Of a DNA stretch of 64,000 bases, positions 1 through 64,000 are shown piece after piece. The stretch lies in IMG/VR virus record IMGVR_UViG_3300025437_000011, positions 1 to 64,000 of that record; one strand, written 5' to 3'. This stretch comes from a virus. The translations under genes and the position numbers were made by a program. The notes under the pieces were generated by a model. The model was not told the DNA's origin, did no database searches, and saw only the letters and a list, made by a program, of their open reading frames with translations. Within the stretch, counting starts at the first letter, position 1, and each line of letters starts with the position of its first letter.

Positions 1-318
1 AGGAATATTAAGATGCAGTTGAATGAGGCTATTAATAATCTACAAACTGAATACAACCAGTGCAGAACACGCCAAAGTAAACTATACAAATCACTTGTTG
101 ACGATAGATCCAAAAGGATATCGGCCAGAAGAGAGGAGAACGCTAGTATCCTAAATTTAGTTCAAGCGTGGAAAGACGAGGAAAGAAGAAAGGGTATTAT
201 CCAGCTTGCTGAAGCACAAAAGCAAAATCTTAAAGATGAGGCAAAAAGACTTTCGTCCATGGACGAGCTTAAAGCTGTTATTCGTGGCATTGATATTGAT
301 GAAATGGTTAATGGTTAA
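1..318 (+). CDS. Coiled-coil protein upstream of the terminase locus, probably 5'-truncated by the window edge (possible terminase small subunit)
   Basis: Frame is open from base 1 (agg aat att aag atg...); charged helical sequence; two genes upstream of TerL. Function is a positional guess. Confidence 0.45.
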   Translation, partial: RNIKMQLNEAINNLQTEYNQCRTRQSKLYKSLVDDRSKRISARREENASILNLVQAWKDEERRKGIIQLAEAQKQNLKDEAKRLSSMDELKAVIRGIDIDEMVNG

Positions 319-321
319 GTT

Positions 322-1263
322 ATGCACTATAAGAACTATTTAAAATGTAAGATTTGCCCGAAAGAAGTTCCGGATCATATTGATTTGATTACTCACCTCA
401 AGTATCACAAGGTATCGGCCAAGTATTATTTTAATCATTATTTTCCAAAAACAGATCTGCTTAATGGTGATAAGGTTGACTATAAATCTTTTGAGCAGTT
501 TTATGTTTCAGACTTTGTAGATAAAAGAAACCTAAAGCTTTGGCTAAAGGAAATTCCCAAGAGTGAAGCTTGCGCATACTTAAAACAAAAATTAAAGATG
601 TATTGCGAGTTAAAGGGTTTGGTTTATGCGCCAAGTCAATCAGAAATTAAAACGATTGCTTGTTTGCCAAGTATTGATATTTTTGAGTTATATTGTGAGG
701 AAAGTTTTAATGCTATTTGTGACAGTGTGGGTTTAAAAACTAAATTTGATTATTCTGTTGGATACAGTCAGGCTGATTTCTCAAAATATTCGCAGGACAA
801 TATTGTTGTTGATACTAGAGAACAAACCCCTTTAAAGTTTAAGGGTCTTCAAATTATTTCTTCGAAACTTGAGTGTGGGGACTATGCTAAATCGGTTGAT
901 GCAAGTCTAACGGTTGAAAGAAAAAGTTTAAATGATTTTTATTCAACGCTGAGTGGCGGATTAGAAAGATTTAAGAAAGAAATTGCTAGAGCAAAGTCCT
1001 TGGGAACCTATGTGGTTGTTCTCACTGAATGCAAACTTAATACTGTTCTTTATGCAAAAAGGAGATTTGGTGCCTGTTCTGGTGATTTCGTAATGCACCA
1101 CATGAGACAGGTTTGTAGGGAGTTTGATAATGTTCAATTTGTATTTTGTGATGGTCGCGCTGAAGCATCACAGCAAACCCTTTATATTCTTGAAATGGGT
1201 GAGAAGGCTATCAATACTGATCTTCAATATTTATTTGATATGGGAGGATTCGTATGGCTTTAA
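322..1263 (+). CDS. C2H2-type zinc finger plus ERCC4 (XPF/Mus81-like) nuclease domain protein
   Basis: N-terminal CKIC...HLKYH; C-terminal ERCC4 motifs IVVDTREQ, GDY, VERKSLNDF, RFKKEI. Confidence 0.8.
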   Translation: MHYKNYLKCKICPKEVPDHIDLITHLKYHKVSAKYYFNHYFPKTDLLNGDKVDYKSFEQFYVSDFVDKRNLKLWLKEIPKSEACAYLKQKLKMYCELKGLVYAPSQSEIKTIACLPSIDIFELYCEESFNAICDSVGLKTKFDYSVGYSQADFSKYSQDNIVVDTREQTPLKFKGLQIISSKLECGDYAKSVDASLTVERKSLNDFYSTLSGGLERFKKEIARAKSLGTYVVVLTECKLNTVLYAKRRFGACSGDFVMHHMRQVCREFDNVQFVFCDGRAEASQQTLYILEMGEKAINTDLQYLFDMGGFVWL

Positions 1264-3155
1264 TAGTTGGAAAACAAAACAGTAAGGGCTGGAGTGATGT
1301 TAATAAAGAATTAATGGAGTTAAAGGGCGAGCTAACTGATGCAGAGGCCAGAATTTCACTAGCTAAATTTTTAAGACATAATTTGGCATTTACAACTGAA
1401 CTCATGTTGGGCATTACTTTAGAGTCCTATCAAGAGCTTACCCTTAAATCATTCTTTCATAGAAATTATTGCATGCTGGTTTGGGGTCGTGGTTGTGCAA
1501 AGAGCTTTACTGCAGCAGTTTATTGCGTATTAAAATGCATTTTTGAACCGGGTACAAAAATACTCATAGCATCTATTAACTTTCGTACTAGCCGCAGACT
1601 GTTTAATGAAATTGAAAAATTCTTGGCCACTCCGGCTGCCGCATTGGCCCTGCAATGTTTTGGAGCTAAGATGAAGCGTAATGACCAATACGAATGGACT
1701 ATTAATGGTGGTAGTATTACGGCTATCCCTCTAACTGGAGAAAAAATTCGTGGTATACGCGCCAACGTTCTTATTCTCGATGAGTTTCTACTTCTTCCTC
1801 CGGATATTATTGATAATGTTTTAATGCCATTCTTGAGTTCACCTAGAGATGTTAGTGATAGAATTCGTACTAGAAAATTAGAAGATGAATTAATTAAAAA
1901 AGGATTGCTTCATGAGGATAATCGGCAAATTTTTGAGAATACTTCTCAGATGTTAGCTCTAAGTTCTGCCAGCTATACATTTGAGCATTTATATAGAGTT
2001 CATCAACAATGGGCCTCACTTATTGAGGAACCAGAACAACAGGAGTCAACAAATGGAGAACTGCCCGGCACCTACTTTATCTCACAATTAAGTTACGAGG
2101 CGCTTCCTCCGCACATGGTAGATCAGGCGGCAATTCAGTTGGCAAAAAATGGCGGAAGTTCACATAACTCATTCTTGCGAGAGTACGCCGCTAGGTTTAT
2201 TGATGGTGGTGATAGTTATTTCTCCCCAAAGAAAATGTTTCAATGTACAATTCCAGATGGAGAATATCCTACTACAAAAATTGTAGGAGAACCAGACAAA
2301 AAGTATGTTCTATCTATTGATCCTAACTTCTCATCGTCTAAGAGTGCGGATTATTTTGCAATGAGTTTAATTGAGCTTGATGAACAAAAAAAGCAGGGTA
2401 TATTAGTTCATGGGTATCAGGCGGCAGGATCTTCACTTCAAGACCATATAAAATATTTATATTATATATATAAGAATTTCAATATAGCATTGATAGTAAT
2501 TGACCATGCGGGTGCCGATACATTTATAGATGCCGTGAATAATTCTACGTTTTTTAAGGACATGAATAGACAAATTAAGTTTTTTGACTTTGATTCTGAT
2601 AAAGAAAACGAAGATTATGTTGCCATGTTAAAGGAGGCGGGCAGGCAGTACAATAAAGATATCGGCGCTATTTGTATTAAGCAATACTTTACTTCTTCCT
2701 TCCTAGTACGTGCAAATTCTTACCTACAAACTTGTATTGATCACAAGAAGATTTGGTTTGCATCAAGGGCAAGTAACCATCCGGATATTCTAGAAAATAT
2801 GTTTACAATGAATCTTCCGATGGACTATGTCTACCCAAGGGGAATTGGCGATAAGGCAGATAATGAATATGAAACTAAAAAATTAACTGTTCGTGATTTT
2901 ATCGAACAGCAGGATTTTATTATTCAAGATACCAAAGATCAGTGCGCTAACGTTGAGGTAACAAGTACCTCTAGAGGAACGCAAAGTTTTGATTTACCAT
3001 CAAATCTTCGTAAATCCACTAGCGTTAACCGTGCCCGTAAAGATAACTATACAACCTTAATGTTGGGAAATTGGGGTGTAAAGTGTTATTTTGATATAAT
3101 GACCCCTGATAATTTAAAGAAAAAAAACACTGATTTTGTTGCGGTGCTGATTTAA
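1254..3155 (+). CDS. terL: Terminase large subunit
   Basis: Walker A-like GRGCAKS, IRGIRANVLILDE Walker B, LSSA coupling motif, REYAARF linker, nuclease LSIDP and C-terminal KDNYT; directly upstream of portal-sized gene. Confidence 0.9.
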   Translation: MALIVGKQNSKGWSDVNKELMELKGELTDAEARISLAKFLRHNLAFTTELMLGITLESYQELTLKSFFHRNYCMLVWGRGCAKSFTAAVYCVLKCIFEPGTKILIASINFRTSRRLFNEIEKFLATPAAALALQCFGAKMKRNDQYEWTINGGSITAIPLTGEKIRGIRANVLILDEFLLLPPDIIDNVLMPFLSSPRDVSDRIRTRKLEDELIKKGLLHEDNRQIFENTSQMLALSSASYTFEHLYRVHQQWASLIEEPEQQESTNGELPGTYFISQLSYEALPPHMVDQAAIQLAKNGGSSHNSFLREYAARFIDGGDSYFSPKKMFQCTIPDGEYPTTKIVGEPDKKYVLSIDPNFSSSKSADYFAMSLIELDEQKKQGILVHGYQAAGSSLQDHIKYLYYIYKNFNIALIVIDHAGADTFIDAVNNSTFFKDMNRQIKFFDFDSDKENEDYVAMLKEAGRQYNKDIGAICIKQYFTSSFLVRANSYLQTCIDHKKIWFASRASNHPDILENMFTMNLPMDYVYPRGIGDKADNEYETKKLTVRDFIEQQDFIIQDTKDQCANVEVTSTSRGTQSFDLPSNLRKSTSVNRARKDNYTTLMLGNWGVKCYFDIMTPDNLKKKNTDFVAVLI

Positions 3156-3167
3156 AAAAAGATTTAA

Positions 3168-3173
3168 GTGTAA
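3168..3173 (+). promoter_or_regulatory. GTGTAA candidate late-promoter element upstream of portal
   Basis: Same hexamer recurs before many structural genes (see findings). Confidence 0.6.
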
Positions 3174-3192
3174 TAGACTTTTATAATATATA

Positions 3193-5190
3193 ATGAGAAA
3201 GAAGGCATCAACGGTAAAGGCAAAAGATTCAGAAGTAAGGGCCTCGGCGGAAAAGCCGAAGAAAAACCTTGTAGTTCCTGAGCCATCTCTTATTGCTGGA
3301 TCGGCAACTTTAGACAATATAATGGAGGTCAAGGCCGATGCGTCTGATGATTTTTATAATACGGATACTTATACTCAAGTACCGGGCACCAGAAGAAATC
3401 GCGCGGCAACAATTACTAGAACAACCCAATATGCTAATATTGAAGGTGGTATCGTTCCTTTTATTTATAGTGGTGGCCGTGGTAATTATACCTCAAATAT
3501 TAGTATTCGTGATGGTATTATTCTGTGTCAAAAAGCTTATTATAACTATCCTATTTTCCGTAACACAATTGACCTAATGACGGAATTTAGCTGTTCTCCT
3601 ATTTATTTTAGTGGGGGTAATGCGCAGTCTAGAAGATTTTTTGAGGCTTGGGCGGAAAGAGTTAATCTTTGGAAGTTGCAGGACTCATTCTTTAGGGAAT
3701 ATTTCAGAAGTGGTAATGTATTCATGTATAAGTTAAATGCTACCTTCAAGAAGGAAGACATGATGACAATCACTCAACTAATGGGTGCAACTGAAAGGGA
3801 TATTCCTATTCGTTATGTAATTTTAAATCCTGCAGATATTCAATCAATCGGATCTGCTTCTTTTATTGCACCTAGATATGTTAAGGTTCTTAACGATTTT
3901 GAAATGCAGCTTCTTACTAATCCAAAAACAGATGAGGACAAAAAATTAGCTGAAAAAATTAGAGAGTTTGCACAAATTCAAGACACAGTAAAGATTTCTC
4001 AGGCAAATGCCTATCTGGTCTTCTATCTAGACCCTGATAAGGTCAAGGCAGTATTCTATAAAAAACAGGATTATGAGCCATTTAGTGTTCCGATGGGGTT
4101 CCCAGTTCTTAGAGATATTAATTGGAAACAGGAATTAAAGAATATTGACATGGCAATTAGTCGTACTGTTCAACAGGCGGTTCTTCTTGTCACGATGGGT
4201 AATGATGAAATTGGAATGCCAAGTAAGGCACAAATTCAGGCACTAACAAATATCTTTCAGAACGAGAGTGTTGGGCGAATACTGGTGGCAGATTATACAA
4301 CAAAAGTTCAATTTGTTATCCCAGAAATCGCCCACATTCTCGATCCTAAAAAATATGAAATTGTAGACAAGGATATTAGGGAAGGTTTAAACAGTATTCT
4401 ATTGGGAGATGAAAAGTATGCTAACTCACAAACTAAAGTTGAAGTATTTCTTGCTAGATTAAAGCATTCTAGAGAAATGTTTATGAATCAATTTTTATTG
4501 CCTGAAGTTAAAGAAATTGCAAAAGAGCTTGGTTTTAAATCTGTTCCCACTCCAAGATTTAAAGATGTAGACTTTAAAGATGATAGTACTTTGGCGAGAA
4601 TTTATTCAAGACTTATTGAGATCGGCGTTTTGACCCCAGAAGAGGGCGTTACTGCAATTGATACTGGTAGACTACCAACTCCAAATGAGAGTGTGGAAAA
4701 TCAGCGTAAACTTGCCGAATATCACAAGGAAGGTCTTTATCAGCCAGTTCTTAATAATCCTAATCTACTTATACCCGGCGGTGAGGGAGCGGGAAGGCCT
4801 TCGGGAACTGGTGGAACACCAAAAGCACAAAGCAAAATTTCTCCAGTTGGTAAGAGTTCTCCTGCTGGGCCTAAAAATAAAATTTCCGCAACAAAGGTTG
4901 CTGAAAATTTGACAAAATTTGACTTATTGGTTGCTAGTGTTGAAACTACTCTAAAAGAAAAATTTAATAAAAAGAAACTATCCAAAGAACAAAAGAAGAT
5001 TGTGACTGAAGTTGCAGAAACAATTGGTATAAATGAATCTCCCGATAAGTGGATGGAAAGTATTGCGGAATATATTAATAATCCAGTGCAGTTAACCGAC
5101 AATTTTGCAGAAGTTCAAGAGATTGCCGAAAAGCATGGTGTAGATACAAAAACTGCGCTTCTATTAATGCATAGTGAAATTGAGGAATAA
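3193..5190 (+). CDS. Portal protein
   Basis: Follows TerL; IFRNTIDLMTEF and FFREYFRSGNVF segments resemble portal core; low-complexity GAGRPSG tail. Confidence 0.8.
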   Translation: MRKKASTVKAKDSEVRASAEKPKKNLVVPEPSLIAGSATLDNIMEVKADASDDFYNTDTYTQVPGTRRNRAATITRTTQYANIEGGIVPFIYSGGRGNYTSNISIRDGIILCQKAYYNYPIFRNTIDLMTEFSCSPIYFSGGNAQSRRFFEAWAERVNLWKLQDSFFREYFRSGNVFMYKLNATFKKEDMMTITQLMGATERDIPIRYVILNPADIQSIGSASFIAPRYVKVLNDFEMQLLTNPKTDEDKKLAEKIREFAQIQDTVKISQANAYLVFYLDPDKVKAVFYKKQDYEPFSVPMGFPVLRDINWKQELKNIDMAISRTVQQAVLLVTMGNDEIGMPSKAQIQALTNIFQNESVGRILVADYTTKVQFVIPEIAHILDPKKYEIVDKDIREGLNSILLGDEKYANSQTKVEVFLARLKHSREMFMNQFLLPEVKEIAKELGFKSVPTPRFKDVDFKDDSTLARIYSRLIEIGVLTPEEGVTAIDTGRLPTPNESVENQRKLAEYHKEGLYQPVLNNPNLLIPGGEGAGRPSGTGGTPKAQSKISPVGKSSPAGPKNKISATKVAENLTKFDLLVASVETTLKEKFNKKKLSKEQKKIVTEVAETIGINESPDKWMESIAEYINNPVQLTDNFAEVQEIAEKHGVDTKTALLLMHSEIEE

Positions 5191-5192
5191 TT

Positions 5193-6608
5193 ATGGCACA
5201 AAGTTTAATTAACAAAACACAGTTAGCTCCAAATATATCCGATCTTGTTAGCGGTTATGGGCAAAACTTTTTTTACCCATTACTTTCTAATCCAAGTGGA
5301 TATGTAACCTCATCATCTTTGAGTAGTACGGGAGTGTTCGCAACTACCGGTCAGTTAAGCGGTTACTATCCGAGAAGCAATCCTAGTGGGTATATTACCG
5401 GAAATTTATCTTTATATACACCACTGGCATCTTTTAATTCTTTAAGTGGTTCTTTCGCCTATTTAAGTGGATATGTTATAAATAACAGTCTTGTCACTAC
5501 TTTATATTTAAGTTCGCAAAATTATGCTTCAGCAAGTTCACTTTCTGCTTTAAGCTCTTCTTTAAATAATTCGTATTCTGCATTAGCCTTAAATGTTGCT
5601 TCTACTGGTTCAACTTTAAGTAATCAAATATTATCTTTAAGCGGAACGCTGACTGGATCAATTTATTCGACCAGTGGTGCCCTATCTGGGTCGATTAATT
5701 CTCTAAGCGGAACTCTAACATCTACCTACGCGACCATTACAAATCTTGCTTCAACCGGATCTACGCTCACAAGTAATCTAGCGACGACTGGTTCAACACT
5801 CGCCGGGTCAATTAATTCTCTAAGCGGAACACTGACTAGTAATTATGCGACCAATGCTTCTGTAACTAGTATTGTCAACAGTGCAGTTGCAGTAACAGTT
5901 GTTTTAACTACTGGAGATCAGTTTATTAGTGGTTCGAAAACCTTTACAACTGGAGTTACAATTACTGGCAATGTTAATACATTACTAAACGTAACTGGAT
6001 TATATTCAGGTTATCAGCAAATTAATATTCAAAATTTTTCTAATTCGCAAGGCGCTAGTTCTGATTTTGTAGCTACCGCTGATTTCGGAAATCAAAATTC
6101 AGGATATGTGGATCTGGGAATCAATAGCTCAAAATACACTGGAGCATATGTGGGATATACTGGAGATGCATATCTGTACTCGCTTGCAAATGATTTTTAT
6201 ATTGGTAATGCAAATCCGAATGCAAAATTATATTTATTTGCAGGAAATACTCCATACTCTGGAAACCAAGCTGGTCTTACAGTTTTTAATAATAATTTTG
6301 GTATTAATAATTCTAACCCTACCTTTAATTTAGATGTTAGTGGAAATACTCGTTTTTCTGGAAATATAAATGTAAGTGGAACTGGTATTTTTGCTAAAAA
6401 TATAAATGTAAGTGGAACTGGTATTTTCACTTATGACTTAAATGTCGGTGGAAGTGGTAATTTTTCTAGTGGTGTTTTTTCTAAGGGTAGTCCGGTTATT
6501 ACGGGCAATTCAACGGTCACCTCTATTATAGGGATGGGACTAAGCGCATATAATGCATTAGGTGCCCAGATTAATCCTGCTACTCTTTATATTATAACGG
6601 GGGCTTAA
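5193..6608 (+). CDS. Fibre-like virion protein with Ser/Thr/Gly-rich repeats
   Basis: SLSGTLT/ASTGSTL repeats, TTGDQFISGSKTF fibre motif, GINNSNPTFNLDVSG beta-repeat, C-terminal YNAL...PATLYII motif. Confidence 0.65.
   Translation: MAQSLINKTQLAPNISDLVSGYGQNFFYPLLSNPSGYVTSSSLSSTGVFATTGQLSGYYPRSNPSGYITGNLSLYTPLASFNSLSGSFAYLSGYVINNSLVTTLYLSSQNYASASSLSALSSSLNNSYSALALNVASTGSTLSNQILSLSGTLTGSIYSTSGALSGSINSLSGTLTSTYATITNLASTGSTLTSNLATTGSTLAGSINSLSGTLTSNYATNASVTSIVNSAVAVTVVLTTGDQFISGSKTFTTGVTITGNVNTLLNVTGLYSGYQQINIQNFSNSQGASSDFVATADFGNQNSGYVDLGINSSKYTGAYVGYTGDAYLYSLANDFYIGNANPNAKLYLFAGNTPYSGNQAGLTVFNNNFGINNSNPTFNLDVSGNTRFSGNINVSGTGIFAKNINVSGTGIFTYDLNVGGSGNFSSGVFSKGSPVITGNSTVTSIIGMGLSAYNALGAQINPATLYIITGA
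5688..5830 (+). repeat. Direct repeat gggtc(g/a)attaattctctaagcggaac, two copies 117 bp apart
   Basis: Copies at 5688-5713 and 5805-5830, both encoding GSINSLSGT. Confidence 0.8.
6362..6427 (+). repeat. Tandem duplication with 36-bp period (NINVSGTGIF x2)
   Basis: aaatataaatgtaagtggaactggtatttt at 6362-6391 and 6398-6427. Confidence 0.9.
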
Positions 6609-6609
6609 C

Positions 6610-7524
6610 ATGTTATTAACTCAAGCTAGTGGCATACTTCTTGGGACAACGCAGATTTTTAAGATCTATCGGGGTAGTACGCTGGTTTGGCAGGCAGCAT
6701 CGCAATTAGATGTTAATACTCTTTTTTATGTTGATAGTGTGCAAAAGGCAGATGGTCAAGCCTTGGAGTCTACGGTTATATCCGCTATGAATACATTTAT
6801 CACGGGATGCAAGGCTGATGGAACGTGGAGCGGTTTGCAGTCCTCATGTTTAATGGCCGGACCGCGCACATTAACTGGCGCACTACAACCTTTAATGTTG
6901 GGACAACCTGGTCCAACAAATTATAATTTTAACACTAATGATTATAATAGAACATCTGGAATTCATAGTAGTGGAACTAGAGCCGGAACGGCAAAATTTT
7001 TAGACACAAATAGAAGATTTGATGCGGACGGTTTTGGAAATCAGCATATGGCTGTTTATGTAACAAAAGCGCTGGCTGGAACTAGTACATATATGGGTAT
7101 TGTTGGAGCCACAAACGAATATTCCTCGATTGGCGCGCATTTTGGAGCCGCCCCCTATGTTAGGCAATTACAATTTTATTGCCAAAATAGTAAAACTGAT
7201 TATGCTGCAAATCAGAGCGCTGTAGCTACTGGCTATATTGGTATTAACTCTATAGCTAATTATGTTTTATATGCACAATATGGTTACAGATTTTCCCAAT
7301 CAGACCATATCGCCTCAAATAATTCAACTCCATATTATCCCCCCATAACTGGCACGGCCTATGTATTTTCTAGGGGAAATTATCTTTCCATACCGAAGCA
7401 GGAATATAATTGCTCAGCGACGTTATCTTATTATTCGTTTGGGCCAAAAATTCCTAGCCAGTCATTACTAGATAGTAGAATTACTCAGTATATGCAAACA
7501 ATTCAGTCTCTTGGCTTATCTTGA
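6610..7524 (+). CDS. Putative fibre-tip or receptor-binding virion protein
   Basis: N-terminal GILLGTTQIFKIYRGSTLVW adaptor-like motif commonly seen after genes ending in TLYII; beta-rich body. Confidence 0.5.
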   Translation: MLLTQASGILLGTTQIFKIYRGSTLVWQAASQLDVNTLFYVDSVQKADGQALESTVISAMNTFITGCKADGTWSGLQSSCLMAGPRTLTGALQPLMLGQPGPTNYNFNTNDYNRTSGIHSSGTRAGTAKFLDTNRRFDADGFGNQHMAVYVTKALAGTSTYMGIVGATNEYSSIGAHFGAAPYVRQLQFYCQNSKTDYAANQSAVATGYIGINSIANYVLYAQYGYRFSQSDHIASNNSTPYYPPITGTAYVFSRGNYLSIPKQEYNCSATLSYYSFGPKIPSQSLLDSRITQYMQTIQSLGLS

Positions 7525-7553
7525 CAATTATTAATTAATTTTTAATTAATTTG

Positions 7554-7559
7554 GTGTAA
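7554..7559 (+). promoter_or_regulatory. GTGTAA candidate late-promoter element upstream of lysis cassette
   Basis: GTGTAAatagtat, 8 nt before ATG 7568. Confidence 0.6.
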
Positions 7560-7567
7560 ATAGTATC

Positions 7568-8173
7568 ATGAGGAATTTAACAATAGCACTATTTGGAGTT
7601 CTATTTTTTTTAGGTGGATGTAATCCTAAATTTATAGAAAAGCAATCCGAGCCATTAAAGCAGGCCGTCTATGGTGTAAATGATTCACTTGATAAGGGAA
7701 GAATAGATCTTGCTTGGTACTATTCAAATGAAACTACTCGTTTAGTTAGTCCTCCTGCCGTTAGACTTGATGTAAAGAGTTTATACCAAACGGTTGATGT
7801 TAAAAAAAACCCCACCGGACAAAGGGTTATTATTTTGCCAGAACAGCTTAAGGGTAATAAAGTTGTAGTTGTTAATACGGATGACTACAAGGAATTATTG
7901 AAAAATAAAGATGTTGCGAATCAATTAAAAAATGAAATTGTAGAAAAAACAAAATTCACCGATACTATTATTAAGCAACAGAAAAATAACGAAAAAATTC
8001 AGTCTGATCTTTTAAATTCATACAATGCGGCTAAATTAAAAATCTCGCAAAAAGATACATCTATTTGGTATAGAAATTTTATAATTTTAGGTTTATTAGT
8101 ATTGATTGGTGGATATATTGGTTTAAGAGTTGCTATTTCATATGGCAAAATGTCTCTACCCTTTTTAATATAA
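7568..8173 (+). CDS. Lipoprotein with C-terminal TM helix; candidate unimolecular spanin
   Basis: Signal peptide with lipobox LGGC (Cys18); C-terminal hydrophobic FIILGLLVLIGGYIGL; adjacent to holin and endolysin. Confidence 0.65.
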   Translation: MRNLTIALFGVLFFLGGCNPKFIEKQSEPLKQAVYGVNDSLDKGRIDLAWYYSNETTRLVSPPAVRLDVKSLYQTVDVKKNPTGQRVIILPEQLKGNKVVVVNTDDYKELLKNKDVANQLKNEIVEKTKFTDTIIKQQKNNEKIQSDLLNSYNAAKLKISQKDTSIWYRNFIILGLLVLIGGYIGLRVAISYGKMSLPFLI

Positions 8174-8179
8174 AATATT

Positions 8180-8644
8180 ATGTGGCAGCAAATAATAGAT
8201 GTCGCTAAAACTGCACACGCTTTTTTAACTAACGGCGAGGCGCCTCCAAATACCCCAGATTATTTAAAACGGCAAATGGAAGATACGAACCATTTGGCTT
8301 CAAAGAAGTTTTTCATAATAATGACTTCTCTTCTGATTATAGTTACTATGTTTTTTATTGCCGTTGCAATACTTTTTTTTATTCCAAAAGATCATGATAT
8401 TGTTATCACAACTTATGCGGCAATATTTAGTAAAATTATGGAACAGATTGCCCTAGTTATTTCTGTTTATTTGGGCGCACAGGGTCTGGTAGATTTAAAA
8501 TACAATTCTTCTTCAAGTGTTGGTGTTCAGGGTATTGCCGAATCTTCTAATGCTAATGAAAATAAAAATGTTAATTTAGATGAAAGAATTTTATCTAATA
8601 ATGCAAAAGAAAATGATTATAATATACAGGAGACCGCATTATGA
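8180..8644 (+). CDS. Putative holin (two TM helices)
   Basis: SKKFFII...TM1 and IALVISVYLGAQGLVD TM2; overlaps endolysin start (ATGA). Confidence 0.65.
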   Translation: MWQQIIDVAKTAHAFLTNGEAPPNTPDYLKRQMEDTNHLASKKFFIIMTSLLIIVTMFFIAVAILFFIPKDHDIVITTYAAIFSKIMEQIALVISVYLGAQGLVDLKYNSSSSVGVQGIAESSNANENKNVNLDERILSNNAKENDYNIQETAL

Positions 8645-9255
8645 AAAACCCAAGTGCAAAAGCTCTTTCACTAATTTTAGAATATGAAGTTGGCGGTGGC
8701 AAGGAGTATTATGAAAGGTTTTTAAGTGGCCCAACGTGGCCGGGCGGCGCAAGTGGCATGACTCTTGCTATAGGTATAGATTGTGGATACTATACACCTA
8801 CTGAATTATCTGAGATTTTTAATTTCCTTCCTCCTGATCAACTCAAGGCAGTTCGTGCAGCCTCTGGTAAAACTGGACAGGCTGGCAAAGAATATACAAA
8901 ATCCGTCCTTAACTTAAATATAAAAATAACATGGGATCAAGCAGTTGAAATATTTGATAAATATACTTGGCCAAAATTCGCCAGACTCGCTGAAAGAGCT
9001 TTTCCGGGTTTGGATTCTCTATGCGACAATGCATATGGTGCCATTGTTTCTTTGGTATTTAATCGTGGGGCTAGTATGGCTGGCGATAGCCGTAGAGAAA
9101 TGAGAGAGATTCGTGATCTAGTTCCTAAAAAGGATTATAGAAGTATTGCGGTAGAATTACAGAAGATGAAAAGAATTTGGAAAGATAAGGGTTTAGACGG
9201 GCTTTTAGAAAGGCGCGATGCCGAATCAAAACTTGTTCTTTCTTGCGCGAATTAA
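8641..9255 (+). CDS. Endolysin, lysozyme-fold (GH24/pesticin-like muramidase)
   Basis: YEVGG, GASGMTLAIGIDCG, AIVSLVFNRG and GLLERRDAE motifs. Confidence 0.8.
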   Translation: MKNPSAKALSLILEYEVGGGKEYYERFLSGPTWPGGASGMTLAIGIDCGYYTPTELSEIFNFLPPDQLKAVRAASGKTGQAGKEYTKSVLNLNIKITWDQAVEIFDKYTWPKFARLAERAFPGLDSLCDNAYGAIVSLVFNRGASMAGDSRREMREIRDLVPKKDYRSIAVELQKMKRIWKDKGLDGLLERRDAESKLVLSCAN

Positions 9256-9265
9256 TTTAGTTTTC

Positions 9266-9271
9266 GTGTAA
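9266..9271 (+). promoter_or_regulatory. GTGTAA candidate late-promoter element upstream of protease/scaffold gene
   Basis: Intergenic, 19 nt before ATG 9291. Confidence 0.55.
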
Positions 9272-9290
9272 GAATATTATTACTATTAAT

Positions 9291-11273
9291 ATGATTATCG
9301 TTGAAGACTCCGCTAGAAATTTTAATTTAAATGATTTAGAGTATAGTCCCGGTAAACAAATTAACTTGTGTGCTTTTGAGGTTACAAATAAAGATTCCGA
9401 TGAGAAGCTTTTAGTGAGTTCTAATCTAAAAAATATTGCCCCTATAGAAGGTGCGGGTGTAAAACTTACTATGCACGATAATTTCAAGTATCATTCTGTC
9501 TTTGATGGTATCATTGTTCAGGCGAAAATTGCCGAAGACCAAGACAAATATTTAGCAACTGCTTCTATTAATCAACTAAAACAATTTCTTCCCACTCATA
9601 TTAACCTAGATGTTAACAAGGATTTAATGGCAGTAGCTTTTGATGCTTTTGTAGTTAATCGCGGTAATAAGAATGGACACATTATTGGTAATGATGTTGC
9701 ATTTAATATGTTAAAGAATTTTGTTAATAAGCCCTTTAATATCGAGCATAATAGGAAAACAATTGTCGGCTTTTGTACTGGTTATGGATTTAGTTCTTTC
9801 GGCTCTAGTCAGCCGCTAACCTCAGAACAAGTCCAAGATACAAATGAACCGTTCAACGTTGTTCTTTCTGGTTTTGTTTGGAAGGTTGCCAATCCAGAAT
9901 TTGCAGAAGAGCTTGCCGAGAGTAGTGATCCTAGTTCACCAAAGTATCTTTCTGTAAGTGCAAGTTGGGAATTAGGTTTCAATGAATTCAATGTTGCCAA
10001 GGGTAGTAAGAATTTAAATGAGGCGACTATTGTTGATGAGCCAGATACAATCATGGCAATGAAAGATGATCTAAAAGTATTTGGTGGAAGTGGTTTTCAT
10101 CAAGATGGACAGCCAATTTATTTGAATCTACAGGGTTCTGTTCTTCCTCTCGGTATCGGCTTTACAAATAACCCGGCCGCAGAAGTAAAGGGCGTTCTAG
10201 TTCGTGATGAGGCTGAAGACTATAAGGCTAAAGCAAATTTAAATGATATTAATAACAAAAAAAGTGTCCACTCTAATATACAAGATGTAAAAAACAACAT
10301 GCAAATCAACAAGCTTGAAGATATCACCGATGAGGCTATCAAGGAACTAACAGCAAGTGCAGTGCGCGAATTTATTTCGAGTAAGATCGCTGAACATGCA
10401 AAAGATTGGTCAGCCAAAGTAAACGAAAAAGAAACTTCGCTAGAGGCTGCGGTTGCCGAGGCAACAGCGCTAAAGACTGATCTAGAATCAATCAAGGCAG
10501 AAGTTGCCGCAATGCAACAGGCTATCAAGGCTAATGAGATTGCAGCTAATTTCCAACGCCGCATGAGTCTAATCGACGAAGAGTTCAATCTAACCGATGC
10601 TGATCGTGAGATCATTGCTGAAGATCTAAACGCTATTGAGAACGACGAGGCTTTCACAAAATGGTATAACCGTTTCGCAGTTTTAGCTTCCGGCAAGAAA
10701 AAGTCTGAGCGCGAGTCTGTTGACCAGCAAGAGCTTGTAGAGGGTGCAGACAAGATCAAGGATGGGGGTTCAAATAGGGCCGAGGTTTCTCCTGCAAAGA
10801 ATGCCCCTAACAAGACAGCACAAAAAATTAAAAATGACAAGGATGTAAGTGCTGATGATGAAGCAATGGCTGATGAGGAAAATGAGTTTGCCGGATCCAA
10901 GGCAAAAGCCGATAAGAAAGATAAAGAAATGGACAACGGCCCAGTTACAGCAACAGCTGGTGAGGGTTCTGTTGAAACAAACGATGAAGTTTCAAAACAC
11001 TATAATTATTCCGAGCAAAAATATAAAAAGCCAGCTGGCTTCCCAGAGAGTAATGTTGAGTCACTAGAGAAATATGAGTCTCAAGAACACAATCCACTCA
11101 AGACTCTTCCTGAAGTTGGAGAGAACGCCCTTGCAAGTAAGGTTGCAAAGATTGTTGCCTCAGTTCAAGTTGAGGAACAGCTAATTCCTAACTCCATGAG
11201 TCCCGCTCAGGATTCACTGGTTCAAAAAATAAGTGCTGCTTTCAATAGAAACAGTGTAACATTTAATAAGTAA
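9291..11273 (+). CDS. Prohead protease fused to scaffolding domain
   Basis: NKNGH, PFNIEH..IVG (His) and SASWELGF (Ser) protease-like motifs, then long coiled-coil/acidic region; upstream of capsid genes. Confidence 0.7.
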   Translation: MIIVEDSARNFNLNDLEYSPGKQINLCAFEVTNKDSDEKLLVSSNLKNIAPIEGAGVKLTMHDNFKYHSVFDGIIVQAKIAEDQDKYLATASINQLKQFLPTHINLDVNKDLMAVAFDAFVVNRGNKNGHIIGNDVAFNMLKNFVNKPFNIEHNRKTIVGFCTGYGFSSFGSSQPLTSEQVQDTNEPFNVVLSGFVWKVANPEFAEELAESSDPSSPKYLSVSASWELGFNEFNVAKGSKNLNEATIVDEPDTIMAMKDDLKVFGGSGFHQDGQPIYLNLQGSVLPLGIGFTNNPAAEVKGVLVRDEAEDYKAKANLNDINNKKSVHSNIQDVKNNMQINKLEDITDEAIKELTASAVREFISSKIAEHAKDWSAKVNEKETSLEAAVAEATALKTDLESIKAEVAAMQQAIKANEIAANFQRRMSLIDEEFNLTDADREIIAEDLNAIENDEAFTKWYNRFAVLASGKKKSERESVDQQELVEGADKIKDGGSNRAEVSPAKNAPNKTAQKIKNDKDVSADDEAMADEENEFAGSKAKADKKDKEMDNGPVTATAGEGSVETNDEVSKHYNYSEQKYKKPAGFPESNVESLEKYESQEHNPLKTLPEVGENALASKVAKIVASVQVEEQLIPNSMSPAQDSLVQKISAAFNRNSVTFNK

Positions 11274-11330
11274 AAATTTCAGATAAGCAATTATCTAAAA
11301 ACAAACAAAAAAACAACATAACAAAAATTT

Positions 11331-11906
11331 ATGCCAAACCTAAAACCATTCAGAGATTACAACGAACACGATGTAATCAATCTATTCACGGTAACGGGCC
11401 AGTCCTTCCTATCGAAGGGCACATTCGTTACTGCCGCTTCAAGTGGTGTTAACCTAAGAGATGACGAGACTGTTAACAATCTCTCCATCTATGGTAACTC
11501 CGTTTCCGCCCTATTCACTCCAGCTTGGTCACTAGCTGTTGCCCCTTCTGGTGCTACAAGGAACCAAGTTATTGGTGCGACTCTAAAGGATTTCCGCACA
11601 ACGGATGAAAACGGTGAAGTTCTACTTTTCCACCCTCGCAAGGCTGCTGAGATGGATGTGATCATCAGTGGACAGGCAATGCCTGTTGTCACAAAGGGTC
11701 TATTCCTTTACAGTGGTATCAGTACTGGTACTTATGGTAACCCAAGCTTCGGCTCTGGTTTCGCCACCGCTGATGCTAATGACGGATCAATCAAGGTTGC
11801 TCCTTACTACAACACAGGCACAAGCAGTATTGCAAGTAACGTTCTAGGTAAGTTTCTAGGCCCTATCAACCAAGACGGCTTCGCCCTAATCAAGATCGAG
11901 CTATAA
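11331..11906 (+). CDS. Capsid decoration/cement protein
   Basis: Between scaffold and major capsid gene; shares the capsid-type codon usage; ends LGKFLG...ALIKIEL. Confidence 0.6.
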   Translation: MPNLKPFRDYNEHDVINLFTVTGQSFLSKGTFVTAASSGVNLRDDETVNNLSIYGNSVSALFTPAWSLAVAPSGATRNQVIGATLKDFRTTDENGEVLLFHPRKAAEMDVIISGQAMPVVTKGLFLYSGISTGTYGNPSFGSGFATADANDGSIKVAPYYNTGTSSIASNVLGKFLGPINQDGFALIKIEL

Positions 11907-11934
11907 TCTTAACCATTAACCAAAACAAATTTAT

Positions 11935-13101
11935 ATGAAAATTCAATTTGAAAAAAACCCAGAGCAGATCGAGCTAATCAAGGCACTTGCATCTGAAAAC
12001 AAAACAGTTGCAATGCAGGCTCAGGAAGCTTTCGCGGCTTTCATTAGTGACGTAGTTCTTCAAGTTCTACTACAGGCTGGTACAGCTAGCATGATCTATC
12101 GTGACATCGAGTTCGATGAGGACGATTCTCCATCAATCCCTCTTGACCTATACTATGGACAAGGTGAGGGCTCAATCAGTGTCTGGAGTCAGACAGTTGG
12201 TGGTGGCCTACCTACATCCCTACAACAGGGTCTACAAGAAATGAAGATCAACACCTATCGTCTAGATAGTGCGATCTCCATGGAAAAACGCTATGTCCGC
12301 CGCGCACGTCTTGACGTTGTTGCTGCTGGTCTAGAGCGTATGGCTAACGAACTTCTTGTTAAGCAAGAGCGTAATGCATGGGCAGTTATCCTAAAGGCAG
12401 CTGCCGAAGCAACAACTGCAACAAACGTAATTGGTGGAACAGTCCAGAATCACGTTATCCGATCAGTAAGTGACGGTGTCTTTGATATTGACACATTAAA
12501 CAAGCTATGGACAACAGTTCGTAGAATCAATGCCGCTTACACAGGTGGTACTCCTCTAAATCTACAGGCTCGTGGTCTAACCGATCTATTCGTAAGTCCT
12601 GAGGTTAAGGAGCAGATTCGCGGATTTGCTTATCAGCCAATGAACACACGTGGAGCTAACGGAGTAGCTGGAACAAACACAAGTGGTGTTCTAGGCCTTC
12701 CTAACTCCGTGCGCGAAGAGATCTTCCGTGGTAGTGGAACACAGGAAATCTTCGGTGTAACAATCCATGAGCTACTTGAGCTTGGTCTAAATAGAAAGTA
12801 CAATACTCTATTCGGAACCTTTGCACAAGCTAAAGGTCTAACCTATCAGTCTGCTGATTCGGGTCACACAAATAGTTCGACTTGGAATGGAACAGGTAGT
12901 GATGAATTAATCATCGGTATCGACGCAACACGTAACGCTTTCCTTCGCCCAGTTGCGATCCAGAGCGAGAGTCGTGGACAGGTCAAGGTTCTTCCTGATG
13001 ACCAGTTCCTAGCACGTAGTCAGAAGGTTGGCTTCTACAGTTATGTGGAAGAGGGCCGTGTCTGCTCCGATGCTCGTGGTGTTGTAGGCGTTCTTCTATA
13101 A
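11935..13101 (+). CDS. Major capsid protein
   Basis: 388 aa after protease/decoration genes, strongest codon bias in the window, followed by an intrinsic terminator. Confidence 0.8.
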   Translation: MKIQFEKNPEQIELIKALASENKTVAMQAQEAFAAFISDVVLQVLLQAGTASMIYRDIEFDEDDSPSIPLDLYYGQGEGSISVWSQTVGGGLPTSLQQGLQEMKINTYRLDSAISMEKRYVRRARLDVVAAGLERMANELLVKQERNAWAVILKAAAEATTATNVIGGTVQNHVIRSVSDGVFDIDTLNKLWTTVRRINAAYTGGTPLNLQARGLTDLFVSPEVKEQIRGFAYQPMNTRGANGVAGTNTSGVLGLPNSVREEIFRGSGTQEIFGVTIHELLELGLNRKYNTLFGTFAQAKGLTYQSADSGHTNSSTWNGTGSDELIIGIDATRNAFLRPVAIQSESRGQVKVLPDDQFLARSQKVGFYSYVEEGRVCSDARGVVGVLL

Positions 13102-13123
13102 TATTTAGAGAACATAAAATTAG

Positions 13124-13154
13124 AAAGCCCCCAGCGATGGGGGCTTTTTCTTTT
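13124..13154 (+). terminator. Rho-independent terminator after major capsid gene
   Basis: Stem aaagccccca / tgggggcttt with GCGA tetraloop and T-tract. Confidence 0.9.
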
Positions 13155-13199
13155 CTATAATTAATTTATATTTATATTCTTATATAAGTTATAATCTAT

Positions 13200-13571
13200 A
13201 TGACCAAGAAAACTAAAAAAACAGTTACTCTAGAAACCTCTGCGCAAATCGACGGAAAGGCTCAGGAGGGTAATTCTACCATTATGGGAACTCTCGATCA
13301 GATTATGGGGGAATCTATTTCTGTTTATAGCGCCGCAAGTCCAGAGCAATATATCTCCGAACTAGCAGAGATGAATCAGACAGATTTGCAGTCACATGCT
13401 TATAAGGTAGGACTAATTCCAATTGAAGATAGAAAGGTTCTTGTGGAAAGACTCGTGAAGGAATATCGCCTATGGGCATCTAGGAATTCTGTTATTAGCG
13501 CCCAACCATCTAATATTCAAATAAATGATTTGAATAGTGAGGCAAGAAAGATTCTTAGAGAGGGAGCATAA
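13200..13571 (+). CDS. Hypothetical protein
   Basis: 123-aa ORF in operon orientation; no motif recognised. Confidence 0.6.
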   Translation: MTKKTKKTVTLETSAQIDGKAQEGNSTIMGTLDQIMGESISVYSAASPEQYISELAEMNQTDLQSHAYKVGLIPIEDRKVLVERLVKEYRLWASRNSVISAQPSNIQINDLNSEARKILREGA

Positions 13572-13582
13572 GTTTCCAATCT

Positions 13583-13588
13583 GTGTAA
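13583..13588 (+). promoter_or_regulatory. GTGTAA candidate late-promoter element upstream of neck genes
   Basis: GTGTAAaatagtat, 8 nt before GTG 13597; nearly identical context to 7554. Confidence 0.6.
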
Positions 13589-13596
13589 AATAGTAT

Positions 13597-14151
13597 GTGA
13601 ACGACCCATTTACATGCTTTGTTAATAACGTATATAGAGAGCTAGATTATCCGCCCGACTATACAACCGCAAGAATTAGTGGCTGGTTTTTAGATTCTGC
13701 TAATGTCGGTCAGTTAAATAACCTAATTGGTAGTAGTTACACACCTAGCGTGTTAACTAATTCGAGCGGTAGTGTAACTGGATATTTAATTACTCCAGTA
13801 ATAAGTGGAAATGAGTTGGGCATTTATAAAATGTTATTCAACTATAATTATTATTTTCATTTAGCCAGAACTGTTGCGGTGAGTGCAACCAGAGTTGGGC
13901 AAGATTGGGTTTCCATGCAAGAGGGCGAAAGTAAAATTACGCGCGTTAATAAAAATGAGATTAGTAAAAATTTACGCGCACTAGCTAAAGACTCAAAAGA
14001 AACTCTTGATAAAGCTGTTAAAATGTATCTCAAATATGGCGCAACGCCAATGCAGATTGCTGGTGATGATTATATTGGTATAAGTAATTACATATCTCTA
14101 AACTGGGATAGAAATATGGATAACCAAAATGGTGATGAATATATCTACTAA
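13597..14151 (+). CDS. Putative head-tail adaptor
   Basis: First of four small genes between capsid and tail tube; WVSMQEGESKITR strand motif; positional call. Confidence 0.5.
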   Translation: MNDPFTCFVNNVYRELDYPPDYTTARISGWFLDSANVGQLNNLIGSSYTPSVLTNSSGSVTGYLITPVISGNELGIYKMLFNYNYYFHLARTVAVSATRVGQDWVSMQEGESKITRVNKNEISKNLRALAKDSKETLDKAVKMYLKYGATPMQIAGDDYIGISNYISLNWDRNMDNQNGDEYIY

Positions 14152-14156
14152 ATAAA

Positions 14157-14588
14157 ATGAATTATTTAACCACAGCGGAAAAAAGTGCTTATAGTAAGGT
14201 ATTCTATGACCTTCATGATACTTTTTCTCGTAATATTGTTGTTTGGAAGCATGCTGGTACTACATTGATTTCCACTACTCCCGACTATAATTTTTTATAT
14301 TCTCAAGTTCAACCCTCTATAAATGTTCAGTATACTCCTGTTAGCGGAGTGTTTCCCGCTAGAATTAAATGGGAGCATGGTTGGAAGATTGCTGATGCAA
14401 GGGATGTTCGTCCTACAATACGTGGTAACTATGTAAATATAAAAGTTAAATATGATGCACTTTCTTGGATTAGTGGTGCGGATCGTATTGTTATTGATGG
14501 TAGGCCTGTTAATTGGATCGGCGCATCTGAATTGCATGGATTATTTACCGGAGATTTCTGGAGTTTATATCTAAAGGAGAGCGAATAA
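14157..14588 (+). CDS. Putative head closure (stopper) protein
   Basis: Size, beta-rich ADRIVIDG segment and position. Confidence 0.5.
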   Translation: MNYLTTAEKSAYSKVFYDLHDTFSRNIVVWKHAGTTLISTTPDYNFLYSQVQPSINVQYTPVSGVFPARIKWEHGWKIADARDVRPTIRGNYVNIKVKYDALSWISGADRIVIDGRPVNWIGASELHGLFTGDFWSLYLKESE

Positions 14589-14589
14589 T

Positions 14590-15165
14590 ATGGCGCATGG
14601 AATTAATTTATCGGAATTTAGAAAAAATATACTTTCCAATGAGGAGGTTATGCTTGCGGCTAGAAAAGAAGCTGAAATAGTAGTAAAGAAACAAAAAGAA
14701 ATCTTAATAACAGAATTTAATGAAAGTGCTGTTACGCAAGAAATAGAGGCCGGGCCTGATGCTGCGAATAAATCCAATACATTAGCCGGAAAGGGGAATC
14801 TTTTTTCTTTTATTGGTTTTTCGGATTCTGACAATCCAGTAGTACCAGTTCGTGAACTATTAAATAGTATAAAATTAGCGCCCGGTGGAAAAACTGCTAC
14901 AGATGGCGTGATTGAATTTAAGGTAGAAATGCCGTCAAAAGAAGACTTTGAAGCTGTAACGAAAATGCCTTGGGAGAATGGGCGTAGTTGGCTGTTTGAA
15001 ATTGAGCGCGCTATTTCTGGTTTGGGAAATTATATTTATGGTCAATTTAAAAATTCTCGATCTGGAACCGGTCTTGAGGTTTCAACTTCTGTTACTGGTA
15101 AAACTTTTTCTCCAGTTCCATATTTCGGTACAATGCTAGAAAAATTTATTAAAAGTTTGAAATAA
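14590..15165 (+). CDS. Putative neck/tail completion protein
   Basis: Position in neck cluster; ends PYF..MLEKF. Confidence 0.45.
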   Translation: MAHGINLSEFRKNILSNEEVMLAARKEAEIVVKKQKEILITEFNESAVTQEIEAGPDAANKSNTLAGKGNLFSFIGFSDSDNPVVPVRELLNSIKLAPGGKTATDGVIEFKVEMPSKEDFEAVTKMPWENGRSWLFEIERAISGLGNYIYGQFKNSRSGTGLEVSTSVTGKTFSPVPYFGTMLEKFIKSLK

Positions 15166-15166
15166 G

Positions 15167-16039
15167 ATGAATGTTAATACGTATATACCTAGTTTGATGT
15201 CAAGTTTTTATTTATGGCTAGACCATGAAATACTTCAGCGTGGGACTGCTTTTACGGTATATAGCGGAGCCATGTATTCTGGCGCTGATTATAATTATGC
15301 TCAATATACAACTTTCACATCTCCATTTAGACAATGGGTTTCTGATAGTAGTGTGACTGGTGCAGTAATTCCTAGCGGAGTATATGTTGGCGGAAATTTT
15401 ATTCCTAGGGGGGTAAGCGGTTTGGCGCTTAATTTTAATAAGGCTGAAGCTATTTTTAGTGGATCAGTAAATCCAAAAACAACAAATGTTAGCGCGCAAT
15501 ATTCGGTAAAGGATTTTAATATTTACTATACGGATGAGCGCGAAGAGAATTTACTTTTTGAAAATAGGGCATATTTAAAACCAAAATTTAATAGTATAAC
15601 CGGAGGACTTTTGCCAGATGATCAGCCGTATCCTTGTATTTATATAAAAAATACATCTTATGAAAATAGACCGTTCACGTTTGGTGGACAAGATCAAACA
15701 AGGACTACTATTCGTTGTATTATTATTTCTGATAGTATTTATTTGCTTGACGGTGCAATTTCTATTATGGCAGATACTGTAAGAAAAGTATTTCCAATTA
15801 TTCCAAACTCTGGAATTCCATATAATTATTTTGGAGATTTTAAATCTGGTGCATCTTATAATTATACTGGACTAGCTTATTATTGTCAACAAACATTTCC
15901 TAATAATGATGTTTATATTGATCGCGTTACGGTTTCTAGATTAGATGAAATTAGAAACAAACACATTAACCTAAAGACGGTAGCTGCGATGGTAGACTTT
16001 GATTTATGGCAGGGTAGATACCCAAGACAATATAACTAA
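15167..16039 (+). CDS. Putative tail terminator protein
   Basis: Immediately before tail tube; YPCIYI motif common in tail terminators. Confidence 0.5.
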   Translation: MNVNTYIPSLMSSFYLWLDHEILQRGTAFTVYSGAMYSGADYNYAQYTTFTSPFRQWVSDSSVTGAVIPSGVYVGGNFIPRGVSGLALNFNKAEAIFSGSVNPKTTNVSAQYSVKDFNIYYTDEREENLLFENRAYLKPKFNSITGGLLPDDQPYPCIYIKNTSYENRPFTFGGQDQTRTTIRCIIISDSIYLLDGAISIMADTVRKVFPIIPNSGIPYNYFGDFKSGASYNYTGLAYYCQQTFPNNDVYIDRVTVSRLDEIRNKHINLKTVAAMVDFDLWQGRYPRQYN

Positions 16040-16106
16040 AATTTATTTATTTAAAGTGTCTCAATTCAACTGTACGCTGTAATTATAACTATAACCTAAA
16101 AAAAAT

Positions 16107-17312
16107 ATGGCAATACCCTCTACTAGAAATCGTATTATTTATAACGCACTTAACCTTTATGTAGGTCAAGTAGATCCTGTTACTGGAAATCATACTACAG
16201 CTGGAAGTGTTAAGCAATTAACTCGTATCCAGAGTTTTGATGAGGATTTTTCACGTAGCTTAACTGATATTAATCAATATGGACAGTTAGCCGCTATTGA
16301 TCGTATTGACTTACAGGCACCTATGGTTAAGGCAAACTTTTCTTACCTATTAACCGATGGTAGTAATGAAGATTTTATTGGTTTCGACGTTAATACTGGT
16401 CAGGGAACTTATTCCTGTATTTCTGGTATTCTTAACAATAATAGTGATGTTTATAACTATTTCCTAACAATTGCCGATGAGGGTAATGATGCTATTGGAT
16501 ATAAGGGTATAAATACTGGTGTTATTGGTATTGGAAATGCTTATGTTACTTCTTATGGAGTTGAGGCTGCAGTTGGACAACTTCCAAAGGCAACTGTTTC
16601 TTTAGAGGGGTTAAATATTAATGTTCTATACCCAATGCAGGGTAATGGTTATGACCAACTTCCAGCTGTAAGTCCCGCAAACGGTATTCCCGTGACTGGT
16701 GGATTTACACTACCTGTCGGGGCTGGTAATAATTCTGCAACCCAAGTCACTGCGCTACAGCCTGGTCAAATGACTCTTGCAATTAGTGGCGTTATGGGCT
16801 TTTCAAGTACAGATCTTAAAATTCAAAACTTTAAGCTTAATCTTCCTTTAACACGTAAGCCTATCCTAAAGCTAGGTAGCAAGTTTGCAACAACTCGTGT
16901 TATCGACTTCCCCGTTAAGGCGACTTTCTCAATTGATGCCGAAATCGGTTCTCTATATACTGGCGGCGCTCCTTATAATGCGACTCCATATACCGGACAG
17001 TTTGGAACAACTGGTGTTCCCGCTTGGGATCTTGCTTCAATTGAAAATAACCAGAGTATCAACAATCTTGCAAACGTTCTTTGCGATACTGGTGTTTACA
17101 ATCTACAGGTTGCATTCCAGAATCCTAATTGCGCTGGAACGGGCGCTAATGCACTTGTTTACCAGTTCAATAACTGCCGTTTAATGAGCCAGAAAGTATC
17201 TACTTCAATTGGATCTAACGCAAAACTAACTGCCGAATGGGAAGCACAGCTTGGTGGCCCTCAGGATTTAGTCAACGGTGTGTTTATCTCTGGTAGTTAT
17301 CCAGCACTATAA
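16107..17312 (+). CDS. Major tail tube protein
   Basis: After neck genes, before chaperones and tape measure; beta-rich; followed by strong terminator. Confidence 0.7.
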   Translation: MAIPSTRNRIIYNALNLYVGQVDPVTGNHTTAGSVKQLTRIQSFDEDFSRSLTDINQYGQLAAIDRIDLQAPMVKANFSYLLTDGSNEDFIGFDVNTGQGTYSCISGILNNNSDVYNYFLTIADEGNDAIGYKGINTGVIGIGNAYVTSYGVEAAVGQLPKATVSLEGLNINVLYPMQGNGYDQLPAVSPANGIPVTGGFTLPVGAGNNSATQVTALQPGQMTLAISGVMGFSSTDLKIQNFKLNLPLTRKPILKLGSKFATTRVIDFPVKATFSIDAEIGSLYTGGAPYNATPYTGQFGTTGVPAWDLASIENNQSINNLANVLCDTGVYNLQVAFQNPNCAGTGANALVYQFNNCRLMSQKVSTSIGSNAKLTAEWEAQLGGPQDLVNGVFISGSYPAL

Positions 17313-17339
17313 TAGATAAATAAAGTTAATTAAAGTATT

Positions 17340-17367
17340 GGGCACCTTCGGGTGCCCTTTATTTTTT
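17340..17367 (+). terminator. Rho-independent terminator after tail tube gene
   Basis: gggcacc-ttcg-ggtgccc hairpin followed by tttatttttt. Confidence 0.9.
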
Positions 17368-17371
17368 ATAA

Positions 17372-17377
17372 GTGTAA
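17372..17377 (+). promoter_or_regulatory. GTGTAA candidate late-promoter element directly after the terminator
   Basis: Placed where transcription must re-initiate. Confidence 0.6.
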
Positions 17378-17423
17378 TAGAATTTGGTATAATAAGGTTA
17401 GTTAAAAGGTTAAAGGTTTAAAA

Positions 17424-17654
17424 ATGAATGTAGACATTAATAATTTTGTCGTTGCCGCCGTTACTGGTGAAATCAAGAAGCTTTATCTTTCTTTCCTTTA
17501 TTCATCCGAAGATTTAGTTAAGGGCGGAAAATTAAGTGAAGAAGATTATCAATGGTTAAGGAAGAGAATTCTTGACTATGGAAATAACTCTATTCGCAAT
17601 TTAGAAGTACAACTAAATAGTTTTGATTTTAGTTTTAAACAAAAAGATAATTAA
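17424..17654 (+). CDS. Hypothetical protein
   Basis: 76-aa ORF in operon orientation. Confidence 0.6.
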   Translation: MNVDINNFVVAAVTGEIKKLYLSFLYSSEDLVKGGKLSEEDYQWLRKRILDYGNNSIRNLEVQLNSFDFSFKQKDN

Positions 17655-17660
17655 TATATT

Positions 17661-18371
17661 ATGGAAAACAATAAAAAGTGGTACTACCAATTTGATGCCG
17701 AAAAAGAAATTAAAAATGAAGATGGAACTACTTCAAAAGAAATTTCTAAATTCGCGATTCTAAAGCCTAATCGTCGTACTCGTGAAGATGGAGAGTTATT
17801 TTACGCCAGCGAAACCTCGCGTTTCGCAAAGGCTGGAGTTCTCCCAAAGGCCGCTTGGAATACAATTTTATCAAATGGCGGCGGAACAATTAGTGATGAT
17901 GATCGTGAGATTTATGGAAAAATTCTTGCCGATTTTCGTAGTAAGAGTTTTGAGTTACAGTCGCTATTAATTAAGACAGATGGAGAAAGAACTGAGCAGG
18001 AAAAAGCCCAGTTAGATTCCCTAACGGTTGATCTTGAAGAAATCAGAAAAAAGATTCAAAGTTTTGAGTCTCAGCAAATTAATATTTTTGAGAATACCGC
18101 CGAAGCAAAGGCAAGAAATCGCACTATTCTTTGGTGGGTTACTAACTTGGCTTATAAGAGTGTTGACGGCAATTATGTCCCAATGTTTGATGCGGCAACT
18201 CTTGACGAAAAACTAGACCTATATGATGAGCTTGAGCAGGCGGACGATGGAGGTTTCTTAATGAACGTTTTACAAAAAATTACTTATTTGGTTACCCTGT
18301 GGTTCTTGGGCCGGGCTGAAACTCCCGAAGACTTTGAACGGCTCGATAAAAGTTTAACGGAGAATAAGTAA
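17661..18371 (+). CDS. Putative tail assembly chaperone
   Basis: Acidic helical protein between tail tube and tape measure genes. Confidence 0.5.
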   Translation: MENNKKWYYQFDAEKEIKNEDGTTSKEISKFAILKPNRRTREDGELFYASETSRFAKAGVLPKAAWNTILSNGGGTISDDDREIYGKILADFRSKSFELQSLLIKTDGERTEQEKAQLDSLTVDLEEIRKKIQSFESQQINIFENTAEAKARNRTILWWVTNLAYKSVDGNYVPMFDAATLDEKLDLYDELEQADDGGFLMNVLQKITYLVTLWFLGRAETPEDFERLDKSLTENK

Positions 18372-18372
18372 T

Positions 18373-19431
18373 GTGCAACAAATTGAGTATAGTCGCGCAT
18401 ATGCAGAAATAACTCGCGCCTATTCCGAAACGATCATTGATGGTCGTTCCTATTTTTTTAAACATCCCACTCAAATAGAAAATTTTGATATCTATGATAG
18501 GTATCATGCTATTTGTGAACATGCAAAACTGAAAGGACTTCAAACTGAAGATCAAAAAATTGAAACAGCTATAGCTGGCGGTTGGTGGACAAGACAAAAA
18601 GAAGACCATATTGAACAATTAAAAACAATAATTAAAAATCTTCATACCACAAAAGAAAGATTATTATTGCCATCTCAAAAAAAAGATGTTGAAAGACAGA
18701 TAGAAAGAAATGAAATGATCTTACTATCTTACGGCAGGGAAAGGCGCGAGGCAGTTGGATACACTGTAGAGCAATATGCCAATGAACGCTTTCAGGATGA
18801 AACGATACTAAAACTAACCTATAAAAATAGAGAACTAACTGAGTTGGTGTTTGGCAAGCAAGATGAATATTACTATTTATCTGATGACATCGTGGACAAG
18901 ATAAGAAAGGGCTTTGATGCACATGCGGCAGTTCTTTCTGTTAAAAATATTAAATTAGTAGCCGCGACGGGATTTTTTCAAAACTTATTATATATTGCGG
19001 AAACTGACCCCTTTAATTTTTGGGGTAAGCCAGTGGCGCATTGTAGTAAGTATCAAATTGATCTTTTGATATATGGTAAGATGATTAAAAATTTAATTAA
19101 ATACCGTGCGGAAAGCGGAGACGCTTTGAGTGATGAAACGCTTTCAGATCCGGAAAAGTTAGTGGCAGTTATGGATGCCGGATCGGCAGCAAGTTCATCG
19201 TCGGGTTCAAGTTCAAGCTCAGCTGTAAATTCTGCCTTGAATTCAAATTCTGGCCAGTCAGAGGGAAATGTGGCAAAAGTTTCCAGTATAGTTGGGGCAA
19301 CATCTGAAGACCTAAAAAAAATGGGAGTTAAGATAGAAAAAATTGGTGGAAAAAGTTTATTAGATCTAGCAAAAGAAAATGGCGGAAAGCTTGACAAGGC
19401 TGATTATCTCAGTGCGCGACTGAGAATGTAA
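18373..19431 (+). CDS. Putative second tail assembly chaperone
   Basis: GTG start 1 nt after previous stop; directly upstream of tape measure; Ser-rich linker. Confidence 0.45.
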   Translation: MQQIEYSRAYAEITRAYSETIIDGRSYFFKHPTQIENFDIYDRYHAICEHAKLKGLQTEDQKIETAIAGGWWTRQKEDHIEQLKTIIKNLHTTKERLLLPSQKKDVERQIERNEMILLSYGRERREAVGYTVEQYANERFQDETILKLTYKNRELTELVFGKQDEYYYLSDDIVDKIRKGFDAHAAVLSVKNIKLVAATGFFQNLLYIAETDPFNFWGKPVAHCSKYQIDLLIYGKMIKNLIKYRAESGDALSDETLSDPEKLVAVMDAGSAASSSSGSSSSSAVNSALNSNSGQSEGNVAKVSSIVGATSEDLKKMGVKIEKIGGKSLLDLAKENGGKLDKADYLSARLRM

Positions 19432-19432
19432 T

Positions 19433-19438
19433 GTGTAA
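19433..19438 (+). promoter_or_regulatory. GTGTAA candidate late-promoter element upstream of tape measure gene
   Basis: Intergenic, 32 nt before ATG 19471. Confidence 0.55.
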
Positions 19439-19470
19439 ATATTAGTGAGCGTTTCGCTCGGAAAAAGGAT

Positions 19471-22400
19471 ATGTCTACAACCGCAGAAGTCAAAATTTCA
19501 GTAGATACAAGTGCAGCAGAGCGCTCTGTAGATGCTTTGTTTAAAAAAGAACGCACGTTAAATGTAAATGTTAAGGGTGGCCAACCACTAGGAAGAATTA
19601 CCGGAGATTTAAGCGAGTTTGATAAGTCAATGGCGGCGGCCAATGCGCGTGTTATCGCTTTCGGTGCTAGTGCTAGTGTTGTGTATGGAATTGAAAAGGC
19701 TTTTCATTCACTGATTGATTCTACTATTGAGGTACAGAAGGCACTAAATCAAGTTCAAGTTATCCTAAATGCTTCGGATAATCAAATGACTAAATTTGGT
19801 TCAAGCTTATTTAATGTTGCAAAACAAACCGGACAAACTTTTGAAACTGTTGCAGAGGCGGCAACCTTACTTTCTCGTCAGGGATTAGGAATGGAGGAAA
19901 CTCTAAAAAGAACAAATGATGCTCTGGTTCTTTCTCGTATTACTGGCATGGATGCGGCAAAGAGTGTTCAGGCACTAACTGCGGCTGTTAACTCGTTTAC
20001 TTCACAGGCCGTAACTGCTACTGAAGTTGTTAATAAATTTGCTACAGTTGATACGCAGTTTGCTATCGGTGCAAAAGATTTGCCAGAAGCTCTTGGCCGC
20101 GTTGGATCTTCTGCGGCTCAGGCTGGTGTTTCACTAGATCAACTTATTGCGCTAGTTACTGCAGCACAGGTTGCCACGGCTCGTGGTGGTGCAGTTATTG
20201 GTAACTCATTCAAAACAATTTTTACAAGATTAGATAGACCAAAAACCCAAAGCTTATTGGAGAGCATGGGTATTAAGACTACAGATGAAAATGGTAAAAT
20301 CAAGGGAACAATTGAATTACTACAAGAACTTGCCAAAAGCTATGATACATTAAATAGAACCCAACAGGCTCAGGTAGCAGAAAAGGTTGGTGGCGTTTTC
20401 CAGATTAACATTTTAAAGGCAACTCTTGCCGACTTAAATAGAGAATATTCTGTTTATAATAACGCATTAAGGGTTTCTCAGGGCGCAACTGACGATGCGT
20501 ATAAAAGAAATGAGGCCCTAAATCAGACTTATTCTTCACAGTTAAATGCGCTTAAATTAAATGCTACGCAATTAGCGGCCACGGCTGGCGAATCTTTGTT
20601 TGGCCCATCCATGAAGAAGTTGATTGGTGGGGGCAATTCTCTTCTTGGGGGTTTGAATGAAGCAGATTCAAATAGTGTCGGCTCAAAACTGGGTAAGGGT
20701 ATTATGGATGGCCTTGGTCAGTTTATTGCCGGGCCGGGTCTAGCTTTAATTGGCGGTGTTTTAGTTAAGCTATTAGCGGACTTTACAAAATTTGCGGCAA
20801 GTGGGGCGAAAGATTTATTGGGTCTAAATAATGCTGCCAAAGACCAAGAGGCGCTACAAAAAAGTATAACAGAAATTTTATCCAAAGACCCTTCAATTTA
20901 TAAACAGATTGAAAGTGGTGCTGCAAGTGTTAATGAGGTTGCGACTAGACTATTGGCAAATTTAAAATTACAGACGGTAGAGCTTGAGTTACAATCAAAG
21001 CTTTCTGCCGAAATTGCCGCTCAAGCATACGGCGGGGGCGCAAGAATTGGACCGGGTGGAGTTCCAAGAGTTAAAGCGGCTGGAGGCTATATTCCGCAGT
21101 TTGCCGAAGAAGAGTCGATGGCGAGAAGTATGGGTGCTGGAAGTGATGTTCGTGCAATGTGGGGTAAGGGCACGATTGGTGGTCAGCCGTTCATAATGAA
21201 CAATAAGGAAAGGGAAATTCCAAATTTTGGTGGTAGTGGTGACTCTGCTGTTATTCCTAGATATGCTGGCGGGTGGGTTCCAAATTTTGCTGATTATAGA
21301 TTAGAAATAAATAATCTGGGAAAAGGGGGTGCAACTTTAGCTAAGTTAATAGGGATTGATGGGGGAGGCACTCCTTGGGGCGACAAAGGTACAAATATTA
21401 AAAGTGCATTAGATCAGATTAATAAGGGAAGGTTTAAAATTAGTGATGGCGATATAGAAAAACTAAAATCACTAAAAGATAGTCAAGTTGCAAATAGGCC
21501 ACCCACAGAGGTAAAAGATAATGGCGAACCTGGTAGTATTACGGTTTCTGGGGGGCAGGGCGGTAGTGAAAAAACGGTAAATTTTGATAATTATGATCTT
21601 GCTAATATAGATGAAACAATAGCAAGTAAGTATGGTGTATTTACCCCAACTGGGGGGCAAGTCGGCATCCAATCAAAACAAAGGGTTAGTGAAATTTCTC
21701 GCCTAAAAGGCTTAAGAGTTACAGGACATTTAGTAACTAGGTTGCCAGGTAAATCAATCTTTCCCCTAAATATTCCTGAGGGTGATTTTGATAAAGTCAT
21801 GGATCAAGCTTTTTATCCTCCTGTTAGACAGGTTGCAGGATTGGTTGCGAAATCATTTCAACCAATTGGAAAAAAAACGTCTCAAGAGGCAATTATTAAA
21901 GGTATTGAGGAGAATGTTCTTACTCCAGCGGTAAAGGGAAGTCTTTTTGAAAAAATTCTAGGAGCAGCCTCTGTTAAATCATCTGAAATTTTTGCTAAGT
22001 CAAATGATATTAAAAAAGATCAAGATGCTTTTGATTATGATCCAATTGCAAATTATCCGTATTTACAAAAGGCACTAAACATATCGGTAGCTGGTGAAGC
22101 TAAAAATTCATTAGACGCAGCTCATAATCTTCCAGGAAAGATTTTAAGAAAAGATTCTGCTGTATTAGAGGCTTTAAAAACCAAGATTTTAAAAGCAACC
22201 GAACCACAGAAAAAGGCGGCTGGTTATATTCCAAATTTTGCCGACGCGCTACATGAATCCATTGCTCGTGAAATTGGCGCTGGAGCGCCGAGTGGCGGAA
22301 TCTACGTTAAACAGTATTCTGAACTCGCCGGGGCTAATAACCCGATGGGATTGGGCGTTTTTAACTCTCGTGATGAGGGTTCACCATCAAAAGAAAGGGG

Positions 22401-25400
22401 CGCGATTCGCCGCAAGGGTTATGCCGCTGGATATATTCCTAACTTCGCAGATGACAGTTCTGGATCTAATTCTTCATCTTATGCAGCGGTCGGTATTGAG
22501 CTTTCTGGACTTGCTACCATGTTGGCGTTTGGTAGTAATGGGATTAGAGAAGAGTATCGAAAACAAATTCAGACTATTTCTGCAGCAAATAAAAATATTT
22601 CCGAAGGATCTTTGAAGCTTAAGGCTGGACTTGCCGCAGGAGGATCTAATATTGCTCTGGCCGTTTCTACTCTGGGGCCAATTATTACTAGCACGATTGC
22701 TAATAATATAGACCAATCTACAAAGTCTGGAAGAGGTTCTGCATCAGCCACTAAGGGTATCGGAGATATTTTAAGTTATGGCGGAACTGGTGCAATGATT
22801 GGAACAGCTATTGAGCCGGTCATAGGAACTGGAATTGGTGCTGTTGCTGGCGTGTTAGTTGGTTTAACTACAACAATTATGGATGTTGGTAATCAACTAA
22901 AAACTGATATACCAGAATTAGAGGCAGCATTTAAAAAAGCTAGTGAAAACCAAACTCAAATACAGCAGCAGTCTACTAATATAATCCAAACTGCAACTGA
23001 ATTAAAAGAATTAACAGAAGCTAATAAGCCTGAAAATGCTGAGAAAATAATTGCAACAAAAGCAAAACTAACCGAACAGATTTCTTCATATACTGGATCA
23101 GCAGATAGGGCCACATTAATTAGTGATTCCGTAGGTAATATAGAAAAATTAGTAGCAGATTTTGCAAAAGATAGAAGAAATTCAGCAGACCAAACCGCCA
23201 AAGCTAGAGCAGAGGCGGACGTGGCTGCCGAATTAAATAAGGGAAAATTTTCTGGGCCATTTGGTGGTGGTGTTGGCATTACTAATTTTGAAAAAACTGC
23301 AGCGCTTGGGAATAGGGAAGCTATGGCTGGGGTTAATATGACTGTAGAAAATATACAAAAAAGACTAACCATTCTTGATTCTGCCAGTCGTGCAAATGAA
23401 AATAGCTCGCTAAGTGTTAAAGCTGTAGCCGAAATTGCTGGAATAAGTGGAGTAAATTTTGAAAATTTTAAAGATCAGTATGAAACTCAGGCCCAACAAA
23501 GAGCCGCGCTTGCCCTATTAGTTCGGGATGAGATTAACCAAAAGCAAGAAGATCTGAATAGCGCCCAACAATTAAATAAACAACAGCAGGAAGCTGCGGA
23601 CGCGGCTGCAGCTGCGGCTGCTGCCCAGCGTCAAATTGTTGAAAAAGATCGTAATTATGTAGCGGCTTTAGAAGAGGCGATAAAAGCTGCGAAGTTTAAT
23701 ATAAGCTTTGGTCAAGAGCGTAGGGTGGCTAGGGCAAACCAGATTGCCGAAATGGGATTTGGTGGGGCGGGACTACAAGATCAAATTGCCAATATTTTTA
23801 GTGGAACCATTGGTAAGGCACGGGCAGAGGCGCCGTTAGATTTGGAGCAAGAAATTTTAAAGTCCATAGGAAAAGAGGGTAATCCAGCTAACTTAACAGA
23901 TGAGAAAATGAGGGCAATTATGTCCGAGGCGCTTAAACCGGAAAATACGAAAGGAGGCGTATATAATGCAAATGCTATAGCTAATAGTATTGGCGCGTCT
24001 GAGGAATTTTTAGCGGTGCATTCTGAAGATAAAGATAAGGGTCTTAAAGCAATATCAGATTTACAAAAAGCCATTGAAGAGGGTAAGTCAAAACTATATG
24101 ATGCACAGCGCGAAGCCACTACTCTATCTGCTCAAAAAATTGATGAATTAATAAGAGTTAATTTCGCTGGTCTAGACAGAGTTGGTGGAGGAATCGAGTC
24201 TGTACTGAGTTATAAAAACCCATCACAAACAGGAGATGATGTTGCCAAAGCAGTTAGGGACTATAATTTAATTTCGAATTCAAAAACTGCAAATTCCGCA
24301 GACATATCTAAAGCAATTTTAGATGTGATGGATAGCGTTTCAAAATTGACTGGTGGCGCGTCAGTAATGACTACAAGTGACCAACTATTTAAAGATTTAA
24401 CAGTAGGAATTAAAGACTCATTATCAAAGAGTTATGATATTGGAGAATCAAAGTTAATGAGTATGAAGGGTGGTGAAGGTATAGTTCGAGCTATTGAGAA
24501 AGATTTATTAGAGCGAACTGGGGAAGTTGATAGAAATAAGGCATTGGCTGATATTGCCGAATATAGTGAAGCAAAAAAACATAATGTTGAAGATACTACG
24601 GGTTTAGGATCAAGACTTTATAATCAAGTTCTTAACGAACAATTAGAAAAATTTGAAAGACTTTCTTCGAGAAATAATGCGCCAGAAATGACTTCTGATA
24701 CAAAGGCTGCAATAGAATTAGCAATTAAAAGTGGCGCGACAACGGGAGCAAAAGATGCAACTGCTGCGCAGATGATAGTTAGTAACGCACAGGATGCGAC
24801 GGCATTTAAGGATATTAATCAATTTCATAATGACTATAATACTAAGACAGATAAGCAAATAGATTTACTAAGAAAGATAGCAATCAATACTCAAGAATCG
24901 GCTGCAGCTGGTAAACCTAGTACAACAGTAACCGTTCCAAGCTCGCATGCTGCTGGATATGTTCCTAATTTTGTTAACTCTACCATTGAAGAATCTTTGG
25001 CTCGTTCATTGGGCGCTAAAAATCCGCGCGCACATTATGGAAGAGGTCGAATAGGTGGAAAGCGTTTCTTAATGAATAGCGAGGAGATGGAGATTCCAAA
25101 TTTTGCAGGGGGGCCTGATTCGGCTGTTATTCCGATGTATGCAGATGGAAACCTTCCGCTCGAAATGATAGATTTAAGTAAAGTAAAAACTAAATTTGGT
25201 ACTTATTATAATCCAAAAAAGTCTGGCTTGGGAACTCGTGGAAAATTTAGTGGATTAAATTTTGGAACAGAAGAAATGTCGGAGTATGGCTATAATACTA
25301 CATATACCAAAGATATAAAAATAAATAAAGAGTTATTTAGTTCAAATTTAAGCTCCGATAAATTTTCTTTACTTGAAAAGTATACACCAGCAGAATTGCG

Positions 25401-27861
25401 TAGATTTGTAGCTGCACATGAAGCACATCATGCGAGTGGAGATATTAAAACTAAACCGATTTTAACAGAATTATATAATTCTAGTGAAACATTTGCAAAT
25501 TTTCAAGGGGGTTTTTCGGCACCTAGGGGCGCGAATGCCATACAAAGAATTGGCAGTGGAATTTCTGCTGTAATTGATTATTGGAATGATCCTAGAACAT
25601 TAGATCATTATGCAATGGCAAAATCAGAGAGATTTAAGAGCGCTAGGGGTCATTTATCTAGAATGACAGGCCCTTACGCGGATGAGTATTATGATTTAAA
25701 AAAACCACTTTCTGATACTGAGAAAAAATTACTGTATTTATTTAGTAAAAAATGGGCAGAATTCAATTCGGGTGGAAAAGGTGCATTTATAAATAGAGAT
25801 GCCAATCTTATTACGAATTTAGAGGAGTCTGCGGGTAAGATTTTATCTGGCAAAGCTTTGAGTAGTTTTTTGGGTAATAGTGTAAAGGGTGCCGGATTGG
25901 TGGCTGGAGATGTATTGGGATTATTAGGTAGTGTGCCGGGACAAATACTTGGTGGAGCGGAATCAATGGGGGACGCAACTGCAGATACATTTATAGAAAG
26001 AGAGCGCGACAGGCGGGAGAAGGCTCAAGGTGCGGCAATGGCAGCTGCAATCTCTAGGGAGATAGCTGGCGGCGCTCCAGCTTCTTCTATCTATACAAAA
26101 TCATGGGATCAACTTAAAAATCCATTGAACCCTATGGGTTTGGGGGTATTCAATAGTCGTGATGAGGGGTCTCCTTCTTCGGAATTAAACGCTATTATTA
26201 AAAAGGGTTATGCGGTCGGGCATATTCCTAATTTTGTTAAAGAGGATGAGGATAAAGAGGAGGCGGCTAGGAGAAAAAAGGTTCAGGAAGACCTCGCAGA
26301 TTATGGGAAGTGGGATACCACTCAGGAGACCGCATTTCTCTTCCGCGGGCGACAAGTCATATTTGAGAAAGCGGCGGAAAAGCGTGACGTCGAACTTATG
26401 AAAGAAGCGGACAAACAAATGTCTGATGAATTAAATAAGGGAAAATTTTCTGGGCTTGCCGGATGGCTTGGTATGGGTACTGGTATTGATAATGTTGAAA
26501 AAGTTGCAAAAATTGGGAATAGACGAGAAATGGCTGGAATTGCTCCGACTGTGGAAAATATACAATTAAGACTAAAAAAGCTAGAATGGGTAGAGAACAT
26601 GTTAAATATCATAGACGAGGTCAAAAAAGATAATCCAAACGCGTTCAGCGGGCGCGACGGCGCGCAGCGAAGGGCCGAATTCGATATCGGGGGGGAGGCA
26701 AGGGGGCTTGGATTGAATGCTAAAAATAATATGAATTTGGCACGTCAGAAAGGATCTGATCATGAATATTTGACCGAACTGAATCTATTGCTTCAAACCG
26801 AGATCCTACAAATGCAAAAACTCTTGGATGAAACTGAAAAGAAAAATAAGGATGAGAAGCAGAGACGGCCTTCAGTATCTACAACTCCACCGTCAGCCGG
26901 GGTGGCGGGACGACCTTCGATATCTATAACTCCACCGTCAGCCGGGGTGGCGGGACGACCTTCGATATCTACAACTCCACCGTCGAGCCCTTCAACATCT
27001 ATAATACGAGATGCTATAACAGCGGCCTCGCTACCAACCACAAGCGCTGTACAAAGTAATATTCCCGCGAGTGTTTCAGATAAAGATGCGGCTAGAAACA
27101 CGGCGATAGATAATCGAATATCAGAATTACCAATAATACAAAATACGACACGAAACAGGTTACCACAGCATAAAAATCCGGAAGATTTTCCTTGGTCTCC
27201 TACTCAAGGTGGTCTACATTCAGGCAATAGGGCGGGCCGTCTTGGTTATCATATGGCGCATAGAAATGATTCTCAAATCGGCCCGGAAAGTCAAGAGTCA
27301 ATCGAAAATAGAGAATTACGTAATAAACGTTTCGAAATAGAACGCCTGATGACGATTAGAAATCACGCTATGCAAACTGGTAATGTGGGTTTAGTTAACC
27401 AAATAGATACAAATAAGGGAGATTTAAATCAAGCATGGAAAGATATAAAAGATGAGGGTATAAGAAAAAGAAAAGAAAGAGAACCAGAGCCTGATGCATG
27501 GGTGCAAGAGGCGCGACAGGCGCGAGAGCAAAAGATGCAAGGTGCAATAGAAGACAAGGCGCGTAGATTTTTACAAGAAAGAGGCAGTCCAGAACAAATA
27601 GAAAATTTCAACAAAGCACATCCAGATAATAAAATAGAAAAAAATAATAGTGGAAAAACAGCGGGTGCTCATGTTCCTATTACAATTAATATAGCTAACT
27701 CATCTAAGGAGTTTGCTCAGGGTCTTGCGGCTCATGTTGAAAAGCATGCCAAGGAATATGTAGAGAAACATATGAGCCAAACAAAGCAAATTGCTGCGAA
27801 TGCCGCCAAAAAAGATAATAGTCTATACGGCCCACCAATGGGTAATAATAGAAATGTATAA
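19471..27861 (+). CDS. Tape measure protein with repeated modules and embedded enzyme-like domains
   Basis: 2796 aa; N-terminal phage minor-tail domain pattern (VAEAATLLSRQG, LGRVGSSAAQAGVSLDQL, GAVIGNSFKTIFTRL); glycine-zipper TM segment near 22780-22870. Confidence 0.85.
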   Translation: MSTTAEVKISVDTSAAERSVDALFKKERTLNVNVKGGQPLGRITGDLSEFDKSMAAANARVIAFGASASVVYGIEKAFHSLIDSTIEVQKALNQVQVILNASDNQMTKFGSSLFNVAKQTGQTFETVAEAATLLSRQGLGMEETLKRTNDALVLSRITGMDAAKSVQALTAAVNSFTSQAVTATEVVNKFATVDTQFAIGAKDLPEALGRVGSSAAQAGVSLDQLIALVTAAQVATARGGAVIGNSFKTIFTRLDRPKTQSLLESMGIKTTDENGKIKGTIELLQELAKSYDTLNRTQQAQVAEKVGGVFQINILKATLADLNREYSVYNNALRVSQGATDDAYKRNEALNQTYSSQLNALKLNATQLAATAGESLFGPSMKKLIGGGNSLLGGLNEADSNSVGSKLGKGIMDGLGQFIAGPGLALIGGVLVKLLADFTKFAASGAKDLLGLNNAAKDQEALQKSITEILSKDPSIYKQIESGAASVNEVATRLLANLKLQTVELELQSKLSAEIAAQAYGGGARIGPGGVPRVKAAGGYIPQFAEEESMARSMGAGSDVRAMWGKGTIGGQPFIMNNKEREIPNFGGSGDSAVIPRYAGGWVPNFADYRLEINNLGKGGATLAKLIGIDGGGTPWGDKGTNIKSALDQINKGRFKISDGDIEKLKSLKDSQVANRPPTEVKDNGEPGSITVSGGQGGSEKTVNFDNYDLANIDETIASKYGVFTPTGGQVGIQSKQRVSEISRLKGLRVTGHLVTRLPGKSIFPLNIPEGDFDKVMDQAFYPPVRQVAGLVAKSFQPIGKKTSQEAIIKGIEENVLTPAVKGSLFEKILGAASVKSSEIFAKSNDIKKDQDAFDYDPIANYPYLQKALNISVAGEAKNSLDAAHNLPGKILRKDSAVLEALKTKILKATEPQKKAAGYIPNFADALHESIAREIGAGAPSGGIYVKQYSELAGANNPMGLGVFNSRDEGSPSKERGAIRRKGYAAGYIPNFADDSSGSNSSSYAAVGIELSGLATMLAFGSNGIREEYRKQIQTISAANKNISEGSLKLKAGLAAGGSNIALAVSTLGPIITSTIANNIDQSTKSGRGSASATKGIGDILSYGGTGAMIGTAIEPVIGTGIGAVAGVLVGLTTTIMDVGNQLKTDIPELEAAFKKASENQTQIQQQSTNIIQTATELKELTEANKPENAEKIIATKAKLTEQISSYTGSADRATLISDSVGNIEKLVADFAKDRRNSADQTAKARAEADVAAELNKGKFSGPFGGGVGITNFEKTAALGNREAMAGVNMTVENIQKRLTILDSASRANENSSLSVKAVAEIAGISGVNFENFKDQYETQAQQRAALALLVRDEINQKQEDLNSAQQLNKQQQEAADAAAAAAAAQRQIVEKDRNYVAALEEAIKAAKFNISFGQERRVARANQIAEMGFGGAGLQDQIANIFSGTIGKARAEAPLDLEQEILKSIGKEGNPANLTDEKMRAIMSEALKPENTKGGVYNANAIANSIGASEEFLAVHSEDKDKGLKAISDLQKAIEEGKSKLYDAQREATTLSAQKIDELIRVNFAGLDRVGGGIESVLSYKNPSQTGDDVAKAVRDYNLISNSKTANSADISKAILDVMDSVSKLTGGASVMTTSDQLFKDLTVGIKDSLSKSYDIGESKLMSMKGGEGIVRAIEKDLLERTGEVDRNKALADIAEYSEAKKHNVEDTTGLGSRLYNQVLNEQLEKFERLSSRNNAPEMTSDTKAAIELAIKSGATTGAKDATAAQMIVSNAQDATAFKDINQFHNDYNTKTDKQIDLLRKIAINTQESAAAGKPSTTVTVPSSHAAGYVPNFVNSTIEESLARSLGAKNPRAHYGRGRIGGKRFLMNSEEMEIPNFAGGPDSAVIPMYADGNLPLEMIDLSKVKTKFGTYYNPKKSGLGTRGKFSGLNFGTEEMSEYGYNTTYTKDIKINKELFSSNLSSDKFSLLEKYTPAELRRFVAAHEAHHASGDIKTKPILTELYNSSETFANFQGGFSAPRGANAIQRIGSGISAVIDYWNDPRTLDHYAMAKSERFKSARGHLSRMTGPYADEYYDLKKPLSDTEKKLLYLFSKKWAEFNSGGKGAFINRDANLITNLEESAGKILSGKALSSFLGNSVKGAGLVAGDVLGLLGSVPGQILGGAESMGDATADTFIERERDRREKAQGAAMAAAISREIAGGAPASSIYTKSWDQLKNPLNPMGLGVFNSRDEGSPSSELNAIIKKGYAVGHIPNFVKEDEDKEEAARRKKVQEDLADYGKWDTTQETAFLFRGRQVIFEKAAEKRDVELMKEADKQMSDELNKGKFSGLAGWLGMGTGIDNVEKVAKIGNRREMAGIAPTVENIQLRLKKLEWVENMLNIIDEVKKDNPNAFSGRDGAQRRAEFDIGGEARGLGLNAKNNMNLARQKGSDHEYLTELNLLLQTEILQMQKLLDETEKKNKDEKQRRPSVSTTPPSAGVAGRPSISITPPSAGVAGRPSISTTPPSSPSTSIIRDAITAASLPTTSAVQSNIPASVSDKDAARNTAIDNRISELPIIQNTTRNRLPQHKNPEDFPWSPTQGGLHSGNRAGRLGYHMAHRNDSQIGPESQESIENRELRNKRFEIERLMTIRNHAMQTGNVGLVNQIDTNKGDLNQAWKDIKDEGIRKRKEREPEPDAWVQEARQAREQKMQGAIEDKARRFLQERGSPEQIENFNKAHPDNKIEKNNSGKTAGAHVPITINIANSSKEFAQGLAAHVEKHAKEYVEKHMSQTKQIAANAAKKDNSLYGPPMGNNRNV
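21076..26235 (+). repeat. Dispersed duplicated peptide modules A and B bounded by AG(Y/W/H)(I/V)P(N/Q)F motifs
   Basis: Module A at about 21076-21290 and 24949-25150; module B (NPMGLGVFNSRDEGSPS) at about 22216-22449 and 26050-26235. Confidence 0.9.
26866..26985 (+). repeat. 45-bp tandem repeat, about 2.7 copies (RPS(V/I)S(T/I)TPPSAGVAG)
   Basis: Units start at 26866, 26911 and 26956 with near-identical DNA. Confidence 0.95.
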
Positions 27862-27869
27862 TTTTAAAA

Positions 27870-29450
27870 ATGGATTTCTCTAATGCAACATTATTAGCTT
27901 CTACTTGGAAGAATGATTTCCTTGGAGATACCCTGCGTTTTAATTCAACTCAAACGCTTAATATTGAGGGTTTTGTTCTTAATTTAAGGAATTCTGATGG
28001 TGTGAGCGGTATCCTAACTGGTGTGGCCGCCTTGGAATCTGGCGCTAGAAACTGGGACGCTATAACAATTAATGGTTATACTTTTGGTTCTGGTATAGTT
28101 GAAAGTTTTACTTTCTCAGAGGGTCGGGACGTTCAAACGAAAACTTATAATGCCACAATTCAAATCCCAAGAAGTGGAGACTTTAGTTCATTAACTGGAC
28201 TGTCAACTTATTCTGGATTATCCTATTCTAATTTACAATACTTACATGGTTTTACCGAATCTAGTAGTTTAGATCGCAATATTCAAAGAGAAACTTATTC
28301 ACAGAATATCAAGTTTAATATTAAAGCGCCATATAATTTAAGTGGCGTTGCAGTTGCAAAAACAGTCGCCCAGAACTTTTTTCAAAATAACTATTTAAAC
28401 TCGTTTATAGGAACACTCTATTCTGGCACGGCAATCAAGAATTTCTATACTGAAAGTTATGACTCTATAAATAATAACTTTGATTTTGCCAGAACATTTG
28501 AGATAAGTACCGCTGAAAATCCATCCTATTCATTGTGGAGGTCTACTTCTTTAGATTTTGACTTGGCTGGTATATCAAAAGTGACCGAAAAGGCAGAATA
28601 TTTAGGTCATACAACAAATCCATTTACTACTGTTTCGGCACAAGCTTATCAGGATATTGGTAATGCGTATTCTAGGTGTAACTCATTTTTTAGTGCTTAT
28701 AAACAAAATGGCGAGGCATCTTTATTATCGCAACCCATAATTAAGTCTATTACTACAAATCCTTTTGCCGCTACCCTTAATTATACCGTAGTCTTTTCAA
28801 ATGCTTTTAATATTCAATCCAATGGTTTTTGGGATTATACTATAGATATTACACAAACCCAAGGTGGAGTATATTTAGCGGAAGAAAAGGGTATAATAAT
28901 TGGATTTGGGCATATTATTTTTGAAAAATACAATAACGCTGTAAATTTGTGGGGCACGGTTCAGGGCGGCGTTGCGAGCAGATTAGCAACTAGCTCTTAC
29001 TATAACTCTCATCCTGGTGGATATAATCCACCATCAATAGCTATTAAATTGGCCGCTTCGTCTACTATATTAGATCAGGTTGAGGGTAAAATAGATTATA
29101 CTTTTAAGTATTCAAATCAAGATTCTATTTTGGCCACGACAAATATAAAAAAAGCAACGGTACACATCTCTCAGGAATCAAATAGACATTTGGCCACCTC
29201 TTTTAACATTTCTAACTATAAGGAAATCGTTCAGGTTCAGCCAAACTTGTTGCCAAATGTGCTTTCTTATGATATTAAGTTAAATGGTCAGGCCGCTACA
29301 GATATAAATACCTATCTGACTACGGCAAAGACATACCTTCCTGCTGGTACTAGTAATTCTAAATTTTTAACGTCAGTTGATTATAATTATAATCAATTTG
29401 AGAGAAGTTTTGGTTTAAATGCTACAATTACAACATTACCATCTAGTTAA
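27870..29450 (+). CDS. Putative tail tip/baseplate protein
   Basis: First gene after tape measure; beta-rich, T/S/Y-rich. Confidence 0.55.
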   Translation: MDFSNATLLASTWKNDFLGDTLRFNSTQTLNIEGFVLNLRNSDGVSGILTGVAALESGARNWDAITINGYTFGSGIVESFTFSEGRDVQTKTYNATIQIPRSGDFSSLTGLSTYSGLSYSNLQYLHGFTESSSLDRNIQRETYSQNIKFNIKAPYNLSGVAVAKTVAQNFFQNNYLNSFIGTLYSGTAIKNFYTESYDSINNNFDFARTFEISTAENPSYSLWRSTSLDFDLAGISKVTEKAEYLGHTTNPFTTVSAQAYQDIGNAYSRCNSFFSAYKQNGEASLLSQPIIKSITTNPFAATLNYTVVFSNAFNIQSNGFWDYTIDITQTQGGVYLAEEKGIIIGFGHIIFEKYNNAVNLWGTVQGGVASRLATSSYYNSHPGGYNPPSIAIKLAASSTILDQVEGKIDYTFKYSNQDSILATTNIKKATVHISQESNRHLATSFNISNYKEIVQVQPNLLPNVLSYDIKLNGQAATDINTYLTTAKTYLPAGTSNSKFLTSVDYNYNQFERSFGLNATITTLPSS

Positions 29451-29454
29451 AATA

Positions 29455-29460
29455 GTGTAA
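29455..29460 (+). promoter_or_regulatory. GTGTAA candidate late-promoter element
   Basis: In a 25-bp intergenic gap, 15 nt before ATG 29476. Confidence 0.55.
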
Positions 29461-29475
29461 ATTAATTAGGTACTT

Positions 29476-31128
29476 ATGGTAAAGGTTCTATATAATGGAG
29501 TTGACGTATTTGGCACCAATGGTGCCCCAACGCCGTTTGTCTCAATTTCTGACCAAATGATAAACTATGGGCAGAGGTGGGGTGTTGCTAAATCAATTAC
29601 GCTCAATGGAATGATTACTGGCGTGGGGTGCCTCGGTAATACAAATAGTTATCAAGACCTGTTAGCCAAGCAGAGTGGCCTTTATAATTCCTTTTCTCAG
29701 GATTTCAAAACATTAGTTATTACCGATTCTTCTACAGTGGCTTTTAGCGGTAATTATGTTCGTGTAAATTCAATTGATTTTGATCGTTCCGCCTATTTTA
29801 GAACTCTTAATTTCAAGGTGGGTTTGATTTATTATCCGCCAGAGCTATTTTCCGGAACTTTCGGAGTAACTTCTCCAACTGCTAGTATTAAATATACCGA
29901 ACAGCAGGATAGGACTGTAAATATTACACAGTCAATTTCCGCAAAGGGCTTCAACACTTCTTCTACTAGTAATAATTCCTTAAGCAATGCTGTAGCATAT
30001 GTTCAGTCCCTAACTGGAACTAGTGCTTTAATTCAACCGACGTTTATTCCTATTTTTGCTAACTCGCTAAATCCTAATGGAATATCTATTACTGGAATCT
30101 ATCCCAAGAAAATTTCGGAAAACATTAATCGAATAGAGGGGACGTATTCTGTTAATATTGATTATTCAATAAGAGAAACCGCGCAAACTTCTACTGTTTT
30201 AAACTACACTACGGATATTAGCTATGATGAAACTAAGGGTTTTTATACTGCTTCGCTAAAGGGATCTTTAAAGGGAACTCGTAATCAACAAATATCAGAT
30301 GTTAGGAATGAGTTTAATACTTATTTTAACGCTTATAATTTAGTTTCTTATATTTTTAATACCTCTATCAATCCTCCGTCAAATGTGGTTTTAAATCCTA
30401 ATGTTGAGTCATATAATATAAATGAAATACAGGAAACTAATACAATTGATTTTTCATATAATTATACTACAGACCCACAGACTGTAAAATTTGACTATAC
30501 TGTTGATTTAAATGGTGATGATTTAAGGGATATGATCACGGTTGAGTTTAATGGTACACTGACAGCAAAGGGGCCGCAAAATTTAAGGCTACCCCAATTA
30601 GAGGCGAGTTTAGCCAATTTAAATGTTGTAACTTTATGTCAAGACTACTATTTAAACAATGCAAAAACCTCTACGGCCCCATTTAACCCAATTCTTAAAA
30701 AATATGCGGTTAAAAGAAATTTAACTAATTCAAATAATTCTTTTGTAGTTACGGCAAGTTTTGATAATAGTCCAATTCCCGTTAACCCTGCTTTCAAGTC
30801 TTTTGTTTGGTCTATTGCGATAAGTCCATCTATAAATACATACATACCAATACAGTATCTAAATGGAGACAATGCGGCATTTAATATGAATTATTATAAA
30901 AGAGGAAAGATAGCGATACAAGGTACGGCACTTTTACCCGATAATTCGGATTATAGTTCATTAGTAAGAACTGAAGCTTTAAATATTTTAAATCAATATG
31001 CGTCTAGTTTTACAAAAAGAGTAAGAGTTGAGGATAAGGTGCATAGAGAACAATTTGCAGAAGAAAATGGTTATGGGTATTCATTTTCTATAGCTGATTC
31101 ATGTGAAACCCCAATTTTTTCAATCTAA
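29476..31128 (+). CDS. Putative tail tip/baseplate protein
   Basis: Similar size and strand-helix-strand periodicity to the preceding gene; position. Confidence 0.55.
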   Translation: MVKVLYNGVDVFGTNGAPTPFVSISDQMINYGQRWGVAKSITLNGMITGVGCLGNTNSYQDLLAKQSGLYNSFSQDFKTLVITDSSTVAFSGNYVRVNSIDFDRSAYFRTLNFKVGLIYYPPELFSGTFGVTSPTASIKYTEQQDRTVNITQSISAKGFNTSSTSNNSLSNAVAYVQSLTGTSALIQPTFIPIFANSLNPNGISITGIYPKKISENINRIEGTYSVNIDYSIRETAQTSTVLNYTTDISYDETKGFYTASLKGSLKGTRNQQISDVRNEFNTYFNAYNLVSYIFNTSINPPSNVVLNPNVESYNINEIQETNTIDFSYNYTTDPQTVKFDYTVDLNGDDLRDMITVEFNGTLTAKGPQNLRLPQLEASLANLNVVTLCQDYYLNNAKTSTAPFNPILKKYAVKRNLTNSNNSFVVTASFDNSPIPVNPAFKSFVWSIAISPSINTYIPIQYLNGDNAAFNMNYYKRGKIAIQGTALLPDNSDYSSLVRTEALNILNQYASSFTKRVRVEDKVHREQFAEENGYGYSFSIADSCETPIFSI

Positions 31129-33674
31129 TGGCCGAAAATTCAGTTCAATATTATATTAATAATTATAGTTTAGTTCCAAGCGGAGCTATGGGTTTTTATT
31201 ATGATTATAACGAATCGGGAAGTTGGTATATTCCAAATATAACAGGAGTTAATGGATTGAACGGATATGTTGTTGGGGGCCCTGCATCATTTATTAATGA
31301 TAACTTGCTGGCTTATTGGAGTTTTAATAGTACTGATTCTTCTCAGTATATACCAGATTATGGGCCATCTGGTTATACTTTATTAACAAATCAGAATGAT
31401 GGTTTTCAATATATACAGGACACTCCGGGTGTATCCACTCTTGGTCATTTTTTGAATGCCATTAGTTTATCGGCGGGAACTAATGAGGGATATTTTATTA
31501 CTATAGGAAGTTTTCCGTTATTAACTAGTTTTACTATTTCTTGTTGGGTAAAATTAGATGGCAATTATAATGCATATAATTTAATTGCCTGTCACTGGGA
31601 TGGTACTGACAATAATTGGAATTTTATTTTTATAATAGATAATAATAATCATTTAACTCTAACAGTTGGGCAGGGAGGTAGCATAGACAATCAGGTTGGC
31701 ACGACAGCAACGTCTGTGGATTTCTCTGATGGACAGTGGCATTATTGCGTTGCAAAGTCAGATGGATCTACTTATATTAGTGTTCAGGTTGATAATGGTC
31801 AAGTATTTACGTCTGCACTGTCTAGTACTTTAGCTGGTGGAGATAATAGTGTTCCTTTTCAAATAGGAAGAAATATCAGACAGGGATTAGTTGCTGCAGG
31901 CATATCTTTGGATGACTTATCTATATGGAATAGCCCCTTATCTACATCGCAGTTAACTACCATAAGTAGTACGCAACTTTTAAATTTAATATCAGCAAAT
32001 CCTGCACCCGCATCATTTTGGCAGAGTTCTGGTAGTGGCTACTATGGCCCATGTTATTCATATACTCAAACAAGTGGTTCTTTGAATTTAACTACTGGAA
32101 CTTATGCGATGGTTTATAATAAAACTGTTCCTAATAGTGCAACTTTACTTTCAACAATATACACAGGACAAGATCAGTCAAATAATATATATTATGGTGG
32201 GTATGAGTTTGGAGTTACAGCAAATAATTATTTGTATTTTGAATATTATTCAATAAATGGCCCACAGGTTTTTAGTTCCAACATTCCACTTTCGGATAAG
32301 GCGGCGGTTTTTTTAACATTAGATACGGATAAGGTTTCTTTTGGTAACTATGATTATTTTACATCGCAATTAAATAGTCAAAACATTCCAATTAGTACTT
32401 CTTATTTATTTGCTCCAACTGGGGTTTATGTGGGATATAATCCGAATGCTACGGGTATTTATTGTCATAATAAACCTTTTACTGGATACATAGATGAAGT
32501 GCTATTTTCCACACAACCACTTCAAAGCAGTTCCCTGTCCACGTTATTTAGTGGCTTTGTTAATAATTACGTACCGTCTACTTCTACAAATTTATCTGGA
32601 ATGGTAACTGGGATAACAGGTAGTGGAACTTATTATTCTGGATACTATACTGCAATAACTGGCTATAGTTCAAATCCAACTGGGCTTGTGTATGATTGGT
32701 TTGGAAATACTTATACTGGATATCAGGTAACACCATTGACTGGAACTGTTTCTGGTAGCGGCACTGTTCTTTTAACTGGTTCTTTTTATGTAACTACTGG
32801 GCAAAATAGCACACCAGACATTATAACATTAAATACTGGTTTTAGGGCAACTTTTGGTAAGACCTCAATTAATTTAATTTATCCAATTATTAGTGGTGAT
32901 ATGATTGATGTTAATTTGCCCTCTTTTAATTACCCTGCTGTTTACGAAAATAATTTATCGTTAAGTTATAACAAAATAAACCAGTCTTTTTATAATTCAT
33001 ATTTGCAAAATAATAATTTTAATAATTACGTTGTATTTCATGACGGACTAGCTTTGAATTCTGGTTTATATAATAATTTTGGCGGCGTGTATAATCCTCA
33101 GACTCAAATTTTAAATGATTATTTTGTAGATACTAATAATGAGATTATTTTAGGTACTGGTTTTAATGTAGATATTAATACATTAGATGTTATCATGGCC
33201 GATACTTTTACTGGAATTTATAATTCTGGAATGTATATTTCGAATTTTAACTTAACAGCTTTGGCGGCATCTTCTGGTGTTTATGTTTTACCTTGGAATG
33301 CTTATTTATATAATATATATTATAATGGACAAAAGTTATTAAGTGGAAATAATTCTAATATTAATATATTAACACACTATGGCATTACAGGAAATGGGTC
33401 TTCTATTTATTTTCAAACTGGATCTATTTTTGATAATAATCAAGGCCAGCTATTTGCGCTCCCCCGAAATTTCCAAATTGAAATAACTGGAAATGCACAA
33501 ACATTCTATAATTTGCCACAATTTTATAATGGTTATTCTGAAGTATATCGGAATGGTGAGCGCCTATTTGTAGAAGAAGACTATTTAGAATTAGCAACTT
33601 ATGATATAAATTCTGGGCAGGGTATTTTTGATACTCACCCGTATTTATTATATAATAATAACGATTTGTTTTAA
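31128..33674 (+). CDS. Tail protein with LamG/concanavalin A-like domains
   Basis: LLAYWSF, FTISCWVK, DGQWHY, LDDLSIWNSPLS (LamG) plus a second FTGYIDEV motif. Confidence 0.75.
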   Translation: MAENSVQYYINNYSLVPSGAMGFYYDYNESGSWYIPNITGVNGLNGYVVGGPASFINDNLLAYWSFNSTDSSQYIPDYGPSGYTLLTNQNDGFQYIQDTPGVSTLGHFLNAISLSAGTNEGYFITIGSFPLLTSFTISCWVKLDGNYNAYNLIACHWDGTDNNWNFIFIIDNNNHLTLTVGQGGSIDNQVGTTATSVDFSDGQWHYCVAKSDGSTYISVQVDNGQVFTSALSSTLAGGDNSVPFQIGRNIRQGLVAAGISLDDLSIWNSPLSTSQLTTISSTQLLNLISANPAPASFWQSSGSGYYGPCYSYTQTSGSLNLTTGTYAMVYNKTVPNSATLLSTIYTGQDQSNNIYYGGYEFGVTANNYLYFEYYSINGPQVFSSNIPLSDKAAVFLTLDTDKVSFGNYDYFTSQLNSQNIPISTSYLFAPTGVYVGYNPNATGIYCHNKPFTGYIDEVLFSTQPLQSSSLSTLFSGFVNNYVPSTSTNLSGMVTGITGSGTYYSGYYTAITGYSSNPTGLVYDWFGNTYTGYQVTPLTGTVSGSGTVLLTGSFYVTTGQNSTPDIITLNTGFRATFGKTSINLIYPIISGDMIDVNLPSFNYPAVYENNLSLSYNKINQSFYNSYLQNNNFNNYVVFHDGLALNSGLYNNFGGVYNPQTQILNDYFVDTNNEIILGTGFNVDINTLDVIMADTFTGIYNSGMYISNFNLTALAASSGVYVLPWNAYLYNIYYNGQKLLSGNNSNINILTHYGITGNGSSIYFQTGSIFDNNQGQLFALPRNFQIEITGNAQTFYNLPQFYNGYSEVYRNGERLFVEEDYLELATYDINSGQGIFDTHPYLLYNNNDLF

Positions 33675-33677
33675 AAA

Positions 33678-36371
33678 ATGACCACAAGGAATTTAATAAC
33701 TGCGCCACAAATTAGAGGAGATAATTTCTTTGGAGGTTTGCCATATGGAGTCAGTTGGGATTTTAAAGATGGGTCTACTCCATCAACATTAAAGGTTCAA
33801 TTGGTGAATGAGTTGGGGCAGTATACCGTTACCTCGAATGATTTGTCTTATTTAAAGTCTTCTACTGTAACTATTGGAAACTTGGTTTTTAGGGGTTATT
33901 TGACTGATTTTTCTATAGAAAAAACTCCAGAACAAAAAATTTTAACCCTAGAATACACTGATCTTAGTGCGGACTTGGAGCGTTGGTATGTTGGTTTGTA
34001 TAATAGATATGGATACGCCACAAATAAAGACGCAAGATTAATTATCGTTGGAAAGATCTACCATCCTTGCGATCAAGCTTTAAGCTCTACCGCTGGTGCA
34101 AATAATCATTCATCTTTGGATGTTTGTGACCCCTGCCCATTTATGCCTTATGATAAGTATGCAAATTCTTGTGGTGGAACAGCTACTTCTCCGGCCGCTT
34201 TAATAGATTTTCAAATCTTTGAAGTATGGTATACTTTTGATGATTTATATAATGAGATATCAAAATATTTTTCGGTTAGTGGTGGGGATAAAATTACTAA
34301 AAATAGCAACAATTATCCGTTCAGGGCTCAACATACGGGTAGCTTAAAAAGGGTTCTAGATGCTTGGTGTGCAGACTTGGGTTTAGTATATTATTGGGAT
34401 CCATTTGTTAATAAATTATTTTTCATAGATCGGTCAAAACCTATTAATATACCACCTGCTAATATTGTCGGGGCCGACCCTTTAATTGTTGACTTTACAT
34501 ATGGGGCAAGTAAAAAAAATACCTTCTCTAGGGGATTTCTTGGATATTTTTCAAAAGATGGGTCTATACATGATTATAATTGCACTATTGATCCTACACA
34601 GAGTTTTATTGATACTGCGCCCGTAACTTTTGAGGATTTAATTGGTGTAGATGATGATGGGGATTATAGTGTGGGAACTTATTCTTATTTACAAAAATTA
34701 CAAATACAAACTGCTTTGGCCTATTACAGTAGGGCATTAAGAGATTCATTTTTATGGTTCGGATATTATGAAATTATTACTAAGGATGGGGCGAAATCAG
34801 CTATAGGTCAGTCATTAATTGAGTTTGGTAATATGGAAATATTAGATGTATATTCTCAAGATGACTCTTCTCCTGAAAAGTTTAAAAATATAAACGAGAA
34901 TTTGCCATCACAAAAAAAACAAGATCTAGCGGGATTTAGCTATTATTATATAGTTGCATCTTATGATGATGATCTTGCTAGTAGTCAGTTTACAAATGTA
35001 GAGGATAGAGCAAATAATTTATTAGGTAAATATTGGTACTCTAGGTTTAATACTCCTATACCAGGTGGAACAAATGCGAATACAAATGTAAATGTAAATA
35101 CTGCAGATGGGGGAAGTGGAAATTGGTATATAAGTGGTACTGATTTATCTACATTACCTATTTTTAAATTTGGATTTGCTGCTGATTCAAATATTGGTAA
35201 CTTGGTAACTGCTTCTAATACAGATGATGAAAATAATAGTACTTTAATAGATTCTGGAGTTTCCGGTGGTGGAAATTATGTTACTGGAGAGCAAGATAAA
35301 GTTGTGACTTCTTTTGTTCTTGCAACAAGGGAGCCGCAATGGTGGCCTAGTAAAGACAAGATACAAGATTATAATTCTCTATTTAAATGGTACGATGACT
35401 TATTGCCAGAGCTTTTTGATGATGGTCGTCCAGAGGTTTTATTTAATATTTACCCTGAAGCGTTAAAAGATCCAACTATAAAGTTATTTATTGCCAAGGA
35501 ATATCCTGCATTAAGATCTTCTGATAAATATCAGATTATAATACAACAGGGGTCTAACGATAATGAACCTACATCTCAATCTCCCAAAAATAAAATTGAA
35601 CAAGATGTTTTAGGTAATCCTGTTAAATTATTTGAGGGTATGTGGGGTTTAAGATCTAATAAAACGTGGATATTAAGTCTACCCGGTATGTCTATAACTC
35701 TTCCCGTTGGGGCGTGGAAGTCAAATGGCGCAAGTCAAAATTCTAGTTCAGATTTTGTTAGCGGACAAACATCTAGTTTGGGAAAAACTTCGATTATTGA
35801 TCCAGCTGCTCCAGCTTATACCATTGCACTAAATGTTTCAGAAAGTTTTAAAAAAGTATTACCAAAAGTGGAACATGTTTATCAGCAGTTAGTATCAAGT
35901 ATAGATGTAGCTAAAATTGATTATCACTTTAAGGATATTAGAGAAAATAATTTAAGTTTAGTGCAGGGGATTAATAGGTCTTGTATTCCTACTGGAGGTG
36001 ATATTGATAATTATCTAAAGCAAATATCTCAGAATTCTTTTTATTCTATGCCAACGGCACAGCAGAGAATTTCTTATAAAATAGCTGGAGTGAATCCCAC
36101 TACTAGCTATTCAATTAGTCAGGGACTATCTTCTATTCAGATATCTTTAACAAATAATGGATTCTATACTTCATATACATTAGAAGATAAGATCATTCGT
36201 GCGCCAAGTGATGATTATGTTTTGCAGTCATTAATCGCAAGAACCATAGATCGTGGCACCCTGTCTTCCAGTCAGCAAAATGGCCCAACAGCAAAGATGA
36301 TAGGAAACTCATACAATAATAGTCAGGGTAGTTTTAATAACACTCCAAATCCGGGACAAATTAAGCAATAA
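33678..36371 (+). CDS. Putative baseplate hub/tail tip protein
   Basis: PSTLKVQLV, FRGYL..FSI and LKRVLDAWCADLG..YYW resemble hub-protein patterns. Confidence 0.55.
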   Translation: MTTRNLITAPQIRGDNFFGGLPYGVSWDFKDGSTPSTLKVQLVNELGQYTVTSNDLSYLKSSTVTIGNLVFRGYLTDFSIEKTPEQKILTLEYTDLSADLERWYVGLYNRYGYATNKDARLIIVGKIYHPCDQALSSTAGANNHSSLDVCDPCPFMPYDKYANSCGGTATSPAALIDFQIFEVWYTFDDLYNEISKYFSVSGGDKITKNSNNYPFRAQHTGSLKRVLDAWCADLGLVYYWDPFVNKLFFIDRSKPINIPPANIVGADPLIVDFTYGASKKNTFSRGFLGYFSKDGSIHDYNCTIDPTQSFIDTAPVTFEDLIGVDDDGDYSVGTYSYLQKLQIQTALAYYSRALRDSFLWFGYYEIITKDGAKSAIGQSLIEFGNMEILDVYSQDDSSPEKFKNINENLPSQKKQDLAGFSYYYIVASYDDDLASSQFTNVEDRANNLLGKYWYSRFNTPIPGGTNANTNVNVNTADGGSGNWYISGTDLSTLPIFKFGFAADSNIGNLVTASNTDDENNSTLIDSGVSGGGNYVTGEQDKVVTSFVLATREPQWWPSKDKIQDYNSLFKWYDDLLPELFDDGRPEVLFNIYPEALKDPTIKLFIAKEYPALRSSDKYQIIIQQGSNDNEPTSQSPKNKIEQDVLGNPVKLFEGMWGLRSNKTWILSLPGMSITLPVGAWKSNGASQNSSSDFVSGQTSSLGKTSIIDPAAPAYTIALNVSESFKKVLPKVEHVYQQLVSSIDVAKIDYHFKDIRENNLSLVQGINRSCIPTGGDIDNYLKQISQNSFYSMPTAQQRISYKIAGVNPTTSYSISQGLSSIQISLTNNGFYTSYTLEDKIIRAPSDDYVLQSLIARTIDRGTLSSSQQNGPTAKMIGNSYNNSQGSFNNTPNPGQIKQ

Positions 36372-38710
36372 TGATTAATATAACTGGCATAAGATATCGC
36401 AATATTTACCCCCAATCGGGAGTAAGTTGGTCTACTTATGTTCGCCCAAATCAAACATCCGGACACTGTCAGTTTTTATTTTCGGGAAGTAGTGGTAATT
36501 GTGTTGTATTTGATTTATACAATGGAAAAATATTATCTTCAGATAAAAGATTGCTGGGCTCGTATAAGAGTGGGGATAATTTGTTTTTTTCGGGAAATTT
36601 ATCTCCTAGCGGCGCTGATTTATATTTAAATTCTATTCCTTTGTATTTGGGGTTAAATATTGCTAATGTAAACCAATTATTTTCTGGAGTGTATTTTAAA
36701 AATTTAGGGCAAAGTTCTATAGGTTTTAATAACCTTACAATTTATGGCGACAATATACCTCCATATTTTTATCAGCCTTTTTATACTTTTTATAAAGGTC
36801 AGGCCACAATTCCAATTCAGCTTGTTAATAGTGGTAATTATCCTATTACTGTCTATTCTGGATATTCTTCTTACAGCGCATTTCCTATAACTGGTACTAA
36901 TCCATTGGTTAATATTCCTAGTGGCGGAACTGGTTATATTTACGCATCAAATACTAATTCAATAGATCTTTCCTCTAAAACAAAATCTATTTCAATATCC
37001 TTATATACAAATATAGGTGTTATTCCTATGTCTGTAAATATTTCCGGATTGTTTACTAATACATTATCTCTGATTAACTTGGGGCCAACTAGTAATATTA
37101 TAAAAAATAATGTGCCAAATGTTTATAGCTTGACATATAGAAATACAGCGCAAACCCCCGTTAGTGTTTCTTTGGCATATGTCAGTGGATATACTGGAAA
37201 TGTATATAGTCCAATTCAAGTTGTTCAAAAATATTCGCAAATAGTAACTGGTTTAATTTCTGGCAGTGGAATTTTTTCTAAATTTTTACAGAATCCATCT
37301 ACTGGAACTGGAACTCCTACTTATTATGTACAGCAGTACAATACAGTTTTAGGCAGGAATGAAACTACTACCGCATCTGGGATTTTATCTACTGCTTCTT
37401 TGTATGCGCCAGATAGTTCAGTTAGTCAAAATATATCTTATACTGCAAGTGGATTGGGAAGTATTTGGTCTGGAAAGAGTTGTATTATTAACGGATCTGG
37501 AATTGCTTATGGTATAATGTGTTCTGGATATGTTGATTATATAACTGGCGGAATATTAACGGGAAATGTACCACTGGGAACACCAATGTCCCAAGTTTAT
37601 TTTAATAATTTATTTACTGGCTATTTAACGGGAGCGGGAGCAAGTTCTTCTTTTGTTTATACTCCTAATAATTCTTTAGTTTTAAATTCTGCATTATTAC
37701 CATCACAATATTCAATCAATTATTTGAGTGCTATTGGTTCGGGGTATGTAACTGGAACTCCAACTGGTAGTGCGTTAGTACAATCAAATGTAACTGGTTA
37801 TTTTTATAATCCAGTAACTACTGGGTTATATTTTAATAAAATTTTAAGCGGAATTGCAACTGGAAATAATGGATTTATAACCACGACTGTAACGGGTAGT
37901 GTTTATTTAGTAGATCCTATTGTTGTGTCAAGCTATTCTTCTATTATAGATTATGCAGCTTTAACATATATAAATAGTGATATATTTTTTACTGGAAATA
38001 TGGCATCTATTGCGCCGAGTAATATTTCTAATGTTTTAATTTATAGCAACCCTACTGGATTAATAATTGGGACTTCTTCTTATGGTTATTTTAACGGTGC
38101 GGGAACTTTAATTGGAAGTCAAACGGGAACAATTGTTTATGCTATTAATAATGATGGTAATGTTTATAATTTTACTGGTGCAAATCAGTTTAGTGTGAAT
38201 ACTTTAACTGGTAGCTATAATGTTTCTGTCGCGGCAACTGGAACTGGATCATGGTTGGCAACGGGAAATTTAACTGGACAACTTTACGCATATCAGGGTA
38301 AAAGGTCTTTTACTGGGGTTTGGACGTTTGCTACTGGTAAAAATATATCTAAATTGAATAACGTTCCGACTTCTGGCACAAGCGGTAATTTGTATGCTCA
38401 ATATTTATCAAGTAGTATAGGTATAAATTCAAATTATGTTTCGCAATTAAGTATTGGTTATAATGATTTATTCTCAATTACCAATAACTCTCCATATATA
38501 GACTCTGCTATTCTTAATGTATCTGGAAAAAACTTTATAGCTCAAGGATATGACAGTGGCGTGTCTTTATATATACAAAATAATACAGGCATATCAAGTT
38601 CTATTAATCCTGCTTTAAATTGTCCACCTGGTTATTATTGGAATAATTGTTGGAATTACTGTATACAATGCACGGGGGCTTGGGATATGTCTGCATGTAA
38701 TTGTTTCTAA
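36371..38710 (+). CDS. Putative tail fibre/spike protein, very TG/SG-rich, with Cys-rich C-terminus
   Basis: Composition and position at end of tail module. Confidence 0.55.
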   Translation: MINITGIRYRNIYPQSGVSWSTYVRPNQTSGHCQFLFSGSSGNCVVFDLYNGKILSSDKRLLGSYKSGDNLFFSGNLSPSGADLYLNSIPLYLGLNIANVNQLFSGVYFKNLGQSSIGFNNLTIYGDNIPPYFYQPFYTFYKGQATIPIQLVNSGNYPITVYSGYSSYSAFPITGTNPLVNIPSGGTGYIYASNTNSIDLSSKTKSISISLYTNIGVIPMSVNISGLFTNTLSLINLGPTSNIIKNNVPNVYSLTYRNTAQTPVSVSLAYVSGYTGNVYSPIQVVQKYSQIVTGLISGSGIFSKFLQNPSTGTGTPTYYVQQYNTVLGRNETTTASGILSTASLYAPDSSVSQNISYTASGLGSIWSGKSCIINGSGIAYGIMCSGYVDYITGGILTGNVPLGTPMSQVYFNNLFTGYLTGAGASSSFVYTPNNSLVLNSALLPSQYSINYLSAIGSGYVTGTPTGSALVQSNVTGYFYNPVTTGLYFNKILSGIATGNNGFITTTVTGSVYLVDPIVVSSYSSIIDYAALTYINSDIFFTGNMASIAPSNISNVLIYSNPTGLIIGTSSYGYFNGAGTLIGSQTGTIVYAINNDGNVYNFTGANQFSVNTLTGSYNVSVAATGTGSWLATGNLTGQLYAYQGKRSFTGVWTFATGKNISKLNNVPTSGTSGNLYAQYLSSSIGINSNYVSQLSIGYNDLFSITNNSPYIDSAILNVSGKNFIAQGYDSGVSLYIQNNTGISSSINPALNCPPGYYWNNCWNYCIQCTGAWDMSACNCF

Positions 38711-38723
38711 ATATATAAAAATT

Positions 38724-39368
38724 ATGGCATATTTTAAATCATTTTCATCTGGAAATCTTCCCCCGAACTTACCCTTCTTTTTGTATCCCACTATTGATAA
38801 TGATGGCATAAATGCGCTTGCAGTAACTTATGGAGAGGTAGATGGTATTCCGCCAAAAGAAATGCTAGATGCACAAGGAAATAATATTGATTATTTAGTC
38901 TATGCTTCTGACATTGGAGAGTGGACGGTATTATTAATGACAACCTTTAATGGAGATACTTTTAGAATAGAAAAAAGTGATATTATTTTTGTTAATTCTT
39001 CTTTTGTTGATTCCTATACGGAAAGTGACACTATAAAATATGTGGTGATAGGTACAGCTATGGTGACTCAAGACCCAATTACTGGAAACTATTCTTATTC
39101 AGTAACTCTTCAGGCACGTGTTGGTAACGTATACACAGATAGAGCGGTATTTATTTCTGACCAAGATGGTAAGCAGACACTTTATATGGATTATAAAAGT
39201 TTAGTTTTGATTCCAGATGGTAATCCAACTGGTGGTACTCCCAATTTTAAAACTAAATTAACTGTGCCCCCATTAGATGGGGGTAGTGATGCTAGTTGGC
39301 GGCAGATATATGTTTGTGTAGATGGTGTTACCAAAACTATGTATGTTTTTGGGACTGTGCCTAAGTAA
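38724..39368 (+). CDS. Hypothetical protein, last gene of the structural block
   Basis: 214-aa acidic beta-rich ORF. Confidence 0.55.
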   Translation: MAYFKSFSSGNLPPNLPFFLYPTIDNDGINALAVTYGEVDGIPPKEMLDAQGNNIDYLVYASDIGEWTVLLMTTFNGDTFRIEKSDIIFVNSSFVDSYTESDTIKYVVIGTAMVTQDPITGNYSYSVTLQARVGNVYTDRAVFISDQDGKQTLYMDYKSLVLIPDGNPTGGTPNFKTKLTVPPLDGGSDASWRQIYVCVDGVTKTMYVFGTVPK

Positions 39369-39381
39369 CTCTAATATAGTA

Positions 39382-40167
39382 TTATTTAATTTTTGAATTT
39401 TTATTCTTAATCCCACTTACAATAGTAAAGATTGATAAAGGAGGGATATCATCACATGATTGCCATGTTTCAGCTCCTTCAATTTTCTTTTTAATTGCAC
39501 CCTCTTTAATTTGCTCAAAAGAAATATTATAATCATTCATTGTTTTTTGCAATAGAGACGCTGGCTGGGAAGATGTTCCCTCTGATTCTTGAGTGATGGG
39601 TGATGAGTTTTTTCCGCCCATTTCATCACTACCAACAATATGAATCTTTAAAAAACTACGCACACAACGAACAAAAGCGCGATTTTCAGCAATCGCCATT
39701 AAAAAGTTTTTAGCAAAATTATGTGTATTATCCCAATGGGCATCGGCAAGGGATGAAAAGCTAACTGCTTTACTGCCTGTCTCATAATTTGGCGTAAATT
39801 CAATAGTACATTTAACTGCAACATAATCCGGTCTAGATTCTATAACCTGATATGAAACATCTTTAAAGCCCCTAATTTGAGCTAGTTCCTTAATACCAGC
39901 TAGTAGGATTAATAATTTATTATCTGGAAGTGTTGTGACATCTAAAGACTTTAGGTCAAGATTTTGATCATTTTTAAAGGCATCCTTATTTGGAACAAGA
40001 TACTCTGGGCGGATCATTGCGCGCCAGTTAATCGTATTGTCATCATTAAAGACATAATCAACCCCATTTAAAAAACCATATTCATCTCTAGAATAGCCAA
40101 TTACTTTATCTAAATATCGAGTCACGCCAAGCTCACTCGGAACTTCAGTATTTTTATCTTTTGCCAT
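39382..40167 (-). CDS. Putative Rad52/Sak-like single-strand annealing protein (likely start ATG 40167)
   Basis: VAVKCTI...FSSLADA...AIAENRAFVRCVR matches the Rad52-fold pattern; promoter overlaps the TTG at 40173. Confidence 0.5.
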   Translation of the reverse strand: MAKDKNTEVPSELGVTRYLDKVIGYSRDEYGFLNGVDYVFNDDNTINWRAMIRPEYLVPNKDAFKNDQNLDLKSLDVTTLPDNKLLILLAGIKELAQIRGFKDVSYQVIESRPDYVAVKCTIEFTPNYETGSKAVSFSSLADAHWDNTHNFAKNFLMAIAENRAFVRCVRSFLKIHIVGSDEMGGKNSSPITQESEGTSSQPASLLQKTMNDYNISFEQIKEGAIKKKIEGAETWQSCDDIPPLSIFTIVSGIKNKNSKIK

Positions 40168-40172
40168 ACCCA

Positions 40173-40201
40173 ATCGTATAACAATTTTTTGAGACTGTCA
40201 A
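40173..40201 (-). promoter_or_regulatory. Sigma70-type promoter TTGACA-N17-TACGAT
   Basis: Minus-strand -35 at 40201-40196, -10 at 40178-40173; ATG follows 5 nt later. Confidence 0.7.
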
Positions 40202-40205
40202 TAGT

Positions 40206-41384
40206 TTATTCTATAAGCCAACAGAATTCTAAATCTTGCAAAAGAGTTTCTTTATTTTTTATTTTACTTAGTGGGATAAAATCATTACTTGATTCAATTG
40301 AAATATCTTCTAGTTGACAGGCCCTGCTATTATAGACTTTTTGATTCGATAATAAGATTCTATTGGTTTTAAATTTAAAATTATCTGATAGCTCTGGAGC
40401 GTTCTCTACATTTTTCTTGAATTCTTGTATGCCACAAAATTCCATTAGTTGAAATTTTCTATGCTCAAGCTCATCTTTTGTAGAACAACAGGTATCGAAT
40501 ACACAGACATATGGTATTCCTAATTTTTCCATTTGTTCTATAAAGGGTAATTCTACTTCTTTGGTTACTTCATAAATAACCATTGTTAAATTTTGTTTAA
40601 ATTGTAAGAAAGGCGTACAATTAAATCCTTTATCGGTTACTATGGCGCATCTTCTAGTGGCAACGTTTTGTAACATTGACCTAAATATTAATTCGTTTAA
40701 TGAATCTGAATAATCTAAACGTATATTTAATACATCTTCTTTAAAGAAGTTTGGATCTATTACTTGATCTGCTGTTGTTTCAATTAATCTATCCTTATAT
40801 CTATTTCCAGTATAGATTGTTTTGATTTTTATATCGTCAGATTCAAATAGTAATTTATTTACCGATGAGATGATATCTTCTATTTTAATTAGATTAATTG
40901 TTTTTGGTGACTCATTAGGATTAAAGCTAGGCTTATGATTGTCGCTTGGCTTTAAATTGATCTGTTTATTATTCCAATACGGCCCGGCGATTTCTGGCAG
41001 AGTTACGCTATATAATGCAACCGTCGGGATGTCAAATGCACTACACATGTGTACCGCAAAACTATCATTACCAAGATGTAAGCTCGAATTGGATAGGATA
41101 TATGCAGTTTGATTTATAGTTGTTTTGCCTTGTAGATTAATGCATGCATTTAAAACTTTATCTTCTGGGCCTCCAATTTGAATTATTTTATAACCATTGG
41201 CTTCTAGTTTGGGTAATAGTAAATTAATAACTTCTTGAAAATAATCATAGCACTTGCCGGGCATGCCACTACTATTTTGTACAGTAATATACTTTTCTGC
41301 ATCTATTGGGAAAAATTTCTTTACAATTGTAGGCTTCCCAATTTTGCTTCCCGTTGATAGTGCGTATCTGTCTAGTAAGTGCAT
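40206..41384 (-). CDS. GT9 (heptosyltransferase-like) C-terminal-domain protein with C-terminal extension
   Basis: IIQIGG, INLQGKTTINQTAYIL, HLGNDSFAVHM, PTVALY. Confidence 0.75.
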   Translation of the reverse strand: MHLLDRYALSTGSKIGKPTIVKKFFPIDAEKYITVQNSSGMPGKCYDYFQEVINLLLPKLEANGYKIIQIGGPEDKVLNACINLQGKTTINQTAYILSNSSLHLGNDSFAVHMCSAFDIPTVALYSVTLPEIAGPYWNNKQINLKPSDNHKPSFNPNESPKTINLIKIEDIISSVNKLLFESDDIKIKTIYTGNRYKDRLIETTADQVIDPNFFKEDVLNIRLDYSDSLNELIFRSMLQNVATRRCAIVTDKGFNCTPFLQFKQNLTMVIYEVTKEVELPFIEQMEKLGIPYVCVFDTCCSTKDELEHRKFQLMEFCGIQEFKKNVENAPELSDNFKFKTNRILLSNQKVYNSRACQLEDISIESSNDFIPLSKIKNKETLLQDLEFCWLIE

Positions 41385-41385
41385 A

Positions 41386-43317
41386 TTAATTATTGAGATT
41401 AAGATCTAATTTATCAACTCCGTTATGCATATAGTCAAGCATCCTTTGGGTTCCGAAGTATGGATGATACGCGACATCGCATATTCCCTTCACTGATCCG
41501 GCCCCTTCTAATGCAATTACGTTATCCATTGCTGGATGATAAGGAATCCATTTATCTATGTAGGGATTTCCGTCTATTACGTCTTGATACTGTGGCTTAG
41601 TCGCAATATATATTTTATGGGTTTCTTTTGGATATCTGTTTCTTAGTGATTCAAAAATTGATGTAATTAAAAATACATCGCCTAGACTTTCGGGCTGTAC
41701 TAATAAAACCCTCTTGAATCCTTCATCTTTTTCAAAAAGCTGGTCAATAGAAGTTATTTCATTTTTTTTCTTTATATCTTCTTGCGCTACATGTCTAAAA
41801 TAATTTTCAATATCTATTTTTGGACGGTTTTCGGAAAGTTGCTTTAACCAATGTTGAACACCTTCGTCTTCATCTATAACTTCCCTATCTAGAATAAGTT
41901 TATATAAAGATTTTACCCACAGTTTGGAATCTTCATTGTTTGGTACTTGAGCGGAAGGGTTTGGATTACTTTGTGACGCTTTAAACTCGAAAACAGAATC
42001 TTCCAGAATAGAAAGTGAGTCAATAAACTCTTCAATTTTTTTTCCATTATTTTGAATGGAATAATTGTCAAGTGCCCACTGCCTAGATAGGCGTTCTAGG
42101 GTAGCTTGTTTTTCTAATGGCATCTCATATACTTTTTTGAATACATTGCACATTGATGAGGCTGATGGTTGCGATTTTAAGAATTGTGTTCCATGTTCTG
42201 TATAAAAGGCAAATTTAAATTCCATGCTACCCTGATTTAATTCAATAATATCCTCACCAAAAGAATAAGGACAAGTTGCTACTATTTTTTCTGTTAGTGC
42301 GGCTTCTACACAAGGTAATTCACAAGCTCCAGATGTTGCTGGATGAGAATAAAGGCTGAATATATTATAAATTTCATTTAATTGTGAGTCTGTAACTCCC
42401 AATCCAACATTTGTGGTTATAAGTGTTTTTCTTTTTGTTAGTGGATTTTCAATATCTTGACCAGTAAATGGTGCAATAAAATACTCTTTTGTTTCTTTAC
42501 AGACATAAGTACAAAGAACTTCTTTCTTGTCTACTCCATATTGTTCGCATAGTCGTGAAATATCCCATCCTTCTCCGTAGTGAGTATGAGTATATAGGTA
42601 AGTATTTTTAATCTGAGGATTTTGTCTCTTGAATTGCGCGTAGGCTTCAATTTGAGTATTAATAAGTTTTCTTAATTGATTTCTAAAAACAAATCCAATA
42701 ATGAAACTATCTTGCGGTAAGTTATGTTTTTGTAAAATTTCATTAATTTTTTCCTGTGGTAGTTTATAAAAACTATCTGTATTAACTAGTGGATACTGAT
42801 TTTTAACATGCGTATGTCCAAGCTTGTGTAGTTCTTTTCTTGCGAAATCGCTCCAAGTCCAATAGTGATTTATTTTCTTTGCCTTCTCAATTGTATCGGG
42901 AAGTAGGGGTAGAGAATCAAATGTATTCCAGCATACAGTCGGTATAGACTTAAAGAAATTTTTTTCAGTTACAAACTGGGAGCCCCACGTATCATTAACC
43001 GAAAATACCACATCTGGTTTAAATTCTTTGACTAAATTTTCAATTTCCATCTCTCCATAGGCAGCAACCCTACCCAAGTTTGGATCTTGATTTATTTGGG
43101 CAATTTTACTGGGATCTTCAGGAAGAACTCCTACTGTTTTCCAAGGAAATCTTTGTGTATGTTGACCGTTTTTTTGCAATCCTTGCGCGGCATTGCAGAT
43201 TTCGTATTTACCAGTTTGATACAAATATTTTAATAATAACTTTGTATTTTTGCCAAAACCAGTAAAGGCTCCAGCGTAATCACTGAGGAATAAAATTCTT
43301 TTCTTTCTTTCTGTCAT
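41386..43317 (-). CDS. Multidomain glycosyltransferase: GT4-like + DUF4214-like helix bundle + GT9 N-terminal domain
   Basis: TGFG, FVFRNQLRK, LNEIYN...ELPCVEA (GT4); WVKSLYKLILDRE..DEGVQHW; VLLVQPESLGDVF...GNPYID (GT9 N-domain). Confidence 0.75.
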   Translation of the reverse strand: MTERKKRILFLSDYAGAFTGFGKNTKLLLKYLYQTGKYEICNAAQGLQKNGQHTQRFPWKTVGVLPEDPSKIAQINQDPNLGRVAAYGEMEIENLVKEFKPDVVFSVNDTWGSQFVTEKNFFKSIPTVCWNTFDSLPLLPDTIEKAKKINHYWTWSDFARKELHKLGHTHVKNQYPLVNTDSFYKLPQEKINEILQKHNLPQDSFIIGFVFRNQLRKLINTQIEAYAQFKRQNPQIKNTYLYTHTHYGEGWDISRLCEQYGVDKKEVLCTYVCKETKEYFIAPFTGQDIENPLTKRKTLITTNVGLGVTDSQLNEIYNIFSLYSHPATSGACELPCVEAALTEKIVATCPYSFGEDIIELNQGSMEFKFAFYTEHGTQFLKSQPSASSMCNVFKKVYEMPLEKQATLERLSRQWALDNYSIQNNGKKIEEFIDSLSILEDSVFEFKASQSNPNPSAQVPNNEDSKLWVKSLYKLILDREVIDEDEGVQHWLKQLSENRPKIDIENYFRHVAQEDIKKKNEITSIDQLFEKDEGFKRVLLVQPESLGDVFLITSIFESLRNRYPKETHKIYIATKPQYQDVIDGNPYIDKWIPYHPAMDNVIALEGAGSVKGICDVAYHPYFGTQRMLDYMHNGVDKLDLNLNN

Positions 43318-43319
43318 GC

Positions 43320-43763
43320 TTAGGAAAATAGACTGTTTAGTGATGCTTTTAAATATTCTCTCAATTTGATTGATTCTACAATATTAAAAGCAATTCCTAC
43401 TCCGTCAATTTTTAAAACATGACCAATAAACGCGGAGTCCTTAATGTATGGCTCAAAAAAAATTGGAGTAGTTTTATCGCCATTTTTGTGAACTGTTGAA
43501 AACTTTTTTTCGCTATTGGATTCTAGTACATATAGAATATTACAAAGCTCAAGATCATTGAGTTTAATTTTCTTATGTTTTTCTGGATTATTAACATTCT
43601 CCTTAAAAGATCCGGTCTTAGAAGAATCATCCCATGAGTGTTGTTTTAAAAGGTTAATGTAAAATCCTGCTTTTTTAGGGTCTTCTATAGAAGAATTGCA
43701 CTCAAAAGTAGCGCAAGTGCCATTTCCAGTTTTCTGTGGCTTGTAAAATTCAATTCTTTTCAT
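43320..43763 (-). CDS. Hypothetical protein, possibly nucleic-acid binding (PC4/Whirly-like pattern)
   Basis: Repeated strand-strand-helix pattern; weak call. Confidence 0.4.
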   Translation of the reverse strand: MKRIEFYKPQKTGNGTCATFECNSSIEDPKKAGFYINLLKQHSWDDSSKTGSFKENVNNPEKHKKIKLNDLELCNILYVLESNSEKKFSTVHKNGDKTTPIFFEPYIKDSAFIGHVLKIDGVGIAFNIVESIKLREYLKASLNSLFS

Positions 43764-43781
43764 CCTACATAATCATTTATT

Positions 43782-44177
43782 TTATTGAAGTTTTAAAAAA
43801 AACTTTAGTAAAACACTGACTAATCTAGAAAAAAAGAAAATTACCCCTAAATAAAAAATGTTCCCACAGACTAAAGAAGAAAAAACAGACAGCCATACAC
43901 CGAAGCAAATCGGACAAGATAGGAGCTTTAATAAGAAACTTAAAATTTTATTTTGGGTAAAGTAATATTTTGTAGATACATACTCTATATAGCCAAACTC
44001 AAGATCTTGCTCGCCCCTATTTAAGTACTCCTCTATCAGTAGAAAAGTATATACTGACTTAGGTAGTAATGCAGAAAAAAGTTTTAAATATACTGGAAAG
44101 AAATCAGTATAGTACCATAGATGGGAAACTAGTCCCACAAGGAAAATTTGTTGAGTTATTAATATTAATATTGACAT
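43782..44177 (-). CDS. Membrane protein with CxxC motif (DUF1360-like)
   Basis: Hydrophobic helices and LLSCPICFGVW. Confidence 0.55.
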   Translation of the reverse strand: MSILILITQQIFLVGLVSHLWYYTDFFPVYLKLFSALLPKSVYTFLLIEEYLNRGEQDLEFGYIEYVSTKYYFTQNKILSFLLKLLSCPICFGVWLSVFSSLVCGNIFYLGVIFFFSRLVSVLLKFFLKLQ

Positions 44178-44200
44178 GCTCTTAAAAAACCGTTCATAAT
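44171..44200 (+). promoter_or_regulatory. Sigma70-type promoter TTGACA-N18-CATAAT
   Basis: -35 at 44171-44176, -10 at 44195-44200, upstream of the sigma factor gene. Confidence 0.5.
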
Positions 44201-44352
44201 TAGGGAACCGAAAACAGCCATTGCAAACTTCGCTTCGCTCGTTTACAATATTTACTCGTAAACTCGTAAATGTTTAATAATTATTATTTAATTTATTGAA
44301 CAAATCAAAATTTAATTTGACTAACTAATAAAGTTGTTTCACATTTGTATAA

Positions 44353-44955
44353 ATGACACTAGATCTAGAAAATATTAAAGATGAAAAGTTAGTAGAGAAT
44401 GTAAAAACAAAATCCTGCAATACTAGTCTAACAGAACTGATCAGTAGACACAGTGGAATCTGTTTTAGTATGGGAAAAAAGTTTTCTCAATACGGATCAT
44501 TCAAGCTAAATGATTTAAACGACAATAAAGATTGGATTATATATTCCGCAGCACTATCGTTTGATTCTTCCAAGGGTGCAAAATTTTCTACTTGGCTAGG
44601 TAATCAGGTAAAGTATTACTGTTTGAATTTAAAAAACAAATCGTCGAAGTATGTTGAAACCGAAGAGTCAACTATTGAATTTTTAATCAACCAGTATTAT
44701 AATGAAAATAAATCAACAGACTTGAAGGCGCAAATATTGTATACAGTACAAGATATCCTAGATCAAATTAAAGATAAGAATATAAAAAACGCAATTCATT
44801 ATAGATACTTTTCGAACCAAGACCGAATTTTAAATTATTCCGAAATAGGCGAGATACTCAACGTGACACCACAAACCGTCTTGAACTGGCATAATAAATT
44901 TATAGAACTTGCGAAAAAAAAGTTGACTTCCCTTAACAATAGCGATATAATCTAA
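44353..44955 (+). CDS. Phage RNA polymerase sigma factor (sigma70-like regions 2 and 4)
   Basis: FDSSKGAKFSTW (region 2) and YSEIGEILNVTPQTV (region 4 HTH). Confidence 0.85.
   Translation: MTLDLENIKDEKLVENVKTKSCNTSLTELISRHSGICFSMGKKFSQYGSFKLNDLNDNKDWIIYSAALSFDSSKGAKFSTWLGNQVKYYCLNLKNKSSKYVETEESTIEFLINQYYNENKSTDLKAQILYTVQDILDQIKDKNIKNAIHYRYFSNQDRILNYSEIGEILNVTPQTVLNWHNKFIELAKKKLTSLNNSDII
44923..44951 (+). promoter_or_regulatory. Sigma70-type promoter TTGACT-N17-TATAAT
   Basis: Near-consensus; ATG 44961 follows the -10 box after 9 nt. Confidence 0.8.
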
Positions 44956-44960
44956 AACGT

Positions 44961-45236
44961 ATGGAAAACACAAACACAAATGGCGATAAGCCAAAGCTAG
45001 AAGAGGCCGGGGCACTATGGAAGCGCACCAGCAAGGCAGGGAATACGTATCTTAACGGTTCCTTTAAGACAAAAACAGGAGAAGAGGTTAAGGTTCTGAT
45101 TTTTAGTAACTCCTCAAAGCCAGAGGGTTCAAATCAGCCAGACTACAGGGTTTATTTTGATAAGCCACTTGAGGCATCGGCTCAAAAGCCAGCCGCCAAG
45201 AAGGCACCCACAAAGAACGACGATATCCCATTTTAA
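44961..45236 (+). CDS. Small ssDNA-binding protein (DUF736-like) with SSB-type acidic tail
   Basis: GALWKRTSKAGNTYLNG, NQPDYRV, C-terminal DDIPF. Confidence 0.7.
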   Translation: MENTNTNGDKPKLEEAGALWKRTSKAGNTYLNGSFKTKTGEEVKVLIFSNSSKPEGSNQPDYRVYFDKPLEASAQKPAAKKAPTKNDDIPF

Positions 45237-45239
45237 GCC

Positions 45240-46328
45240 GTGAGTGTAGCCCTACATCTACCGCTTAACTCAACGTCATTAGGGCAAGTATCCTTTTCTA
45301 TCCTGCGAGAAATTTACTCTCGCGGGATAGAGACGGTTCTTTTTCCGATTGGTGATGTAGACGCGTCCACGCAAAAACAAGATCCAGATTTTTTTTCTTG
45401 GATTCATAATTCGATTCTATCAGCACAAAAAACCCACAATAGAAAAAATCCTATATTTAAACTTTGGCATCTTGCGGGAAGTCTTGAGAGTTTTTCCGAA
45501 AAACAAGTTCTTTTAAGTTTTTATGAACTAGATTCACCTACACCTCTTGAACTTAATATCGTAAAGAATAATGCAAAAGTTTTATTATCAAGTAATTATG
45601 CAGTTAATGTATTTAATAACTTTGGTTGCAATAATGTAGAATTTGTTCCACTAGCATTTGACGCTACTCATTTTAATGTAGAAAATCAACAAAAAAACCG
45701 AACTGATATTCATTTTGGACTTTGCGGAAAGTTGGAACCACAAAGAAAAAGGCACTTAAAGGCACTGCAGGCTTGGGTTAAGAAGTACGGTAATAAATCA
45801 GGTTACTTTCTCAACTGTGCTATCTTTAATAGATTTTTAGATCCAAACGTTCAATCAAATATCATTAATGAATCCCTACAAGGCCAAAGATATTGGAACT
45901 TAAATTTCTTACCTTTCATGGAAAGTAATGAAATTTATAATAAATTTATTAATAATAATGACATTATTCTTGCGACTAGCGGCGGTGAGGGGTGGGGACT
46001 TCCAGAATTTCAAAGCGTAGCAATCGGAAAGCATTGCGTCGGAATCAACGCGCATGCCTATAAAGATTGGATGAATGAACAAAATTCCGTCTTAGTAAAC
46101 CCTAACGGAAAAATTCCAGTATATGATGGCCTCTTCTTCCAACAGGGGGGCGAAATTAATCAGGGAAATATTTTTGATTGGGACGAAAATGATTTCATTA
46201 AGGGCATGGAAGAGGCAGAAGCTAGATTCAGAACCAATCCGGTAAATACAGCTGGATTAGAACTACAAGAAAAGTTTACCTATAAAAAAATGGTAGATTC
46301 CATCCTTAACACCCTTAACACTTTATGA
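45240..46328 (+). CDS. Glycosyltransferase, GT4-like
   Basis: GKLEPQRK and SGGEGWGLPEFQS (E-x7 donor-binding region). Confidence 0.8.
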   Translation: MSVALHLPLNSTSLGQVSFSILREIYSRGIETVLFPIGDVDASTQKQDPDFFSWIHNSILSAQKTHNRKNPIFKLWHLAGSLESFSEKQVLLSFYELDSPTPLELNIVKNNAKVLLSSNYAVNVFNNFGCNNVEFVPLAFDATHFNVENQQKNRTDIHFGLCGKLEPQRKRHLKALQAWVKKYGNKSGYFLNCAIFNRFLDPNVQSNIINESLQGQRYWNLNFLPFMESNEIYNKFINNNDIILATSGGEGWGLPEFQSVAIGKHCVGINAHAYKDWMNEQNSVLVNPNGKIPVYDGLFFQQGGEINQGNIFDWDENDFIKGMEEAEARFRTNPVNTAGLELQEKFTYKKMVDSILNTLNTL

Positions 46329-46492
46329 ATCAAAATGAGCTTGAATTAATTAATAACGCGAGAGCATCTATTGAAAAAGTAATCTTTAAAGATGGAACCG
46401 AATACTTCAGAATGCCAAATGGTAATCTCGTGCGATCCACTCCAAGACCCCATAAAATTAGAAAAAAAAATAAATTAATTAATAAAAAATAA
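46325..46492 (+). CDS. 55-aa basic hypothetical protein (below the ORF-track cutoff)
   Basis: MNQNELELINNARASIEKVIFKDGTEYFRMPNGNLVRSTPRPHKIRKKNKLINKK; ATGA overlap upstream and TAATG overlap downstream fill the gap exactly. Confidence 0.7.
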   Translation: MNQNELELINNARASIEKVIFKDGTEYFRMPNGNLVRSTPRPHKIRKKNKLINKK

Positions 46493-46920
46493 TGCCGTTT
46501 TATACTTTTCAACATCCCAAAACTGAAGAAATAATCGACATCTTCTTTAAGATGAACGATGAAAAAAAGTATATTGACGAAAAGGGCATAGCGTGGAACA
46601 GGGTATTTTATCCTCCAACTTTTGCATTTGATACCATGATTGACCCCCATGATGAAAAAGCATTTATAAAAAAAACCGAAAAGGGTGGCACGGTAGGTGA
46701 CCTTTTTGATATCTCTAAAGAGATGAGCGAAAGGCGTGGCGGCGACAAAAATGATGAAATCAAAGTAAAGTATACCGAAAAGAAAAATAAAGAACTCGAC
46801 GCTCAAGCACTAACAAACTTAAGAGAAGAAAGAAAGAAGCAGTTTGCAGAGTTTAAAAAATTAGACAAATCAAGAGTAAAACCAACAAAAAAGAATGTTG
46901 GAACTAAAAAAAACAAGTAG
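46492..46920 (+). CDS. FmdB-like ribbon protein lacking the Cys ligands
   Basis: MPFYTFQHPKT...F.MND and RVFYPP mirror the MPxYxYxCxxC family pattern. Confidence 0.5.
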   Translation: MPFYTFQHPKTEEIIDIFFKMNDEKKYIDEKGIAWNRVFYPPTFAFDTMIDPHDEKAFIKKTEKGGTVGDLFDISKEMSERRGGDKNDEIKVKYTEKKNKELDAQALTNLREERKKQFAEFKKLDKSRVKPTKKNVGTKKNK

Positions 46921-47003
46921 GCCCCCAAAAATTTTCTTTTCCTATTTTTTAGTTTTCTTTGACCACAAGATGTTGTAATATACTAACACAACATTCTTAT
47001 ATT

Positions 47004-47975
47004 ATGATCTTTGAAGAACAAATCTCTCGTAAACCAAACTACTACCCTTGGACGGAAGAATTCATTGAGTCAATGCATAATGGATTCTGGACAGACAAAG
47101 AATTCTCCTTTAAATCGGACATCCAACAGTTTAAAGTCAACCTTAATGACCAAGAAAGAGAAATTATCGTAAGAACCCTATCAGCCATTGGACAGATAGA
47201 AGTAGCCGTAAAGACATTTTGGGCCAAACTTGGAGAAAATCTCCCCCATCCAGCCCTACAAGATCTAGGGTATGTTATGGCAAATACAGAAGTAATCCAT
47301 AATAATGCATATGAGAGACTTCTTTCTGTTTTAGATCTAGAGGATATTTTTGAGGAAAACCTCAAACTTGAGTGGATTCAGGGTAGAGTAAATTATCTAA
47401 GAAAGTATACACACCGTTTTTATAAAGACTCAAAAAAGCAATATCTTTACGCACTGATTCTTTTTACTCTTTTTGTAGAGAATGTTTCCCTATTCTCTCA
47501 ATTTTATGTTATTAATTGGTTTGCGCGTTTTAAGAACGTACTCAAGGATACAGATCAACAAGTTAAATATACAAGAAACGAAGAAAATATTCATGCGCTT
47601 GTTGGGATTAAAATTATCAATACAATCCGAAAAGAATATCCTGAGCTATTTGACGACGAGCTAGAAGAAAAAATTCTTTCCGAAGCCAAAGAAGCACTAA
47701 AGTCTGAATCTAAAATTGTTGACTGGATGATTAATGGGATTCAAGAAGAGGGACTAAACGCGCCGCTATTAAAAGAATTTATTAAAAATCGCATTAATGA
47801 TTCTCTAAAACAGATTGGCTTCAAGAAAGCATTTGATGTAGATAAGACTCTATTAAAAAAGACCTTATGGTTTGATGAAGAATTACTAGGAAACAATATG
47901 ACGGATTTCTTTCATTCTAGGCCCGTAGAATATTCAAAGAAAAGTCAATCATTTGATGAATCAGACTTGTTTTAA
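47004..47975 (+). CDS. nrdB: Ribonucleotide reductase class I beta subunit (likely start ATG 47004)
   Basis: FWT..E, EVIHNNAY (radical Tyr), VENVSLFSQF, EENIH, DFF motifs. Confidence 0.92.
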   Translation: MIFEEQISRKPNYYPWTEEFIESMHNGFWTDKEFSFKSDIQQFKVNLNDQEREIIVRTLSAIGQIEVAVKTFWAKLGENLPHPALQDLGYVMANTEVIHNNAYERLLSVLDLEDIFEENLKLEWIQGRVNYLRKYTHRFYKDSKKQYLYALILFTLFVENVSLFSQFYVINWFARFKNVLKDTDQQVKYTRNEENIHALVGIKIINTIRKEYPELFDDELEEKILSEAKEALKSESKIVDWMINGIQEEGLNAPLLKEFIKNRINDSLKQIGFKKAFDVDKTLLKKTLWFDEELLGNNMTDFFHSRPVEYSKKSQSFDESDLF

Positions 47976-47995
47976 GACTCAGTCTATAGTATAAT
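47967..47995 (+). promoter_or_regulatory. Sigma70-type promoter TTGTTT-N17-TATAAT for nrdA
   Basis: -10 at 47990-47995, ATG 6 nt later. Confidence 0.6.
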
Positions 47996-48001
47996 ACTTT
48001 C

Positions 48002-49663
48002 ATGAGTGGAGAAGTAAATACAGATATCTATTGGTTGAATAAAGATTCCAGAAAGTTTCTACAAAGAGGTTATCTTCTAGAGGATGAATCTCCGGAACAA
48101 AGAATCCGCGATATTGCAGAAGCCGCAGAAAAAATTTTAAAGCAACACGAGTTTGCCAATAAGTTTGAAAACTACATGCATAGAGGTTTTTATTCTTTGG
48201 CGTCCCCTATTTGGGCGAACTTTGGCAGAAAGCGCGGACTACCCATTTCCTGTTTTGGCTCCCATATTCCAGACACAATGGAAGGAATCCTAGAAAAAGT
48301 TTCAGAAGTTGGTATGATGACTAAGGGTGGCGGCGGAACTTCAGCATTTTTTGGTGAATTGCGTGGTCGTGGAGAGTCGATTTCTTCTGGCGGCGAATCA
48401 ACTGGATCAGTACACTTTATGGAGTTATTTGATAAGTTGATGAATGTAGTTTCGCAAGGAAATGTTCGTCGTGGTAGTTTCGCTTCTTATCTTCCTATTG
48501 ACCATAAAGACATAGAAGAGTTCTTAAAAATTCGCAGCGAGGGTAATAGTATTCAAGATCTCTCAATTGGAGTTACTATTTCCGATGAATGGATGAAAGA
48601 TATGATTGATGGAGATAAAGAAAAGCGTAGAATTTGGGGGTTAGTTATCAAGAAACGCTTTGAAAGCGGTTATCCCTATATTTTCTTTACTGACAATGTA
48701 AATAATCAGGCACCACAAGTATATAAAGATAAGGAATTGAAAATCAATCATTCAAACTTATGTACTGAAATTATGCTTCCAAATCAGGCAGACGAATCAT
48801 TTGTTTGTGACCTTTCCTCAATGAATCTTGATCGCTGGGAAGAATGGAAAGATACTGATGCAGTAGAGACTATGATTTGGTTTCTTGATGCTGTGATGAC
48901 TGAATTTATCAATAAAACAGAAGGCATGCAATTTATGGATGCACCTAGAAAATTTGCAATACGTCATCGCGCCCTTGGACTTGGAGTTTTGGGCTGGCAC
49001 TCACTATTGCAGTCTAAAATGATTCCCTTTGAGTCAATGGAGGCAAAGTTTCTTAATAATACTATTTGGAAAACAATTAGAAACAAGGCTGATTTTGCAA
49101 CACAAAAACTTGCAGAAGTTTATGGCGAACCAGAAGTTTTAAAGGGATATGAAAGAAGAAACACAACAACATTAGCTATCGCCCCAACTACCTCTTCATC
49201 ATTTATCCTTGGTCAAGTATCTCCAAGTATTGAGCCTCTAGAAAGTAATTATTTTGTTAAAGATTTAGCAAAAGGCAAGTTCACACATAAAAACCCTTAT
49301 TTAAAAAAACTTTTAAAAGAAAAAGGAAAGAACGATGATGATACATGGATGGATATTTTAAAGCACGGCGGATCTGTTCAACATTTAGACTTCTTAACAC
49401 AAGAAGAGAAGGATGTGTTTAAAACATTTGCAGAAACATCACAACGCGAAATAGTAATTCAAGCGGCCGGGCGCCAGAAATATATTGATCAGGGGCAAAG
49501 CTTAAATCTTATGATTCCAGCCGGAACTCCACCAAAAGCAGTCAACGAGCTTAATATTTTTGCTTGGGAACAGGGCATTAAAAGCCTATACTATCAACGT
49601 AGCTCTAACCCAGCTAAAGATTTGGCCCGTTCGATTATGACCTGCAAATCTTGCGAAGCTTAA
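48002..49663 (+). CDS. nrdA: Ribonucleotide reductase class I alpha subunit, no ATP-cone
   Basis: PISCF, SQGNVRRG, SNLCTEI, AIAPTTSSS, KSLYY, C-terminal CKSCEA; only 553 aa. Confidence 0.95.
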   Translation: MSGEVNTDIYWLNKDSRKFLQRGYLLEDESPEQRIRDIAEAAEKILKQHEFANKFENYMHRGFYSLASPIWANFGRKRGLPISCFGSHIPDTMEGILEKVSEVGMMTKGGGGTSAFFGELRGRGESISSGGESTGSVHFMELFDKLMNVVSQGNVRRGSFASYLPIDHKDIEEFLKIRSEGNSIQDLSIGVTISDEWMKDMIDGDKEKRRIWGLVIKKRFESGYPYIFFTDNVNNQAPQVYKDKELKINHSNLCTEIMLPNQADESFVCDLSSMNLDRWEEWKDTDAVETMIWFLDAVMTEFINKTEGMQFMDAPRKFAIRHRALGLGVLGWHSLLQSKMIPFESMEAKFLNNTIWKTIRNKADFATQKLAEVYGEPEVLKGYERRNTTTLAIAPTTSSSFILGQVSPSIEPLESNYFVKDLAKGKFTHKNPYLKKLLKEKGKNDDDTWMDILKHGGSVQHLDFLTQEEKDVFKTFAETSQREIVIQAAGRQKYIDQGQSLNLMIPAGTPPKAVNELNIFAWEQGIKSLYYQRSSNPAKDLARSIMTCKSCEA

Positions 49664-50037
49664 TGGAATTAAATAATCAGAACTACGAAGAATTGGACTC
49701 TACAATAGAGGACAAATTAATGGGAAATTTGCAGTGGTCTATGTTATTTTTTCTATTTAATAGAATATCCAAGGGAACCAAAGACCCAAATCTTTCAAAA
49801 GAGTTTTTTAAGGGATGGAAGAGGTTTACAGCCGCAAACCTAATAAAAAAAGACCTACAAACCATTAACGCAGTGTTAAATTCTCCTAAAAATATGTTTC
49901 ACTCCTTATTGAGAAATAGTAATGAAACTCTAGAAAGTACAGAAATATATCAAGAAAAATATAACAGAATAATAAAAAATATAGAAAATTTCTATTTTAA
50001 TAGTATTAATTCAGAAAATGACGAGGATGATAGTTAA
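49663..50037 (+). CDS. Hypothetical protein (likely start ATG 49663)
   Basis: TAATG overlap with nrdA stop. Confidence 0.6.
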   Translation: MELNNQNYEELDSTIEDKLMGNLQWSMLFFLFNRISKGTKDPNLSKEFFKGWKRFTAANLIKKDLQTINAVLNSPKNMFHSLLRNSNETLESTEIYQEKYNRIIKNIENFYFNSINSENDEDDS

Positions 50038-50043
50038 GTGTAA
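50038..50043 (+). promoter_or_regulatory. GTGTAA candidate late-promoter element within the replication region
   Basis: 9 nt before ATG 50053. Confidence 0.5.
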
Positions 50044-50052
50044 TATATTATT

Positions 50053-50517
50053 ATGGAAATAGTAAAGTCATCAAAACTCAGCATTAACGAATCGGCAATT
50101 GTTGATAGTGCAATCAAGGCAGTTTTTCAAGCACAAAATCAACAGGTTGACTCCTATTTCCCAAATGTATCATATTTTATTTCCAATGATCCGAGTGAAC
50201 ATCCAAATTTAATAGTAAACATTAATGCATTAGAGGGTTCGCCGCTAAGTAAAATGAAAGAACTTAATAGAATTTTTGCCCATATCTTTCCCGGTTCATT
50301 TATAGAGCCAAGATATATTCTCGCCGCATATGAGAATCCAGCCATAGAACCTATTATTCAACACGCTCCCGTGGAGCCCGTGGTGGAAAATTCAATCACT
50401 GAAAAAGTTGAAGAACTAAAAAAAGAAGTTACACAATTAGAGACAGAGGTTGCCGATCCCGCTATTAAGATCAATACAGACTTAAATATTGAATCAGAAG
50501 GTTCTCATATTAATTAA
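50053..50517 (+). CDS. Hypothetical protein
   Basis: 154-aa ORF with acidic tail. Confidence 0.6.
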   Translation: MEIVKSSKLSINESAIVDSAIKAVFQAQNQQVDSYFPNVSYFISNDPSEHPNLIVNINALEGSPLSKMKELNRIFAHIFPGSFIEPRYILAAYENPAIEPIIQHAPVEPVVENSITEKVEELKKEVTQLETEVADPAIKINTDLNIESEGSHIN

Positions 50518-50558
50518 TTATTTTAAATATACGGTCTCCGGTATATAATACTAGAGAC

Positions 50559-51614
50559 ATGAGCACTGAAATTAAAAAAGTAATTGTAACCGGAATTACA
50601 GGACAGGACGGTAGTTACATGGTTGACTACTTATTAGAAAATACTAACCATGAGATCTATGGAGTGGTTAGGAGAACTAGTACATTAAATACTATTAATA
50701 TTTCTCAATTTCTTGATAATCCTAGATTCCACTTGTTCACCGGAGATTTATCGGATTCCCAAGCTATTGATAATTTAGTTAGAGAGATTGTCCCTGATTA
50801 TTTTATTAATTTAGCCGCACAAAGTTTTGTAGGCAGTAGCTGGCAAATCCCCGAACAGACTTTTGACGTTGGCGCAATGGGTGTATTGAGATGCCTTGAG
50901 GCCGTCCGAAAGCATGCGCCAAATTGCCGTTTTTATAATGCCGGATCTAGTGAAGAGCTTGGAAATGTAGATTACTCTCCACAAAATGAGAAACACCCCT
51001 TAAAACCAAGAAGCCCATACGGTGCCGCTAAAGCCGCCGCTAGACATCTTGTAAAAGTATATAGGGAAAGTTATAATCTTTATGCAATTCAAGGGCTATT
51101 ATATAATCACGAGTCCGAGCGTCGGGGAGAAGAATTTGTTACCAGAAAAATAACTAAAGCTGTTGGCAGAATTAGAAATTCATTAAATAATAATTTACCA
51201 TATTTACCCTTAGAGCTTGGAAATCTTGATGCAAAAAGAGACTGGAGTCATGCCCAAGATTTTGTTGATGGGATTTGGAAGATGTTAAACCAAGAGCAGC
51301 CAAGGGAATATATTTTGTCTTCTGGAGAAACACATACAGTTCGTGAGTTTGTAGAAAGGTCACTTGAAATTGCCGGAATCAAGGGGGAGTGGACAAACGA
51401 GGGAGTGAATGAAACCTATATCTATGGAGATGCTGTTTTAGTAAAAATTAACCCCGTATTCTACCGTCCGGCAGAAGTAGATCTTTTATGGGGAGACTCT
51501 ACCGAGGCTAGAATTAATTTAGGATGGCTGCCCCAAAACACTTTTACTGATTTAGTAAATAGAATGGTTAAAAATGATATAAATAGTATTTTACTTGAGA
51601 ATGGTCTAAAATAA
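50559..51614 (+). CDS. gmd: GDP-mannose 4,6-dehydratase
   Basis: TGITGQDGSY, NLAAQSFV, PRSPYGAAK, NHES.RRG..FVTRKIT, LGNLDAKRDW, YRPAEVDLL. Confidence 0.95.
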   Translation: MSTEIKKVIVTGITGQDGSYMVDYLLENTNHEIYGVVRRTSTLNTINISQFLDNPRFHLFTGDLSDSQAIDNLVREIVPDYFINLAAQSFVGSSWQIPEQTFDVGAMGVLRCLEAVRKHAPNCRFYNAGSSEELGNVDYSPQNEKHPLKPRSPYGAAKAAARHLVKVYRESYNLYAIQGLLYNHESERRGEEFVTRKITKAVGRIRNSLNNNLPYLPLELGNLDAKRDWSHAQDFVDGIWKMLNQEQPREYILSSGETHTVREFVERSLEIAGIKGEWTNEGVNETYIYGDAVLVKINPVFYRPAEVDLLWGDSTEARINLGWLPQNTFTDLVNRMVKNDINSILLENGLK

Positions 51615-51623
51615 GATTAGAAT
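51595..51623 (+). promoter_or_regulatory. Sigma70-type promoter TTGAGA-N17-TAGAAT
   Basis: -35 at 51595-51600, -10 at 51618-51623. Confidence 0.55.
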
Positions 51624-51627
51624 TTTT

Positions 51628-51816
51628 ATGGATGCAGAAAAGAAATTCAACACCTGTAAATTTAGATCTGAAAACGAAGAAGAAAGACTCGTTAAAAAGT
51701 GTAGCTGCAAAGGGGGAGGATCAACAACTCTTACTGGATTCTTCTGCAATAAAAGACAAATCTTTAAAATTACAAAAGAAGTCTGCCAACACTGCCCCCT
51801 GTACCAGCATAAATAA
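51628..51816 (+). CDS. Small Cys-rich protein
   Basis: Six Cys in 62 aa including CSC and CQHC. Confidence 0.55.
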   Translation: MDAEKKFNTCKFRSENEEERLVKKCSCKGGGSTTLTGFFCNKRQIFKITKEVCQHCPLYQHK

Positions 51817-52153
51817 GCGAGAATTTGTTTTAAAATTCGTTAAAGACTCTTCGGCCATAGTTTGGCCCAAGGAAATGAAAATGGTTAATACACTATTTAA
51901 AATAGCGCCAGATGATACATTTTGGAGATCTTTAGACTTGGGGTTTAAGCTTAACAGCCTATGCTGGTTCTTATCAGATGATGGCCGAAGGTTTCTAAAT
52001 ACAGAATATAAGAAGTTTAAATTTGAACCCGTTACGCCAGAAAAATTTCAATTAGAAAAAAATAATATTGTAATTAACGACAAATTAGGCGAAACTGTAG
52101 GAGCACCTATGACAGTGCGCGAATTTTTAACACTATGGCAAAAGAAGAACTAA
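51632..52153 (+). CDS. Hypothetical protein, start uncertain
   Basis: C-terminal part (KREFV...WPKEMK...LNSLCWF) looks globular; N-terminal part overlaps the Cys-rich ORF. Confidence 0.55.
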   Translation: MQKRNSTPVNLDLKTKKKDSLKSVAAKGEDQQLLLDSSAIKDKSLKLQKKSANTAPCTSINKREFVLKFVKDSSAIVWPKEMKMVNTLFKIAPDDTFWRSLDLGFKLNSLCWFLSDDGRRFLNTEYKKFKFEPVTPEKFQLEKNNIVINDKLGETVGAPMTVREFLTLWQKKN

Positions 52154-53238
52154 AATCATCAGGATCAAGCAAAGCAGTCCTTAACTCCTTCCTAAAGGAC
52201 ACTAAGGGTGAGCATTATAATTTTGAAGACGAAAAAACATTTAATGTATCTACAGGATCGCTACTACTAGACTCTGAAATGGGGGGGTCCTTGGAGGTTC
52301 CAGCCATTTTACGCTTTACCGGGGTAAGCGGCGGAGGTAAGACCAGTTCGGCACTTCTGATTATGAAAAATTTCTTAGATACAGTTCCCAACGCCAAGGG
52401 CTTCTTGATTAAGGCAGAAGGACGATTAAACTCTAACGTAAAGAACGTTTCTGGAATTAAATTTGTAGATAAGGCTGATAACTGGGAGAATGGAACATGC
52501 TTTGTTCTTAAAACAAATATCTATGAGAATATAGCTACAATTATTCTAGAACTTATTAAGAATAATCCTGATGGCTCTCGTTATTATTTTTTAATTGATA
52601 GTATGGATGCCCTTATTGCAAAAAATGATTCCCTAAAAGGGTTTGAAGATAGTCAAAAGGTAGCGGCGGGAGCAGTGATCAGTTCACACTTCTTAAAGCA
52701 AATTATGTTGCCACTATCTACTTTTGGCCATGTTTGTGCTCTAATCTCACAGGTTCGTTCAAATGTTCAAATTAATCCCTATGCAAAGTCAGATCCAAAA
52801 CTAACCAATAGTTCTGGCGGAAATGCTTTGCAGCACTATGCAGACTGGATTTTTGAATTTCAACCAAGATATAAGGCAGATCAGATTGTAGAAGATGGCA
52901 AAATTATCGGCCATTGGGCGAAGATTCTCCTAAGAAAAACAACAAACGAAAAAGAAGGCACAGAAATTTTATATCCAATTAGGCACGGAAGAACTGGCGG
53001 TAACTCCGTATGGATTGAATACGAAGTAGCAGATATGCTTATTCAATGGGGCTTTGCTAAGAAGGCGGGCGCATGGATTACCTTTGATGCTGGACTGTTG
53101 AAAGATATTAAAGATAATACGAAAATTGATTGTGAAGAAAAAGTTCAGGGTATGGAAAAACTACGCGAAATGCTAGAAGAAAAGAAAGAAATTTGCAACT
53201 ATCTTTTTCATAAATTCAAAGGAGCGCTCGCTAAATGA
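52135..53238 (+). CDS. RecA/UvsX-like recombinase
   Basis: STGSLLLD..MGG, Walker A GVSGGGKT, LIDSMDAL, ISQVR, SGGNALQHYA, KKAGAW. Confidence 0.88.
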   Translation: MAKEELKSSGSSKAVLNSFLKDTKGEHYNFEDEKTFNVSTGSLLLDSEMGGSLEVPAILRFTGVSGGGKTSSALLIMKNFLDTVPNAKGFLIKAEGRLNSNVKNVSGIKFVDKADNWENGTCFVLKTNIYENIATIILELIKNNPDGSRYYFLIDSMDALIAKNDSLKGFEDSQKVAAGAVISSHFLKQIMLPLSTFGHVCALISQVRSNVQINPYAKSDPKLTNSSGGNALQHYADWIFEFQPRYKADQIVEDGKIIGHWAKILLRKTTNEKEGTEILYPIRHGRTGGNSVWIEYEVADMLIQWGFAKKAGAWITFDAGLLKDIKDNTKIDCEEKVQGMEKLREMLEEKKEICNYLFHKFKGALAK

Positions 53239-54164
53239 GTCTATGCGCAAATATTGCAGTTAGAATAGAAGGCGGTATTGGTGATCACCTACTAGCAAAT
53301 AGGTTCGCAGCTTCTATTAGAGAAAAATGTCCAAATTCAAAAATTCATATGTACTCTGATACCGAAGGTGCGCCCAAGGCGGCAGAGTTACTATTTAAAT
53401 ATTTTCCATATATTTATAATTCTTATGAGATTTTACCTAAAAGACTAAACAAAAATCATACAATTAATTCACAATTTGGTAATGAATTATACCCCTCAGA
53501 TATACGAAATCTGCCCCAGAATTTCTTGGAAAAATTTCGACAAGCAGATAAATTTTATGATTTACATATAGATGGCTTAAGGTGGCTAGATGAAGATTTT
53601 GACTGGTATCGTTATTTTTATTTTTTTCCAAAACCAGTTTTTCAAGCTGAAAAACTAGAAGAAAAGCCCTTTATTTTAGCCAATCTCTATGCTCGTCCCA
53701 ATTCGTGCTACGGACTAAATGCTGAAAAAGTCGAAACTATATTAAATAGTTTATCTACCATTAGCAATGTTATCGTTCCAACAACGGAAGAAAATAAAGC
53801 ATTCTATAGTTTTAATAAAAACCCCTTAGTTGAAATAAGGGTAGCCGATCTAGATGAGGTGTTTTCCCTATCTAGTCAGTGCATAGCATTTTTAGGGATA
53901 GATTCCGGCATTAGGTGTATGCCCTATTATTTCGGAAAACCCACTTTTTACTTTACTCCCTTCTGCTCTTCTTATGGAAGCATAAGTTCGGCACATTTAT
54001 TGAGATGGGTTATCTTTGAAAAGAATGCCTTCCCGATGGACTTTAGTAGTGATAATGTTTTAAGTATTTTAAATACTGCAATAACACATAAAGCCGGAGT
54101 TTTACTGCCATATTTACCCTCCAGCACATTCAATAACCATATTATTAAAAGAATCTATGAATAA
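53235..54164 (+). CDS. Glycosyltransferase, GT9-like
   Basis: IEGGIGDHL and FLGIDSG...GKPT motifs. Confidence 0.7.
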   Translation: MSLCANIAVRIEGGIGDHLLANRFAASIREKCPNSKIHMYSDTEGAPKAAELLFKYFPYIYNSYEILPKRLNKNHTINSQFGNELYPSDIRNLPQNFLEKFRQADKFYDLHIDGLRWLDEDFDWYRYFYFFPKPVFQAEKLEEKPFILANLYARPNSCYGLNAEKVETILNSLSTISNVIVPTTEENKAFYSFNKNPLVEIRVADLDEVFSLSSQCIAFLGIDSGIRCMPYYFGKPTFYFTPFCSSYGSISSAHLLRWVIFEKNAFPMDFSSDNVLSILNTAITHKAGVLLPYLPSSTFNNHIIKRIYE

Positions 54165-55068
54165 AGTTTTATTTATAAACCATAAAAAACAAAAATGCGG
54201 AGTTTATCAGTTCGGTAAACTTACTTTTGAGGCAATAAGGTCTAGCAAAATTTTTGATTACAAATACGCAGAAGTAGAATCATTGCAGGAGTTTCAAAGC
54301 GCTTATATTAAAAATAGTCCGCATATAATACTATTTAATTATCATGATCAGACACAACCTTGGCTAACAGAACAAGTACTGAGTGAGCTACCATCTCATA
54401 TAAAAAAAATAGCAATCGGTGGACATGATTGTTTTGCTAATTTTGATTCTATAGATATACAAATTATCCCCGATCCAACAATAACAGAAACAAATAAAAT
54501 CAAAAAAGTTGATCGTTTAATTTTGGATTACGCCGCTATAGATGGCGTTATTCCTAACTCGGTTGGATCTTTTGGGTTTGGTTTTTTTGGGAAAGACTGG
54601 GGACGAATAATTCATATAGTTAACAGTTCTCCAGACATAAAATTATTAAGATTACATATTCCGTATAGTGATTTTGCCGACCCAAATGGACATACCTCTA
54701 CATACATAGCAAACTCATGCCGCCAACTCCTTGATCCTAGGATACATTTAGATATTTCTCATGAGTTCATGAGCATTCCTGATTTATTAAAATGGCTTTC
54801 AAGACATTCTATTAATATTTTTCCTTACGAAGAAATGAAAGGCAGGGGAATATCTTCTACAATTGATTTTGCACTTTCATGTAGAAGGCCTATCGGTATT
54901 TCTAAATCAGATATGTTTAGACATATATATCATAAACAAGAAATCTTGCTAGACAATAACTCCTTGCCTTCTATTATTAATAGCGGAATATCGCCGCTAA
55001 AGGATTTTTATAAGTGGGACGCAAATAACCTAACAAATCAGTATGATAAAATACTATCTTCAATTTAA
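54157..55068 (+). CDS. Glycosyltransferase, GT-B fold (GT4-like)
   Basis: CGVYQFG, GSFGFGFFGK, FPY...GISSTIDFALSCRRPI. Confidence 0.65.
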   Translation: MNKVLFINHKKQKCGVYQFGKLTFEAIRSSKIFDYKYAEVESLQEFQSAYIKNSPHIILFNYHDQTQPWLTEQVLSELPSHIKKIAIGGHDCFANFDSIDIQIIPDPTITETNKIKKVDRLILDYAAIDGVIPNSVGSFGFGFFGKDWGRIIHIVNSSPDIKLLRLHIPYSDFADPNGHTSTYIANSCRQLLDPRIHLDISHEFMSIPDLLKWLSRHSINIFPYEEMKGRGISSTIDFALSCRRPIGISKSDMFRHIYHKQEILLDNNSLPSIINSGISPLKDFYKWDANNLTNQYDKILSSI

Positions 55069-55110
55069 TTTGATTTAGTTATTAAACATATATATTATAT
55101 ATTACACAAT

Positions 55111-55473
55111 ATGGCGAACAGAAGAAAAACTATATTTTGTGATATAGATGGAACTCTAATAAAACACTTCCCCCCCTCTATTACTGCAAAAAATAAACAT
55201 TCAATAAAACCACTAAAAGGCACTCTAGATAAATTTTTGCAATGGGAAAGAGAAGGTCACTGTATAGTTTTAATAACCGCAAGAAAAGAATGTACCAGAA
55301 ATCAAACAGAAAAGCAGCTAGCTAATGCAGGGATTTTTTATGATAATTTAATTATGGGCATAGGTTCGGGTGAAAGATATTTAATAAATGATAAAAAAAT
55401 AGATAGTGACGCCGATACTGCTTTTGCTATAAATATAGCAAGAAATCAGGGTATAGCCGATGTTTCTATTTAA
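55111..55473 (+). CDS. Minimal HAD-family phosphatase (capsule-biosynthesis type)
   Basis: CDIDGTL, LITAR, YD.LIMG, LINDK. Confidence 0.8.
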   Translation: MANRRKTIFCDIDGTLIKHFPPSITAKNKHSIKPLKGTLDKFLQWEREGHCIVLITARKECTRNQTEKQLANAGIFYDNLIMGIGSGERYLINDKKIDSDADTAFAINIARNQGIADVSI

Positions 55474-56146
55474 AATGAAAAATAATTATATTATTGGTAT
55501 TTCTGGCGCGTCTGGAGTAGGAAAGACTACTCTTGCAAATTTAATTTCCTTGCTATTTAATAGAGATGAGGTATTAATTTTAAGTGGTGATGATTTACAC
55601 AAATGGGAAAGGCATAGTACAAACTGGAATACATATACACACTTTCATCCCGAAGCAAACAACTTGTCTTTAGGCTTTTCCGATTTACAAAATTTAAAGA
55701 GTGGCAATTCCATAAAAAGAAAAACTTATAATCACGATACGGGATTTTTCGATGAGTATCAGCACTTTAGCCCAAAACCATATATAATATATGAAGGTCT
55801 GCATTCTTTATATGGAGAAGATATTTTAAATTTAATTGACTTAAAAATATTCATAGATACCGATAATGAATTGACTAACGAGTGGAAAATTAAAAGAGAT
55901 ATTTTAAAAAGAGGATATACTACACAGCAAGTACAAGAAACAATAATTAGAAGACAGGAGGATAGACTAAAATATATACTTCCACAAAAAAATAACTCTG
56001 ATGTAGTTTTTACTTTTAAAAAATATCATAATAAAGTTGTTTTAGATTATATATTAATTAACGAACATCATGAGGATATAGTAAAAAAAATCAAACATCT
56101 ACATGATAGTCTGGTTCCAAGTCTTGGTGATGTTACAATTATTTAA
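55460..56146 (+). CDS. Phosphoribulokinase/uridine kinase-family P-loop kinase
   Basis: IGISGASGVGKTT, GDDLHKWER, YNHDTG.F, EGLH, KIKRD...RG. Confidence 0.8.
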   Translation: MFLFKMKNNYIIGISGASGVGKTTLANLISLLFNRDEVLILSGDDLHKWERHSTNWNTYTHFHPEANNLSLGFSDLQNLKSGNSIKRKTYNHDTGFFDEYQHFSPKPYIIYEGLHSLYGEDILNLIDLKIFIDTDNELTNEWKIKRDILKRGYTTQQVQETIIRRQEDRLKYILPQKNNSDVVFTFKKYHNKVVLDYILINEHHEDIVKKIKHLHDSLVPSLGDVTII

Positions 56147-56191
56147 ACTTTAGACAAATATCCCTGAACAGATTATAATTCATATTAATTT

Positions 56192-57031
56192 ATGAAAATT
56201 ATAATTCCAATGGCCGGAACTGGGGATAGGTTTGTAAAAAAAGGATACAAAGAACCCAAGCCTCTTATTAAGGTAGCCGGAAAGAGAATTATCGAATATA
56301 TCTTAGATATGTTTTCCCCAACAGAAGATGAAATTATATTTATTTGCAACAACAAGCATATCGAGGAGACAAATATGGAAACTGAGCTTAAAAAGCTAGT
56401 ACCAAATTGTAAAATTGTTTCCATACCTCCACACAAAAAAGGCCCAGTTCACACCGTAAAATACGCTTTCAATCTTATTGAAGACGATGAGCATGTTATA
56501 GTATCATATTGCGACAATCCGTTAGTATGGGATAGGTCAGATTTTGAGTTAAGTGTAAGCAAACTTGCTCTAGACGGTTGCGTCCTAACACACACAGGAT
56601 TTCATCCACACACATTAAATAATACTAAAATGGCTTTTCTAAAAACCGAAAATGGTTTAATGACAGAAATAAAAGAAAAAGAATGTTATACAGATAATCC
56701 AATGAACGAGCATGCGTCTACTGGTATTTACTATTTTAATACCGGAGCAATTTTGAAAAAATATTTTCAAGAAATAATTGATTTGGATATTAACCATAAT
56801 GGAGAATACTATGTAACGTTAGTATATAACCTATTACAGCGCGATGGTCTAAGGGTTGGGTACTATGATACACCTCATGTTACGGTTTTTGGCACCCCAG
56901 AAGAAGTAGAAAATTTTGAGGCATGGAATAATATTATTACAGGCGGTCAAATAAAAAATGAAAAAGATTTAATAAATTGCTATAATTACTGGAAGAATTA
57001 TCGAAACTTTAATACTAAAAATATTCTATGA
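56192..57031 (+). CDS. Sugar-phosphate nucleotidyltransferase-family protein
   Basis: IIPMAGTGDRF...PKPLI, YCD, EIKEK, STGIYYF, NGEYYV, FGTPEE. Confidence 0.85.
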   Translation: MKIIIPMAGTGDRFVKKGYKEPKPLIKVAGKRIIEYILDMFSPTEDEIIFICNNKHIEETNMETELKKLVPNCKIVSIPPHKKGPVHTVKYAFNLIEDDEHVIVSYCDNPLVWDRSDFELSVSKLALDGCVLTHTGFHPHTLNNTKMAFLKTENGLMTEIKEKECYTDNPMNEHASTGIYYFNTGAILKKYFQEIIDLDINHNGEYYVTLVYNLLQRDGLRVGYYDTPHVTVFGTPEEVENFEAWNNIITGGQIKNEKDLINCYNYWKNYRNFNTKNIL

Positions 57032-57471
57032 TAAAAATATCCCATCGTGGTAATATCAACAATATTGACCATACCAGAGAAAACAGTCCGTCATATATAG
57101 ACGAGGCAATTCGTATGGGGTATGATGTAGAAATAGATATAAGATTTATAAACGATCAATTATATCTTGGGCATGATATACCAGAGTATAAAATTGATAT
57201 TAACTTCCTAACAAAAAGGAAAGATAACTTATGGGTACATACTAAAGATTTTAAATCCTTAAGTAGATTAATTAGTTTGCCTTTAAGAATTTTCTTTCAC
57301 GAAAAAGAAGCACACACTATTATTCATAATACAAATTTAATATGGTCTCATAATCTTAATGAGTCAAATGAAAATTCTATTATACCCCTTCTAACAAGAC
57401 AGTCAATTTCAGAGTCTAGTAAATATATGCACGTATATGGAATATGCTCAGATTTTGTTGGTTTAATTTGA
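57028..57471 (+). CDS. Short GDPD/PLC-like phosphodiesterase-fold protein
   Basis: ISHRGN, ENSP, DVEID, LGHD, WVH.K, GICSD. Confidence 0.8.
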   Translation: MIKISHRGNINNIDHTRENSPSYIDEAIRMGYDVEIDIRFINDQLYLGHDIPEYKIDINFLTKRKDNLWVHTKDFKSLSRLISLPLRIFFHEKEAHTIIHNTNLIWSHNLNESNENSIIPLLTRQSISESSKYMHVYGICSDFVGLI

Positions 57472-57488
57472 TAATATAAATATATAAT

Positions 57489-58265
57489 ATGGATGCGATA
57501 ATTCAGGGGCCAATATACGTAAATGACACTCCTAGTGTTATTTATAATTTATTAAATACGTCTTTTATTGATCGGGTAATCGTTTCTTGCTGGGAAAGTT
57601 GCCCAGATATATTTCCCCTTAATGACCGAGTGATAGTTATTAAAAATAAACCCAATGCTAATTCTGGGTATCAAAACAGAAACTTACAAATTCAATCTAC
57701 AAAAGCTGGTTTAGAAAAAGTAACTTCAGAATATTGTGCAAAATTTAGATCTGACCAGATAATTGCAATATCAAGTTTAGAAATGATGAATAGATTCTTT
57801 CATAAGTTTAAAGAATCTAATCTTAGATATACCAATGGTCTCAAACCGAAATCTAAAATTTTTGTTTGTGGAGATTTTTGGCCATTACCATTTCATCCAA
57901 GAGATCATGTTTATTGGTCGGACACAGAAAGCATGAAAGTTTTATTTAGTTTGCCGTATGATGAATCACCAAAATTTGATACGGAGCGCTTTAATGAGGC
58001 AACACGCGCAGAAACATATATTGGTAGTTACTATTATGCAAAATTTAATAGTGAGATCTATAAAATGATCGAACAGCAAGGTACTTACCTATGGGATAAC
58101 GCCCCCAAAAGAAACGAGGCATTAGAACTATCACTTTCGATGAAAGACGAAGTTTTTAAAGTATTCCCAAGAATTGAGATGACTTGGCCCAAATATAATA
58201 TCTACGGATATAAATATAATGAGCAATCAGTATGGGAAAGATGGCACGATGAAAAATGGGACTAA
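57489..58265 (+). CDS. WavE-like polysaccharide synthesis protein (GT-A-like)
   Basis: IIQGP, VSCW, NRNLQIQSTKAGL, KFRSD, FHPRDH. Confidence 0.75.
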   Translation: MDAIIQGPIYVNDTPSVIYNLLNTSFIDRVIVSCWESCPDIFPLNDRVIVIKNKPNANSGYQNRNLQIQSTKAGLEKVTSEYCAKFRSDQIIAISSLEMMNRFFHKFKESNLRYTNGLKPKSKIFVCGDFWPLPFHPRDHVYWSDTESMKVLFSLPYDESPKFDTERFNEATRAETYIGSYYYAKFNSEIYKMIEQQGTYLWDNAPKRNEALELSLSMKDEVFKVFPRIEMTWPKYNIYGYKYNEQSVWERWHDEKWD

Positions 58266-58370
58266 TATGAAGACAGTTTTTATTACTACATATTCTTCCA
58301 GAAGAAATTTTAAAGAAAAAAGTTTATTTTAGATTTAAATTATTGTATACTGTAGTATATAAACACGCTT

Positions 58371-59615
58371 ATGAATATCAAATATAGACAAACTTGCAGA
58401 ATTTGTGGGAACCCTAATTTAGCACCAGTAATAGACTTGGGGAACCAGTATTTTCAAGGGTCTTTTATTAAAGATGGCGTTACACCTCCTGCCACAAGAA
58501 AAACGCCCAACTTGATTGTTCGATGCGATACATCTAAATTCGAAGATGCGTGTGGTCTAATACAAACGCGTCATTCCGTCCCTGCTGATATATTATACAG
58601 CAACTATTGGTATCAGTCTGGTATCAGTAATACAATGAGAACTCATCTTAAAAATATTGTAGACGAATGCCTTAAAATTACCAATCTCTCCGAGGGTACT
58701 GTTCTAGATATAGCGTCAAATGACAACACTCTTTTAAGAAACTACCCCACAACTTTTAAAAAAGTTGGCGTTGACCCCTCTGATATTGCAGGAAAACAAA
58801 CTGATGAAGACATAAGAGTTATCAATACTGTTTTTCCTACGGAGAAACTTACAAATGAAAAGTTTGATATTGTAACTTCCATAGCATGTTATTATGACGT
58901 TGAAGATCCAAAGTTTTTTGCTGAACAGGTGAGAGATCATTTAAATAATGATGGTATCTGGGTTTTTGAAGTTGCCTATTGGCCGCTAATGTTATCTAAC
59001 CTATCTTATGATAGTATTGTTAATGAACATATTATTCACTATCACCTCGCCCCACTGGAGATCATGATGAATAAAATAGGACTAAAAATTTTTAATGCAA
59101 GGAAAACCACTACAAATGGTGGAAGCATAATGGTATATATTTGCAAGTCTGAAAATACGAAATATGATCTAAAGGAAAACAAGGAGCGCCTCTTGACATT
59201 AAGACTAGAAGAATTTAATTCGGCTCTGGATGAGGAAAGCACTTATGTACTTTTTAGAGAAAAAGTCGAACAACAAAAAAATGATTTGCAATCTTTAATT
59301 AAAAAGATCCAAGCCGAAGGTAAAACCGTGCACATCTATGGTGCATCAACAAAACTTAACACCATTTTAGGATATTGCGACCTTGGCCCAGAGTCAATAG
59401 AATATGCGGCAGAACGTAGTCCAGATAAATTTGGCGCAAAAACCATTAGCGGAATTAAACTTATTTCCGAAGAGGAGAGTCGCGCAATGAAACCAGATTA
59501 TTATTTAGTTGGCCCATATCATTTTAAAGAAGAAATTCTAGCAAGAGAACAAGATACCATAAATTCTGGCACAAAGTTTATTTTCCCACTACCCACTGTG
59601 ACAATAGTTGGATGA
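58371..59615 (+). CDS. NDP-sugar C-methyltransferase (SAM-dependent, Zn-binding N-terminus)
   Basis: CRICG, DLG.Q, Y.Y.SG, VLDIASND..LL, EH..HY, GGS, YGASTK, PDY, G.KFIFPLP. Confidence 0.85.
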   Translation: MNIKYRQTCRICGNPNLAPVIDLGNQYFQGSFIKDGVTPPATRKTPNLIVRCDTSKFEDACGLIQTRHSVPADILYSNYWYQSGISNTMRTHLKNIVDECLKITNLSEGTVLDIASNDNTLLRNYPTTFKKVGVDPSDIAGKQTDEDIRVINTVFPTEKLTNEKFDIVTSIACYYDVEDPKFFAEQVRDHLNNDGIWVFEVAYWPLMLSNLSYDSIVNEHIIHYHLAPLEIMMNKIGLKIFNARKTTTNGGSIMVYICKSENTKYDLKENKERLLTLRLEEFNSALDEESTYVLFREKVEQQKNDLQSLIKKIQAEGKTVHIYGASTKLNTILGYCDLGPESIEYAAERSPDKFGAKTISGIKLISEEESRAMKPDYYLVGPYHFKEEILAREQDTINSGTKFIFPLPTVTIVG

Positions 59616-59971
59616 TGAAAATAAATCTACCAGAAGGTTATATATTTGATATACTTTCAATTTACCAAATAAAATATTCTAAATCAGCGCAATCTGAAGG
59701 TAATCTTAATTTAAGAAATTTTAATAATTTATTAAATGAAATAAAATCTCAGATAGGAAATAATCAAACTGATATTATAATTAATAGCCAAGAATATGCC
59801 AATTTATTAAAAGCTAATTTAGAAACATTTGAATTAGTTGACGCAGTTAAAGTTAACCCATGCCTCGGAAAGGAAGTTGATGAATCTAACTATAATAGAT
59901 TTTTAGCAAAAAAAACCCTACAAGAAAAATATTTTAATTCAACATATTCAGAAACCAAAATAGGTTATTAG
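59612..59971 (+). CDS. Small helical protein (DUF6165-like)
   Basis: G..FDILSIYQIK, L..ANL..F..VD, N..RF..K pattern. Confidence 0.5.
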   Translation: MMKINLPEGYIFDILSIYQIKYSKSAQSEGNLNLRNFNNLLNEIKSQIGNNQTDIIINSQEYANLLKANLETFELVDAVKVNPCLGKEVDESNYNRFLAKKTLQEKYFNSTYSETKIGY

Positions 59972-59973
59972 AA

Positions 59974-60387
59974 ATGAAGTTTAAAAATATATACGGCAGA
60001 GAGGTTAATAAAAATATTACTCCCTATATTGTTGATTGGCAAGAAGTTAGAGGAAGTAAAGCCCAGTTTAATGTTAAAAAATTTCTAGAACAGTTTTGGG
60101 TTGGTCATATTGTGTGTGAAGAATTTCCAGTGGCCGGGTCAAGAATGCGTTGCGACCTGATTAATTTTACAAAAAAAATTGCCGTGGAGACTCATGGGCA
60201 ACAGCATGATAAGTTCGTGCCATTCTTCCATAAAACTAGAACAAACTTTAAAAAGAGCTTTAAGCGTGATCTGGTTAAGTATAACTGGTTAGAATTAAAT
60301 GGTTTTAAGGTTATAGAGATTTTTGATAACGAAATCACCAATTTAAGCCAAGAATGGATAAAAGAAAAGTTTGATATTGAAATTTAA
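59974..60387 (+). CDS. PD-(D/E)xK, Vsr/DUF559-like endonuclease
   Basis: EEFPV...RCD...IAVETHGQQH...RD..K..W...NG. Confidence 0.75.
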   Translation: MKFKNIYGREVNKNITPYIVDWQEVRGSKAQFNVKKFLEQFWVGHIVCEEFPVAGSRMRCDLINFTKKIAVETHGQQHDKFVPFFHKTRTNFKKSFKRDLVKYNWLELNGFKVIEIFDNEITNLSQEWIKEKFDIEI

Positions 60388-60405
60388 ATCAAACCGTGGT
60401 ATCAT
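60377..60405 (+). promoter_or_regulatory. Sigma70-type promoter TTGAAA-N17-TATCAT with TGn extension
   Basis: -10 at 60400-60405, ATG 6 nt later. Confidence 0.65.
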
Positions 60406-60411
60406 TGTAGA

Positions 60412-61020
60412 ATGAATACCTTTTATATAGGAATAAGTGGAGTAGCCAGAGCGGGTAAAGATAGTTTTTCTGATATGTTATTGGACAGAATAAAGGCATC
60501 GGGCTTTAACGTCAAGCGACTATCTTTGGCAACCCCACTAAAGAATGACTGTAAGCACTTTATAAGTGAAAAGTTGGGACTTGATGTGTGGACAAACAAT
60601 ACTGAAGAAAAATCTATTTTTAGAGAGCTTTTGGTTTGGTATGGCAAGGTAAAGCGCCAGCAGACGCAGGGCAAATATTGGACTTCCCTATTAGAAAATG
60701 AAGTAGAGATTGCGCCACCAGAGGTTTGTATTATTTCCGATATTCGTTACCAACAATATGAAGAGGATGAAGTTCATTGGCTAAAGAATAAAATGAATGG
60801 CGTTTTAATTCATGTTGAGAGAACAGATATAGATGGAAAGGTAGTTCCTCCTGCCAATATGGATGAGACAATTAATGATTCAATCGTTAAAGAGCATGCA
60901 GACTATCGTGTTTCGTGGCCAACAGTTGGTGCCGAAGATCTTTATACTCTCGACATCTATGCAAAAAAGGCTTATGATTCTGTAATCCGAGAAAAACTAT
61001 ATGCAGCAAAAAATTCGTAG
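60412..61020 (+). CDS. Deoxynucleoside monophosphate kinase-like protein
   Basis: GISGVARAGKD, LATPLK, RELL..YG, IISDIRY. Confidence 0.75.
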   Translation: MNTFYIGISGVARAGKDSFSDMLLDRIKASGFNVKRLSLATPLKNDCKHFISEKLGLDVWTNNTEEKSIFRELLVWYGKVKRQQTQGKYWTSLLENEVEIAPPEVCIISDIRYQQYEEDEVHWLKNKMNGVLIHVERTDIDGKVVPPANMDETINDSIVKEHADYRVSWPTVGAEDLYTLDIYAKKAYDSVIREKLYAAKNS

Positions 61021-62491
61021 TGTTAATGTAGAAAAGCATGTTCTGGCCGGGTTCATTAAGCACCCGCAGTCATATCATGATGTGGCTCACTTTATCAATG
61101 AGCAAGACTTTACGAATGGTCACAAGACTATTTTTGGTGTGATTAAAAATCAAATTATTCACAACCAGCCACTTGATCCAGTCATTCTTTCAGAGAAGAT
61201 TAAGAACTTGGGAATTAGCTTTAATAAGCCTGATTTCAATATTTTTGATTATATTGAGAGCCTGACCTTCCTAAAGATTAGTCAGAAGTCTCTGCTTGAA
61301 GCATGCAAGGAGTTAAAGACAGTTACTATTCGCAGGGAAATTTGTGAGACCTCTCAACAGATTCAAGAGGCAATGGCAAATGCTGGAGATCAGAGTCCAG
61401 ACAAGATTATTAGCTTGGCCGATAAGATGTACAATGATAAGATTAGTGCATATGATTTAGATGTTAAACCAGAAGATCTTTTTGCCAATATTGAACAGAT
61501 GATCGAAGAGAGGGCAAATGCCCCTGTTGATGAATTGGGATATATCACTCCATATAAGAATTTTAATCAGATGTATGGTGGATTGCGGCCGGGCGAGTTA
61601 TATGCTTGGGTTTCTAGACCAAAGCATGGTAAGTCAACAATTCTAAATGATATTGCAACCAAAGCAACAATCATTAATCCAAAGATGAGGGCACTTGTTT
61701 TAGATACTGAAATGCAAACGAATGTAATGAAGTTTCGTATTGCAAGCGCTATTACTGGAATTCCAATGTGGTATTTAGAGACTGGTAACTTTAAGAATAA
61801 TAAAGAATTACTTGCAAGATGGAACAGTAAAAAGACTGAGCTTTCCCTAATTCAAGGAAGGGTTAACCATATGCAAGTTGCTGGAAAACCAGTCGAAGAA
61901 ATTGAATCAATCATTCAGCGTTGGTATCTGAGCGAAGTCGGAAGAGGTAATCCCGCAATCGTGGTTTATGATTACATAAAGCTAACAGGAGAGGCTGGTA
62001 ATGGAAATAAACAGGAATATCAATTAATTGGAGATAAGGTTGATTCATTAAAGAACCTATCAGTTCGCTTGAATATTCCACTTCTTACAGCTTGTCAGTT
62101 AAATCGTAGCGCTGAGAATGGTACTGATGATAGTTCCGCAATCGCGCAGAGTGACCGTCTACAATGGTTTGCCGCTTATGTTGGAATCTTTAGAAGGAAG
62201 ACCCTTGAGGAACAGGCAGAAGATGGCGCACATTATGGAACCCATAAGATGATTGAATTAGCGGCACGTTACCAAGGTAAGCATGCTCATGGTCATAGCG
62301 ACCTTGTTAAAGTTCGGGAGGGTAATCAAGTTAAATATAAGAAAAACTTTATTTCTTTTGAGGTTAATAACTTTAACGTAACCGAGAAAGCAACCCTTCA
62401 AGATATTGTTGATTCTAAAAATGGAATTAAAGTTGACGTATTCGACAGAGACTATAAGGAAGAAGATGGGGAGGATGACAACCTACTATGA
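61001..62491 (+). CDS. dnaB: Replicative DNA helicase, DnaB family
   Basis: GGLRPGEL...SRPKHGKS, DTEM, VYDYIKL, ACQLNR, SDRL. Confidence 0.9.
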   Translation: MQQKIRSVNVEKHVLAGFIKHPQSYHDVAHFINEQDFTNGHKTIFGVIKNQIIHNQPLDPVILSEKIKNLGISFNKPDFNIFDYIESLTFLKISQKSLLEACKELKTVTIRREICETSQQIQEAMANAGDQSPDKIISLADKMYNDKISAYDLDVKPEDLFANIEQMIEERANAPVDELGYITPYKNFNQMYGGLRPGELYAWVSRPKHGKSTILNDIATKATIINPKMRALVLDTEMQTNVMKFRIASAITGIPMWYLETGNFKNNKELLARWNSKKTELSLIQGRVNHMQVAGKPVEEIESIIQRWYLSEVGRGNPAIVVYDYIKLTGEAGNGNKQEYQLIGDKVDSLKNLSVRLNIPLLTACQLNRSAENGTDDSSAIAQSDRLQWFAAYVGIFRRKTLEEQAEDGAHYGTHKMIELAARYQGKHAHGHSDLVKVREGNQVKYKKNFISFEVNNFNVTEKATLQDIVDSKNGIKVDVFDRDYKEEDGEDDNLL

Positions 62492-63390
62492 ACTTAGTCG
62501 ATATATTGAGAAATGCTGGTTGCAAGCCAACTAATCATGGAACATATATAACCTGTGCCGGAAAGTATCGTGGCGGCGATGACCCAACCTCTGTTGCCGT
62601 ATATCCACAAACCGGAACTGTTCATGATTTTGTTACTAGTAAAACCATGTCTATTGAGGAATTTCTAAAGAAAACCTTAAATCTAAAATCTCAAGATCAA
62701 TTAAATAAAATACTATCTGGAACAAAAGAATATTATTCTTCCTGTTTTGCTGAACAGGATAATGATGATCCGTTTAATAAAACAACTAAATATTATTCAA
62801 GTGATGATATGCTTTCATTAGAGTGGGATCATTCTTACTGGAATGGTAGAAATATTTCCGATCAAACAGTAACCGCCTTTCAGGGCGGAGTTTGCAAGTC
62901 TGGAAAGATGGAGAATAGATATGTATTCCCAATTTTTAATTCAAGAAAAAAGATTGAAGGATTCTCTGGCAGAGATATTACTGGAAAGTCAAAAATTAAG
63001 TGGAAGCATATTGGCAAAAAAAGCGACTGGGCTTATCCTCTATATTTTAGTCATAAGTATGTAACAGAACATGATGAAATTATTTTAGTTGAGAGTATTG
63101 GAGATATGCTATCCTTATGGCAATGTGGGATTAGGAATATTGCAATAACATTCGGAACAGACATAGGTTCCGGATTATTAAAAGCAGTCTTGCGTTTAGA
63201 TCCAAAAAAGATTATTATTGCCACTAATAACGATGAGAACCAAGCTGGACAAAAAGCGGCGCAAAAGATCAAGTCAAAATTAATCGAGTTTTTTGATGAA
63301 TCTCAAATTCAAATCTATCATCCGATCAAAAATGATTTTGGTGAACAAACCGAAGAAGAAAACTTAGCATGGTTAGAAAATATTAAATAA
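62488..63390 (+). CDS. DNA primase (Toprim)
   Basis: RYVFPIFN, GFSGR, KWKH, LVESIGD, ATNND..GQ.AA, NDFGE; follows helicase. Confidence 0.85.
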   Translation: MNLVDILRNAGCKPTNHGTYITCAGKYRGGDDPTSVAVYPQTGTVHDFVTSKTMSIEEFLKKTLNLKSQDQLNKILSGTKEYYSSCFAEQDNDDPFNKTTKYYSSDDMLSLEWDHSYWNGRNISDQTVTAFQGGVCKSGKMENRYVFPIFNSRKKIEGFSGRDITGKSKIKWKHIGKKSDWAYPLYFSHKYVTEHDEIILVESIGDMLSLWQCGIRNIAITFGTDIGSGLLKAVLRLDPKKIIIATNNDENQAGQKAAQKIKSKLIEFFDESQIQIYHPIKNDFGEQTEEENLAWLENIK

Positions 63391-63391
63391 T

Positions 63392-63880
63392 ATGAGACTT
63401 TCATTTGATGAATATGGAGCGCTTTTAGCCCTTGTAATTAAAAGCAGGTCAGAAGACCCTCACACACAGGTCGGAGGAGTAGCTTTTAATAATGAGAAAA
63501 GAATTAAATCAACTGGATATAATGGATTAAAATCTGGAATGATAATGCCCGAATGGATGAGACTAGAACATAATCGTGCCGAGAAGGGCGATTTGATGAT
63601 TCATTGTGAAAGTAATTTGTGTTCAGGACTCACCAAAGGAGAATGCGATACTATATATTTAACTATTAGTCCATGCATAAAATGCTGTCAAAATATTGCG
63701 GCTTTAGATATTAAAAGAGTTATATATATCAAAGAATATACAAAATGTAATAAATATAAAGAGTTTCTATCCTTTCATGGTATAGGATATAGAGAACTCT
63801 CAGATCAAGAAAAACAAAATATTAAAAACTACTTAATAGATCATAATAATTTTCTTGAATTAGCCTTAAATAATGTGTAA
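63392..63880 (+). CDS. dCMP deaminase
   Basis: RSED..TQVG, TGYNG, HCESN, SPCIKC. Confidence 0.88.
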   Translation: MRLSFDEYGALLALVIKSRSEDPHTQVGGVAFNNEKRIKSTGYNGLKSGMIMPEWMRLEHNRAEKGDLMIHCESNLCSGLTKGECDTIYLTISPCIKCCQNIAALDIKRVIYIKEYTKCNKYKEFLSFHGIGYRELSDQEKQNIKNYLIDHNNFLELALNNV

Positions 63881-63888
63881 TATTGTAC

Positions 63889-64000
63889 ATGACTAAAACT
63901 CCAATTAAAAACTTATCTCAGACGATAAGGTCTTCTATAATAGACGATTATAAGTTAAATTATCTAACTCTAGATAAATTGGCAGAGAAGTATAATTATA
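63889..64000 (+). CDS. Partial ORF running off the window, HTH-like N-terminus
   Basis: MTKTPIKNLSQTIRSSIIDDYKLNYLTLDKLAEKYNY..., open to the end; GTGTAA at 63875-63880 lies 8 nt upstream. Confidence 0.5.
   Translation, partial: MTKTPIKNLSQTIRSSIIDDYKLNYLTLDKLAEKYNY

Follow-up and report, generated by a model that had tools for sequence, protein, structure and literature searches.

In the chlorovirus PBCV-1, a eukaryotic virus, a virus-encoded GDP-mannose 4,6-dehydratase (Gmd) and viral glycosyltransferases (GTs) serve virion glycosylation: N-linked glycans are placed on the major capsid protein, and no Ser/Thr-Gly rule is known to govern their attachment. The gtr genes of phage P22 instead modify the O-antigen of the host and work through two membrane proteins, GtrA and GtrC. 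In mycobacteriophages, according to the account of Freeman et al. (2023) given in PMC12619734, glycans are found at the C-termini of capsid and tail-tube subunits; no clear Ser/Thr-Gly rule emerged when the glycosylated termini of Che8 were inspected. The bacterial BAHT enzymes (TibC and AAH, acting on TibA and AIDA-I) are GT9-type GT-B enzymes that hyper-O-glycosylate Ser of repetitive, beta-rich surface proteins in the cytoplasm. TibC, which has the GT9 fold, attaches O-linked heptose to Ser of a beta-helix protein; one of its mapped sites (NSGG) is Ser-Gly and the other is Ser-Ala (PMC4358343).

The subject of this analysis is an uncultured lake phage, studied over a window of 64,000 nt of the record IMGVR_UViG_3300025437_000011 (Table 1). 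It belongs to a large freshwater phage group that is defined by a major capsid protein marker and includes 288 IMG/VR relatives. A preliminary description of this DNA had proposed that phage-encoded GTs build a glycan coat on Ser/Thr-Gly sites of the particle.

The locus resembles each of the known systems in part. A GT9 lobe encoded by the phage superposes on TibC, but is at least as close to lipopolysaccharide (LPS) heptosyltransferases; in addition, the phage enzyme is apparently split over two genes, its protein acceptor is putative and its candidate sites contain Thr as frequently as Ser, whereas TibC modifies Ser only. As in mycobacteriophages, GTs are phage-encoded, here known as genes with a putative acceptor; however, the biased proteins are fibres, the capsid protein shows no excess, and both the host and the GT families differ. 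With P22 gtrABC the locus shares its layout, as the GT genes lie immediately beside, and convergent with, a receptor-binding protein gene; yet the P22 tailspike has no Ser/Thr-Gly bias (z 0.3) and no partners with multiple transmembrane (TM) segments were found here. T4 fibritin-type and collagen-like fibres also consist of short repeated segments split by Gly-containing linkers, and collagen-like G-X-Y runs with Ser/Thr at Y occur in relatives such as L042 and at the C-terminus of gp22 of pelagiphage HTVC010P. T4 wac, gp12 and gp34-37 nevertheless lack the excess, and the sites of the window fibres have broad spacings that are not dominated by 3, whereas L042 has 192 spacings of 3.

Table 1. 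Features of the window and one additional fibre. Fractions give Gly residues preceded by Ser/Thr; O/E, observed/expected Ser/Thr-Gly.
Feature	Coordinates	Strand	Length (aa)	Remarks
Fibre protein just after portal gene	5193..6608	+	471	38/54, expected 15.4, z 7.1
Protein upstream of capsid gene	11331..11906	+	191	8/19, expected 3.4, z 2.2-2.9, marginal excess
Major capsid protein	11935..13101	+		O/E 1.0, no excess
Virion-module protein	15167..16039	+	290	10/20, expected 3.1, z about 4 (4.4)
Ser/Thr-rich tail protein	27870..29450
Ser/Thr-rich tail protein	29476..31128
Tail fibre/baseplate protein	31128..33674	+	848	38/84, z 6.2; 37/62 outside insert
LamG-like insert (residues 56-293)	31293..32006	+		1/22, internal negative control
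Clade-conserved, Ser/Thr-rich tail protein	33678..36371	+	897	negative control, O/E 0.79; relatives z -3 to 1
Distal tail fibre	36371..38710	+	779	56/86, expected 19.7, z 9.8
Core protein, last in cassette	39382..40173	-	263	no family
Protein with GT9 C lobe	40206..41384	-	392
Multidomain glycosyltransferase	41386..43317	-	643	GT-B domain (phrog_2170, residues 6-435), DUF4214
Core protein, first in cassette	43320..43763	-	147	no family
Protein heading minus-strand block	43782..44177	-	131	three hydrophobic segments (weak DUF1360)
Glycosyltransferase	45240..46328	+	362	core in clade; phrog_2170, phrog_4356
GDP-mannose 4,6-dehydratase (Gmd)	50559..51614	+		core in clade, 54-76% identity
Variable sugar island	53235..59615	+		mostly absent from relatives; includes two unknowns
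Island: HAD phosphatase	55111..55473	+
Island: PRK/uridine-kinase-like	55460..56146	+
Island: sugar-1-P nucleotidyltransferase	56192..57031	+
Island: WavE-like	57489..58265	+
Island: sugar C-methyltransferase	58371..59615	+
DnaB-like ORF	61001..62491			3/29
Extra fibre beyond the window (genome coordinates)	87437..88924	-		42/55, z 7.7

A directional Ser/Thr-Gly bias in fibre proteins

The bias is real, directional, hydroxyl-specific, selected and specific to fibre-type virion proteins. The preliminary hand counts for four virion proteins and DnaB were reproduced exactly on recount, and the enrichment persists when composition is controlled protein by protein: z is 6-10 for the fibres under global and local shuffles, values somewhat inflated because repeats make sites non-independent. 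Shuffling inside 20- or 40-residue blocks leaves the fibre values in place (7.4, 5.7 and 9.8). The reverse dipeptide, Gly-Ser/Thr, matches expectation (15, 19 and 22 occurrences, against 38, 38 and 56 for Ser/Thr-Gly). Only Ser (2.2x) and Thr (3.0x) are enriched before Gly, all other residues being at or below expectation (Asn 0.5x) except Met, with two cases. The codons preceding Gly are AGY (53) and TCN (38) for Ser and Thr codons (93), and the use of both Ser codon families together with Thr codons places the signal at the protein level; since AAT-coded Asn is also depleted before Gly, a T|GG DNA motif does not account for it. The sequence context flanking the sites is varied.

The LamG-like insert, already proposed as an internal control, holds as one, and the three Ser/Thr-rich neighbouring tail proteins and the capsid protein have an O/E of 0.8-1.2. 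Orthologues of the two smaller virion proteins reach a z of just 1-3 (ORF 11331) and -1 to 3 (ORF 15167). Within homologues the Ser/Thr of Ser/Thr-Gly is conserved in 56% of cases, compared with 36% for other Ser/Thr, many Ser-Gly columns are invariant and sites are kept at 27-50% identity. Where homologues keep the Gly, the preceding residue is Ser/Thr in 77%, Asn in 5% and Asp in 1.5%. Hydroxyl-specific enrichment under composition control, as expected of an O-glycosylation sequon, is thus present. A sequon would also be expected to be avoided by proteins that are not targets, and this is not seen: non-fibre proteins have a pooled O/E of 1.04 (1211 ORFs, nine genomes), compared with 1.10-1.31 for control phages.

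The shuffles, codons, context and conservation largely refute an artefact, whether it stems from composition, from local Ser/Thr/Gly-rich stretches, from one unit duplicated in tandem or from a motif in the DNA, and such an origin is very improbable. Some extreme relatives do consist of trivial collagen-like (G-S-S)n runs, as L042 does, but the strongest case in the window, ORF 36371, is not repetitive.

The short repeats of ORF 5193 are bounded by Ser/Thr-Gly and NPSGY-type motifs, and a BppL_N-like motif lies at residues 235-255. Residues 1-129 of ORF 36371 form a ConA-like, galectin-type beta-sandwich in which Ser/Thr precedes 9 of 15 Gly; the LamG-like insert is of the same fold class with 1 of 22, so the fold does not impose the bias. 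An AlphaFold2 model of ORF 36371 (nine sequences) is confident for residues 1-227 only, where seven sites lie in loops, six in strands and two at boundaries; pLDDT is below 50 for residues 228-779. The structural proteins of the window have hardly any match in Pfam or PHROGs, and no sequence-related solved structure was found for the ORF 5193 or ORF 36371 families. The structural region and these two ORFs had no DNA or protein match in cultured phages, in searches whose BLAST low-complexity filter may hide fibres. Atlas look-alikes of ORF 5193 gave weak fibre-type leads only.

Sugar genes and the glycosyltransferase cassette

A conserved four-gene cassette adjoins the tail-fibre genes in most relatives. 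Its 392-aa product carries the donor-binding (C) lobe of a GT9 enzyme in residues 2-184, followed by a second alpha/beta domain: it scores 51 bits against Pfam PF01075 (cut-off 22), with residues 30-156 on profile positions 105-239, and its GNDS motif is conserved in nine homologues. Fold matches of the lobe include the LPS heptosyltransferases 3tov_B (Z 15.5, rmsd 3.2, 155 aligned) and 1psw_A (Z 15.4, rmsd 3.6, 158 aligned), as well as 2h1f_A (Z 14.8) and TibC (4rap_A, Z 13.5, rmsd 3.4, 152 aligned), which places TibC about 1-2 Z units from the LPS enzymes. The canonical arrangement of N lobe and C lobe on one polypeptide is not found, as the 392-aa protein begins with the C lobe. The C-terminus of the 643-aa protein encoded upstream (about residues 530-643) resembles a GT9 N lobe (residues 532-591, E 0.09-0.24), and the two ORFs are separate in nine of nine genomes, lying as much as about 640 nt apart. 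The GT9 enzyme thus appears to be split over two genes. Atlas look-alikes of the 263-aa cassette protein gave no lead, and the 131-aa protein heading the block is restricted to closer relatives.

The preliminary description counted five GT-like ORFs alongside nucleotide-sugar genes. The latter are borne out (Gmd, the sugar-1-P nucleotidyltransferase and the sugar C-methyltransferase), while four of the five GTs are supported: the 392-aa, 643-aa and 362-aa proteins and the WavE-like one. Besides the split GT9 enzyme, the window encodes two GT-B transferases. No ORF of the genome has more than three hydrophobic segments, and hence multi-TM proteins resembling a flippase, polymerase or ligase were not found; GtrA and GtrC gave no Pfam match, and Pfam scans of the window revealed no integrase. 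A GTGTAA motif precedes many structural genes but was not found before the cassette, and the notion that the cassette shares it was rejected. Genes of the ThyA/hydroxymethylase family (PF00303) are lacking in the genome and in five complete relatives, which makes sugar on hydroxymethylated DNA bases unlikely; a DNA-glycosylation reading was set aside on this ground.

Distribution in the clade and beyond

The four-gene cassette belongs to the core of the clade, as do Gmd and, in all, three GTs. Bias and cassette occur together in 12 of 13 clade records, the single miss being 58% complete, and in 10 of 10 additional records that are 70% complete or more. As both traits are universal, co-occurrence within the clade is uninformative, and the same applies to a second lineage in which a GT111-like gene accompanies a moderate bias in six of six cases.

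Biased fibres are also present in unrelated small phages, three complete (G014, G016 and G018) and one 72% complete (G019), which have only fibre segments in common with this genome. These phages contain no BLAST homologue (E <= 1e-4) of any GT or sugar gene of the window and carry other GT families, either GT111-like DUF4422 or Glyco_tranf_2_5 (GT2-like). With GT9 and GT-B enzymes here and other families there, the shared motif does not come with a shared enzyme. The preliminary description had named the same bias in relatives lacking GTs as evidence against its proposal, and these phages go part of the way: the window sugar genes are absent, but other GT families are present. The co-occurrence of bias and GT set, which it put forward as a check, is universal in the clade, but no single transferase family extends across the motif-bearing lineages. 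ORFs with the motif YPxxNPSG[FY]ITG have a median z of 7.2, Ser/Thr preceding 57% of their Gly. The tail protein of HTVC010P, which contains a domain common to the collagen-like fibres of the clade, shows a moderate excess (19 versus 10 expected, z 3.4), and no GT is detectable among the 25 largest ORFs of this phage. Every strongly biased lineage examined, on the other hand, encodes some GT. No bias (O/E about 1) was observed for T4 gp12, gp34-37 and wac, or for fibres of lambda, P22 (tailspike), S-CBS4 and Flavobacterium phage 11b; in S-CBS4 and P22, GT genes adjoin the structural genes all the same.

Possible origins of the bias

The best explanation, to which a probability of about 0.5 is assigned, is that modular fibre or receptor-binding proteins circulating among aquatic phages carry the Ser/Thr-Gly excess as an intrinsic signature. 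The dipeptide would mark the borders of short structural segments, such as the approximately 29-residue unit TGsxLdnkINsLSG...FSG and the NPSG[FY]ITG motifs, with collagen-like G-S-S triplets as the extreme, and it is also frequent in some attached beta-sandwich domains. A hydroxyl residue followed by Gly may act as a cap or form a tight turn where short coiled-coil or beta segments meet in a trimeric fibre. Ser/Thr-Gly would travel with the fibre modules whatever GTs the phage has, and the conserved cassette (split GT9, GT-B transferase, second GT, Gmd, variable island) would be a separate glycan module. This reading draws on the recognisable repeat types and fibre modules in which the bias sits, on biased modules that occur without the window GTs, on GT families that differ between lineages, on HTVC010P, and on the conservation of Ser/Thr-Gly as a unit while non-fibre proteins show no avoidance and the capsid no excess. 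Against it, no known fibre fold explains the bias, the fold does not impose it, the fibre bodies have no reliable model and some GT is encoded in every strongly biased lineage examined. The usual turn and cap alternatives also go unused, Asn-Gly being depleted, and this would fit hydroxyl-directed modification.

Such a modification is the tentative alternative: the dipeptides would be acceptor sites for phage-encoded, cytoplasmic O-glycosylation of fibres, the split GT9 and/or GT-B transferases adding sugar directly to Ser/Thr from GDP-6-deoxyhexose (Gmd), host ADP-heptose or variable-island sugars. The three GTs and Gmd are core and the cassette adjoins the fibre genes; as no flippase, polymerase or ligase-like protein was found, a glycan would have to be assembled on an acceptor in the cytoplasm, and hydroxymethylated DNA bases are an unlikely target. 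The GT9 lobe resembles TibC about as closely as it does LPS heptosyltransferases, and the hydroxyl requirement is specific and fold-independent. The common motif without a common GT family, the moderate bias of HTVC010P, the unbiased S-CBS4 and P22 with their adjoining GT genes, the missing avoidance, the cassette without GTGTAA, and the restriction of TibC to Ser with a Ser-Ala site all speak against it. Of the preliminary proposal the bias and the GT genes stand, whereas the link between these GTs and Ser/Thr-Gly sites is weakened by the module-sharing phages, and the capsid protein, which lacks the excess, gives no indication of a glycan coat on the particle. A fuller version is a shade more doubtful still: that a minimal Ser/Thr-Gly acceptor on head and tail fibres is O-glycosylated in the clade by a two-subunit GT9-type transferase, and possibly by different GT families in further aquatic phages, the glycan being diversified by the lineage-variable island. 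An improbable further option separates the two traits: Ser/Thr-Gly would be selected through hydroxyl modification by a host enzyme or direct host-surface binding, and the cassette would remodel the host envelope, for example by adding heptose to the LPS core, thus blocking superinfection or renewed adsorption in the manner of P22 gtrABC. The P22-like layout, the LPS inner core as typical GT9 target, the small three-segment protein heading the block, the WavE-like LPS gene and the lectin-like start of ORF 36371 agree with this option, but GtrA/GtrC-type partners and an integrase were not detected, no evidence points to another modification enzyme, and nothing specific explains why Gly must follow Ser/Thr.

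If the motif is structural, as the fibre-signature reading holds, it is easy to compute and would mark a modular family of fibre and receptor-binding proteins that is widespread among uncultured aquatic phages but so far undescribed; it would also hint at a fibre architecture still to be solved. If the motif instead accepts sugars, virion glycosylation would extend to environmental phages with a testable sequon, and a function could be assigned to the GT and Gmd genes that aquatic phages commonly carry. Phage virion glycosylation would thereby gain its first defined sequon, and its first system beyond the actinobacteriophages. On both readings, the conserved cassette, with a GT9 enzyme apparently split over two genes, is a concrete target for biochemistry.

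Size and specificity of the dipeptide bias

Translation of all open reading frames (ORFs), with glycines directly preceded by serine or threonine (S/T-G) counted against 1000 shuffles of each protein, reveals a marked excess of this dipeptide in a small set of virion proteins (see table). The counts made by hand in the preliminary description proved exact on recount. Nearly all other ORFs in the window have an observed/expected ratio (O/E) of about 1, including the major capsid protein (11935-13101) and three Ser/Thr-rich tail proteins located between the biased ones. A 2796-residue ORF of the tail module (19471-27861), probably the tape measure protein, shows no excess (O/E 1.09). The enrichment persists in both global and local shuffles: z-scores are not reduced when shuffling is confined to blocks of 20 or 40 residues, and the reverse dipeptide, Gly-Ser/Thr, occurs at expectation. 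Neither overall nor local composition therefore explains the excess, and it is highly improbable that the bias is an artefact.

The residues enriched before Gly are limited to Ser (2.2-fold) and Thr (3.0-fold), and Asn-Gly stands at 0.5-fold despite abundant Asn. The flanks are loose, with hydrophobic residues or Pro before the dipeptide and Tyr or hydrophobic residues after it. Ser codons of both families occur before Gly, as do Thr codons, which indicates that the signal acts at the level of the protein and is no DNA word. The LamG-like insert (31293-32006), proposed earlier as an internal control, serves that role well, with 1/22 against 37/62 in the remainder of the same fibre protein. Outside the window, a further fibre cluster on the minus strand (genome 84.8-89.3 kb) contains one ORF with 42/55. 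At the codon level, A-ending Ser/Thr codons are nearly missing before Gly (TCA 2 versus 60 elsewhere, ACA 9 versus 71, in ORFs 5193-6608, 31128-33674, 36371-38710 and genome 87437-88924) and the Gly codon of S/T-G in fibre genes is mostly GGA. This pattern looks like avoidance of A/GG(A), the slash marking the codon boundary, and perhaps reflects avoidance of Shine-Dalgarno-like words inside genes.

Biased ORFs, a reference ORF and sugar genes of the window (S/T-G, S/T-preceded Gly over all Gly)
Feature	Coordinates	Strand	S/T-G	z	Assignment
Biased ORF	5193-6608		38/54	7.1	fibre
Biased ORF	11331-11906 (marginal)		8/19	2.9	
Biased ORF	15167-16039		10/20	4.4	
Biased ORF	31128-33674		38/84	6.2	fibre
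Biased ORF	36371-38710		56/86	9.8	fibre
Reference ORF			3/29		DnaB-like
GT-like ORF	40206-41384	-			GT9 C-lobe, 51 bits
GT-like ORF	41386-43317	-			phrog_2170 GT at residues 6-435, plus DUF4214
GT-like ORF	45240-46328	+			phrog_2170, phrog_4356
Sugar gene	50559-51614	+			Gmd
GT-like ORF	57489-58265	+			WavE

S/T-G is carried by several repeat types. A unit of about 29 residues, TGsxLdnkINsLSG...FSG..., is seen in a relative's locus, L076, and similar S/T-G-bounded segments occur in ORFs 5193 and 87437; the spacing of hydrophobic residues in the unit is suggestive of short coiled coils delimited by S/T-G. NPSG[FY]ITG motifs constitute another carrier, and in a second relative, L042, collagen-like (G-S-S)n runs make S-G trivial. 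Both relatives encode giant fibres: that of L076 (15605-20479, 1624 residues) is composed of the 29-residue repeat, and in that of L042 (100-5412, 1770 residues) the long collagen-like runs alternate with a repeated globular domain. In ORF 36371 the dipeptide lies in non-repetitive sequence. The AlphaFold2 model of this protein is confident for residues 1-227 only, and no solved structure related to the fibre bodies was found. A beta-sandwich of the ConA-like/galectin type is predicted for residues 1-129 (window 36371-36757; 5mqs_A: Z 16.2, rmsd 1.8, 131 aligned; galectin 3vv1_B: Z 13.5, rmsd 2.5, 120 aligned). This domain possibly binds carbohydrate and lies at the end where attachment to the baseplate is expected. 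The 15 S/T-G sites in residues 1-227 are distributed like other Gly (seven in loops, six in strands, two at boundaries). As this N-terminal domain has 9/15 and the LamG-like insert, of the same broad fold class, 1/22, the bias is not dictated by fold.

Distribution and conservation among phages

The window comprises the initial 64 kb of a single-contig virus record of 108,475 bp, with about 35% G+C. Among cultured phages there is no nucleotide or fibre-protein match, and the terminase shows only about 24% identity to Bacillus and Microcystis phage proteins; judged by sequence, the genome is very distant from cultured phages. The capsid protein has 288 IMG/VR relatives (50-86% identity), many of them encoded on 100-170 kb contigs, which places the phage in a large uncultured clade. 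The bias is clade-wide and selected. In 80 capsid-anchored loci z exceeds 4 in 80/1171 ORFs, all long Ser/Thr/Gly-rich proteins; eight whole relatives contain 4-10 such ORFs per genome, and orthologues of the window's fibres retain z of 7-11. In pairwise alignments of homologues at 25-80% identity, Ser/Thr inside S/T-G is conserved in 56% of cases versus 36% for other Ser/Thr, the residue before a retained Gly is Ser/Thr in 77% (Asn 5%, Asp 1.5%, Ala 1.5%), and the ORF 36371 family displays many invariant S-G columns. This conservation indicates a unit under purifying selection in which the hydroxyl group is needed.

The bias is not generic to phage fibres. O/E is about 1 in T4 gp12, gp34-37, wac, gp5 and Hoc, the lambda side tail-fibre ORFs, the S-CBS4 tail fibres, the P22 tailspike and needle and the large tail proteins of Flavobacterium phage 11b; the baseline for pooled proteomes is 1.10-1.31.

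Inside the clade the bias and glycosyltransferases (GTs) are both universal, so that their co-occurrence there is uninformative. When IMG/VR was scanned for YPxxNPSG[FY]ITG, a motif of the fibres, independently of capsid or GT, 110 stretches were recovered, most in the same clade, with 83 motif-bearing ORFs of median z 7.2. The expectation that the bias would accompany the window's GT set was borne out only in part: biased fibres also occur in four records that have no GT9-like gene, namely three complete genomes that carry terminal repeats, G014 (66 kb), G016 (39 kb; 25/34, z 5.9, and 37/78, z 5.7) and G018 (35 kb), and the 72% complete G019. By BLAST, only fibre segments are common to these records and the window genome. 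Other GTs are present in them: Glyco_tranf_2_5 in G016, DUF4422, a GT111 galactofuranosyltransferase domain (PMC12269835), in the other three, and also Glyco_transf_4 in G014. All six portal-defined relatives of G019 combine a DUF4422 gene with fibres of moderate excess (O/E 1.7-2.0, z 3-4.5). In the pelagiphage HTVC010P, one tail protein contains 19 S/T-G where 10 are expected (z 3.4), in part owing to a collagen-like G-x-T tail, and this protein has a domain in common with the clade's collagen-like fibres; no GT family was detected among the 25 largest HTVC010P ORFs. S-CBS4 and P22 harbour GT genes within or beside structural genes, yet show no bias.

Fibre segments common to the large-phage clade, unrelated small P22-portal-type phages (the four GT9-free records; L261-L270) and HTVC010P (L293:16666-18012) are 29-76% identical over 21-259 residues, which suggests that fibre modules have been exchanged horizontally between lineages of aquatic phages. 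G014 (L261-L264) has two P22_portal and two terminase matches and may be a concatemer or chimera of two related genomes.

Sugar genes and an apparently split GT9 enzyme

The GT and nucleotide-sugar genes reported earlier are present in the window, with evidence for four GT-like ORFs and not five; they are joined by genes for a sugar-1-phosphate nucleotidyltransferase, a TylC3-type C-methyltransferase, a small HAD phosphatase and a PRK-like kinase. Gene order in the minus-strand cassette of four genes (43763-39382) is the same in 9/9 genomes, and the cassette adjoins tail-fibre genes in most. Its GT9-like gene was found in 12/13 records first tested and in 10/10 others that were at least 70% complete; Gmd and the 362-residue GT (45240-46328) are also core in the clade. 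The block 53235-59615 (nucleotidyltransferase, WavE-like, C-methyltransferase, HAD, PRK-like and two unknowns) is largely missing from eight relatives with conserved flanks and, in sequence comparison, behaves like a hypervariable glycan island. The word GTGTAA[AT] sits 14-38 nt upstream of many structural gene starts (3168, 7554, 13583, 19433, 29455 and others) and also precedes the fibre genes clustered outside the window (minus strand, genome 89369). No copy is present ahead of the cassette, where the divergent intergenic region 44178-44352 looks different.

A GT9-type enzyme appears to be split over two adjacent cassette genes (40206-43317, minus strand), an N-lobe-like stretch ending the 643-residue GT and the C-lobe beginning the 392-residue protein. 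In the model of the latter (pLDDT 84), residues 2-184 form a GT-B donor lobe whose nearest structures are GT9 enzymes (3tov_B: Z 15.5, rmsd 3.2, 155 aligned; 1psw_A: Z 15.4, rmsd 3.6, 158; 2h1f_A: Z 14.8, rmsd 3.2, 149; TibC, 4rap_A: Z 13.5, rmsd 3.4, 152); the protein lacks a GT9 N-lobe. A weak match to the beginning of the N-lobe lies at the C-terminus of the upstream 643-residue protein, and the two genes are separate ORFs in 9/9 genomes, up to about 640 nt apart. Complex prediction for residues 515-643 of the larger protein and 1-190 of the smaller scored 0.86 (best of three controls 0.00), passing a mark reached by 58/80 solved complexes and 2/110 mismatched pairs, a pass that may reflect likeness to solved single-chain GT9 structures and does not show that the two proteins bind; agreement between runs covers at least 79% of contacts, with partner pLDDT of at least 88.

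Readings of the bias

With a probability of about one half, S/T-G is an intrinsic structural signature of the fibre modules, the GT cassette having another or unassigned target. The proposal in the preliminary description that S/T-G is the acceptor for O-glycosylation by the window's GTs is distinctly less probable and can be entertained only tentatively. It draws on a motif that is hydroxyl-specific, fold-independent and strongly selected, on a core GT module adjoining fibre genes, and on the precedent of TibC, which heptosylates Ser of a beta-helix protein, one mapped site, Ser-313, lying in NSGG (PMC4358343). No lipid-linked export machinery was found (no genome ORF has more than three hydrophobic segments, leaving no flippase, polymerase or ligase candidate), nor any route to hydroxymethylated DNA bases (no ThyA/hydroxymethylase family gene in the genome or five complete relatives), and no strongly biased lineage devoid of any GT was encountered among those examined. 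However, fibre modules carry the motif into lineages with unrelated GT families, so that no shared enzyme goes with the shared 'sequon', and moderate bias exists without a detectable GT in HTVC010P. Moreover, the capsid protein is not involved, and non-fibre proteins of the clade show no S/T-G avoidance (pooled O/E 1.04). The adjacency of GTs to fibres also has a parallel in the host-directed gtr operon of P22, whose GTs lie beside a receptor-binding gene. Other selective causes of S/T-G, combined with remodelling of the host envelope, are an improbable third account.

The bias, this family of fibre modules and the split GT9 cassette seem not to have been described before in the literature searched, the nearest known kinds being repetitive phage fibres and phage auxiliary glycosyltransferases.

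Follow-up and report, generated by a model that had tools for sequence, protein, structure and literature searches.

We propose that the tape measure protein (TMP) described here is a modular carrier, in which enzyme-like inserts are fenced by copies of a small conserved unit and its flanking peptide, are exchanged at these conserved joints, and would be delivered through the tail. We put the probability of this joint explanation at roughly 55%. TMPs are usually regarded as passive rulers, occasionally with a wall-hydrolase motif. The protein is encoded in the window, the whole 64,000-nucleotide stretch of viral DNA that was analysed, and all the features given below lie on the + strand.

The TMP gene occupies 19471..27861 as one unbroken frame of 2,796 aa. 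Pfam placed a PhageMin_Tail domain (PF10145) at aa 117-308 (19819..20394) with an E value of 5.7e-29 and 101.9 bits against a gathering cut-off of 33.2, in agreement with an earlier sequence-only reading that had called the protein a TMP. Comparison with L002, the closest relative, puts this domain in the conserved N-terminal backbone. Twelve PHROG tape-measure families had matches in the N-terminal ~600 aa, with most of the matching inside aa 1-500. By Pfam and PHROG alike, the protein has the N-terminal domain of a PhageMin_Tail-type TMP, and on this sequence evidence the ORF is the TMP of an uncultured large tailed phage. The loci L002-L004 have the same gene order as the window, namely a ~340-aa ORF, the TMP, a ~545-aa ORF and a ~530-aa ORF, and the genes adjoining the TMP had no tail annotation in PHROG or Pfam.

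The TMP carries six copies of the motif ..G.[IV]P[NQ]F, starting at nt 21079, 21265, 22216, 22423, 24949 and 26212, whereas 20,000 shuffles of the protein gave a mean of 0.0036 and a maximum of 1. The sequence-only reading had listed six copies within 3 nt of these positions and two EIPNF peptides, which were found at nt 21214 and 25090. Outside the TMP ORF, translation of the entire 108-kb record in all six frames showed the motif only in two frames of 6-9 codons. The motifs mark the ends of fence units that bracket two inserts. Unit A1 (aa 535-608; 21073..21294) starts with GYIPQF and ends with GWVPNF, and B1 (aa 914-994; 22210..22452) has GYIPNF at both ends and a NPMGLGVFNSRDE core, both by motif scan and self-BLAST. 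In the second cassette, A2 (aa 1825-1896; 24943..25158; motif scan and AF2) starts with GYVPNF and has a degenerate end, DGNLP, and B2 (aa 2184-2257; 26020..26241) is without the N-terminal motif and ends with GHIPNF. Module C1 (aa 1241-1310; 23191..23400) was delimited by self-BLAST and has an internal duplicate, C2 (aa 2307-2380; 26389..26610).

The duplication of modules A, B and C, first read by eye from the sequence, was borne out by self-BLAST. A1 (aa 531-599) matched A2 (1822-1891) at 57% identity (E 8e-21), B1 (931-995) matched B2 (2194-2258) at 61-62% (E 4e-25), and C1 (1247-1303) matched C2 (2313-2372) at 55% (E 2e-15). The DNA-identical start claimed for C1 and C2 is a run of 28 nt beginning at 23230 and 26428. 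The proposed layout held in that A and B are each duplicated, but not in treating them as two separate kinds of module: A and B are mutually paralogous (34% identity, E 2e-5, by self-BLAST and joint alignment), so the TMP holds four copies of one unit of ~75 aa. Module C was sought in 149 other family proteins and was not found.

The AF2 model of the A2 core (aa 1838-1891) comprised one helix and four strands with a pLDDT of 92-96, and the motif-bearing flanks of the unit were below 50. The consensus peptide at the unit flanks, A-x-G-[YF]-[IV]-P-N-F-A, is near-invariant. Its conservation in the unit profile was 0.79-0.81 for G, 0.77-0.83 for P, 0.85 for N, 0.80 for F and 0.61 for A, while the unit interior was weakly conserved in comparison. 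The motif codons vary at synonymous sites, indicating that selection acts on the peptide and not on a DNA site. IPNF-like and VIP.Y strands recur within unit A.

One alternative is that the peptide acts as a linear docking motif for a partner in tail assembly, for instance the assembly chaperone, the lumen of the tube or other TMP chains, with the units holding three chains in register around non-coiled-coil inserts that may be enzymes or spacers. The location of the motif in low-confidence linkers adjoining a well-folded mini-domain is consistent with such docking, as are its recurrence at regular positions and the strands repeated inside unit A; its restriction to the TMP is expected of an assembly-specific contact. 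The monomer models argue against it in that the packing of A against B was without confidence (pTM 0.28-0.36), which is weak evidence. We consider this alternative unlikely.

The positions at which relatives diverge point to exchange at the motifs. In blastn, DNA homology to L002 was confined to nt 19471-21290, 22220-22454 and 25051-25142. The homology blocks covering aa 1-607 and aa 917-995 both end at motifs, B1 stands out as an isolated 235-nt island with 81% DNA identity, and a protein-level comparison gave the same picture of breakpoints. It had been suggested that the motifs are recombination anchors. They are indeed junctions where relatives diverge, but the synonymous codon changes speak against a role as a DNA site.

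The sequence of cargo 1, the insert between A1 and B1, is decoupled from the backbone. The N-terminal 500 aa of the TMP are 75-91% identical to those of L002. Between the TMP of the window and P0003, the closest relative in this comparison, cargo 1 had 11% identity and the N-terminus 82%, and among pairs with N-terminal identity of at least 90% the median insert identity was 20%. Invariant sequence between the modules would have spoken against the sequence-only reading, and what the homologues carry there varies. A diversity-generating retroelement as the cause of the insert divergence was rejected, because the ~11-20% identity spans the whole domain and not scattered sites.

A2 and B2 were best matched by first-cassette units of other phages, at 68% and 67% identity, versus 57% and 61% to A1 and B1 of the same protein. 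Both cassettes and both cargos of this TMP are present in P0005. We suggest that cassette 2 (A2, cargo 2, B2 and C2) is an accessory block that was probably acquired by recombination with the TMP of another phage, with module C then duplicated locally.

Cargo 1 (aa 609-913; 21295..22209) consists of a variable N-terminal part followed by a triad domain, as delimited by the jackhmmer superfamily. Of 244 segments, 89 belong to this superfamily of ~240 aa, and 89 of the 140 family TMPs have it. The domain occupies the first gap between units 64 times and the second 22 times, and in the large majority of viral loci retrieved it comes after unit A. Cargo 1 is not the arbitrary swappable effector that had been envisaged; it is instead a highly divergent member of a core domain that follows unit A in most family TMPs. 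Column conservation defined the signature G823-x-x-F826-E827...F854-D855...E876-A-K878 (21937..22104). Over 90 aligned sequences, the superfamily columns were conserved at 100% for G, 99% for F, 91% for E, 90% for D and 72% for K, with EAK, DFK, DYK and DIK among the (D/E)xK variants. A regular expression for E..D..ExK matched 21 segments versus 3.25 in shuffles.

The conserved Glu, Asp and (D/E)xK of cargo 1 occur in the canonical order of PD-(D/E)xK nucleases. The approximate spacing also matches that of members such as Hjc-type resolvases: in cargo 1 the Glu lies in a helix (G..FE), with the Asp ~28 residues on and the (D/E)xK ~21 further. Unlike these nucleases, cargo 1 matched no described nuclease family, profile or fold, and a helix-like L..LFG segment lies between its Asp and (D/E)xK. 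This is unusual because in PD-(D/E)xK nucleases those residues are normally on a beta-hairpin. Pfam returned no match for cargo 1 at E<=5 and none at E<=0.1 across seven homologues, and profile searches gave no meaningful PDB match. The AF2 model had a mean pLDDT of 54.9, with blocks from 34 to 78 and values below 50 over the motif region (model residues 306-327 and 347-353). We read the signature as most likely that of a metal-dependent enzyme, either a phosphodiesterase or nuclease-like.

Cargo 2 (aa 1897-2183; 25159..26019) is predicted to be a helical domain that contains HEAHH and has a hydrophobic, Gly-rich tail behind it. The HEAHH motif is at aa 1983-1987 (25417..25431), with Glu 2006 located 19 residues past the second His. 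Both are invariant in 3/3 homologues with 47-64% identity, which is not proof of catalysis since the three are too alike. This cargo is rare: two homologues were found, and the HExxH cargo is present in three family TMPs. No free-standing homologues of 158-504 aa were found, and among longer proteins only P0152. In the AF2 model HEAHH is on a helix (model residues 152-167, pLDDT ~72), so that cargo 2 has the helix-borne HExxH and downstream Glu of zincin-like proteins. The model is all-helical with a pLDDT of 36-73, is of low confidence ahead of the motif, and is without the beta-sheet that a zincin requires. Cargo 2 had no matches in Pfam or the PDB. The protein atlas gave weak leads for it only, at 0.76-0.84 (LPD23, M48).

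The two cargos showed no similarity to each other by self-BLAST, as the sequence-only reading had held. An enzymatic fold was obtained for neither. The AF2 models were of low confidence, and fold searches with both cassette models returned generic helical matches only (best Z 5.4-5.7, Foldseek E>=2.1); Pfam, PHROG, PDB-sequence and profile searches gave no matches for the cargos. What points to enzymes is limited to motif-level signatures: cargo 1 has E/D/(D/E)xK and cargo 2 has HExxH+E.

These results could also mean that the segments between units are fast-evolving elements of length or structure, with the E/D/K residues and HExxH being structural or coincidental. Such a ruler without enzymes agrees with the lack of an enzyme fold or family match for either cargo and with the all-helical prediction for cargo 2, which resembles ordinary TMP segments. 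It is also in line with Pfam recognising almost nothing in 36 diverse family TMPs, where there were one SNase match (E 6.5e-6) and two marginal ones. Yet the conservation of G, F, E and D at 90-100% in a superfamily that is otherwise ~20% identical is difficult to account for unless there is a functional site. The excess of the E..D..ExK expression over shuffled sequences and the recognisable SNase domain in one family member likewise argue against it, and we judge this explanation quite improbable. An SNase active-site regular expression did not locate the Pfam-reported domain in that family member.

The unit is widespread in metagenomes. A profile built from 10 units matched 844 representative clusters of metagenome proteins (clustered at 50% identity) at E<=1e-3, which is a lower bound for the family, and 318 at E<=1e-10. 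The best 150 of the 844 matches are mostly 1300-4800 aa long with 2-11 matched stretches each, and an iterated local search found 493 units in those 150 proteins, usually 2-5 per protein. All family clusters are from uncultured phages and none are from cultured phages or reference genomes. INPHARED phages matched the TMP at aa 36-446 only, and units A1 and B1 alone were without a match there at E<=0.01. In GTDB genome contigs, a peptide-pattern scan found no prophage copy, and a double-motif DNA pattern gave seven chance matches, 0 of which encoded a unit. The TMP family of this phage is large and so far metagenome-only.

Short conserved peptides are also found at the cleavage junctions of picornavirus and potyvirus polyproteins. 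The TMP resembles these in having one short conserved peptide in the linkers at each module boundary; it differs in being a structural protein of a dsDNA phage tail, and a scan of 38 window ORFs recognised no protease. As a polyprotein, the TMP would be cut at G-[YF]-[IV]-P-N-F-A, whether by a protease of the phage or its host, by the HExxH domain or through Asn-mediated self-cleavage, and its modules would separate before or after ejection. A near-invariant peptide of 7-9 residues at every module boundary, in linkers predicted to be unstructured, is the arrangement known from the cleavage sites of viral polyproteins, and selection on the motif as protein sequence fits as well. Cleavage is known for the T5 and lambda TMPs, and for polyvalent proteins zincin-like peptidases have been put forward as the enzymes that process them (PMC5512222). 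On the other side, the motif is confined to the TMP apart from the two tiny frames, the 38 window ORFs scanned gave no recognisable protease, and an HExxH cargo present in only three family TMPs cannot be a general processing enzyme. The T5 site (..SFVPR before the cut, AEGG after it) resembles the motif only in its aromatic-aliphatic-Pro core, [FY][VI]P, and hhalign gave a profile probability of 0.6% between the unit and the pb2 C-terminus. We regard processing at the peptide as doubtful. A bolder version, in which an Asn-driven self-cleaving or protease-cut junction makes the TMP a lumen polyprotein that frees a changeable set of enzymes into the host before the DNA, with a nuclease-like core domain and accessory modules such as the HExxH domain, and in which an arms race with host immunity drives the hyper-divergence of the core, strikes us as more doubtful still.

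The modular carrier that we favor has partial parallels among known TMPs. The TMP of mycobacteriophage TM4 is said, in 2006 work by Piuri and Hatfull, to carry a peptidoglycan-hydrolase motif. T5 pb2 has a hydrophobic stretch, is cleaved after R1127 and contains a metallopeptidase motif with muralytic activity (PMC10038345). The present TMP, which is one by its N-terminal PhageMin_Tail domain, likewise has non-ruler domains inside the ruler, and it combines Gly-rich hydrophobic stretches with an HExxH segment. A composition scan found two such stretches, both uncharged, at aa 1052-1074 and 1116-1137 (22624..22881), which are a candidate membrane-active segment. Unlike T5 pb2 and TM4, it has no sequence or profile similarity to them beyond the N-terminal domain, its inserts are fenced by a repeated unit and peptide and exchanged among close relatives, and its core insert bears a nuclease-like and not a wall-hydrolase signature.

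In polyvalent proteins (Iyer et al. 2017), a zincin-like domain with HExxH and Glu is a typical hub and a proposed polypeptide processor (PMC5512222). The TMP is similarly a very large virion-associated protein that strings together several unrelated domains, HExxH+Glu included. Polyvalent proteins have several recognisable effector or enzyme domains in one polypeptide; in the TMP the signatures are at motif level only, and Pfam detected neither LPD nor the other polyvalent domain families in it. Polyvalent proteins are without a reported conserved fence peptide between domains, whereas the TMP has one, and their description mentions tape measure proteins 0 times (PMC5512222).

We propose that the ~75-aa units are small helix and beta-sheet domains that bracket the inserts, with linkers bearing the peptide. 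Cassette 1 (A1, cargo 1, B1) would be the family core, its insert swapped among lineages as highly divergent alleles, and cassette 2 would add a rare zincin-like HExxH+Glu helical domain and, behind it, a stretch that looks membrane-active. The units may serve as structurally neutral joints that let domains be replaced without harm to TMP assembly; being conserved, they would also be the sites where recombinants stay viable. Being part of the TMP, the inserts would sit inside the tail lumen and exit ahead of the DNA. The architecture, the size of the family, the breakpoints at motifs, the decoupling of insert from backbone and the conserved residues are shown by the data; delivery into the host, enzymatic activity and what the peptide itself does are inferred. 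Counting against the explanation, folded domains of 30 kDa are too large for the lumen of siphovirus tails of the T5 and lambda type.

In this family of at least 844 clusters, the ruler bears a conserved yet hyper-divergent enzyme-like domain and optional extras, joined via one near-invariant peptide where natural recombinants break. Searching with the fence-unit profile recovers the full family and marks out hundreds of unannotated domains that could be screened for function, and the unit may offer a natural insertion site for cargo in phage tails. Should the inserts be delivered, the tail lumen would be a second route of protein injection beside head-packaged proteins, with modular exchange built in.

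The gene for the tape measure protein (TMP) is a single ORF of 2,796 aa on the + strand (19471-27861), and the window that holds it covers the first 64 kb of an IMG/VR virus record 108 kb long. Residues 117-308 matched Pfam PhageMin_Tail (E 5.7e-29), and the N-terminus also had matches in twelve TMP families of PHROG; by homology, it is a bona fide tape-measure domain. The large ORFs flanking the gene had no PHROG match and almost none in Pfam, and related viral contigs keep the gene order seen here around the TMP. The phage lineage is very divergent. For ten large ORFs around the TMP (9291-38710), likely capsid and tail proteins included, there was no PHROG match at E<=1e-3, and Pfam gave weak hints alone (Phage_capsid_4, BppL_N and Laminin_G_2). 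Directly upstream (17661-19431) are two ORFs of 236 aa and then 352 aa, the second with a GTG start one base past the stop of the first; a GTG-start ORF of ~340 aa is found at the equivalent place in the related loci L002-L004. Tail assembly chaperone genes are usually located directly upstream of the TMP, as these two ORFs are. Elsewhere (322-1263 and 39382-53238), Pfam recognised an ERCC4 nuclease domain protein, both ribonucleotide reductase subunits, GDP-mannose 4,6-dehydratase, GT9 and GT4 glycosyltransferases, RecA and a phage lysozyme. In the C-terminal part of the TMP (26866-27000), a Pro/Ser-rich repeat of 15 aa, RPS[VI]S[TI]TPPSAGVAG, occurs three times in tandem.

The sequence-only reading had described six ..G.[IV]P[NQ]F motifs, two EIPNF copies and three duplicated modules (A, B and C) in this protein, and all of them were found where it had placed them. 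The recurrence of the motif is far above chance (6 observed versus 0.0036 in shuffles), and across the whole 108-kb record the motif is restricted to the TMP gene. C1 and C2 share an identical 28-nt run. That reading had also treated A and B as two distinct kinds of module; this had to be corrected, as A and B are paralogous to each other. The true building block is one unit of ~75 aa, here called the fence unit, bounded on both sides by the peptide A-x-G-[YF]-[IV]-P-N-F-A. The peptide holds nearly all of the conservation in the iterated unit profile (about 0.8 for both G and P, 0.85 for N, 0.80 for F and 0.61 for A), and the unit interior is weakly conserved. Synonymous sites vary among the motif codons; conservation acts on the peptide and not on the DNA sequence. 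With a 36-row alignment, AlphaFold2 predicted the A2 core (aa 1838-1891) as one helix followed by four short strands. Since the pLDDT was 92-96 for this core and <50 for the motif-bearing flanks in both cassette models, the conserved peptide is predicted to be located in linkers next to a small folded domain. Foldseek and VIA-align searches with the whole cassette models as queries gave no convincing match. The peptide could be the cleavage site of a polyprotein, but this is unlikely: the T5 cut site, ..SFVPR|AEGG, is just weakly like the motif, and no protease was recognised among the window ORFs scanned (n=38). We regard a docking motif for assembly partners as equally doubtful.

When 1.84 billion representative proteins were searched with a profile built from ten units, 844 clusters matched at E<=1e-3, and 318 of them also reached E<=1e-10. 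The best 150 of the 844 were mostly 1,300-4,800 aa long with 2-11 matched stretches; they contained 493 units, mostly 2-5 per protein, and the first unit was nearly always near residue 535. TMPs with multiple cassettes are common, since the number of units exceeds two in about two thirds of the members sampled. IMG/VR contains related contigs, 50-178 kb long, and searches of 50,697 records of cultured phages and of the GTDB species genomes detected no fence unit. Given the 844 clusters and these two null results, the family is therefore large and so far known from uncultured phages only.

BLAST clustering of 244 inter-unit segments produced many clusters, and among TMP pairs whose N-termini were 80% identical or more, BLAST detected a shared first insert in just 28%. 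A sensitive iterative search of the inter-unit segments of 140 TMPs, seeded with cargo 1 (aa 609-913, between A1 and B1), recovered a single superfamily of ~240 aa with 89 segments, one each in 89 TMPs; 64 of these lie in the first inter-unit gap and 22 in the second. Its conserved positions are G823 (100%), F826 (99%), E827 (91%), D855 (90%) and K878 (72%), the final motif being (D/E)xK. The great majority of the fetched viral loci, including those with degenerate motifs, have the domain after unit A. Because the superfamily occurs in 89/140 TMPs, usually after unit A, cargo 1 is the core insert of the family. For pairs with N-termini at least 90% identical, the median identity in this domain was 20%; between the window and its closest relative (locus L002, protein P0003), unit B is 84-89% identical and the N-terminus 82% identical, against 11% for the cargo 1 domain, which is decoupled from the TMP backbone. 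DNA homology between these two runs from nt 19471 to 21290, ending with the closing motif of A1, and from nt 22220 to 22454, from the opening to the closing motif of B1; beyond both blocks, the sole other match is 92 nt between A2 and the A unit of L002. Recombinants seem to survive at the motif junctions. The earlier proposal of swappable inserts is borne out in that their sequence is decoupled from the backbone and homology breaks at the motifs, but not for cargo 1 as a free cassette. In a sister group of loci (L006-L023, at about 2965-3190 of each), the Glu/Asp/(D/E)xK domain comes after A-type units, the flanking peptides are degenerate (..ASGF.. and ..GGNLPKY..), and B units were not detected within 3 kb. 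The end of A2 in the window (DGNLP) is similar to this degenerate type.

In order and approximate spacing, the Glu, Asp and (D/E)xK set of cargo 1 resembles that of PD-(D/E)xK nucleases, with a helix-like segment between Asp and (D/E)xK, and inter-unit segments are enriched for the pattern (21 versus 3.25 in shuffles). Cargo 1 had no match by Pfam, PDB or profile, and its AlphaFold model was poor exactly at this region. Cargo 2 (aa 1897-2183) carries HEAHH on a predicted helix and, 19 residues downstream, a Glu that is invariant among its three homologues in all, which are fairly similar; a Gly-rich hydrophobic stretch follows. This matches the zincin-like HExxH plus Glu arrangement described in polyvalent proteins (PMC5512222). 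The cargo 2 model was without the expected sheet, and there was no family match in Pfam or PDB. An enzymatic function of the cargos is plausible at the motif level. That the inserts are ruler segments without catalysis is improbable, somewhat more so than cleavage or docking at the peptide. Among 36 diverse family TMPs, Pfam returned one SNase domain and two marginal matches, and nothing else. The SNase (staphylococcal nuclease) match, E 6.5e-6, was in one of 15 TMPs scanned by Pfam (P0018, P0037-P0039, P0042, P0050, P0065, P0067, P0103, P0110, P0111, P0128, P0135, P0138 and P0151).

A2 and B2 compare at 68% and 67% with first-cassette units of other phages and at 57% and 61% with the window's own A1 and B1. 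Because they are nearer to the former, the comparison favours acquisition of cassette 2 (A2-cargo 2-B2-C2) from a different TMP, or its old duplication, over a recent tandem copy. One protein besides the window TMP among the best 150 of the 844 clusters, P0005 (2,631 aa), shares both cassettes, cargos included; cargo 2 also occurs in P0152, a 1,075-aa fragment. Module C is exclusive to the window TMP among the listed family proteins (best 150 of 844), and its two copies are a local duplication.

Domains embedded in TMPs are already known, as are polyvalent virion proteins. The survey of polyvalent proteins (PMC5512222) does not mention TMPs, and full-text literature searches found no paper connecting tape measure proteins with the motif. 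What is new is the fence unit with its peptide, their use throughout the family, and insert exchange at the peptide. The window contributes a form that has two cassettes and an HExxH cargo, the uniting of nuclease-like inserts as one backbone-decoupled superfamily, and DNA-level breakpoints at the motifs. We propose, with a probability of roughly 0.55, that the fence units serve the ruler as conserved joints that are structurally neutral and would let inserted domains be carried, and replaced through recombination. In this reading, the core insert would be an enzyme-like domain subject to diversifying exchange, and the window TMP would have gained a second cassette with a zincin-like, membrane-active module functionally reminiscent of T5 pb2 with its own hydrophobic stretch and metallopeptidase motif.
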